Source: Paragordius varius
Taxonomy: Eukaryota > Animalia > Nematomorpha
DNA: 64,000 nucleotides
Direction: 5' to 3'
Assembly: GCA_964247055.1 (NCBI GenBank)
Contig: OZ176056.1
Location: forward strand, 6,138,001-6,202,000
Part shown: positions 1 through 64,000 of the stretch, one piece after another
How positions within the stretch are numbered: position 1 is the first letter of the stretch
How the letters are laid out: every line of letters starts with the position of its first letter
Notes under the pieces: model-generated
What the model saw: only the letters and a program-made list of their open reading frames with translations
What the model was told of the DNA's origin: nothing
Database searches by the model: none
Position numbers and translations under genes: made by a program

Positions 1-174
1 TTATTTTTTCAAAACAAAATTTTATTTAGATATTTTGGCATATTTATATAATTTTTATTAGGAGAGAAGCATAAATTTAAATTGGGGACGTTTCCTTTAG
101 TAGTTTTTAAAAAAATTTAACTCAAATTTAGTCTGGGGTATTTAGATAACCCAAATTTCGAAGTGTTAACCATG

Positions 175-422
175 ATTTCGTAAAACAAAAATCTTAAAAT
201 AAACCTAATGATACTTGACTATTAACTTTAATAAGGTACAGATTTAATATGGTCAATTTCGAGTAACCAATATTTGAGCCTATGCAAAAACCCGTAGAAT
301 AATTGAAGACATACTTTTTATTGAATATGTTTTAAATTTTTTATCTCCATTACCTCTTTGCAAATTATTAAAAATAATTATCGGTGAGACTACGTCCAAC
401 AAAGCGAGACAGGGCCAGCTAG
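175..422 (+). mobile_element. Helitron 3'-end fragment
   Basis: Ends GCGAGACAGGGCCAGCTAG|T (CTAG at 419-422 followed by T). 175-422 is the reverse-complement homolog of 41406-41625, the 3' end of Helitron copy A (shared blocks TACGGGTTTTTGCATAGG and TTTATTTTAAGATTTT.GTTTTACG). Confidence 0.7.
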
Positions 423-753
423 TATATCTTATATAATATCATAAAGTATGGCAGTATTTATATAAGTAATATAAATGTAAGGATGAATAAAGTTTTGACC
501 CCTATGGAAAGAGGTTGTTATTTAATTATAATTAACCCCTTTTTTGAAAATGCGGCCCACCAGACTTAAATCGGGCACTCCTGCTAAAAGTTAAATAAAT
601 AATATAAGGTTTTTAAATGCTGAATGTTTTATTATTTAATTTTTACCAAAATTTATCACAGTATTTTATTTAAGTCCTAGGGTACCAAACTACCCCCAAT
701 AATCGCTTCAAATGAAATAGGTTTGATTAGATGTATGTTAAAATGAATGTACA

Positions 754-1468
754 ATGTATCTAACCACGCTTTTTCGCTCGATAGTTATTAACAATACTAG
801 ATGCCTATCATTTAGTTCGCCAAAGCTGGGCTTGATGGAATTTTTCGATGAACCTCAAAATTGGCACAAAAAAGATATTCGTCATGGTAATTATTTTTAA
901 TTATATAAGGTAGGGAATGGCAGGTGGAAGATTTAAGAATCAAAAGCAATGAAGATATACATAAGTTATGGTTTGTTCTTTATAAAGAATTAAACATGCT
1001 GATGACAATGGAACACGAATACAAAAGATTGAATAAATTATTTCCTGCCCCTGAGAGAATTGACAAAGTTAAACTCATTTTATAATCGATTAGGTTAAAG
1101 AGGGGATGAAAAATATTGAATCGGTTGTTTTCGAACGCAATGAAAGTTATCATTTATTGGAAAGAGGTATATCTCACAAGCGACAAGGTGAATTTCTATA
1201 TCATCCGGTTGGTGTTAGGGTGTATCGCGAAAATAACGAATGGCCTATTCCAAAAGAACTTAATAACGAAGAATTAGCCAAGGGCTATAAGGAATTCATT
1301 CTACCAGATGATCCTGAAGTTAAATATTTTTGGCCAAGACTTAAAGAAAAACATATAACGCTACGAATAAGGGCTAGTAAAAAGCGGCGAAAGTCAAATG
1401 AAAACATCGATCAAATTACAAAAGAGTCTTCGGCACGATTGAATGAACGCTTAAAACAAAATTCTTAG
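754..1468 (+). CDS. MRPL47: Mitochondrial large ribosomal subunit protein L47 (uL29m); exons 754-886, 910-1067, 1094-1468; 221 aa
   Basis: Spliced translation gives [12 protein letters not shown]...[37 protein letters not shown]...[23 protein letters not shown], matching the MRPL47 signature (GLEEFFD..KNW; W...LR.[20 protein letters not shown]). GT-AG introns of 23 and 26 nt; total CDS 666 nt, in frame. Confidence 0.93.
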
Positions 1469-2758
1469 CTAAATCTTATTTTTTATTTATCAACGAAATG
1501 TTTATAGATTTATTGAATTTTTCAATAAATATGATTAAGTGTACAGTTATCTAAACCACATTATTGTTTTATTTATAAATCAATAATAAAACATTGATTT
1601 AAAGGACTTATACCTCCTTAAACTTTAAAATATGCTTTCATTCAAATTTAAAAAAAATATATATACTTTTTTCAAAGAGAATATAAGCGATTTTATTTTT
1701 TAATCGTAATAAGCGCAAATCAATTGAGACGCTATATCAGTGGTACTGACCAAAGAAATTGCACGTTTTTTGTATCAGCAACGCTGTTTTCTTGCATATG
1801 CAGATCTTTAGCATATTTTAAATCAATACACTGATATTTTTTCGAGTCGCATATAAATCGGGGTTATGCCTCTTACAAGTCAATTAAATTTTTTAAATAC
1901 ATCGAAGAAACTTTGAAATATGCTTGGTTTTTGAGAGACAACAGCAAATGTAACTTGAGCATATTTTTAATATTTTTTGGCACATATCAAAATATATTGT
2001 TTCTCAAGAATGTTATTTGATTATAGCTGAATCATTGTCAAAAACGATCTCTTTAACAAGATGCGGTGAAGGAAAAATACATAAATAATATTAGAAAGAA
2101 GATACATCTAAATATTGATAAAATTTGTGAGTTATATGCATAAGCAATCATACATTTAAAAATTATTAATTCATGGCCATAAAAAATTAGTTTTGGGCCT
2201 CGGTTTGAGTACCTTTGCGCTTATGCCTAATAATACCAAGCCGATAATTTAAACGGGTAAGTTTTTTATGAAGGAGAAAAATGTCTGAAAACTTTTTAGA
2301 TAAAACATTCTTTTTAATTTGTTTTTTAATCATAGCCTAACCATAATGTCATCAGATATTTTGAAATTTGACGCAACGCAATTAAAATATTTTGTCTGTT
2401 TTTACACCATCGGTGCGGTATATTACGCAGTTTCCACAAAAAATATATAGATAAAAATATATATTCTGATAGCAAAATATCAGGATTATTATCATCGTGC
2501 TTTTGGTTTAAATTTTTAGATGTGGGCTCCGAAACTCTCAAATTTTTTGCCCCTCTAAAATGGATTGTTCTCTTAAAATAAACGCAAAAATCGACATTGT
2601 GCAACAATTTTAAATATATGGTAAATTTTGATATCGATTAAATATATTTTAAAAAATGCATACTTTCAAAATTTAATATTTGGGAAATTTTTTATAAAGC
2701 GTACCTCATAATATTTTGAGCATGATGGAAATGATATAAACGGTTGAGATGTTATACC

Positions 2759-4089
2759 TAGGGTTGTGATTTTGACCCCATTTTTTTGAAAAAAGGGGTC
2801 AGACCTAGGTCCGACCTAGGTCATACCATATGTTATTGCCAATAATAAATAACTACATACCTAAATACTTGATTGAATCACATATTTTTTACATAAAGTA
2901 TTTTTTTAAAATTATACTTTCACCAATCCTGATAATTTAAATTTCTACAATTACTTTCCTGGAATCATACATAAAGACTTTTAGAAAAATCACAGAAAGC
3001 TAAGAATAACAAGAAAATATGGATTTATTAAAATTTATTTATGCTCTAATTATTTAAATTGTGTAAAAACGAGTCACCGTCCATGAACTTAACGTTAACT
3101 TAGGATGGTTCAAAGTTTTTATACTTTGAAAGTTTTTATATGATTTATTAGATTTAATGTATAATCGTGCTCCTCCATTTAAAATTTCAGTAATCTTATT
3201 AAGTTTAATATATTCTTTGATCGAATTTATTATATGACATTGGCATCCATGCCATATTATATTGGAATATTCTTTATTAATCAAATTTTCAGAAGCCTTC
3301 ATGTTTGCTGCATTATCGGTCACAATAGCATTAATTTTTTTAATTTCCAATATCTTTTATAATTGATTCCATTATGTTATAGATATCGGCAGTCTTACTA
3401 TGATAAGATGTGTCAATAGTTAATAAAAAATGACTTTTAGGATCTTTGGCCAATAATATCAATTATTTGCTCCCTACGATGGTAAAGGGATCGACGATTA
3501 ACGAAATATTATTACATATTCCAACATCTATTTTTATATCTTCAAAACATGAATCTAGTAATTCATTGGAAATCTGTTTTCTATTTGGAATAGCATAATT
3601 CGGTTTTAATTATAAATGAAACTCCGAAAATGTTTATTTTCATTTATGTTTAGAGTTTAGGATGTAAAAATAAATTTTGCTAAATGTTTCTGGCTAATTT
3701 CTTCTTGAAAACAGAATTTTTAATACAAACTTAAGAAATTAAATACTTAGCTTGCTTTCGACCATCACCTTCTGTCATATAATTTATTTCTTGAATTTCT
3801 TTCAGATGCTTCATTAGTTTTTTTATTGATATAGTGTAATTGCATTCCTTGCATGTAACTTGATTTTTTTTGCTGGAAAAATTTCCACATGACTGATTTC
3901 ATTATGATTTAGGAAGTTAAGAAAAGATGTGCATTATATATTTAAAACAAAATAATACATATAAATAATATAAGGTTTTGTTTTCCTAAAAATTGTAAAA
4001 TTAAAAAAATTAAAAAAAAATAAAAAAAATTGTAGGTCATTTTTTTCGTGGTCATGACCCTTGGTCATTGACTAATGGGCACAACCCTA
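2759..4089 (-). mobile_element. hAT DNA transposon, defective copy 1
   Basis: TIRs TAGGGTTGTG (2759) / CACAACCCTA (4089). Internal degraded hAT transposase. Both ends are shared with 23962-25867. No 8-bp TSD is visible for this copy. Confidence 0.85.
3054..3890 (-). pseudogene. Degraded hAT transposase (BED-finger remnant plus catalytic core fragment)
   Basis: ORF 3054-3350 has the hAT motifs IVTDNAANM, WHGCQCHIIN and VTRF. A frameshifted N-terminus near 3800-3890 reads MWKFF..QVTCKECNYTI (BED-like). Confidence 0.8.
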
Positions 4090-7000
4090 GACCATTTTTA
4101 TCTATAATATAATACTAAACATTTTTTTCACTCAGAATTATTGTTTTTTTACAAAAATTCACCAAAATTTGCAAAGCGAACAAACCTTTAAATTAAAATA
4201 CTCATAATAGTTCAACATCATCGAATTATTTAGAAAAAGGTTTTTAATTTATCTTAAAGCGTTATACCGTTTCCATCATGCTTCAAAATAGTTTGAGTAC
4301 GCTTCAACAAAATATCTTAAGTTTGTTTATATAAAAAATAAGAAAACTAATAAAAATTAGAGTTTAGAAATAAAAATTAAGAAATATCATATCTTTTACC
4401 TTATGAGTATAGAAATAAAAAACTATTATATTTTTAACACGAAAATAAGTTATTTCCAAATTATATGCCATATATAATAATATGTTACGGGAATACGTTC
4501 TAAATTTTCCTTTTAACACTGCTCAACAAGGTTTTGCACCACCCCATTTTTTTACATTTTCTGTTACCTATTGGCATGGAAAGGCCAAAACAAAATTAGG
4601 CCGCCAATAGGATTTTTAAAAAATTTTATTTTAAATTTTGTATTTAATTTTAAAAAACAATTATTCCTCGTGTACATATATTTAAATATTTAAGCGAGCT
4701 AGTCGATACGGTATTCCAAAGCCAGGTCTTTCATTATTTTAGAACGAAAATGCAAAAATGATCCAAATATACCAGCCCTAGTATACTAACCACAGGAGAT
4801 TTTTTATTATCGAAGATTCTTGAGAAATTATTAATGATCCATATAATAAAACTTTATAAATATGCAGTTCGATGTTTATATTAAATTATAAACTGCCCAA
4901 AATCGTAGCTGAAAGTTCGTTATCTCTTTTTCACGAGAAATACCTCTTATCGACCGGGTTTGTTATTCGACATAGAAATAGGCAATATATCATTTATTGA
5001 ATAAATTAATTAAAAATTCTATGTATAAATTAAAAAACATTATGAAACTTTAAGAATATAGAAATAAAATAAATTGCTAAGAGCTAAAGAGTATTAAAAT
5101 TCAGAAATATTATGAATCTAAAAGGTCCAATATTTGATGTGTGGTATGATATCCCGGCGGCTTGCACAAGCTCTGCGAATATCCGCCAGCAATCCTATAA
5201 TATTAAATAATCGTAGACCCGGAGAGACCTGCAGATAATACAACGTAGTTAACTTCAGCAAAATTGAGGGAAATCGACATGTCATGACTAATTCACAGAA
5301 TAGAGTTAGACAAATTTGACCATGAAATCGGATAAGATTAGATAAGTTCAAGTGTTCATATTGTACATAAAATTATGGTAGGATATCAATCATCCAGGTA
5401 ATAAAAGTTGCTGCCCAACATACATCTGAAATTCAAATTATACCGCAGCCAATTATTTTCAAAATAATTATATATCCACTAGTATAAATAACAGGACTTT
5501 TTGTAGGAATCAACCGAAGAGAATAACCCTACTAAAAATAACCAAAACTATCAAAACAAATATAGCCTATCTGAAAGCCGAAGGTTTAAACAACAAAATG
5601 CCCCTTTTAGTTTATTTTAAATATAAATTTATACAGGTTTAAAATTATTTAAAAAACACTAGATTTTAACATTTATACTTAAACTATTTTTTTCTCCTTG
5701 ATACACATATTTATATTCCAAAGATAGAGTATAAAACGCTTTATTAGATGATATTAATTTTATAATATAATTTTTATTATGTTATATTTAATTTTCTGCC
5801 TATTTTCTCTTGTTTTTAAAAAATTAAAAAATCTGTAATATCTCAAAATTTTGATTGGAGAGATCAATTTTTTTTAAATTTGGACTGAAATAAGTAAATA
5901 TTCAAAAATTTAATGGTGTTCTTCGAAAAAGTTGTCTACTAGTGTAATTATAACAAAAAATGAACTTTCTTAACCTGATCAAACATTTATTAAAATATCA
6001 TAAATTAATTTTAAATTTTGAGGACTCTTTTTGCGGAAGCCCTAAAGAGCTATTAGCTTGAAATTTACGGTGGAGTCGGAGATTTATAGTTTCACTGCGC
6101 GAAAGGCTTAAGCGGTTTGGCCGATCCAAAACCCAATTTTATGTATAATTCGAGCAGAAATAATATTAACCTATTAAAAATAGGCCAATCGTTTTTTACC
6201 GCAAAATGAACCATTTCTTGACAAATTATGGAGTAATTTTTACAGAGGGCACTATATTAAATTCTCAAATAATTTTTTTAAATAAATAAAAGCTAATAAA
6301 TATATATTTATAAAAAATTAAATTTTTCAATTTCAAAAAGCAGTACAAAAGTGGGCGGAGTACAGGCGCAGTTTTTTTCTGAAAACCCAGTACTGTACTA
6401 GGAAAAACAGCCTATCTGGTCACATTACCTAACCAGATATTTTGAAACACGCATTCCATTATTATTATACTTTGATGAGAATTTAATTTTTAAAAACGTT
6501 ACTATGTTTTTTTTGATACACACAAAAAAGAAATTAAAATAAAAAGAAAGATAAAAAATTATATTTTAATATGTTGCGGAAATAAAAATTTTATAAATGA
6601 TTTTCAGTCAGAAAATTATAATTTAAAGTAAACTTAAATCAACTGAAACTTAAATGTAACAATAATTGAATCTATTTTATGTTAATTTTAAATTTACGTC
6701 CTTTTTCCGGAAGGCCCATTATGTGAATGGCTGCATTCATAAGCGGTTTGACCGGTCCAAACCTCATAACATTCACTATGTGCAACAAAATTTGGGATCA
6801 ATTTTCTGGATCTTATTTTTTAATATTTTATGATTCCTTATGGTATTGTGATCAGATCTGTGTAAAAAAAATTTTTAATTACCTAGCTCGTTTTCAAGAT
6901 GGACATTTTCTAAATTTGGACATATCCAAAGTTTTCTCGTTTTTAAATATTTTTTGCTAGGTAAACAAATAATATGTGGCTTATCTAAATATTTTTACAA

Positions 7001-7699
7001 GAGATCACCAATTTTTCTTCAACATTAAAAAAAAATACTCAAAATATCCAATACTTTTTGTTCTAGGGGGCAAAAACCATCAAAAATTGGGTAACTTAAC
7101 AGACTTTGACGCAAATATTTTTCATCACTTATTAAATAAAAACAAACTTTATTTTATGTTCTTGGATGTTAATAATGTGTTTAAATATAAATATCATTCT
7201 GTAATAGCTTTGTGGACTTTTATTTTTAAAAATATTTTTAATTTTTACACCTTTTTTGCTGTTTTTTTATGTAAAAAAGCTAATTTTACTCAGCTGTATG
7301 CCCTAAATTCTATATTTCATATGATATTTTTAAATATTTACATTATATCTGTTCAGCATTACTAAATTTTATGTCTTAAAATGTAATCCTTACAATGTAA
7401 TTTTTTATTTATAAATTTAGGATGACTAGCGGGTAAAAGTATTCTATCTAAAAAAAATCTAGGCTTAGAGGGGTTTTTGTGGACCGTTGTGGTAGGAATA
7501 AGTACCATGACCAAGTACCCAACGCAACAATTTACATCTGACGTCACCTAGTCGTATACGACTGTGAAGAATAAATAAATATGGAGAATATGCCATATTT
7601 TATGAAAAACGTTTTAAAAAAATTTATATAATACCATCAATAAATATTTTCATCCTATATTTATTTTATTTGACATTACATGTTATCACTCAGAGCGGT

Positions 7700-8720
7700 C
7701 ATGTTATACAATCTTGCCATCATTCTCTATCTATGGCGTCTTCTGCATTAAGCACGTATTTACTGTATCTATCCATCGTTTTAGCCGGCCCACGTCCTCG
7801 TTTCCCTTCAACTATATGATCTATCATTTTTGCAATATAATTAGAATCTCTCCTTTCAATTTGCCCAAACCAACGTAGCCTATTTTTTGACATTCTTATT
7901 ATTCGTTTAATATCTGTGCTCCCACGAATAAATCTATTCTCAATTGTGTCCATTCTTGTTACCCCACACATCATTCTAAGCATTTTCATTTCAGTCACGT
8001 TTAAATGTCTTTCTTCGGATTTTTTGACACACCACGTCTGTGAATTATACATCATTGTGGGTTGAACAACTGAACAGTATATCTAACCTTTCACTCTAAC
8101 ATCAATATTTCGATCACATAATACGCTTGAACTTTTCTTCCAATTTACCCAACTGCTCTTTGTTCTTAAATTAATATCATCGGTCAACGATCCATCTGAT
8201 TTAACATAGCCCCCAAATATTTGCAACTTTCTTTATCCTTCACAACCCAACTATCATCAACTTCCATTTCATGTTGTGGACCCCCAAAAGTAATAAGTCT
8301 GATTTTTGCTTTGTTTACTTCCAGACCATATTCATTTAGTATAATAACCCATCTGTTTACCGTTCGCTTTAACTCTGCCAATGATTCAGACAAGATGATT
8401 ATGTCATCTGCATGCATTAAGTACCAACCTGACCTTACATTAACGACCTTAGCTATCTCCTCCATACAAATTATTAACAATAAGGGCCTGAGTGATGAGC
8501 CTTGGTAGACTCCATGCTTTATTGAAAAGGGCTTTGATAAACCTTGTGGAGTTTTATTGGAGGTGTGGGATTAGTGCATCATTTGTAACAACTTAATATA
8601 ACTTTCTGGCACCTTTTTACGACGGAGACTTTACTAAAAAGTGTCTAGGAATCCTGTCAAACGCCTTCTCTGTGCCAATTAAAACCCCGTGTAACTCTTT
8701 CAATGAGAATAATATATTGA
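7700..8720 (-). mobile_element. Degraded RTE-clade LINE fragment (RT core and C-terminus)
   Basis: Frameshifted ORFs contain TEKAFDRIP, LMHADDII, CKYLG, SQTWCVKKSEERHLNVTEMKMLRMMCGVTRMD and RLRWFG...GKRGRG, which are typical of the RTE ORF. Confidence 0.85.
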
Positions 8721-8886
8721 ATTATATGCAAATGCTCATTTAATGCTCCAATTAATTAGAGTGAATATTAAATAAAGTGTATATTTTGGTCAGGAGATTT
8801 AAAGACAAGGATAATTTATCTTGATGTTGAATGAAATTAAATTAGTTGTAATTCATAGAGAAAATAAAATAATAATTTATTTATTC

Positions 8887-8901
8887 ATATATATATAATA
8901 T

Positions 8902-8975
<74 letters not shown>
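8887..8975. repeat. (TA)n microsatellite
   Basis: About 90 bp of near-perfect TA repeat. Others lie at ~40686-40735, ~44020-44042, ~50963-51001, ~56337-56382 and ~57893-57918. Confidence 0.95.
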
Positions 8976-8977
<2 letters not shown>

Positions 8978-11652
8978 GGCAAATTAAATTTATATTATTT
9001 CTATAAGTTTTTTCGAAAGATTTAAAAAATGATTCCCTTTTCGCCTCTTTGATCTGTGATGGCGTCTTTGGGAAACACACACAGATGGGAGTCCACCATA
9101 AGTAGCTTTAGATTCAGGCGGCATCCTATATTTTTGGATAAAAAAGAGTATACATGTTTAAATAACATGTGTAATAACATACATACCCATCCTATAGAAA
9201 GAGTCAATTAAACAATTGCCTAATTCCAGGTATTGTTTTTTAATTTCCAAAAAAATTTTAAGAAAAAGTTCGCAATGCAACCTATGCCGCTTTTTCTTTG
9301 GGTTGCATTTTAGATTCAAACACCACATCGTTCAAAAGCGTAACCTTAAATTAAATGTATAATATCTGCGCCCCTATCAAAACTGCGGCGTTTTTATAAA
9401 AAATACCTGGCTTATTGTGGCACCATGTTCCTACACTAATGCTACATGTCTGAGATACGGTGTTCTGGGCCCAAATCTCGGTTCCCCATAATATAAAAAA
9501 AATAGTTTTTTATGTAAATGGTAATGTTTATCCTATTAGTTTTTTTGTGTTTGTGTCTACATATATGGCAAACAATATTTTTATCCATCGGGCTTCCTAA
9601 ATTTATACCACTTGGGTGATAATTATATTTTTTGTACATTTGTATATAATAATATATTCTTGATGACAAAGATTATTAAAGTATAATTAAGTGTAGGAAA
9701 TATTTAAAAATATCATATGAAATAAAGCATATAGTATATACAGCTGAGTAAAATTTAGCTTTTCTTACATAAAAAAACAGCGAAAAGGTGTAAAAATTAA
9801 ATTTATTTTTAAAAATAAAAGTCCACAAAGCTATTTAATGATATTTATATTTAAAAAAACATTATTAAAATCCAATAACATAAAATAAAGTTTGTTTTTA
9901 TTTAATAAGATGATAAAAAATGTTTGTGTCAAAAAATGTTAAGTTCCCCAATTTTTGAGGGTTTTTGCCCCCTAGAACAAAAGTATTGGATATTTTGAGT
10001 GAAGTATTTTTATTTCAAAGATAAATTGGTGGTCTATAATAAAATTTTATTATAATCCACATATTATTTTTTTACCTAGCGAAAAATATTTACAAACGAG
10101 AAAATTTTGGATATGTCTTAATATGGAAAAAGTCCCATATCTCGGAAACGACCTGGGTAAGTAAAATTTTTTTTCACAAATCTGATTACAATACCATAAG
10201 GAATCAGAAAATATAAAAAAATTAGATCCAGAAAAAGTTGTGTTACAGTGTTATAGTCATCCTAATTATTTTGCCCTTAATGATCTTAACGATCATAATC
10301 AGATTTACCTACTAATGATCTTTAACGATCATAATTAGATTAGTTAACTCAATAATTGTATGATAATTAGCAAATATGTATGAGAAAAGAAATAGAAAGA
10401 AAAATCAGCCTTAAAAATGCGGTTTAAAATTCATGACATTATAATTCTAAAACTAAGCTAAACGCAGATTTTGAGGAATTTAAAAGCGTTAAATATAATT
10501 TAATGTTATGGGTACATGCAAAATCAACAACATTATCAAAGTTCCAAAATTTAAATAAATTACGGGGTTGTAACAATAATCAAACTTTAAAATTAGAATC
10601 TATTAAAATTTTTCTTTTAGCGAGCACTTGTAAAAAAGGTGTGAATGTTTTTCTAAAATGTACAACTAACCTATGATGTATACCAAACCACCACGAGAAG
10701 ACAGCACTAGGATTTTATTTCCCTAAAGTGGGGAATGGACTGATAATCTTAGTAATAAGGAGCCCGATGAGTCAATGCATAGAGATTCCTAACCAATAGT
10801 TATCTATACTATAGGCTATAGTAATGTAACCAGATAGAGGCTTTAGGTTTTTGTAAAAAACTGCGTTTGTATTGCACTGAATTTTGTCTCGGTTTTGGAA
10901 ATTAAAATTTTATTTAAGTTTTTTTATAAATATATATTAAATACCTTTTATTTATACAAATAAATTTATACAAATAAATTATTGCGAAATTTGATTGAAT
11001 ATCCTCCGTTAAAATAACCCCAATTTGTAAAAAAAGGTTAATTCTGTGTTAAAAAACTAAGATTGGCCATAATAAATTAGTATTTATTTTATTTTCTCTG
11101 AGAATACGGGGTGGTCGAGACTAGAGTTTGGGATATCAAAACTTGATACATTAAATAAATAAACAACTTCCCTTTTTGAATACGATGGGCCTATACAATT
11201 TAAGAATTGCTTTATCTGCAATATTTATTAATGACCAATTTTTATGGAATAAATTGATTGAATTCAAATTCTCAGATTTTTTTTTTAAAAACAATTCTTT
11301 GTCAACCACATTTTTTAGGAGAGTGGGTCTAAACTGATGGGTTTTAATAAGGCCCCAGCTCATTTGGAAAACTAAAAGAAATATATTTAGCGAAAAAGCG
11401 TCCACGTTTTGCTGTATATGAATTCGAAACCAATCTTTATTTAACGCCCACATCAGGGTGATGGTAACAATGCGCTAATAAAAGAATGACTCTATAACCC
11501 TAGCCGCTTTTAACACAAAATAATACTAATTATATTTGAATTAACTAAAATTTAGTCTGGGGTATTTAGATACTCCAATTTAAATCGAAGTGTTAATAGT
11601 TTGTATTTGATTTTTAATAATATTCGTTGTTGTACCTCACATTGTTGGACTC

Positions 11653-23623
<11,971 letters not shown>

Positions 23624-23645
23624 ATTATTATTACTATTTATATTA

Positions 23646-23890
23646 CAGAATAAAAATTGTAATTTTGCCGACAAAACGTAAAAGTATAAAGACAAATATG
23701 GTTTTCTAAAAGAAAACGATACTTTATGTTTTAACCTTAGTTTGTCTCATAAAAATCATTAAAAATTACAATAATATATGATTGATAAAGTCACCAATAT
23801 ATCCATCTATATTCCATACTTTGCAATTTTTATAAATGACTTATCAATCTATATTTTAACGTTTTGTCCGTATAATTTCCATTTTTACTG
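23646..23890. mobile_element. Tc1/pogo-like MITE family M (TA|CAG...CTG|TA), directly after the DDX41 stop codon
   Basis: TIR-like ends with the ACAAAACGT/ACGTTTTGT core. Further copies at ~27480-27745, 29553-29827 and 56687-~56900. Confidence 0.7.
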
Positions 23891-23961
23891 TATCAAAATC
23901 GAGATTTTTATGTAAAACTAGAGATGTTTACGAAATAAATAAATTAATATTTTATTAGATA

Positions 23962-25867
23962 CAGGGTTGTGATTTTGACCCCCTTTTTTTGAAAAAGGGT
24001 CAGACCTAGGTCGGACCTAGGTCATACCATATGTTATTGTCAATAAATAACTACATACATAAATACTTGATTAAAGTACATAAAAACAGGTTTTTACATA
24101 AAGTATATATTTTTTTAAAAGTCTACTTTCACCAATACTGATAATTTAAATTTCTATAATGATCTTCTGGAATCATACATAAAAACTATAGAAAGTTTTA
24201 AATCACAGAAAGATAAGATTAACAATATGGAATTTATTGGAATCTGTTTATGCTCTAATTATTTTAAACTATGAATAAAATCCGCAAGTAACTATGCTAA
24301 GAGTTGGGCATGTAGAAATAAATTTTGCTAAATGTTTCTGGCTAATTTCTTGTACAGAAATTATGACTAAACTTAAGAAATTAAATGCTTAACTTGCTTT
24401 CGACCATCACCTTCTCTCCAATTTATTTCATAAACTTCTTTTAGATGTCTCTTCATACAGTTTTTATTTAAATATATAGTGTAATTACATATCATGTGAC
24501 TTGATTTTTTTTATCGATAAATTTCCACAAGGCTGATTTCATTATGAGGAATCATCAAGTCGTTGTTTGTCCAGCATGTGCTAGCTTCCAAATTCTTGAG
24601 CGAAATAGCTTTCGATCGAGACAACCGTCTTTGTTCAGTTGAGTTAAGTGTAAGTCATTGCTGAGTGTTTTTTCCCAATCATGGTATGGTCTGCCTCGTT
24701 TTAAATTGCCGTTCGGATGAAAAAATCTAATTTTGTTAATCCAACTATTTGAGCGTTCAATGTGACCCCAGTATCTGAGACGATTTGCTCTGAGAAAAGA
24801 AGACATAGGTGCGATATGAAACAGATTATGTATGCTTTTATTATTATTTGTTTTATCATTGTGATACTGATTGGTGAGGCATGAGTTGAGGATTTTTCTT
24901 TCTATGTCACATAATTTATTTTCATTAGTTTGGTTTAAGGGCCAACATTCGCTAGCATAGGTGAGGGCAGGGCGAATGGCAATCGTGTAAATTTTGCCCT
25001 TGTTTGGGTTTGAAATGTGTTTGTGTTTCATTATATACTTGAGTTGATGAAATTTGGCCCAAGCCTGATGTGTCCGTGTTGTTATGGCGTTTTTAATATT
25101 CATATCAGCTGCTATTGTGTCACCCAGGTAATTGTACTTGTTTACTATTTCGATGTTTGTAGATGGAAGGTAGGTGGTTTGTGTGGGATTATTTGGGTTT
25201 ATATCTGGTGTTGCACAAGCTTTACATATATAATTTTCAATTCCCAATAAACTTCCTTTAATTTGTGAGCACTTTTTATGGACCCACAGCTGGCATTTAG
25301 TGCATTTGATGGAATTAAGTTTCACTTCAGAGTGACAAATGGAGCAAGGGAATTTTAGTACAGGTACCGGTGAGCCTGTTATTAAAGCCTTTGTTTTATC
25401 TGTGTTAATTTTGAGGCCAAATTTTTCTAAAGTAGATTTCCAGAGGTTACATTTATTGATAATGTCTGTTTCGCTGGTGGCTGTTAGTATTATGTCGTCA
25501 GCGTACATCATCTTAAAAGGTAAACCTGTTTTTATATTATCAGTTATTACCTCTATAATGATGATAAATAGTAATGGGCTGAGGATGGAGCCCTGGTGTA
25601 GTCCGACAGTTCCTGGAAATTGATTGGTATCACCCACGGGAGTTCTCACGCAACTAGTGGTGTTCTCATATAGTAAATTTATTATTCTTATTATCCATTC
25701 CGGAAGTAAAGAAAAATTGTATATCATTTAAATCAAAATAATTCTATAAATAATATAAGGTTGTTTTCCTAAAAACTGTAAAATTAATAAAATAAAAAAA
25801 TTAAAATTGACAGGTCATTTTTTTCGTGGTCGTGACCCTGGGTCATTGACTAATGGGCACAACCCTA
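23962..25867 (-). mobile_element. hAT element copy 2, internally deleted, carrying an inserted RT-PHD ORF
   Basis: TIRs CAGGGTTGTG/CACAACCCTA. 8-bp TSD ATTAGATA/ATTACATA (7/8 match). Collinear with copy 1 apart from loss of the transposase core and gain of ~1150 bp. Confidence 0.9.
24555..25727 (-). CDS. 5'-truncated RTE-clade reverse transcriptase ORF with embedded PHD finger (390 aa, uninterrupted)
   Basis: GLHQGSILSPLLF, MMYADDIIL, YNYLGD, LTYASECW and RLRYWGHIER...KRGRP. A C4HC3 finger (CSIC...CTKC..WVHKKC...CKAC) lies between KTKAL and IEIVNKYNYLG. Confidence 0.88.
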   Translation of the reverse strand: MIYNFSLLPEWIIRIINLLYENTTSCVRTPVGDTNQFPGTVGLHQGSILSPLLFIIIIEVITDNIKTGLPFKMMYADDIILTATSETDIINKCNLWKSTLEKFGLKINTDKTKALITGSPVPVLKFPCSICHSEVKLNSIKCTKCQLWVHKKCSQIKGSLLGIENYICKACATPDINPNNPTQTTYLPSTNIEIVNKYNYLGDTIAADMNIKNAITTRTHQAWAKFHQLKYIMKHKHISNPNKGKIYTIAIRPALTYASECWPLNQTNENKLCDIERKILNSCLTNQYHNDKTNNNKSIHNLFHIAPMSSFLRANRLRYWGHIERSNSWINKIRFFHPNGNLKRGRPYHDWEKTLSNDLHLTQLNKDGCLDRKLFRSRIWKLAHAGQTTT

Positions 25868-26088
25868 ATTACATATGATTTGTCATAAACATATAAGAGA
25901 ATATATGTGTTAACCCAATAAAAAAGTTCTTTTTTTAACAATATTCGCCGAAATAATAAAAAACCAAAATATAAACTATTTTCACATCCTTTTCGCTCAT
26001 ACTGGCAAAAATTTATTTATTAACCTTATCAATTACAAATTATTAATCACTATATAATGTATCATTTAAACATATTTAACTAACGACA

Positions 26089-29000
26089 TCAATTGCCCCT
26101 GAAAGGACAACTCTCTATTTTTTTCTTGAAATTAATTTTGGGTGGAGTAAAAATGTCCCTTCCTTCCATATTGAAAAGATTGACTTGATAATTGGATGCA
26201 TTTGGTTCATTGTAGGTACAATTAATTTTTTCAACAAATATGGCATTATGAGTAAACAATCGAACTTCCCTGCGATTCCATACATACAGCTCCAACTTTG
26301 AATTTGTTTGAATCAATTTAAACTAAAAATGTTATAATGTAAAAAATATCATCATTTTTAGATAAATTAATATTCATTTTATCATTTTTGAATGTGAATA
26401 GTTATTATGAATCCATACGTGAACAGTAACTAACCTCTTATAGATATAACCAGTCATAATTTTTAAATAAAAGCTTATTACGTGATAAAATAATTAAATT
26501 TACAAAACCTCAAATTAAATTGTGTTAATTATAAAAATTTAGTGTAACATATATAATTAAATATTTTTGATTGCCTAGTATACAATAATGTGCTGTATTA
26601 GCCGTTATTTTTGCCTGGTTTAATACCTTAAAAAATTTATACAGACCATGCTTTAACACCAAACGACAAATATTTTTTGCCAGACTACCATACTTTTTTT
26701 AATTTTTGTTATATAAACTCTGATTATAAAATTTATAATTGATTGTGTCCCTACTAAATAACTATTTCATACTTTACAGACAATTATTATTAAAAAAATC
26801 CACTTTAAATAATTATAGCGATATCTTAAAAATATATTGATTTTTGAAATTTTTAATGCAATTCCTAACAAGCGTTCCTAATTTCGTCAGTGCCCAGGGT
26901 AAAATTGATTTTATAACAGTCGTAAAAATCTAGAATCTTGGTTGTAATTATTCGTGTATGTTACCAAACGAATAAAATATCTTTTATCCATTTTATCGAC
27001 TTGAGATCGATTTTCATTTGTGGAATCAATTCTAGTTCATAATTATACTCTTTTATTTGCAATTAATATATTATTCTAAAATGCATTTTTATTATTTGTT
27101 AATAATATATTCATACGTTTGCTAAATTAATTCTTGTATTTTCATTCACCTATGGAATCCTTAAATTTTAGCAATTTTAATTTCTTAATGCCGTCAAGAA
27201 CTTCAATCCGAAAATCTTTCGCTTACTTTTTCTCGGCTCTATTTTTCTTTTTCAGTCCGCAAATTAGCTTAAAAAAGTTTGTCATTAGTAGATATTTAAT
27301 ATAATTAACGATATGGAACAAACTTTACATTGATATCAATATTTTGAATAAATACATTTCAACACAATTAATTACTGGTGTAAATTTATGGATACCTAAA
27401 CTCTAATGCCCAATCGTATATAATCAATATATGCTGCAATCATAAATAATGCAAGCTTATTTATTAACAATGACAATATATTTTAAATTGAAACTATACG
27501 GACTAAACGTAAAAATATTAGGACAATTTTTTTTTCGAAAGACAATCATTTTCCCTAAAATATCCTATAAAAATAATTAGAAATACAATGGTAAAATACA
27601 TAATTGATTGTGTTACCAATTTACATATCTAGCTTAAACTTTTCAATTAAAAACAATCAGTTATAAAAAACAACAATTTAAAAAGTATGGTAATATCTTA
27701 AATTGTCCTTATAATTTTACGTTTTGTCCTAAAATTTTATTTTTAAATAAATTCATTTTACCTGTTGATCATTTTCCAAATCATAAGCAATGTTTGTTCC
27801 CGCGCCTGATCGAAGAACGATTTGACATTTTCCAGTATATAGGGGATATGTTATGTTTACAACAAACTGTTTTATTAAGTAAACAGAATCAATTTATCAT
27901 GACTTTAATAATTATTATGATTTTATATTAAGAGAGCAGATTTTAGAAATGTATATCAACAGTCTCTAAACTAGAACGTGGAAATGGTTTTTGATAAAAG
28001 TAACAGTTCTGATATGGTAAAAACTTATTGAGTTATATATTAAAAAATTGGCCAGTGTGGTATCGAAAATCAGATTTTCAATATAAAGCGTATATTTTGT
28101 GTTGCAGATCGCTGAATTTTATTAATCGAAAATGCGGCTCGTGAATTCATTGTGTGGGGGTAAGATAATCGTTTCTCTATGGTGGTATTTTTAAACATTT
28201 TTAAGTTAAGCTTACAGCTATTTTAATACTAAGTCCAATAAACAGATTAGTAATATAAACCTAAACCTTTGTATATAAATTTAATTAGTTTGATTAAGTG
28301 ATCGGCCTATTTGTTTAAGGGCTATCCAGAGAATGTCATGTTGAACGGTATCGAAGGCTTTAGAGAAATCCACGAAGCATAAGTCTAGCTCATTTTGGAG
28401 GAATAAAAGTGGGGGGTCACATTCTGGCGACCCTCCACAACGCAGACGACACGGTAATCTTAGCCAATTCACAAACAAGCCTTGAAAACAGTCTCCGAAC
28501 TTTTAAATATGTGTGAAAAAAATACAATCTAACATTAAACCTTAACAAAATCAAATCAACTTTCTTTATTCTATGACTCGCTTCGGATTAATATCGAAAC
28601 AATTCAAGTAGTTAACAAAAACACATACCTTGGAAGCATTATCAACAATTCAAGCTCAGTTCTTAAGAAATGCATAGCCATTGCCTAAGGCGCTCTAGCC
28701 TCACACTACAAGATATGGAAATCTCATGACATAAATCTGAAAACAAAAATCCGACTAATAAGCACATTAATTCCTATCATGTTATACGGATGTGAAAGCT
28801 GGACAATTTGAAGCGAAGCTAGAAAAGAATAAATGCTTTTGAAATGTTTTGCTGGATAAAAATACTTGGTCTAACATGGAAGGACAAAATAAAGAACATC
28901 GACATCGTAGACAAAATCAACGCACAAACACTGCTACGAGGAAAACTAATTAATCAAAATTCGATTACTTTGGACAGACATTTCGAGGACATTCTTAAAG

Positions 29001-32000
29001 GTTATTATGTTAGGGAAAGTAAATAACAATAGAGGAAAAGGACGAAGACGTATTCGTTGGATAGATGAAATCTTATCACTTACCAAAATGTCACAGCAAA
29101 AAAGCCTACGACAGAACCGAGTGGAGGAAGTTTTCTAATAAAATCGCAAATGGTTGATAACCGACTACAAGCTTAACAACAACATAATGTATAAAGTATA
29201 TTTTATATAAAATATTTAAAAGTATGTGTTAAATCCTAATAATATAAAATGTACAGAGGGCCTTTAAATCTTATAGTATATTCATTCGATGGTTCCTATG
29301 TATATTTTAATCATTCCTTTATATAAATTAACGAAAATCTACATATGTATCCTCAGAAATGATGAGGGGTTCTTGATTATTGGTGAAGATATCTATTCTA
29401 CTAGCCATTGCATCTGAAAAAAATGTATAAATATGCCCTCTATCGGTAGAAGTAAGGTTAATTCTTGAAGGGATAAGCCACCAAATAGTAGGTGCTCCTA
29501 TAACATAGGGATGTTCTTCTACCTGAATTAATTGATTTCTATAATGCAGTTACAGTAAAATTTTGAAAATATAATGACAAAACGTAAAAATAAAAAGACA
29601 AATATTTTTTTCATCAAAAGACAATCATACTTTTTTACATCTTAATTTTTGACATGTAAATTATTTAATTACAATTTTTTACCAAAATACATCTCTGCAT
29701 CATACTTTTCCCAATCCTAACCAATGATTTATTTATATTAAAAAAGAATCTAAAAGTATGGGTTGTTTTTTATAAAAAATTGTCTTTATATTTGAACGTT
29801 TTGTTCGTATAATTTCAATTTTTACTGTATAATGTTTTATGTTTATGACATATGGCCTATACATATAACTCCTTTGATTCATAGCACAATAAAGCTAATA
29901 TTATCTCTATAAGTTATTATCTCCTCGAAACTAGCTCCTAAAATTTATTAGTGCCCATCAACTAATGAGCTTGTATTAGTTGTCATGCACGTTCCAAATT
30001 CTTAAAGTAATTTTTTTTTATTTCGAGTTGTTGATGACTTCCCACATATTTTTTGCATATTTTTTAAAAATAGAGAAATTAAATTAATTTATGTGAATAT
30101 TTGTTATTTATATATAGATTGATTTATCCATAGTGGTTTTTTATAAACACTAAGAAATGTTTTAAAATAGGATTCCACGTGGTTATTAGCACTAGCTAAT
30201 ATTGCTTGTAATTTAATGTTATTGCGCCTCAATATTTGACAAGGTATCCTATTACCACATGATTTTTTTCCATCCTTAACTACTAAAAGTATGGATGATT
30301 CAAAAGGCACATTTCTTAAGATGTGGCCTAAGATATCCAATTCTTTTTATTAATGTACATGTTTGTATTCATTTTTTTTTAAAATTTCGGTGTGTTAGTC
30401 CTTATTGTTCCATTTGTTTTTTTAGAGTTTGAAGTTTATATCTAATTTATAAATGGACCAACTTTCAGAACAGTAGGTTGTAACTGGGAAAACTAACACT
30501 TCCGAGCACATTGTTGTAAGAGTTATGGAATGGTTTTTAAATTATTTTATGTGCTGGTGCTAGAGCAAGCATTATGCACTGTTTAATATCATAAAGAAAA
30601 TCTCCATCATTCGTTATCATTAATCATTATATCTCTGTGTTGCTATAGTTAGATTTAGATAGCAACCATAGGAATCTTGTATGAAATGGTTTGTCTGAGA
30701 TTATGTATAGTGAATATTTTAAAAAGCTAAGGGATATAGAATACAACCCCGTCTAACCCTTTTCTTTGTGCGGAACCATCCCAATATCTCCAAAAGAAAA
30801 TACAGGCATCTTCTGTAACAGTAAAGATTGTAAATGAAAATTCGAAATGGTAAGTAATATTTTAGAATTCATGCTTTGATAATTTATCATGAATAATGTT
30901 ATCAAATGCTACCGAATAATCAACATAACGAATAAACGACGGTTTTTATGTTTTTGCTATTTTTCTCTGATCCACTTAGAATACCAGCTTTTATGATTTA
31001 TCTATTTCGTGGTTAAGTTTATTGAAATTCGGAATTGAATTATTTCAACGTTTTTTTTGAAGACTAATTGTTTAGGACGATCCATATAAAGTTTAAAAGG
31101 ATCTTTAAACAACCCTTTTTAGTCTTGGGAAAAGGTATGATTATGCTCATAAAATTAAGGTTAAACGAAGGTGCCAATTTATCTATTTAATTATTTTCAA
31201 CTCTTGATGAATTGATGGCGAGAGTGATTTATGACAATCAACAATTTAATGCCCATTGCACTACCCCTGTACTAAATTTTGATTATTATTTAAGATTTAG
31301 ATGATTTTTTGCGTAGTTCATCCAATTATTCTTAATGAATTTTTTTGAGATGCTACATTGACTCTTGTTTTTCTTTTTGTTAATTTTGAAAGGATGTATG
31401 TATCCTCTTTTAGGGTATTAGCTAGATTTGTAGATTTCCTTAAATTTGTGTGCTTTTTTTAAATAATATTTTTTGTTAAGCAGATGCATCAGATATATGA
31501 GATAAATGGCTTTAAACAGTGGTTTTCACATTGTTTTGGCTTAGCCACTGTTTTCCAACATTTGTGGGTTCTTTAATGAGAGTTTTGAATCTTTTACTCT
31601 GGGATGCTGGATCAGAGTCCTACCCCACCTCCTAGTGGTGATCCGGCGGGCAACGTCAGCGTTTTAATGACGGCAAACGGAATTCAGGCAAGTCTAACAG
31701 AAGGGTCGGAAGGAGGAGACTAACTTCCGACAAACCGATACAATCGGCACTGACCTAGTTGGCCAAGTAGTTTATGCACGGGGCTGTGTAACCGAAGGAG
31801 GGTTTGAGTTCTCGGGGTCTGGCCAACCCATAACTCACAGTGCACATTGCCTATTCAATACAATCATGAGGGACAAAACTACTATTTATTCAAATACATT
31901 ACAAAACAGTTATCCTACAACAACGATCAGAGAAAAAAGGGTGGGACCAGGCTCTAGTAACAGAAGCACCCAATAAGTACCCTGGATGTCAACGGCCTGA

Positions 32001-35000
32001 GGTGTGAGCTCCGCGAGATTGAACTTTCAGTTGATGCGGAAAAGAAAGGCGTTGACATTCTCGCAGTACAGGAGTGCCATAGATGCAGGGGATTAGACAA
32101 GGATGTCCTGTCATACAGGCTCCTTTCTGGCTCAAGCGATAAGGCGGGCACACGTGGATGCGGGTTCCTTATCAAGAAAGATATCGCCGAGAATTGCCAA
32201 TTCGAGTACATTAGTCCAAGAATTGCTAAGTTGAAAGTAAATAAATATGATATAACGATCTTTTCGGTCTACGCCCCGGTCGAATCGGCAAAGGTTGTTG
32301 AAAAATCGGAATTTTACGATACTCTTGGTGCTCAACTGAGATAAATAAAATCACGATATAGGGTCCTTGGTGATTTCAACGCTCAAGTGGATCGATCAGG
32401 CGAAAGTAATGGCATCGGGAAAATAACGGTAATCTCCTCGTTAAGCTATGTAATCTACATAGTCTTAAGTATGTTGGAAGCTTTTTCCAGAAACCTTACT
32501 GGAAAAAGGGCACTTAAGTACACCCTAGTGGCAAAGGCTTTACCCATGATCGGATACTAGTTCACAGGGGAATTAGCTTCTGAGTTATGGAGTTGAAAGT
32601 CATCTTACGAGATTGGTTACAGATCACAGGTTGGTGTTGGGAAAATTTGTCAGTGAAAGGCAAAGAACTCGTCCAAAGAAGAACCTACCTTGACAGAGGA
32701 GGCCATAAAGACGAACTTCTAACCCTGGTCACCAACAAACGATTGAGAGACAACTTTGAACACAACGTAAAAGAGAGGTTACGTTCACACAGTGGGGGGA
32801 TTGATGTAACAGCGTTAAAGGATGCATTAAGCAAATGTATTCCTACGTTTCCGAAAAAGGGATTGAACGTGTGCCCGGGTCCAAACCAAAAAGAAATTCT
32901 TGACATTAACGCTAAACGAAAACTTCGTAAAGCAATCTGTAGTGGAAAAGCTACTCAAAGTTATAAGGCTTCACTCAAAGCCCTAAACAAATCTCTAAAA
33001 CAAAAGATTTACGCCCTTAAGTCAGAATGGTTAGAAAAGAAGGCCACGGAAGGGGAGCACTGTCTAGTGAACAACAATTCGAAAGGTATCTCTGTAATTC
33101 TTGATGAGGTGGTAAGCATTTGCAACAAGTGGCTGGGCACAGGTAGTGCAAGTAAGAAGAAAAGTTCGTGTGCTAATGTGGATGATATGGCAGCTTACTA
33201 TGAATCAGTGTATCGTAAAAGTGGTGGTGACATCTTTGGTGATTCATTGTTTGATAGCTGTGTGGAATGTAACGATAGTGTCCCCGGAAGAGATAAAATC
33301 GAACGGTCCTTGAGAAAAATTAAATTCGGAAAGAGTAGTGGTGAGGATGGTATAGCCCTGGAATTGTATCATGCGGGTGGTGAATCGGTCCTTGAATTCC
33401 TGATAGGCATATTCGAAAGGGTTTGGGAGACGGGCTGCATTCAGGAAGATTGGAAAGTCGCGGAAACATGTCCGATATATAAGGGCAAGGGTAAGACGAT
33501 TGATCCCAAATCATATCGTCCCATCTCCTTACTCAACATTGATGGGAAGATCTTCAGTGGCATTCTGAACGACGATTGCAGACGTTGTCCAAACAAGTGG
33601 TGGGTGATTACCAATGCGGGTTCAGGGAACGGAAATAAACTTGTGACCTATTATTCACGCTTCGAAGGTTGCAGGAAGAATCTCGATAAGTTAACACAGG
33701 TGCACTGTGTCTTCATTGACCTCGAGAAGGCGTTCGATAGCGTCCCTCATGGGCCATTAATGGACTGTCTGGGAAAAGCGGGCTGCGGTCCGAAGTTATT
33801 AAGGCTTATAGCCAATTTGACGTACGGCAATAAAGCGAGAGTAAAGTTGAAAGGCAATACCTCGCCTTGGTTCAAACTTGAACGGGGCGTTCGGCAAGGG
33901 TGTAGGCTCTCACCTGCCCTGATTAACATCTTTCTAGAGTCATGCCTTCGTGAAGCTGATCTTCAGCTGGAAGGTATCAGTATCACTCAAAAAAATCCAT
34001 CCCCTTGTAGTCAAAGCACTCCTTCAGTGAAGATACTAGCATTCGCAGATGATATCGTGCTAGTCAGTACAATCGATGCGAACTTTCCTTGGCATTGGAA
34101 CGTTTAAACACCACGTTTAAAAGTTATGGTATCCTTATTTCGATGAGGAAATCGAAAGTCTTGGAGTTGTCGGGCTCTATAGACAACCTACCCATAATGC
34201 TAGAAACGTCTGTAATTGAAGACGTAGAAAGCTTTACGTACCTCGGATCTGAGATCAGTCGGAAGGGAGGTGTCAGCGCGAAATCATAAGGAGAATCGCA
34301 AGAGCTAGGTTGTTGCGTAAAGTAAAACCTATCTTGGAAAGCAAGAAAATTGCTAACAAGATAAAACGGCAGCTGATAATGGGTTTCGTGGTTCAATCTC
34401 TATACGGCTGTGAAACGTGGAACACTACTAAGGCAGACGTGAGTAGGTTGGATAGTTTTCTCAATGACTGCATTAGAACCTATGTTGGTGTTTCACGATC
34501 AGATAAGGACGTTCCAAGTCTCCGGTCAGCGGTGAAGCTCCCTTAAGTGAATAAACTTTTGGGCAGTAGAAGGCTGCGCTGGTTCAGCATGCTATGCCTC
34601 GGCCAAACTTCTGAACTAGCAGCTCAGTTGTACGATGGGATGCTGGATAAAACGGTCGGAGCAAGCTGTAGACAAAGATTGGAGCACTGTGTCCAACGAG
34701 ATCTGGACTGGTTTGTGCTAAACAAAGGTAATAATGGGTTACTTCGTATACACGAAGTCGAATGTCGAAATCTTGACGATTTCAAACGGGCAGTTGTGCA
34801 GAGTGGGAAACTACCTGAGTTTGCGCATCCAGGAAAGAAATCGAACGACTTAGCTCCTGTCAATAAATTACCTGTACAAACAGTCGCCTCAGTATCCTGT
34901 TCAGTTGATGGTTGTACGGTTAAATTCTCAAACGAAAAGAATATGAAAAGACATGTTACGGTCTTTCATATGGCCAAGAAAAGGGGGGAGAGCAGCAATC

Positions 35001-38000
35001 CATACCCATGTGGGGTTGCTGCAAATCATACAAGACTCTAGGGTGGCTTAAAAAACACCAAAACAATGTCCATGGAATATCGTTGGGAACGATGATTCCA
35101 GTCCCGGAGGGTAAATCAGTAACGGTCTCAGTCAGATCTAAGTTATACCCCAGCAAACCTTCCTCCACGTGGAAAGGAAGCCTTCAAACATGTGATGGTG
35201 AGTTCATGCGTCCGATAGGAGGATGTGGGCATCGAACAGGCACCTACAAGGGTATTGAAAATCATATTTAATCGAAACATGATATGTCTCTAAGAGCCTG
35301 GATACCTTGACATAAATAGCTTAAAAAATCGTTACGGTCGAGAGGGCGCAAACCAAAAAACCTTTCTATAAATATTTCTATACATATATTGCGTGGGTAT
35401 GAATGAAAAATCATTATAAAATTTACAAAAATAATATAAAAGGTGAGCGCTTCTCATAAACGACAAATTGGGAAATTACAGTTAGTATTGTGGTCTCTAA
35501 TTGTAATGGATCTAAACCGCCTCATGAGAGGCGTAAGTTTTTTTTTTGACTGATTGTGTCAGAGTTACTTCGAGATATCGTTCTTTGTAATATCTGAACA
35601 ATTGTGTCGTGATAAATTATTTTCTAGTTATGCTTTGAAAATTTTAACGTTTAATCGTTTATTTCCTCAACGTAGTTGATAGCTTTTGCAGTTTGCTTCA
35701 GGGTAAGTTTTGATGGATAATATTTCATGTAGAAATATATAACTAAAATAATAGTCGATTTAGTTTTCATCGTATTATTTAGAGCATATCTAGACTTTCT
35801 TCCATTTTTTTGTCTTAGCCCGACTATTTGTAGATTTACTTACTTGTATCATTTCTATTTTAAGTACTTTTCTTGGAATTCGATAATGATTTGAGGTTCT
35901 TATAACATATTTTTAATATTGTCTCAAAACCTTTAAAAAATAATGACAGCAATGGAATATCAAAATTGTTATTGATAAAGAATAAAAAATGTAAGCGGTG
36001 ATTATAATGTTAAAAATAAAGGAAAGAGATAAAATAAAAAATATAATTTAAGGATCAAACATATGATAAGTAAAAGCAAGGTGGTTTAAGTCCACCAAAT
36101 ATCCCATACAGACGGAATTATTGAGTTATAAACAGGGTGTAGATGCGGTTACTATGCATGTATTTACCCAACAATTGGGATCAATAAGTGTTGACTAACT
36201 GTAATTTTTAATCATAACATCAGACATTTCTAAGAACCTTCCCATGGTGTTAAAATTAATGTTTGAAGACGTAACGATATAGTAGGTATGGCGCTGTGAC
36301 ACTGTATGGTGTGCATGAGTTGGATTGAAACTGCGCAAATATTATATTATTTTCATTCTCTAAGCGGGTTCCTGTTATTCACAAGTCCTGATATAATTTT
36401 ACGTCCTTAACATTTTTACAGAAAAATAGATAAACTATATAATTTTAAATGTTTTTTGAAGTTTTTGTGATCCTAGCCAATAAATTATTACAGCAATTGA
36501 AAATATATGTTGCATAAATAAAACTTCGAAATGATGAAACTTTTTACTAATGAAATAAAATATCCATAAATTTAATTTATTTAATATTATCTCGTCATAA
36601 ACATAAAATTTGTTGTTTTAGAGAATTTTTTGCCTTCACAGAGCAGTTATTTTTGTTCTTACCTTATTTAGCATTTGCGCTTTTAAAAACTTTCATATGA
36701 ATAAAAATAGTTTAGTGTTTCTAAAAGTTATTAACATGATTATTAGTACAAAGAGTTAAAAGGTTGGTGTAAAAGTGGTTTTAGACAAAACTGATTATGT
36801 AATTTTCCACATGCCAAAACCTCCAGAATCACATTTTTAAGAGATAAAGTACTTTTAATTATGAGAAATTTTATTATTTTAGACGCTTTACTTTATTATT
36901 TTATTTAAATGCAACATGACCCCTAATTTTTAAGGATTCTGAAGGCAGATGAGTTATCAAATCCAAAAATACTGTCAAAAGAAAACTACATCTTTTGATC
37001 CTTAATTTGGCACCTGTTTTACTTTGGGCTTTGACCCATTTTATTACAGACTTATTATTTTTTTATTTATACTGTTCAAAGTTTTCCATGTTAAAATGTA
37101 ATTGAATCCTTAGATGGTTGATGCATAAATATACTTGATTAATTTCCTTTTATTTATCAAATTATAGATTCCAGTTTCACTAATAGTTTCGCATAGCCTG
37201 GCAGTATTCATAAAAAGATCTAAAGATATTACTAAAAAATTACCTGAATTCCATATCATGGTCTTGGTCGGAAATAATTTATTCATATATTCCATCGGGC
37301 TTTCTAATAAATAAATTGCATATGTTTGATTTTAATCAATATAAAATATATAACATTTTTTTTAAAAAATCACCACCTTTTTAACCAAACGCAGCATTAT
37401 TTTAAACAAAAGTATTTTTAGTTTTGTTTAAATGATAAATATTGCGTGTTGCCTTTGCTGAAAATATGTTGCGTTTGGATGAAAAAATGTTGCGTTTGCT
37501 TGAAAAAATATTGCGTTTGCCTGAAAAAGTGTTGCTTTTGACCGAAAATAATATATTGTTTTGGCTCTTAGGTGCACTTCATTTAACACTAGGACTATCT
37601 AATAAAAATATCCTGATGAAATTATATATATTATCTGTTGGAAATTATATTACATTATCATGATTAAAATGCACTAGCTTACTTAAAGTAAACGTAAAAA
37701 TTCCGAGATTGCGCAATATAAATTTAATAAATATGTTTGATGGCAATAAAATTATTTTGAAATACTTAGCCAAAAAATTTAATTCAAAAACAAATTTTTT
37801 TAACAGAATATGCGCAAATCATTTTCTGATATGGATTAGATCCCTCAATATGTACTTACTTAAATCACTTGTAAGTGTCAAAACCAAAAGCATCAATCCT
37901 TAAACGTTTTCTATATATATAAATTTCATCGGGATAGTAATTTGTGGAGATTGTTTTATTAACAATATTGTAATTTCTAAAGTGCCAGCCATGAATGCAA

Positions 38001-40682
38001 CATAAAATCAATTGGGCGTATTAACCATAAAAAATTACTGTATCCCTGAAAATAGTCAAATTATGTATAAATTTTTAAAGCATTTAAATATTATATGTGC
38101 TATATTGATAGTAACTACTTCTTTAACTTATATATCTAATTTTAGTAATACATTTTACTAATTTGTTTGCAATTTGGATTAAAGGGTATGTCTTGTTTAT
38201 AATTAACACTAAAGCCACATGCCCACCATATATTTAAGGCAAACAACAACCTGGTATGGTACATTCTTTAACAACTAAATAAGCTCGAATCTCCTTGTAA
38301 TTATAATCAAGGTCGCTTGGATTTGAGTAAATTTTGTTTTGGAACATAAAATGCGTTAAATGACTTATTCGCTTGATCGGTAAATCAGTTTGGACGTAAT
38401 AAGTTTGATGTGAATGGAGATGTTTCTTGTATACTTCGTATAATTCATAGTGTTTCGTAGAATATTGGACAAATCTTAACTATGAACCAAAACAAATTTA
38501 ATTTTATTAACAAGTAACCTGATAATATTTTTGGGAATAATTAGGCTAAAAAAGTATTAGATTGATTTGCCTTAAGAGTCGTTTAAAAGAGTAATTTGAG
38601 ATAAGATAAATATTTAAGTATGTTATCCATATACCTATATTTTTAAATAAGAATGTATTTTTGGTCTATTAAATCTTTTTTATATATTTAATCTTCTAAT
38701 TTAAGACACCTCTTTTTATAATTAACGCATAAAAGCAGCCGAGCCCAAAAATTACCACTGGTTTTGTTCGAAGCATTTATCACATAAATATTCATATACC
38801 ACGGTGCACGGCAAAAAATTATTTTTAATGAATCATATATCATTCGATACCTAAAAGTTTCAATATAATGATTGAAATGATGTATGCGGTAAAAAAGTTA
38901 TTTTATTTTTTCTGATATTACCCAAAATCAAAAAATCGCATTTTAATTGCATATTAGGTCAAATAAATTAAATACTATAATAGATGAAAACGCGTCACTA
39001 TATTATTTGTTTAAACATAGCATAAGATTTTAAATGGAAAGTATTATTAAAAAAAGTTAGTATTTTTGGATGTCCTAGAAAGACTTACAATAATATAAGC
39101 TAAAAAATCGCATTTTGGCGTCATATTTGAACATAAAACTTGTTAATATGCGGTAAATTTTAATTTTTATTAAAACAATCATATAGTAACTCCATATATA
39201 GAATTTATCCAATATTCTCCTTCAAAAAAATTTAAGCCTTATATGAGGAAGAAATTTTTTCTATATTTTGGAGCAAAGCAGGAGCGTATATTTTTTACAA
39301 ATAAAATATATATATTATAGATATCTTTTCCCTACAAATCGATGCAAAAAAGATTTATCATCCCACTTTGATAAAAAGGAATTATTTTACTTGAAAATCT
39401 TAATTTTATACTTGGCGCCATTTAGGCTTTTAATACCGGCTTTGGAAAAAATATCCCCACATCAAAAAATTGAGTCGAGAGATCCATTTTTGTGCATCGA
39501 ATTGTATGAAATGATATTAATTTATAAAATGAATGTTTTGTAAAAACTATATGCAGCTTCCGCTTTGGTTCATATAAAAAAAATTTCTTCTTCATATAAT
39601 TAAATTATTTTGAACAAATATTGGTTAAACTCTATATATGGTTTTAATATATGATTGTTTTAATAAAAATTGAAATCATTGACCGCATAACAAGTTTCAT
39701 GATTCAAATGTGACTCCAAATTGCGATTTTTAGCTTATATTCTTATAAGTCTTTTCTAGAACCCTCCGAAAAAATTTAAAACCTTTTTCAATTATTTTTG
39801 CGTTTTGCTTTATTAAAACAAATAATATTTAGTTGATGCGTTTTCATCTATTGTATTTAATTTTATTTGACCTAATATGCGAAAAAAATGCTTTTTTAAT
39901 GTTGAGTAATAACAAAAATGATAACTTTTTTTCTAGTATTTTAACCGCATATTTCATTTCAAGATTCATCTGAAGCTTTTATCTATCTAATAATATATGG
40001 TTCAACTTTATTTATCCCCATTTTTGCAGCACATTGTACCAATTTAACTTGTATTGTTAAAGCAACTGTTCCCTTTTAATGCAATTATATTTATTTTAAT
40101 GTTTCAAATATCTTAAGCAAAAATTTTATATGATAGTTGTTAATTTTTTCGAATATGGTCAAATGTCACCAATTATTAACATCAATTATTATTACGCGCA
40201 ATCTGATCCAATAGAAAGGGACCTTTTGAGATACATTTACAGCTCGATTTCACCCTCAAACAATTCAAATTCACCTTTGAAGAATTCAAATTCACCCTAA
40301 AAATCAATTATATATTTTCGGGCTAATATAACTCCTCATTAATATGAAATATATCTAAATGGCATAGTTAATTATTTTCTAATTTTAGACGAAATTTCAT
40401 TTTTTCAAAATATAAAAAATATAAGTATTTTTTAATCTTAAAAAATACTTAATTTATTTTAAGGTGAATTTGAATTGTTTGAGGGTGATCTTGAATTGTT
40501 CAAGGGTGAATTTGAATTGTTCAAGGGTGATTTCGAATGGTAAATGGTATATATCAACAATAGAGAATCGATAAAATATGTAAAAATTGGATCAAAAGTT
40601 TTAATTTTTTATTATCTTAACTTATTGTGCGCAAAGAGGTAAATTTTCGTTTCGATTGTTTGTAAAAATGTTATACTTTCTA

Positions 40683-40736
<54 letters not shown>

Positions 40737-41316
40737 CTCCTAATGATAAATTTTATTCCGAATTTTGAGTGCAGAGCAATTAAATTATTAAAGCAAAATA
40801 TTTTAGGGGTTTTTAAAGTATCCACAAAATTGTTGAAAATACCTTGATTAATTGTCTGGCTTGTATAAGATGGTGTTCATAAAAGCTACTCATGTTTAAA
40901 CAGTCATTTGGTAAGGCTATAGTACTGAATATTTCAGCGAGGGCGTTGAAACCATTTCGACCACATACCATTATCAAGCGATCAATGGGGTCCTCAACAT
41001 CTATTATAACCTTTAATTCAAAAGAGAAAATTAAATCCTGTTTTTTAATCATAATATTACTATAAAAACACTAGGAATAGCAAGAATATGGAATTACTTT
41101 AGCGCGGGAAGTTAAAGCATTCGCATGATATGTTAGTTTCTGCTTATCACTAACAACATATTTATAATATGCGTTGGGCTCGTTAGTAAAACTCTTTTTG
41201 TCAAGATTAACATTCCACCAAATGCTCCTGTTATTCCTTATTATCCCGTATGTGACAGAGGTACCTGGTTTTCTAATAAGATTTATTATATCTCTATATA
41301 TCCAAGTGAATAATCC
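26089..41316 (-). CDS. Uncharacterised orphan gene G1, at least 431 aa, 5' end unresolved. Exons: 41316-41098, 41010-40843, 38479-38251, 37303-37244, 37219-37135, 29538-29343, 27866-27762, 26322-26089
   Basis: Eight GT-AG exons splice into one open frame (1296 nt). Each has a homologous exon in G2; the seven downstream exon pairs have matching phases and the same or near-same length. The acceptor of the most 5' exon is the least certain. Confidence 0.8.
28290..29185 (+). mobile_element. 5'-truncated RTE LINE with inverted 5' segment
   Basis: The sense part from ~28395 reads GIKVGG..LHNADDTVILA...TYLGSII...LYGCESW...RGKGRRRIRW and ends in an AACAACAAC tail. 28290-28392 carries CFVDFSKAFDTVQH on the opposite strand. 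Confidence 0.8.
29553..29827. mobile_element. MITE family M, best-preserved copy
   Basis: TA|CAGTAAAATTTTGAAA ... TTTCAATTTTTACTG|TA: TIRs with TA target duplication. Confidence 0.8.
31606..31690 (+). ncRNA. Candidate HDV-like self-cleaving ribozyme at the LINE 5' end
   Basis: P1 GCTGGATC/GATCCGGC; P3 ACC/GGT; L3 TCCTAGT; P1.1 CC/GG; then GCAAC as in HDV; P4 GTCA/TGAC; J4/2-like GCAAA. P2 pairing is imperfect. Confidence 0.6.
31606..35370 (+). mobile_element. Near-full-length RTE-type non-LTR retrotransposon (APE + RT + C-terminal C2H2 fingers), frameshifted
   Basis: GC-richer island. APE motifs DILAVQE, SVYAP, LGDFNA and TDHRLV; RT motifs FIDLEKAFDSV, GVRQGCRLSP, LAFADD and FTYLGS; then LYGCETW, RRLRWF and C2H2-like fingers. 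Several stops and frameshifts. The 3' boundary is approximate. Confidence 0.9.
37370..37553. mobile_element. MITE family F3 with 21-bp repeats (TGTTGCGTTTGCTTGAAAAAA)
   Basis: Four to five tandem 21-mers plus an inverted partial arm. Related copies at ~60955-61050 and 61525-~61780. Confidence 0.65.
38799..40036. mobile_element. Long-TIR foldback element, possibly Tc1/mariner-like
   Basis: Arms ~38800-39300 and ~39540-40036 are inverted homologs (e.g. GCATATTAGGTCAAATAAA vs TTTATTTGACCTAATATGC). The right end is GCACATTG|TA. A second copy lies at ~62541-63690. Confidence 0.8.
40232..40549. mobile_element. MITE family F1 copy
   Basis: Inverted 21-bp arrays; right terminus TAAATGGTA|TA. Confidence 0.8.
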
Positions 41317-41405
41317 CTAGAGCCGACACCAATTTGCTTATGCTTTAAACGACTACCCGTAGCATTTAAAACAGTTATATTAATTAAAAATATTTTTATC
41401 AATTA

Positions 41406-43753
41406 CTAGGTGGGCCCTGTCACGCGTAATTCTTCTAAATAATTTAGGGATAATGGATAAAAAAATTAATAAAAAACATATTTAATAAAAACAATATCCA
41501 TTAATTTTTTACGGGTTTTTGCATAGGAAATATTGTTTACGTAATTGACCAGTTTTAACTGTCCCTTATTCAAGTTAATATTGAACTATCATTGGATTTA
41601 TTTTAAGATTTTCGTTTTACGCAAAAGTTTTTTGAAATTGTGTTTACACAGCTACGATCAAAAGATATAAAACTAAATCCGTTGTGGTCCCTTTTTATAG
41701 GAAAGAATGATATTATACAAATTCCCCAGAAATGTGTTTAACTGAACTCGTTTGGCTTCTTAAGTTTTAAAATTAGCTCCGAACCCACGCCATTTTTGTA
41801 AAGCGTCTCAGTTTTAAACCGGTTGGCCCCTACCCATAGACCTATATGAAAAAATCTCTGAGTTATATTCTTTGCCTTTATAGGGCAAATATTTGGAATC
41901 ATCTTTGATACCATCGTCTCATGGGTTATTGAAAATATCTCAAACACTAAATAATCGTTATATGATGGCGTATTTTAGGGCATAAAGGCCTCAAATTAAG
42001 GGCTAATAATAAACGCCTGTTTTTTACCTAGTTACGGGTAATGTTTCAAGCTTTTATGAGTTCATCTGGCTTTATAAATTTTCCGTAAATTAGCTCCAAA
42101 AAAACGCGATTTCTATATAGTGGCGCAGTTTTTGGTGGGTAGCTCCTAACCCAGGGGGAGGTATAAAAAAGTGCTGGAATTTTTGCCTTTATATGGGGAA
42201 TATATGGAGTTATTTTGATTTACATATGTTCCTAGATTCACAGGTTTTCTGAAATCTGGCTTAAAAGGCATGCTGTATCTATGGTGACGTAGTTTTACGC
42301 GGGTAGCTCCCTAACCAGGGGCAAAACAAAAAAAGGCTCGATAAAAATTTTTGCCCAAATTCGGGTAATACCTGGAATCATGATTAATTCCATATGCTCT
42401 CGTGGGATTTCCGAAGAATTGCCTCAAAAACAAAAAGACATTCGATGGTGGCGCATTTTTCATGGCAAGGGCTTAATTAAGAGGTAATTAATAAAACCTA
42501 CTTACATTTTTGCCTTTTTACAAGTCATATTTCAATCTTTTATTAAACTTAGATGGCATATGTTTTCTAATATTTGCCTCCAAAGTCACGCCGATATGGT
42601 GGCGCAGTTGTAGGCGGATAGCCCCTTACCCATAGCATAGGCCAATATAAAAAAGACTTTCGATAAAAAATTTTGCCTTATTGGGAATACCTGGATATTT
42701 CATTCCTTATGTTCTTAATAGTTTTTGGAAGAATGGCTTCAAAAATAAATGATAGCGCATCTTTTAGGGCGTAAAAGGCCTAATTAACGGCTAATTTAAA
42801 AAAACCGCACGACTTAAATTTTTGCCATTTTACGGGTAATTTTCAGGCTCTTTTAAACTTATGTGGCCTGTCTGAAAATCCTAAACAACACAATTTCAAT
42901 TTGATGGCAGTTTTAGGCGGATAGTTCCCTACCCAGAGACTTATACAAAAAAAGCGCCTGATTTAAATTTTTACCTCTTTACGGAGAATAGCTGGAATCA
43001 TGATTGATTCCATATGCTCTCATTAGTTTTTGGAAAAATTGCCTTAAAACTAACAAATCATTATATGCTGGCGCATTTTTTCAGGCCCTGAAGGACCTAA
43101 TTAACGGCTAATTTTAAAAAACCGTACGACCTAAATTTTTGCCTTGTTAGGGTAATATTTTAAGCACCTAATGAACTCATGTGGCCTGATATGTTTTCTG
43201 AAATTTAGCCCCAAAAGCACGCTATTTCGATATGGTGGGGCAGTTTTAAGCGGGTACCTCTTTAACCAGCAGCTAATATAAAAGAAACGCACCACAAAAT
43301 TTTACTTTTAATAGGGAAGACCTGGAATCCTCATAGAATTATTACAGTCTCATTACTTGGGCGAAAAATAGATTCAGAAATTATTTTTGTGGACTTAATC
43401 TTTTGAAAAAAATGGCATTTTACGGGGGGAGCAGGTAAAAAGAGCCTAAATTAAAAATGCGAGCCGACTATGTCCGGCGCAATCGAAAATAAGTAAAAAA
43501 ATCATATGTGAAATCGAATGATCTAACACGTTTTCCAGGAAATTGTCTCAAAGACACGATTTTCGTGGACTGTTTTCAATAAAAGCCCGTTTTTTTACAC
43601 GGGGTGGCCCGAACTGGGGGACTAATTCAAAAAAGGGCGAAGCTATTGTCGGGACATTCAATGATTTTTTTTTTTGGCATTTGGATTTTAATGGGGTTAC
43701 CGGTTTTCCGGAAACAGATCACAAAGCCAGCATTTTCCATTCAAATATATAGA
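41406..43753 (-). mobile_element. Non-autonomous Helitron copy A with internal ~160-bp tandem array
   Basis: Minus strand A|TCTATATATTTG ... CCCACCTAG|T. About 10 diverged monomers lie at ~41800-43400. Confidence 0.8.
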
Positions 43754-45639
43754 TTAAATTATGTTTTGAAATTTCATAATTTTTTTGATTGTACAACAAA
43801 GATAATTTACCAAAAATTAAAGATTGGTTGGTTAGTCACAAGCCAATAGGCAAATATTGATGTAGTCTCATTTTCAAATCAATATATAATGGTGTTAAAA
43901 AGTATTTTATTCACATTATTTTAGATTTTATGCAATACCCCGGTGGGAAAATCATCCAATGAGTGTAATTGGAAAACGTCGAAAGAGGACAGCTATCTAA
44001 ACAAAAATAATACGAGTTAATATATATATATATATATATATATTACTTATAAGTCTAATAATAGCAATATTATATTGATAATTATGGTTATTTCAATATT
44101 TTTCATTTAATTAAAAATTGTTAAAAAGTTTGTTATTTACATTCAATTATAATACATTTTATACATAGATTATCATTAGATGGAAATTAATTTAATGATA
44201 TATAAGAAAAAATATTTCTATTATAAGCTTAATTTATCACTTTAACAGATGGGGTATACCACAGAGCGATTATGAAATTTGATTCATCAAAAAGTTTTTA
44301 AAATATTAGGCTTTGGGGCACATAATTCGAAATTTTTTTATAAAAAATGTAAAATTGTAAAAAATTTAACGCCGCCATTATAGTATATTTTTAAATGGCT
44401 TATACTACAAGAAATAATTGTATATTATTGTTTCAATTAAATCTTTTGAAAGACTTTTGATATTAGAAAGCAAATATTCGATATTTATTGATTTGATAAG
44501 CTGTTTATTTAATAGGGCTCCGGAGCTATCCGAACCGGACTAAAATTAGAAAACTATAAACATATAGAGGTTTGATACAGGAGAAAACTGAACTCTAAAT
44601 AACAAATAATATATGTATGCTTAATGTTATTAATTTTGCTCTCAAAATATTTTTGAGTAACGGTGACAACACTTTAAAAATACCGACATAAGGTATAAAA
44701 ACTTGGTAGAAAATATGAGTGGTATATCAAACAAATTTATATACGATCGACACATAAAAAGTATATAAAAATAACACAATTTTTGCACAGTTACATATTA
44801 CATATGTATTTTATATTGGACTTTTAAATGCTTTAAAAGTTAGTTATTATTGAATATAATAATACCAAAGAGCAGTAAATTAATCAGTGAAAAACTATAC
44901 TATCACGGTAATATAGATCTAAAAAATTTATAATGAGAAAGTAAAGAAAGAGTTAAAACTATGCCATAAGGGTACTTATAAATAAATAGGGCTAACTCCA
45001 CATATTTTATCTGTTGGGCTTAGACATCACCTTAGAATTTATGTAATGCAATAAAAGTTTTTAATAAAAATTATAAAGAAGTAGGCATGAATTAAATGTA
45101 TAACTTTGGATAGAGATGATAATGTTTGAAAAAATAAAGAAATATAAGTGTAGCAAATTAGCCATCCGACAAGAGATAAATTGTGACAATTTAATTAACA
45201 TATAAACTACATTTATATGTTAATTAAAATATTATAAGTTATAATAATGATTTTACCTAAATCTGCTAATAATTTATTCACACACGTGAATCTGGATATA
45301 TGCTTAATAAACCTTAATGTTGGTTAATATATTTTAACCAATTGACATCACAGTATCGTATGCGTAAAAAAAATGGTTAAAAAAATTTTCATATATCTTA
45401 CACATGAAATTTTATATAATTTGGTACAAAATTTGTTCCAACAATAATGTGAATCAACATTAATGAGCATACTATTATTATTGTCTCAAAAATATAAACT
45501 ATGCTAATAAAAAACGAAACACGATAAACAGCTGACTAACTATACTATTTTTTGGCCTTTGAATATTGAACTGCAGTCTACACAAATAATATCCCGATAA
45601 AATATATCTGTATATATGAATAGATAATTGTATGATTTT

Positions 45640-46476
45640 ATGATGCTTTGGTATTGGGTCTTACGAGTGGCATTAGAAAAATATATACATATCAAAAAAA
45701 CCAAAATTTGCGATTATTGCAACTAGAATTTCTTTGGTGAGAGCGAATGCTCTATTCCAAAAACCATAATATATATTTTTTATATTGGAGAAGAAAAATA
45801 ATATATAAAATTTATATAGATGTAGCATTCCATAGTTACAATTTTTTCTCCTGGGTTAGTTTATTAAAAGCAAAAGGCAAAATCCCGACATTTTCCCATA
45901 TGAATTCTATTATGTGATATATTATGATATCAAAAAATTCTTTTTGAAATAATTTATATTCGTTTTAAAAATTTAATTTTTAGCAAAATATTATAAACCG
46001 TATTTTATGGTATTTCGGAGCATCCTGAAAACAGGTTAAGGTATTATAAATACAATTTTTTTATATCATACCACGATCTATCCCACAAAATTTTAAATGT
46101 AAGATTTGTTTTTCATATACGTTAAATATAATATCTGTTTTTCACATGAAAAAGGTTCTTATATTCAAAACAAAAGAATGTATAGCGTCATCTACTTATT
46201 AGAAAAGTTGTAATACTATTTATTGTTTTACGCATCATGTTCCTAAATGTCATAAAGTGCGCGTCATCAATTTCTCTAATATTTTTTTGACAAAGTATTT
46301 TTCAAAAATACTTTTTAATGAAGCCATAATCTACCATATATAAAAATTATTATCGCAAAATCTCGGCTTTTGCGTTTATTTAATAAAAACTAGCGTTTTT
46401 CAGATTGGCCAAAAAGTGAGAGTTTGGAGCCCACATCTAAAGGTCAAAATTTTAGAATTTTTGCTTTATATAGTAT
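45640..46476. repeat. Partial degenerate copy of palindrome family P, abutting Helitron B
   Basis: Blocks similar to 49890-49930 and 50650-50760. Confidence 0.5.
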
Positions 46477-46477
46477 A

Positions 46478-49400
46478 CTAGCGTATATCTCGGGCTGCTG
46501 GACCTCTTGGGGTGAGGAGCAAATTTTTTCGCCTTTATACGCGATCTGCAATCCTATTCAATTTATTATGATCTCATATTTTTGACGAAAAAAGCCTCAA
46601 AAACATATTGTTGAGAGAGTTTAATAGTGAAGCCCCAAGCACACCAAATTTTAACAATTTTAACAAAAAAATGTTTATTCAGAAATGATCTTAGTATAAA
46701 AAACATAAGCAATTATTGGGAAACGTGCAAAAAAAGCTTTCTTTTTGACATCGGGTATGGTTTCTTAGATTCTTTGAAAATTAGGTCCAAAACCACGCCA
46801 TTTTTGTATGGCTTCCCAGTTTTAAACCTGTAGACTTCTACCCATAGACCTATACCATTTCCCAGTCCAAATCCCAATCAATCGAAACGTTTTCCCAGTC
46901 AATAACAACATTTTACCCATCAATAAAAACGTTTTTCCAGTCAATAAAAACGGTTTTATTTTTGATGATAAATATCAAAATAAGAATCTAAAAACAATTT
47001 TTAACCACTTTTAGCGTAATATATGGAGATAATTTTTAATTAAAAACACAATTATCGAATGACAATTTTTCCAAGTATATTCCAGTGCACACTCATTAAT
47101 GACTTATTCTTTAAATGTTATATTTTTTGGAATTTGAGTTAAGATAATATATTTTATTTTATCGATGGTTTGCATTGATATTTGCGGATAACTTAAAAAA
47201 TCTATAGTTACGGAGGAATATATAAAATTTATAAAAATATATCATTTTTATCACAAAGGTCATTTAACACTTTATATTGGATCTTAAACATAAATTTTAT
47301 GCTAATTATATAATATTTAACATTTGGTTTAGCGGGGGCCTAAGGCTGCCTTCCGAGTATCTTTGTGCGGGCCCCAAACAGTGGAAAACTATATGCAAAA
47401 ATATGCCCACAAAATCTTAGTATTCATATTTCTTACGCAATTATTCTGAACGAGTCTATTTAATTGGTACGAAATTTAAAAAATTGTTATATTGTGTTTG
47501 TATTTTACAGTCTTATCAATCGAAAATTATGAGAATGCCTGTATATATTTTGGGTGGGGAACCATGTGCTTTTTGATTTAAAAATGCGGCCTGCGAAGGC
47601 ATTTAGTTACACCCTTGTTTTAGTCAAATATCCTTTTTATTAAATATTTTTAAATCAAAAACGTTTATATAAAAAAATATTTTCGCTTAGATTTTTCTGA
47701 CAGTATTTTTATCGACAAACCGTACATATTTAAAAACTAATTGAAGCGTTCCGCAAATATTAATGCGAACCATCAATAAAATAAAAAATATTATCTTAAC
47801 TCAAATTCCAAAAATATAACATTTAAAGAATAAGTCATTAATGATTGTGCACTGGAATATACTTGGAAAAATTGTCATTCGATAATTGTGTTTTTAATTA
47901 AAAATTATCTCCATATATTACGCTAATAATGGTTAAAAGTTGTTTTTATATTCTTATTTTGATATTTATCATCAAAAATAAAACCGTTTTTATTGACTGG
48001 GAAAACGTTTTTAATGACTGGGGAAATGTTTCGATTGACTGGGAAAACGTTTCGATTGACTGGGAAAACGTTTCGATTGATTGGGAAAATGTTTCGATTG
48101 ACTGGAAAAAGTTTATTTAGACTGGGAAATGGTATATATGGAAAAAGCGCTGAGTTAAATTTGCGTTTATAGGAAATATTTGGGATTATCTTTGATACCA
48201 TCGTCTCATGGGTTTTTCGAAAAATACCTCAGCACTAACTAATCGTTATTGATGGAGTATTTTTAGGGCATAAGGCCTCAAATTAACGGCTAATAAAAAA
48301 CCCTGACCTTCTTTGCCTAGTTAGGGGTAATATTTGGAGCTTTTAATGAGCTCATATGGCTTCATAAAATTTCAGTAAGTTGGCTCCAAAACGCAATTGC
48401 TATATAGTGCGCAGTTTTTGGCGGGCAGCTCCTTACCCATGGCAGAACAAAAAAGCGTTGGGCAACATTTTTTCCTTTATATGGGGAATATCTGGAATTA
48501 TCATGGATTTATGTTCCTATTAGATTCATAGGTTTTCTGAAATTTACCAAAGGCATGCTGCATCTATATGGTGACGCAGTTGATGACGGGTAGCCTCCTA
48601 CCCAGAGTCCAATATAAAAAAGACATTCGATAAAAAAATTTAAATCATCATTTATTCCATATGTTCCTAATAGTTTTTGGAAGAATGGCTTAACTAAATA
48701 ATGTTCAATGATAGCCCATTTTTTAGTGCGTAAAGGGCCTAATTAACGGCTAATTTTAAAAAAACCGCTCGACATAAATTTTTGCCTTTTACCCGGTATT
48801 TTCAGGCCCATATTAAACTTATGTGGCCTGATAAGTTTTCTGAAAAAAACTCCTAAACAATGCAACTTCGATATATCGCTGCAGTTTTAGGCGGGTAGCT
48901 CCTTACCCAGTTGATAGAAAAAATCGCCTGTTAAAATTTTTTGTTTTTTACGGAGAATACCTGGAATCATGATTGATTCTATATGCTCTCATTAGTTTTT
49001 GGAATTGCTTCAAAATTTAAAAATCATTCTATGGTGCATTTTGGAGAGCGTGAAGGGCCTAATTAACGGCTAATTTTAAAAAACCGCACGGCCTAAATTT
49101 TTGCCTTGTACGGGTAATATTTTAAGCAGCTATTATACTCAAATGGCCTGATAGGTTTTCTGAAATTTAGCCCCAAAGGCACGCTATTTTATGACGCCGC
49201 AGTTTTTAGCGGGTATGTACCTCCTTACCCATCAGCTATCATCAAAGAAAAACTTGACTAAAATTTTTGACTTTTACAGGGAATACCTGGAATCCGTATT
49301 GAATTTTCACGGTTTTATATCTTGGGCTAAAAATAGATTCAAAAAACTATTCTTGTGCACTTATTTTTTGAAAAAATGGCATTTTACGGGGAGAGCGGGT

Positions 49401-49729
49401 AAAAAGAGGGCCTAAATTAAAAAAGCGAGCGGAGTATGTTCGCCGCAATCGAAAATAAGAAAAAAAAATCATATTTGAAATCGAATGGTTCAACAGGTTT
49501 TCCGGGATATTGTCTCAAAGACACGATTTTTGTGGACTTCTATTTTTTAAAAAAACCGTTTTTCTACACGGGTGGGCCCGACTGGGGCCCTAATTCAAAA
49601 AAGGGCGAAGCTATTGTCGGGGCATTCATTATTTTTTTATATTTTTTGATATTTGAATTTGAATGAGTTTACCGGTTTTCCGGAAACAGATCACAAATCC
49701 ACCCCTTTCCATTTTTATAAATATATAGA
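46478..49729 (-). mobile_element. Non-autonomous Helitron copy B, interrupted by foldback element 46853-48134
   Basis: Minus strand A|TCTATATATTTATAAAAAT ... TATACGCTAG|T. The monomer array is collinear with copy A. Confidence 0.85.
46853..48134. mobile_element. Foldback element F2: ~350-400-bp TIRs with terminal 21-bp arrays (GATTGACTGGGAAAACGTTTC), TA target duplication
   Basis: TA|TACCATTTCCCAGTC ... GACTGGGAAATGGTA|TA. The empty site GACCTATATG is present in Helitron A (~41849). The arms are highly similar. Confidence 0.9.
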
Positions 49730-49863
49730 TTTGCTTCATCACCTTTTGGATAGTTTATGGTCTCGAGGGATAAAAACTCTAACATTCTAAAAGTATTTAA
49801 GGTAACACCGCGTCAAAAATCGGGGGGTATAAAAAAACCTAATGAAATATATATATATATATT

Positions 49864-50959
49864 CTGATAGGAAAATGTTTCAGGATTATAATAACGCTTT
49901 TGGTTTTGGCCCTTACGAGTGATTTAAGAAAGTTATTTGCACTTTTGTTGTTAGTGCTCCATATTTAAGAGTAGTAATAAAATATTTTTGGTAAAAGCTA
50001 AATCCTTTATTTTAAAAATTATCACTTAAATATATCGTAAACTACCTATAAAAGCAAAACAATATTTTTAAATTTTTTTAATTTTTAAATAAGAGCTCTG
50101 AAAATTCCAAATTTTTTTCGCTTTTCTATTGTGGGCAGTTGTTTTAAAAACGAGAAATTCCGGTATTGCACGATAATTTAATACTACTAAATTTTGACAT
50201 CAAAAAAATAATTTTAAAAATTAGCGCACTTTTTTAAAAAAAAATATTTTTTGCAAAATGTTGTTGAAGCATACTTCATCTATATTTAGGCATGATAAAA
50301 ACGGTATAAAACATTTTTTAGATATTACAAAAAGACTTTTTCTATATTGACACTGCTAAACATTTCTATCACCTCAGAATTACGATTTAATTCGTTGGCC
50401 TTCAAAATCTAATATATTTTTTTATAAAATTTAAATTAAACTGAAATGAAGTGATAGATATGTTCACCATCAAATTATATAGAAAAAGGGTTTTTATGAT
50501 ATCTAAAAGCGTTTTTATACCGTATTCATCATGCCTAAAAATTTTCTAAAGTATGTTCAAAAATTTTTTTTACTAAAAACTAAACATTTATAAAAACTAT
50601 ATATTTTATTAAAAATATTATTTTTTGCCAAAATATAGAATATTTAAAAATTTATAACGCAATCCTGGCATTCCGTTTATTATCATTTTAAAAAGCGAAA
50701 GAGTTTGGGACTTCGGAACCCACTTCTAAAAATTAAAAGATTATAAATGTTTTGCTTTTTATAAGTAATTTATGATCTATTTTAGTAATTCTTTTGGAAT
50801 GAGACCTTTTAGTTTTCATCAAAAATATTTTATATCAAAAGGTGTGCTCAAATTTTGCCATTTTTAGTTATGGAGCTTAGCAAAAAAGTGTATAACTTTT
50901 TAATATCCCTCGTAAAAGTCAGAACCAAAAGCACCACGATAATCCACACACATTTTCTT

Positions 50960-50963
<4 letters not shown>
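49864..50963. mobile_element. ~1.1-kb palindromic element, family P, flanked by (TA)n
   Basis: The arms (~500 bp) are inverted from the termini (GATAGGAAAATG/CATTTTCTTATC) to the centre (TTAGGCATGAT/ATCATGCCTAA). Loop at ~50350-50460. Confidence 0.8.
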
Positions 50964-51002
<39 letters not shown>

Positions 51003-52274
51003 CAACAAGTTATTTTTTGGATTCAATGTAATGGATCAAATTTTAAAATATGCGACGCATGATTCAAAAAATTAAAAAAACGAAAAAATGTAAAACATGT
51101 CTCAAATATTTTCGCCGCCATTTTTTCCTCTTATATTATTTTATACCGCAAAATGTATATTATGGTTAGTAATAAAAAAATTAACAAACTTTAAAGCTAA
51201 ATGTTACTCGAAAAATACTTGATATTTATTTTAAATGCTAATCGTTTCAATCATATTTTGAGTTCTCCGAATTTTCGACTCAGAAGTTGGAAACTGTAAA
51301 AGTTTAACCTTTGTGATATATTTATAGGAAATAAATGTTTAATAATTAAATTTTAACCAAAACTATTCTCAAATTATTAGTTTATTTTCGAATTTAAACA
51401 TGGCTGTATTAACTACCTTATAATCGTTTACGAAAAATGAAAAGGGTAATAAAGCGTTTATGATTTGTGTTGGAAAGAAGCATTTAGCTTTCACCAATTT
51501 TATTTATTATGAGCGCCAATTTTGAAATTTTAACATGGAATTACAATCAAAGTGAAAATATTTTTCTGTTACATTTTTTTATCAAAATAAATATTCGAAA
51601 GGATATTCCTTATTACCGGATTTTGTACACAAGTAAGGCAAAATCGTATCGTTATAATGTTTTTGATATTTTGTCAAATAATAATATGTCCTTGTCGAAA
51701 AAAAATCAGAAAATATGTTATAAAAAATATTTTAATTTTTAAGGTTTTTTTCAACGTCAAACATTAATTGGATCCATATATATTTATATTATTATTATTA
51801 AACTAATCTAAGTTTAATATATATTAATTTTTTTGTTTTAAATTATAATAATTCATTCTGTGAAAAATATTTAACATAAATTTACAGCCCGTATAGCAAA
51901 CGCTATGTTTAACGGTAAAATTTTGTTTAAATTGTTTTATTAATCATATTTTGATTACCAATATTCCATATAAATAGACATGACAAATATGCGAATAGAA
52001 TATGAATAATTTTGATCATAGTATAAAAAAATTTAATGTTATGCCTGATGTGGAGGACATCGTTAGCCTAGCAAAAATCTTGCCAATAAATTTATAGAGG
52101 TCTTTATTTTTTTTAATAATACATCAAGGCTGATAAAAGGTTATATAATATATATACATTATACTTGCATAGAGCTATTATCAAAAAAAAATATTTATTT
52201 ATTTATTTGATGATAAAAAATGCTTTAATAAATTTTTAAATGTATATTCAAATATATATATATATATATATAAA

Positions 52275-55200
52275 TTAACACATAGCAAGCTTCTTCTTCA
52301 AAATGATCATAGGTGGAGTATTTTGATCCATACCCATTAGGTTAAATAGATTAACTTGATAGTTTGATATATTTGGTTCATTGTAAGTGCAATTAATTTT
52401 CACAACAAACGTATTTAAGTGATTAAAAATTTTATTTTCCCATTTATCCCAAACTTGTAAAGTAATTCCCTCATGAGTTTGTTTCAATATAAACTATAAA
52501 TATTTATACATAGAGTGTTAAATTTAATTTAAGATGGGCTCTCAAAATTTAAAAAAAATTTAGCGTTCAAAGTCTTATAACAAAAATAAATCAAAGCAAA
52601 AATAAATCCAAGAAAAGCTTAAAATGAGTTTTTTGGATATTACTTTGCTAAAAAACAAAAGATTTTTATTTTTTACATACGTTTGTTAATCTAGGAAACA
52701 CTTAAAATGGCTTATAATTACGATATTTGTTTAAAATAAATTATGTAATTTTGTATTATAAAAATGTTTAAATTATTTAAAAGGATCCAGGTATAAAGCT
52801 ATTTAAATTTTCAATTTGCTTATAATCACAGTTTAATAAAGAGATGTCAAACTTTTTTGCACATTTGACATTAAATAAACCACACCTTAAAATTTAAAGG
52901 GCTTAAAATATATTAATAAAATACTTTTTATATTTGTTTGGCTACGCATTCCAATTTGCAGCTTCCGTGTATTCGCATCATAATATTTTTATAAACTTAA
53001 AAAAGGCTTTTTCAAATTTTGGGAATTTTTGTTAAAGTTTTAAGGTTTTATTTTTTATTTTTACTTAACTAGGTTGGCTATGGTGAATTTATAGCGTTTT
53101 AGACTTTAACTAAAAAAGGTTATGCCCATTATACTGATAAAGCTGTTTTTTTAGATTTCTCGGCGCTTCTTTCATAATTTAATTCCGAAGGCCATCACAA
53201 TAAAATTGAGGCCCAAGCACTTTTAGGGGTTACCAGAAAACTGACACACATTTTAATATGTAAAATCTTGTGTAATTCATAATTATGATTCAATAAAAAA
53301 TAAAATCTTTCTAAATCCAAATTTGCCTGCTATTAAAGGCTATAGTATAAAAAGGGAGGATGGATGCCTTTGAGATATTAAATATTTATAAAGGAATAAC
53401 CATTATAAAAATAGTTTTTTTATAGTGATTATAATCTATATAGATAGTTACCCTAACAAAAACTACTTAAATAGTAATAATTCCTACTTCTAAAAAATAA
53501 ATTTGCAAGCTATATTTTCGATTTGAAAAATCGAGCGTGCGGCATTTAAAAAGACATGAACACGTAGGCACACATATATTATTTTTCAAACAAATTATTG
53601 TTAATTATCCCGCTGTCAAAATCAGATTTAAAATGTTATTTTTCTTTGAGTGCCGATCCAAGTGATAAATTTGATATAGAATAAAGAAATATTAAATTAA
53701 TTAACCTTATATTTAAAAATATAAAATTCGAAAATTTCTGGATAATGGCACAAAATTTTAATTGATTAGAGGCACGTTAACATGTCTAATGTATATACCT
53801 GCTCATTATTATTGAGATAATAACCAAACATATTTGATCCCGAAGTTTTTTTAAGAATGATTTGACACCTGCCGGTATACATGGGGTACGTGATGTTAAC
53901 TATAAACTTACATATATAATATATTGATTATTTACATAAAATTAAAAATTTATTTTGATAAGTTGCTAGAATTATCAATTATGTTAATTTTGGTTTGCCC
54001 GTTCTGCAATAATATCCCATATAATTATGTTGTAATAAATAAATGTACGAGAATATCATGGACCTTTTGATATAAGTCTACGAATAATAAAACTCGGACC
54101 TGAATTTTTATTAGTAAAAGCATATGTTTCATATCACAAAATGACTAAAAATATCTTTAACTACTTTAATAAGCCAAACCCCATAAGGTCTGAATAAGAA
54201 GTTAATATTGATACATTAATTATCTATATATTTATAAAAATAGAAAGTGGTGGCTTTGCGATCTTTTTTCCGGAAAACCGGCAGAACCATTCAAATCCAA
54301 ATGTCAAAAAGGTATAATTAATGAATGCCCCGATAGCTTTGCCCTTTTTATTAATGAGACCTTCTGCTCAGGCCCACCCCGTGTTAAAAACGAGTTTTTT
54401 TGAAAATCGTGTATTTAAGACAAACCCCCCCACCCCCTTCCCTCCCCGTAAAATGCCACTAATAATTTTTGAATCTATTTTTCGCCCAAAGTATGAGACC
54501 GTAAAAATTCAATAAATATTCCAGGTATTTCCTGTTAAAAGGCATAAATTTTAGTCAAGCGTTGTTGATGATAGCTCCTAGGTAAGAAGATACCAACTAA
54601 AAGATCCGTCATATGGAAATAGAGTACCTTTGGGGCTAAATTATACCTATCAGCCATGAGCTCAATAGCTGCTTAAAATATTACCCGTAACAGGGCAAAT
54701 TAGGCCACGCGGTTTTTTAAAATAGACCTTAATTAGGCCCTTCACGCTCTGATAAATTCGCCACCATAGAATGATTTTTTAGGCAATTTTTCCAAAAACT
54801 AATGGAGAATATGGAATCAATCATGATTCCAGGTATTCTAAAAAGGCAACAATTTTAATCAAGCATTTTTTTAAATCAGCCAATGTATAGGGAACTACCC
54901 GCCTAACTACAGCGCCACCATATCAAAATTGGGTTGTTTGAGAGTTAGTTTTTAGAAATCAGGCCATATTTTTTAAGGGCCTGAAATATTACACGTAAAA
55001 GGTAATAATTTAATCGACCAGATTTTTTAAAATAATGGTTAATTTGGCATACAAAATGTGTGGCTTTGGAGCTAATTTTCAAAAAACTTAAGAAGCCATA
55101 CAAGTTCAACAGAGGATCAAATATTATCAATTAAAAGGTTAAAATTATAGTGTACCGGTTTTTTCCTTCAGCCGTAAATTTGAGGCCTTTACATCAGTAA

Positions 55201-56333
55201 ACAATATATTAGAATGCACCGTTTTAAAATCCTATGAGATCATAGCTATTAAATAATGTTTCGATATAATCCACATACATATATGGATCATTTTATTGAT
55301 CCCTTTTTTCAAATATCACCCCCACCTCCCTAGAAGTCCCAGAGACTTCCTCAGCGCAGCAGCAATTTACGCTAGTAATTTTGTAAATTCGCCGTTTTTG
55401 TTATAATAATTTTTCAAAATGTTTAATTTATAATCGTGTAAAAAAATGGTTCATCATTTATCATGTCACCCAAAGTTTTAATTGGTTGTCCTTTTAAAAT
55501 TGTTTATTAAAAAAAGTTGGAAATATAATTTGAATTCAAATATGCAAAAAATATGTATGATTTTGTGGATCATTATGTTTAAAAATACCTTCGATGTTTG
55601 CAAAGATTTTTTATTTAATTAAAACCTATATAAAGCACATATAATTATAATTTCTGAAATTAAATCTAAGGCCAGGAATTACATTAAAAATAGCAAAGAG
55701 GCCTGATGGTATAAATTGTAACCAGGGCGGTTTAAAGTGAACATAATTAAGTTTGTGGAAAAAATTAAGGTTATATTAATTTATGCTATCAAAATCGGTT
55801 TTCGTTTTTTTGTTAATTTTGTAAACACTTTCATCACTAATCAAAATCCTACTTAAGTCCAATATCCACCTGTTTAAATTAGTAATGCCATATTATTTGA
55901 TATCTATAAATTTAACTAGATATTAATATCCATTAGCTTTTACAAATAACTGGAAAAGTATAAATCTTTTGTGCATAAATGATTTAAAGGATTTTTATCA
56001 ACCTATAATTTTGCTGTTTTGCACTCAGAGGCTAGAGGGAGCACCTTGCATAGTTGAAGGGGCGCTGGATTTTATTTTTTTATTTTTAAAAAAGGTGTGT
56101 AAAAGTTATTATTTTAGATATTACATAAAAAAACACATTTATAAGTGCTCAAGACCACGGTTTGAATTTGATTATTAATGACTAGGGTCGCATAGATCGG
56201 GAGGAAAAGAGCGCCATTACGGGGCAACAGAGGACGGAAATGCAAGCTACGCCTCTGGTTAAGCTACTTTTATTACCATGTTTTTTAGAATTTGTATTTT
56301 TATTAATTTGTGCCTTAATTATTGTACTGTATT

Positions 56334-56385
<52 letters not shown>

Positions 56386-59300
56386 CATATATGTATTCTA
56401 TCATCTATATAACATAGAATAACTCTATTATTATATTGTGTTTTTTTATAAAACATATATAATTTGGTATAGTTACGAAAGTATTAATATCCAAGATAAA
56501 TGACTCTAGAGGGGCAAAAAAATGGCCCGCTTCCTCCATATAACTAGGTACAAAGGTATAAACATGGCCTATGTCGGAGGAAATTAATTTGATTTCCGAA
56601 GGCAGGATCCACCAAAGAGTAAATAGATTATGTATATGTGGATGAAGCTTATATTGAATCAATTGCCATCTAAATTTTGTGTGATACAGTAAAAATTTGA
56701 AATACAGAGACCAAACGTAAAAAAAATGATTTTACAACACAACACCATACTTTTTTGCAACCTTAATTTATGACTGATTTTATTATTTATACTTTACAAT
56801 TAAAAATGAGTTATAACACAAAAATCTAATTTAAATAATGTGGTTTTTTGAAAAACATTTGTCTTTATGTTTTTACGTTTTTTTTATTTCAATTTTTATT
56901 TTAACACATATGTATATTGTAAAAGATATAAAAAGACATACTTGATGTGAGTTCTTCGGTTTATCATATTATAAATACCGGTTTGATTTACAATGTCACA
57001 AATTTTATCCGTATTCATATATACATCTAAAGTACAATGTAATTGAGGGACTTACCTTTATTCCAAGCCATAGTTTTTGCGGGATATGTTCCACCCATAA
57101 AATGACTATAGTTTGCTACAATTAATATTTTAGTAATCGAAAAAATTATATAATAAAATGAGCCAAAGATGTGTGAAATTGTCAAACAAAAAATATGAGG
57201 TTAGTTTTAGAAATATTTAGTAATTTTAATGTGAGAGGGTGGTTGGTAATTTCATAACTTAAAGTTTCTAAGATGCAAAATATTGAATGAATTACTAATA
57301 TATTTATTTTAAAATATATTATTGGTTCTGGTTTAAATAACACATTCGGAAAAATGGAACAAGAATTCTGGTTGAAATCTTTTTTTTAAATATAACCGTT
57401 CTTATTAACCCGTTATAAATTATACTTCATATATGAAAATTAAAACCATATAGAAATCAATTTCACTGCAAGATCTAATAATACCATTTGCAATTTAAAT
57501 TCACCGATCAATTCAAATTCGCCCTTAAACAAATCACCCTCTAACAATTCAAATTCAACCTAAAATGTATTATGTGTTTTTTAAGATTGAAATTTCCTAT
57601 ATTTTTTATATTTTTAAAAATGTTGTTTGAAATATTGAAAAAATAATGAACTATGCCATAAGATTTCTTATTATCATGAGTTATATTAGACCAAAAGCAG
57701 ATAATAATTTATTTTTAGGGTGAATTCGATTTGTTCGTGAGTGAATTTAAATTGTTCAAGGGTGGATTTAAACTGTTATTAGTAATACGACAGTTTATAA
57801 TGTTTATCATTAAGAATAATGCTGTTAATCTTTAATTTTACTTAATCAACAATAAAGTAATTATATCCCTGATTAAATTAAATAATGAGCGTTATATATA
57901 TATATATATATATATATTTAATAAACAAACTTTACGTATTATATCACATAAACCGATTATTTTATCAAAAAAAATTTATTCAGTTATCTTAGAAGACAAA
58001 GTATTCGCTTCTAGATTAATTGCAAAATAAAATTATTATATATGTACTTTGATGACATTCGTCAAAGACATAGTAGGCCTTCAATTCCCGTTCGCCTGAA
58101 AGTGGATCAACAGATAAATTTGATTGTTGAAACACGAAATGTGTTAAATGAGTTATCTCTGGGTGTGGCCAAAAATCAGTCCGTACATAAAATGTTTCAG
58201 AATCTATTTCTTTACTGTAAACCTCGTACATTTCAAATCGTTCATTTGGAAACTGAACAAATCTTAACTAATAAATACAATCATTATTGATAATAATCTT
58301 TGCTAAAAAAATGTAAAAATAAATGTGTTTAAAAATTCAAAAAGTTCTTTATTCAAAGGCTATTTTCTTATAATACAAACATATTACCAATTTTAACCGA
58401 AAAAAACTATTTTTGTAGATTTCCATCTATTTTTATGTATTATATTATATTTAATTTTTTTTATAAATTTAAAACGTAGGATCCTGCTAATTGGATGAAT
58501 ATAGCACAATGAAAAATAATTTTTTAATAATTTTGGGTAACTTTTAAGTCATTTCATTTGGAATGACGTTATATATTATATATTATTTAAAAATAGTTTT
58601 TGACAAATTAATTCTAGTTGTCAAATCAAAAAATATTTTTTTTTTCGATTTCTGCTTTGTTGTTTTTGAAGTCTTATTAAATATATGGTATATGGTATAA
58701 AAATGCAAACATTTATCTTAATTTTGCATGAATTTCCAAAATATAATGGTTTTTATTTAAATTATTTTTAAGGAACAAGGCAAACATTATATCAAAATAG
58801 GTCCAATCTTTTTTTAACTATTTCAAACCCCAAATATTATATATAATATATTTTAAAAAAATAGTTACTAATAAATTTGAATATTACTTTACGTAACCGT
58901 CCACCATGTATTGCATGATGTTTATAAAAATCAATCATATTTAAACACGTATTGGGTAAGGGTAATGGGCCAAATAGTTCAGTTAATGCATTATGGCCAT
59001 TTCGCCCACACACACGAATCAATCTTTCTACCGGCTCCTCGATATCGACTATAACCTATACATGTATTTTAGTAAAAAATATATCTATGTTTGAAACAAG
59101 GGTGTATCCAACAACCAGCCTTTTGAGAAAGTATATATGCAGCCCCAAAAAAATGTGGACATTCTTAATTTGCAAAATTTATTGAAATTGGTATGTTCCT
59201 TAAGCAAATTTTATAATAAAGCCTACCCAAATGACAACGATATAGAAAAAAAATGCTATATTGTGTTTACATATTATCGTGTAATGTTAGAAAATTTTAT

Positions 59301-59587
59301 AAAATATTGTTAATCTTTATGCCTACTTCAAATGTGGCCCGCGAAGTCCGTTGTGTTTACACTCTCATTTAATATAAAAAATGATAAAATTGTATATTTT
59401 TACTTTGGCATTGCATCTTTGAGCATTTGTTTGATAAATGAGTCGATATCTTTCATGAATTAAATATTGATAATATTGAGTCTCATTAGTTGTATGTAAA
59501 GTTGGTGCAATGTCGAGTTTTTTTAGTTCCATATTCCACCATATACTCTGATTATCCCTTACTATGGCGAAACTAATGGGTCTTTGA
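52275..59587 (-). CDS. Uncharacterised orphan gene G2, paralog of G1, at least 412 aa, 5' end unresolved. Exons: 59587-59404, 59055-58888, 58267-58048, 57115-57056, 57026-56942, 56669-56477, 53906-53799, 52493-52275
   Basis: GT-AG exons in consistent phase. Three exons are identical in length to their G1 counterparts (168, 60 and 85 nt). Shared motifs: S-I-W-W-N, VCGRNG.NAL.E.F, LRFVQ, NITYP.YTG.CQI and KINCTYNEPN.SNYQVNLFN. Confidence 0.8.
54223..55375 (+). mobile_element. Non-autonomous Helitron copy C (short array)
   Basis: A|TCTATATATTTATAAAAATAG ... TTTACGCTAG|T: canonical 5'-TC and CTAG-3' ends between A and T, no TSD. Confidence 0.88.
56687..56900. mobile_element. MITE family M copy in a G2 intron
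   Basis: TA|CAGTAAAAATTTGAAAT...CAAACGT; the right end is degenerate. Confidence 0.65.
57482..57780. mobile_element. MITE family F1 copy
   Basis: Starts TACCATTTG; inverted 21-bp arrays; core shared with 14012-14310. Confidence 0.75.
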
Positions 59588-60000
59588 CTTTTTTACAGAT
59601 AGAAATAATATTAAATTATAAAATATATATATATTGAAAACTTGTTTATTATAAAATATAAACTTTTAAAAGAAAACTTATAAATATACTTTGCTGGAAT
59701 GTGAATCCAATCAGCTCTAGTTTTGTTCATACAACATTCTATGTGATAAAATTTTAATTAACGGATATTGGTTTAATTTGGTTTTCCAACAATAATTTTA
59801 CCTTATTTTATATAAATATTTGATGACAGAGCGGCTTAAACTTATTATTATATTTAAAACCTTATCTTTAACAATCCAAATGTTTGGCTGCTCAGTTGTG
59901 ATTCTGTTTGCATTTAATCATTCCATAATATCGCCATTGTTTAAAATTCAAAAAAAAATAAATAGCATCGCAAAAATTTTGATAGGAATTGGTTATATTA

Positions 60001-60898
60001 CAGGGCTTGGAACCGGAATCTGAACCGCATGGAACCGCCGGTTCCTGGGATTATAATAAGAACCGGTACCATTAGTATGGAACCGACGCGGACCCAGTTC
60101 CAATTCTCCAGGAACCCGGTACCGATTTTAAAATTTCAGGAATCACCCCGGTTCTATCTATAAAGTTTTAGGAACCAACCCAGTTCCGGTTCCACCCCCT
60201 TAATTGCTGGTTCCCATATGATTTTATTATAAAAGTTTTATTATTATTTGAATTTGATTGTAACACTACAAAACATTGCAACATACTTCAAACCTAAAAT
60301 TAAGTATCTAATATTAGCGATACTCTTTGAATTATGGACGATTCGGGTCTTTTAAACTAAGTCATAACTGAAGTTTATTTATAATTCATATTATTTATAG
60401 GTCTCCGTTGAAAGGAAATTTTCACCCTTAATTTTCCATTTTCAGCTTGAGAAGCAGAGCGAATTGATTGGTGCAATAATTTTTTTTATTTAAATAAAGT
60501 TTTTTAGATGCCACACTTAATTTAACTCTCATTTTATGCCTTATACTTATACATTTTCCTATTATATTTTAATAATTTATTTCAATTATGCTACACTATA
60601 TTTCTATCAGTAAACATTTGGCAATTCATAATAAATTGTTTGATTTAATTTTGTTGTTTTATTATATAATTTTGTGAATTATTTAATAAAAGTCAGGAAC
60701 TGAAAATGGAACCGGTTCTAAGTGTAAAAACTGGTTCCAGAACCTCTAAATTTTTAAAAAACCAAGGCGGTTCCGGTTACAAAATTTCAGGAACCGTCTA
60801 GTTCTATTTCTTCTTAGAACCAACGCGGTTCTGGTTCCACTTGTTTAGGAACCGACCCGGTCCCTGTTCAACTTTTTTTGAACCGGTTCCAAGCCCAA
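60001..60898. mobile_element. hAT-type MITE with subterminal GGAACCG/CGGTTCC repeats
   Basis: TIRs CAGGGCTTGGAACCGG / CCGGTTCCAAGCCCAA. 8-bp TSD TTATATTA/TTATCTTA (7/8 match). Clusters of GAACC/GGTTC motifs occur at both ends. Confidence 0.88.
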
Positions 60899-61524
60899 TT
60901 ATCTTAATTCCATTTTGTTTGGATCAAAAAAGTTTTATCCATAATAAGAAACACAATTATGCAGTCAAAAGTAGCTTTTTTCATTCCGTTTTATTAAAAA
61001 ATGTTGCCTTTGGTTGAAAAATGTTTCTTTTGACAGAAAAATATTACTATAACTATTATATGTTAACATTAGTAAAACTAATAATTTTTAAGATAATGGA
61101 AAAAAAATATAATGAGTTTCTAAGCTCATTCAAAACTCTTAGAACTTTTAAGGGCTTTTAACATTATGTTTTTAATCATTATCATACTTCATATAATAGT
61201 TTTGCATAAAGGGCAATGAATTTCCAGACAAAGCTTTAAAAAATTTGAGAGGTTTGGACTATTATTGAAGTAGTTAGCAAAATGATAGATATTTCTTATC
61301 TAAATTTCAAGGTCTTCAAAAGTTTACAAATACCTTTTAAAAGGCATAGCCTTATAAAAATATAGGCGAATGTATGAAATATATTTTTTCTCAAATTTTT
61401 GGCTAAAACGAAGCGTAATTTTTAATTTTCTTCACAAATCTTAATATCTTCTAATCTTCTAATGCGATATATTTACTTAATAATATAAAGTTTGCGCTAT
61501 CATAATAATATTTATCATTTAAAT

Positions 61525-61780
61525 TACCATTTTTCAGTCAAAACTACACTTTTTCAACCAAACGCAACACCTTTTTAAGCAAAAGCACTTGTTATCAAGC
61601 AAACACGACATTTTTGCTCCGTATGGTTGGAAAATACTGCGTTCACTTGAAAAAATATTGCGTTTGAAAAATGTTTCTCTTGAAAAAGTTGTGTTTGCAT
61701 AAAAAAATGTTCTGCGTTTGGATAAAAAAATGTTGCTTTTAGTTTAAATAATGATGCTTATGACTAAAAAACAGTTTATA
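61525..61780. mobile_element. MITE family F3 copy
   Basis: Starts TACCATTTTTCAGTC, followed by inverted arrays of the TGTTGCGTTTG 21-mer. Confidence 0.6.
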
Positions 61781-62540
61781 ATTATAAATCCTAATATTAT
61801 GTTAGGCTGTGGTATTTAACAAAAATTACATGGTTTTAATATGAATTTGTGTTAAATATTACAAAAAGATTTTATATATAAATAAGCAAATACATAAATA
61901 ATTCCTCATATATTACAAAAATTCAAAATTGTTTCAAGTTTTGTGAAATATTTATTGTGAATATCAAAAATCTATATATACCAATTTCTCCGAAACAGAT
62001 AACATACACTGTTAAAATTGTCCATATAGTAAATGGATGTTTTAGAATGCAAATCCAATACATGGTTATTTTCGAATATATTATTTTTTAAGAAACGATG
62101 TTAAATAACCTTGTTTATTAGTATAGGTATAACTTAAAATCGCTATAGTATACAAATATAAGTAAGGTCAGAAAAAACTAATATGTTTTAATTGTAATTT
62201 AAAATGAATTTTAAAATACCAGACTTATTAAACAAATACAATTTTGAATATTTTTCAAAGTTTGGTCAAAATGTATTCGTATTATATATAACATTTATAG
62301 TTTTATTATATTTATAAAAGAAATTTTAAATATTATTTATAAAGCGATTCCAATTTTATCATATAATATAATTGATACTCAACATGATATAGTAATGCTT
62401 TTGCGGAACTGATTTCTAGGACTTATCCGTAGTCTTTTTACATTAAAAAGAAATACCATAAGAAATTTTAAAACTTTTACAATATTTTAGAAAGTTACTT
62501 TCTGAATCTGTTTTTTATTTTATAAATATTTCAGATCTAA

Positions 62541-63690
62541 GAGTGTGCGTCCAAAATAGGGATTAAAAAATAAAATTTAATGAACCATATATCATTCGAT
62601 AATGCCTCATTATAATCAATAACTAAACGATACATGCGGTTAAAACACTAAAAAATGTTATTTTAATGTTTCTGTTATTAACCAAAATCAAAAAAACGCA
62701 TTTTTATATATTAGGTCAAATGATACAATAATTTAAATTACGTCATCTATATTTAATCAAATATAGCATAAATTCTAGAAAAATATTATTTTACACTTTT
62801 TCCGAAGGTCCCAGAAAGATTTACAAGAATATAAGAAAAAAATCGAACTTAAGCATCAATTTTGAATCATTAAGTTATTAATATGCGGTAAAAGATTTAA
62901 ATTTTTATAAAAACGATCATGTATAGATTAGAAGTTACCCAATATATCGCCTTAAAAACAAGTCTTATATTAAAAATTTCGATAATTTCCACGAAAGCGG
63001 AGACTGCATATCAAAACATTTAATATACTATTATAAATAAATACCTTTTCTATACATTTCGATGCAGAAAATGGGATCTATCATCTCAGGTTTTACCAAT
63101 TTTATTAATCGAAAATCTTGATTATATATTTTTATCTCCATTTTGACTTTTAGTTCAGGCTTTAAGCATAAAAATTCCCTAAATCAAAGTCTAGGAAGAT
63201 CATTTTTTTGGCATTGTTGTATGGAAAAGTATATATATTATATTTAATTGAATATTTTGTTAAATTTATACGCAGCTTCCGCTTGCGTGCAAATTAACAA
63301 AAAAATTTCTTTTTTTATGAAACCTAAATTTTTTAATGTGATAATTTAATAAACTCTATATAAGTTAGTATATTGTTTTAATAGAATTAAATATTTTACT
63401 GAATATTTACAAATTTTTATGATTCAAATTTGAGTGCGATTTTTAGCTTATTATCTCGTAAATCGTTCTGGGACACTCGGATAAAGCGTGAAAATTCTTT
63501 TGTTAATATTTCTATGTTGATTAAAAATAAAATTTAGTTTACGAATTTTCATCTTTTGTAATTATTTTATTTGACCTGATATGCGATAAAAATGCTTGGC
63601 TTTGGCAAATTATAAAAAATTAATATAATTTTTTTCTAGTATTTTAACTGCAATTATTATGAAGCTTTAGCTATCGAATTGATATTAAAA
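62541..63690. mobile_element. Second copy of the long-TIR foldback at 38799-40036
   Basis: Collinear with 38800-40000 (TGAACCATATATCATTCGAT, TATTAGGTCAAA, GCAGCTTCCGC) and itself palindromic. Confidence 0.75.
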
Positions 63691-64000
63691 CTAATGCAAA
63701 TAACTATTTAATTATAATTATTATAAAAATTTTATTCTTAAAGTTAGGCAGGTATTTTTGTTAGAGCCTTAAGGTGGATTTATTATAAAAAGACTCTTTT
63801 TCAAAGTTTCACATAATTCATTCCAATTAAAACTAACTGCTATTAGAGGAATATTTTTGTTTTAAACGTAGCGACGTTAAGGTCAAATGAAAATAAAGAA
63901 GAATTCGATTCATTCTATGTTAAACCTTTAAACATTGACCCATTTAAAGGTAGATGAAACACATTTAGATAGAAAATAAAATGCAAATAATGGTCGAGAA

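Follow-up and report, generated by a model that had tools for sequence, protein, structure and literature searches.

The 64,000-nucleotide stretch of Paragordius varius DNA analysed here (hereafter, the window) carries two minus-strand genes, G1 and G2, of eight exons apiece (Table 1). All 14 introns of the two genes have GT–AG boundaries, exon phases are the same in G1 as in G2, and the joined frames run without interruption for 416 codons (G1) and 411 codons (G2), with both proteins being at least 410–416 residues long. The initial annotation had described two minus-strand genes with matched exon pairs, and its positions, lengths and phases were all borne out. The introns between exons 4 and 5 are very short (24 nt in G1 and 29 nt in G2), and the 29-nt micro-intron of G2 and its 26-nt equivalent in a second copy of that gene (G2', see below) need to be spliced out because the frame is otherwise lost. 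At the 3' end, the stop codon of each gene falls within six codons after the final conserved cysteine, an arrangement kept in the recent copies, and AATAAA follows 67 nt past both stops. These features argue against G2 and G1 being two modules of one long gene joined from G2 exon 8 (GCTAT/GTGTTA, phase 2) to G1 exon 1, a reading that we consider very improbable: although the modules share a strand, lie 11 kb apart, have by inspection a phase 2 donor that fits the phase-2 acceptor and have a start identified for neither, a compatible phase has a one-in-three chance of arising and repeats fill the 11-kb spacer.

Table 1. Coordinates of G1, G2 and their parts within the window.
Feature	Position	Strand	Description
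G1	26089..41272	-	eight exons
G1 exon 1	41098..41272	-	175 nt, phase 2 acceptor
G1 exon 2	40843..41010	-	168 nt, VCGRNG...LPNxCLNM...FYxHH
G1 exon 3	38251..38479	-	229 nt, LRFVQ...HLTHF
G1 exon 4	37244..37303	-	60 nt
G1 micro-intron	37220..37243	-	24 nt, GT-AG
G1 exon 5	37135..37219	-	85 nt, GIYNLIN
G1 exon 6	29343..29538	-	196 nt, IWWLIPS...DRGHIYTF
G1 exon 7	27762..27866	-	105 nt, VNITYPLYTGKCQI
G1 exon 8	26089..26322	-	234 nt with stop, KINCTYNEPNASNYQVNLFN
G2	52275..59587	-	eight exons
G2 exon 1	59404..59587	-	184 nt, phase 2 acceptor
G2 exon 2	58888..59055	-	168 nt
G2 exon 3	58048..58267	-	220 nt
G2 exon 4	57056..57115	-	60 nt
G2 micro-intron	57027..57055	-	29 nt, GTAAGT...AG
G2 exon 5	56942..57026	-	85 nt
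G2 exon 6	56477..56669	-	193 nt
G2 exon 7	53799..53906	-	108 nt
G2 exon 8	52275..52493	-	219 nt with stop
G2 first coding exon (tentative)	61863..61909	-	MRNYLCICLFIYKIF, phase 2, GTAATA donor

As exon 1 begins in phase 2, at least one upstream 5' exon is absent from both models. None was recovered by tblastx between the two upstream regions; a scan from ATG to donor with hydropathy found neither such an exon nor a signal peptide, a donor-anchored comparison scored no better than its opposite-strand control, and identity peaks between G2 and G2' did not yield one, such that these upstream scans located no start codon or signal peptide for either gene. For G2, the more hydrophobic of the two listed candidates that are intact in both G2 and G2' is tentatively proposed, from its sequence, as the first coding exon (Table 1). 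Two other candidates were rejected: MNKTRADW..., just upstream of G2 exon 1, has a G2' counterpart broken by indels, and MKIFLTIFF..., a candidate for G1, has a G1' counterpart that carries a stop and lacks a donor.

A second gene pair (G1' and G2') sits on the same contig (C7) at a distance of approximately 420 kb. Against this pair, tblastn with the exon peptides of the window gave cross-paralog E values of approximately 5e-9 to 4e-23 for exons 1–3 and 6–8 and weaker values for the short exons 4 (0.006) and 5 (8e-6). Whole-genome searches with four exon profiles set the copy number at four, all on C7; a further match, on contig C3, was a chance match to leucyl-tRNA synthetase. The four copies are two tandem pairs produced by a recent segmental duplication of approximately 40 kb. 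The frames of G1, G2 and G2' are open; G1' has lost a donor and carries a 1-nt deletion, and from its sequence looks broken. The features of a transposon or viral origin were not found, as the four copies all sit in one duplicated 40-kb block, the exons hold no Pfam transposable-element domain and no relative was detected on viral contigs.

Between G1 and G2, protein identity is 47–50% overall. The values given earlier for the VCGRNG exon (33/56) and for KINCTYNEPNxSNYQVNLFN (19/20) are correct; identity elsewhere had been called much lower and is instead moderate, at 39–59% across the five long exons. All seven cysteines of G1 (six had been counted) and all six tryptophans are retained in G2. 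The family had also been thought to be fast-evolving, which is not supported because dN/dS stays near 0.2 throughout (0.25 for G2/G2' and 0.17 for G1/G1', the recent copies, and 0.20 for G1/G2, for which dS exceeds 2). In contigs of a related organism, the three listed differences in exon 1 are all synonymous third-position changes. G1 and G2 are real, old duplicates held intact by purifying selection.

Evidence of expression was sought in RNA runs. Three presumed RNA runs contained nothing matching G1 exons 1–5, words of G2 were absent from the presumed RNA runs, and no run recorded as RNA contained the G1/G2 stretch. Together with the damage to one of the four copies, this could point to silent relics that have lost expression; however, dN/dS is just as low for copies whose silent sites differ by only about 8%, three frames are open, and we find this reading scarcely credible.

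Homology searches used single exons, that is, pieces of 56–77 residues, as queries. No match was found in Pfam exon by exon, among PDB sequences (exons 1, 2, 3, 6 and 8), among 1.84 billion representative proteins (exon 8 only) or by a word search with exon 3 alone. A feature search of the ESM Atlas, likewise limited to exon 3, gave no relative, with scores of 0.81 or less. Exon queries found no relative in metagenome, viral or prokaryotic contigs; one metagenome match (L017) was an out-of-frame pattern match within a bacterial gene. Literature searches returned nothing on the family. The claim of an unrecognised family without a known domain stands at the low power of exon-sized searches, as the absence of relatives is weak evidence with queries of this size, and from these searches G1 and G2 may form a taxon-restricted family, seen so far only in this lineage.

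Since a distant known family is easily overlooked with such short queries, we weighed whether G1 and G2 could be very diverged members of a fold or enzyme family already described, a possibility that we hold to be doubtful. Invariant motifs rich in His, Asp and Asn (HLTHF, DRGH in G1, WWN and SNYQV) resemble active-site remnants, and two leads were followed. In Endonuclease_NS (PF01223, the DRGH His-Me finger), the likeness is that exon 6 of G1 reads DRGH after a predicted strand; by contrast, G2 reads DIGH and lacks the downstream Asn. We rejected this identity on the grounds that no exon-wise hmmscan match was found at E <= 1 and that DRGH is not conserved across copies, being present in G1 and G1' and replaced by DIGH in G2 and G2'. 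A whole-genome scan with PF01223 (E <= 10) had a sole match, a true EndoG-like gene at C5:3257633-3258783. For the EEP fold (PF03372), the order WWN ... THL ... D..N ... SNYQV loosely recalls motifs I–VII by eye, yet the spacing is wrong and the catalytic residues (the LQE glutamate, GDxN and SDH) are missing, with G1 and G2 reading VCGRNG, SDLFMN and SNYQV. In hhalign, five exon profiles against a 10-sequence EEP alignment gave probabilities of 0.1–1.7% without collinearity (an exon-level comparison of low power), and this identity was also rejected; in the corresponding genome scan, LINE copies saturated the output. Against a known family in general, no Pfam family recurs from exon to exon.

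The predicted protein features bear on where the products may act. The highest 19-residue hydropathy is just 0.94–1.35, by which the known part is predicted to be without a membrane-spanning segment. No internal repeats were found between protein halves or between exons 1 and 6. AlphaFold predicts exons 3 and 8 to consist entirely of strands, at low confidence (pLDDT 57–60), suggesting that the proteins are probably strand-rich, and Foldseek with the low-confidence exon-8 model gave no match at E <= 0.001. The two sequons reported as conserved, NIT and NCT, are so, and the list was incomplete: four are common to the paralogs (NRS/NQS, NIT, NCT and NAS/NIS). Asn is a frequent residue in this AT-rich genome. 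Relative to composition, the number of sequons is above expectation in G2 (P = 0.017) and not in G1 (P = 0.31). An intracellular protein, with conserved cysteines that serve as metal ligands or just lie buried and with sequons that arise incidentally from AT-rich codons, would fit the sequon count of G1, the odd number of cysteines in the known part and the lack of a signal peptide in the upstream scans. We nevertheless regard it as unlikely, as the four sequons occupy identical columns despite dS > 2, Pfam revealed no intracellular domain exon by exon and G2 has one short hydrophobic candidate first exon.

Our preferred reading, which we hold to be about evenly balanced between right and wrong, is that G1 and G2 are functional protein-coding paralogs that encode an exported, disulfide-bonded, N-glycosylated binding protein of a small lineage-restricted family. 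The protein would leave the cell, and its extracellular domain, held by disulfides and carrying N-glycans, may bind something rather than catalyse; the invariant 20-residue KINCTYNEPNxSNYQVNLFN in the last exon is predicted to be the likeliest functional surface. The complete conservation of cysteines and the four shared sequon columns are generic traits of secreted N-glycoproteins. As a generic class, the taxon-restricted, tandemly duplicated families of putative secreted proteins in parasitic worms are similar in showing, within the sensitivity of the searches, no homolog beyond the lineage, in tandem and segmental duplication, in conserved cysteines and shared sequons, and in having many introns with transposons within; unlike these, the family of G1 and G2 is under clear purifying selection and numbers only four copies, and the upstream scans revealed no signal peptide for it. 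A role at the host interface is speculation, and the fuller version, in which a lineage-unique fold or family is confined to the parasitic stage and exported to act on the arthropod host with the 20-residue segment as putative binding site, seems improbable.

With no known family, no sighting in RNA and no secretion signal found, G1 and G2 are for now an ordinary orphan family, one among many unplaced gene families of this genome. In practical terms, the locus offers two well-defined gene models, whose micro-introns are likely to be missed by standard gene finders, and the approximately 40-kb block is useful as a dated segmental duplication. If the proteins are exported and stage-specific, they would be candidate effectors or surface proteins of a parasite group about which very little is known at the molecular level, and their fold might be new.

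G1 and G2 are real multi-exon paralogs under selection, and they belong to a family of four copies. The window has a G+C content of 23–33% outside transposon insertions, and on the minus strand at 26089–59587 two sets of eight open segments pair one to one. With splice sites placed from a three-frame reading at each segment and exons then joined by script, 14 of 14 introns run from GT to AG, phases are identical between the genes, and the joined frames (416 codons in G1, 411 in G2) stay open to the terminal stop. In tblastn comparisons of exon peptides, the six longer exons matched their paralogous counterparts at E values of ~5e-9 to 4e-23, and the short exons 4 and 5 matched more weakly. The paired minus-strand exons of the initial annotation, with exactly the lengths and shared phases that it claimed, are thus borne out. 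A single two-module gene comprising both G1 and G2 is unlikely because each module is closed by its own conserved stop, with AATAAA 67 nt downstream.

Exons of G1 and G2 and neighbouring genes (window positions, or positions on L015 where given)
Feature	Position	Strand	Basis
G1 exon 1	41098-41272	-	frame reading, script joining
G1 exon 2	40843-41010	-	frame reading, script joining
G1 exon 3	38251-38479	-	frame reading, script joining
G1 exon 4	37244-37303	-	frame reading, script joining
G1 exon 5	37135-37219	-	frame reading, script joining
G1 exon 6	29343-29538	-	frame reading, script joining
G1 exon 7	27762-27866	-	frame reading, script joining
G1 exon 8	26089-26322	-	frame reading, script joining
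G2 exon 1	59404-59587	-	frame reading, script joining
G2 exon 2	58888-59055	-	frame reading, script joining
G2 exon 3	58048-58267	-	frame reading, script joining
G2 exon 4	57056-57115	-	frame reading, script joining
G2 exon 5	56942-57026	-	frame reading, script joining
G2 exon 6	56477-56669	-	frame reading, script joining
G2 exon 7	53799-53906	-	frame reading, script joining
G2 exon 8	52275-52493	-	frame reading, script joining
DEAD-box helicase gene	13000-17450	+	motifs only
Profilin-like gene	L015 2200-4100	+	motifs only
PAP2/glucose-6-phosphatase-like gene	L015 6200-7850	-	motifs only

When the complete 110.6-Mb assembly was searched in six frames, exons 2, 3, 6 and 8 recovered four copies only, all on contig C7. 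The second pair (that is, G1' and G2', recent copies of G1 and G2) lies at C7:5.736–5.775 Mb, ~420 kb from the window, and in the DNA alignment the duplication forms a single collinear block, roughly 40 kb long, which takes in the two genes with their introns, reaches ~4 kb upstream of G2 and stops just short of the profilin-like gene, which begins at the block's end. Collinear segments are ~74–95% identical and gene bodies 88–95%. G2' is intact except for one lost codon; in G1' (L010–L012, G000:C7:5736078–5755724) the exon-2 donor has changed from GT to AT and exon 5 carries a 1-nt deletion, which probably makes this copy a young pseudogene. Exons 4 and 5 are separated by an intron of only 24 nt in G1 (37220–37243), 29 nt in G2 (57027–57055), 24 nt in G1' (L011:9547–9570) and 26 nt in G2' (L014:2835–2860). 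These GT-AG micro-introns occupy one same codon in all four copies, and paralog similarity restarts exactly at the AG; as 29 and 26 are not multiples of three, the frame of G2 and G2' is kept only if they are removed.

Several repeats accompany the genes. An RTE-type LINE (31606–35400, plus strand) within G1 intron 5 lies inside an unbroken 8.8-kb alignment between the blocks (94.9% identity), and its insertion therefore predates the segmental duplication (dS ~0.085). MITE-like repeats lie between G1 and G2 (41408–43753 and 48100–49750), the former being an insertion that the duplicated copy lacks. The 21-nt tandem unit GGTGAATTTGAATTGTTCAAG occurs in introns of both genes (40249–40538 and 57720–57777), and its word depth (up to 17,000 in run X5) marks it as a member of a very high-copy repeat. 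Another 21-nt tandem array (47923–48228), one frame of which translates into repeated VNRNVFP, was rejected as a gene.

The protein is constrained, and the fast evolution initially proposed is not supported. By the Nei–Gojobori method (own script, joined coding sequences), dN/dS is 0.20 for G1 versus G2 (dS > 2; 50% amino-acid identity over aligned residues), 0.25 for G2 versus G2' (dS 0.083; 95.1%) and 0.17 for G1 versus G1' (dS 0.090; 96.6%), despite the probable pseudogene; the five long exons are 39–59% identical between G1 and G2. The locus is also covered by a DNA run that bears the label of another organism, and all three differences listed for that run in G1 exon 1 are synonymous third-position changes.

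We consider an exported, disulfide-bonded, strand-rich glycoprotein the most likely reading, at roughly even chances. All seven cysteines and six tryptophans of G1 are kept in G2, against 47% overall identity, and four sequons (N-glycosylation motifs; NRS/NQS, NIT, NCT and NAS/NIS) are common to both. Exons 3 and 8, each modelled alone by AlphaFold, are all strand at low confidence (pLDDT 57 and 60). The sequon count exceeds compositional expectation in G2 (P = 0.017) and not in G1 (P = 0.31). The known part of the protein has neither a hydrophobic span nor an internal repeat. An intracellular protein ranks third and is improbable.

A diverged member of a known fold ranks second and is rather unlikely; the homology queries that bear on it were single exons of 56–77 residues, and thus weak tests. 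Fifteen exon pieces gave only scattered chance matches to Pfam, all under cut-off, and PDB sequence profiles (exons 1, 2, 3, 6 and 8) no match below E = 0.4. There were no matches to an exon-8 profile among 1.84 billion representative proteins (HMMER), no candidates in a word-indexed search with an exon-3 profile, no leads from ESM Atlas features (exon 3), nothing from Foldseek with the low-confidence exon-8 model, and no relatives in viral (exon 8) or prokaryotic (exon 3) genome contigs; the single metagenome match (exon 2) was a chance one, out of frame within a bacterial gene. Two leads were suggested by motifs. Endonuclease_NS (PF01223) was rejected, as its Pfam model matches only a true EndoG-like gene on another contig (C5) and DRGH in G1 is DIGH in G2. 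The endonuclease/exonuclease/phosphatase fold (PF03372) was likewise rejected: five exon profiles compared with an alignment of such endonucleases, made from LINE elements of the same genome, gave probabilities of at most 1.7% without collinearity, a weak test at exon size.

In both genes exon 1 starts one base ahead of a codon boundary and lacks a conserved start codon; each model must therefore be missing one or more upstream exons. Translated comparison of the G1 and G2 upstream regions showed nothing, none of the candidates from start-to-donor scans was convincing, the scores of a donor-anchored comparison did not exceed those of its opposite-strand control, and identity peaks with the recent copies held no usable open frame. 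Two of the listed first-exon candidates are intact in both G2 and G2', the more hydrophobic of which, at 61863–61909 (MRNYLCICLFIYKIF), is an unproven candidate for the first coding exon of G2; two others are disrupted in the recent copies and were rejected.

No run recorded as RNA contains the G2 stretch, and three small presumed-RNA runs gave no coverage of G1 exons 1–5, which does not imply silence. A role of the products at a host interface is speculation.
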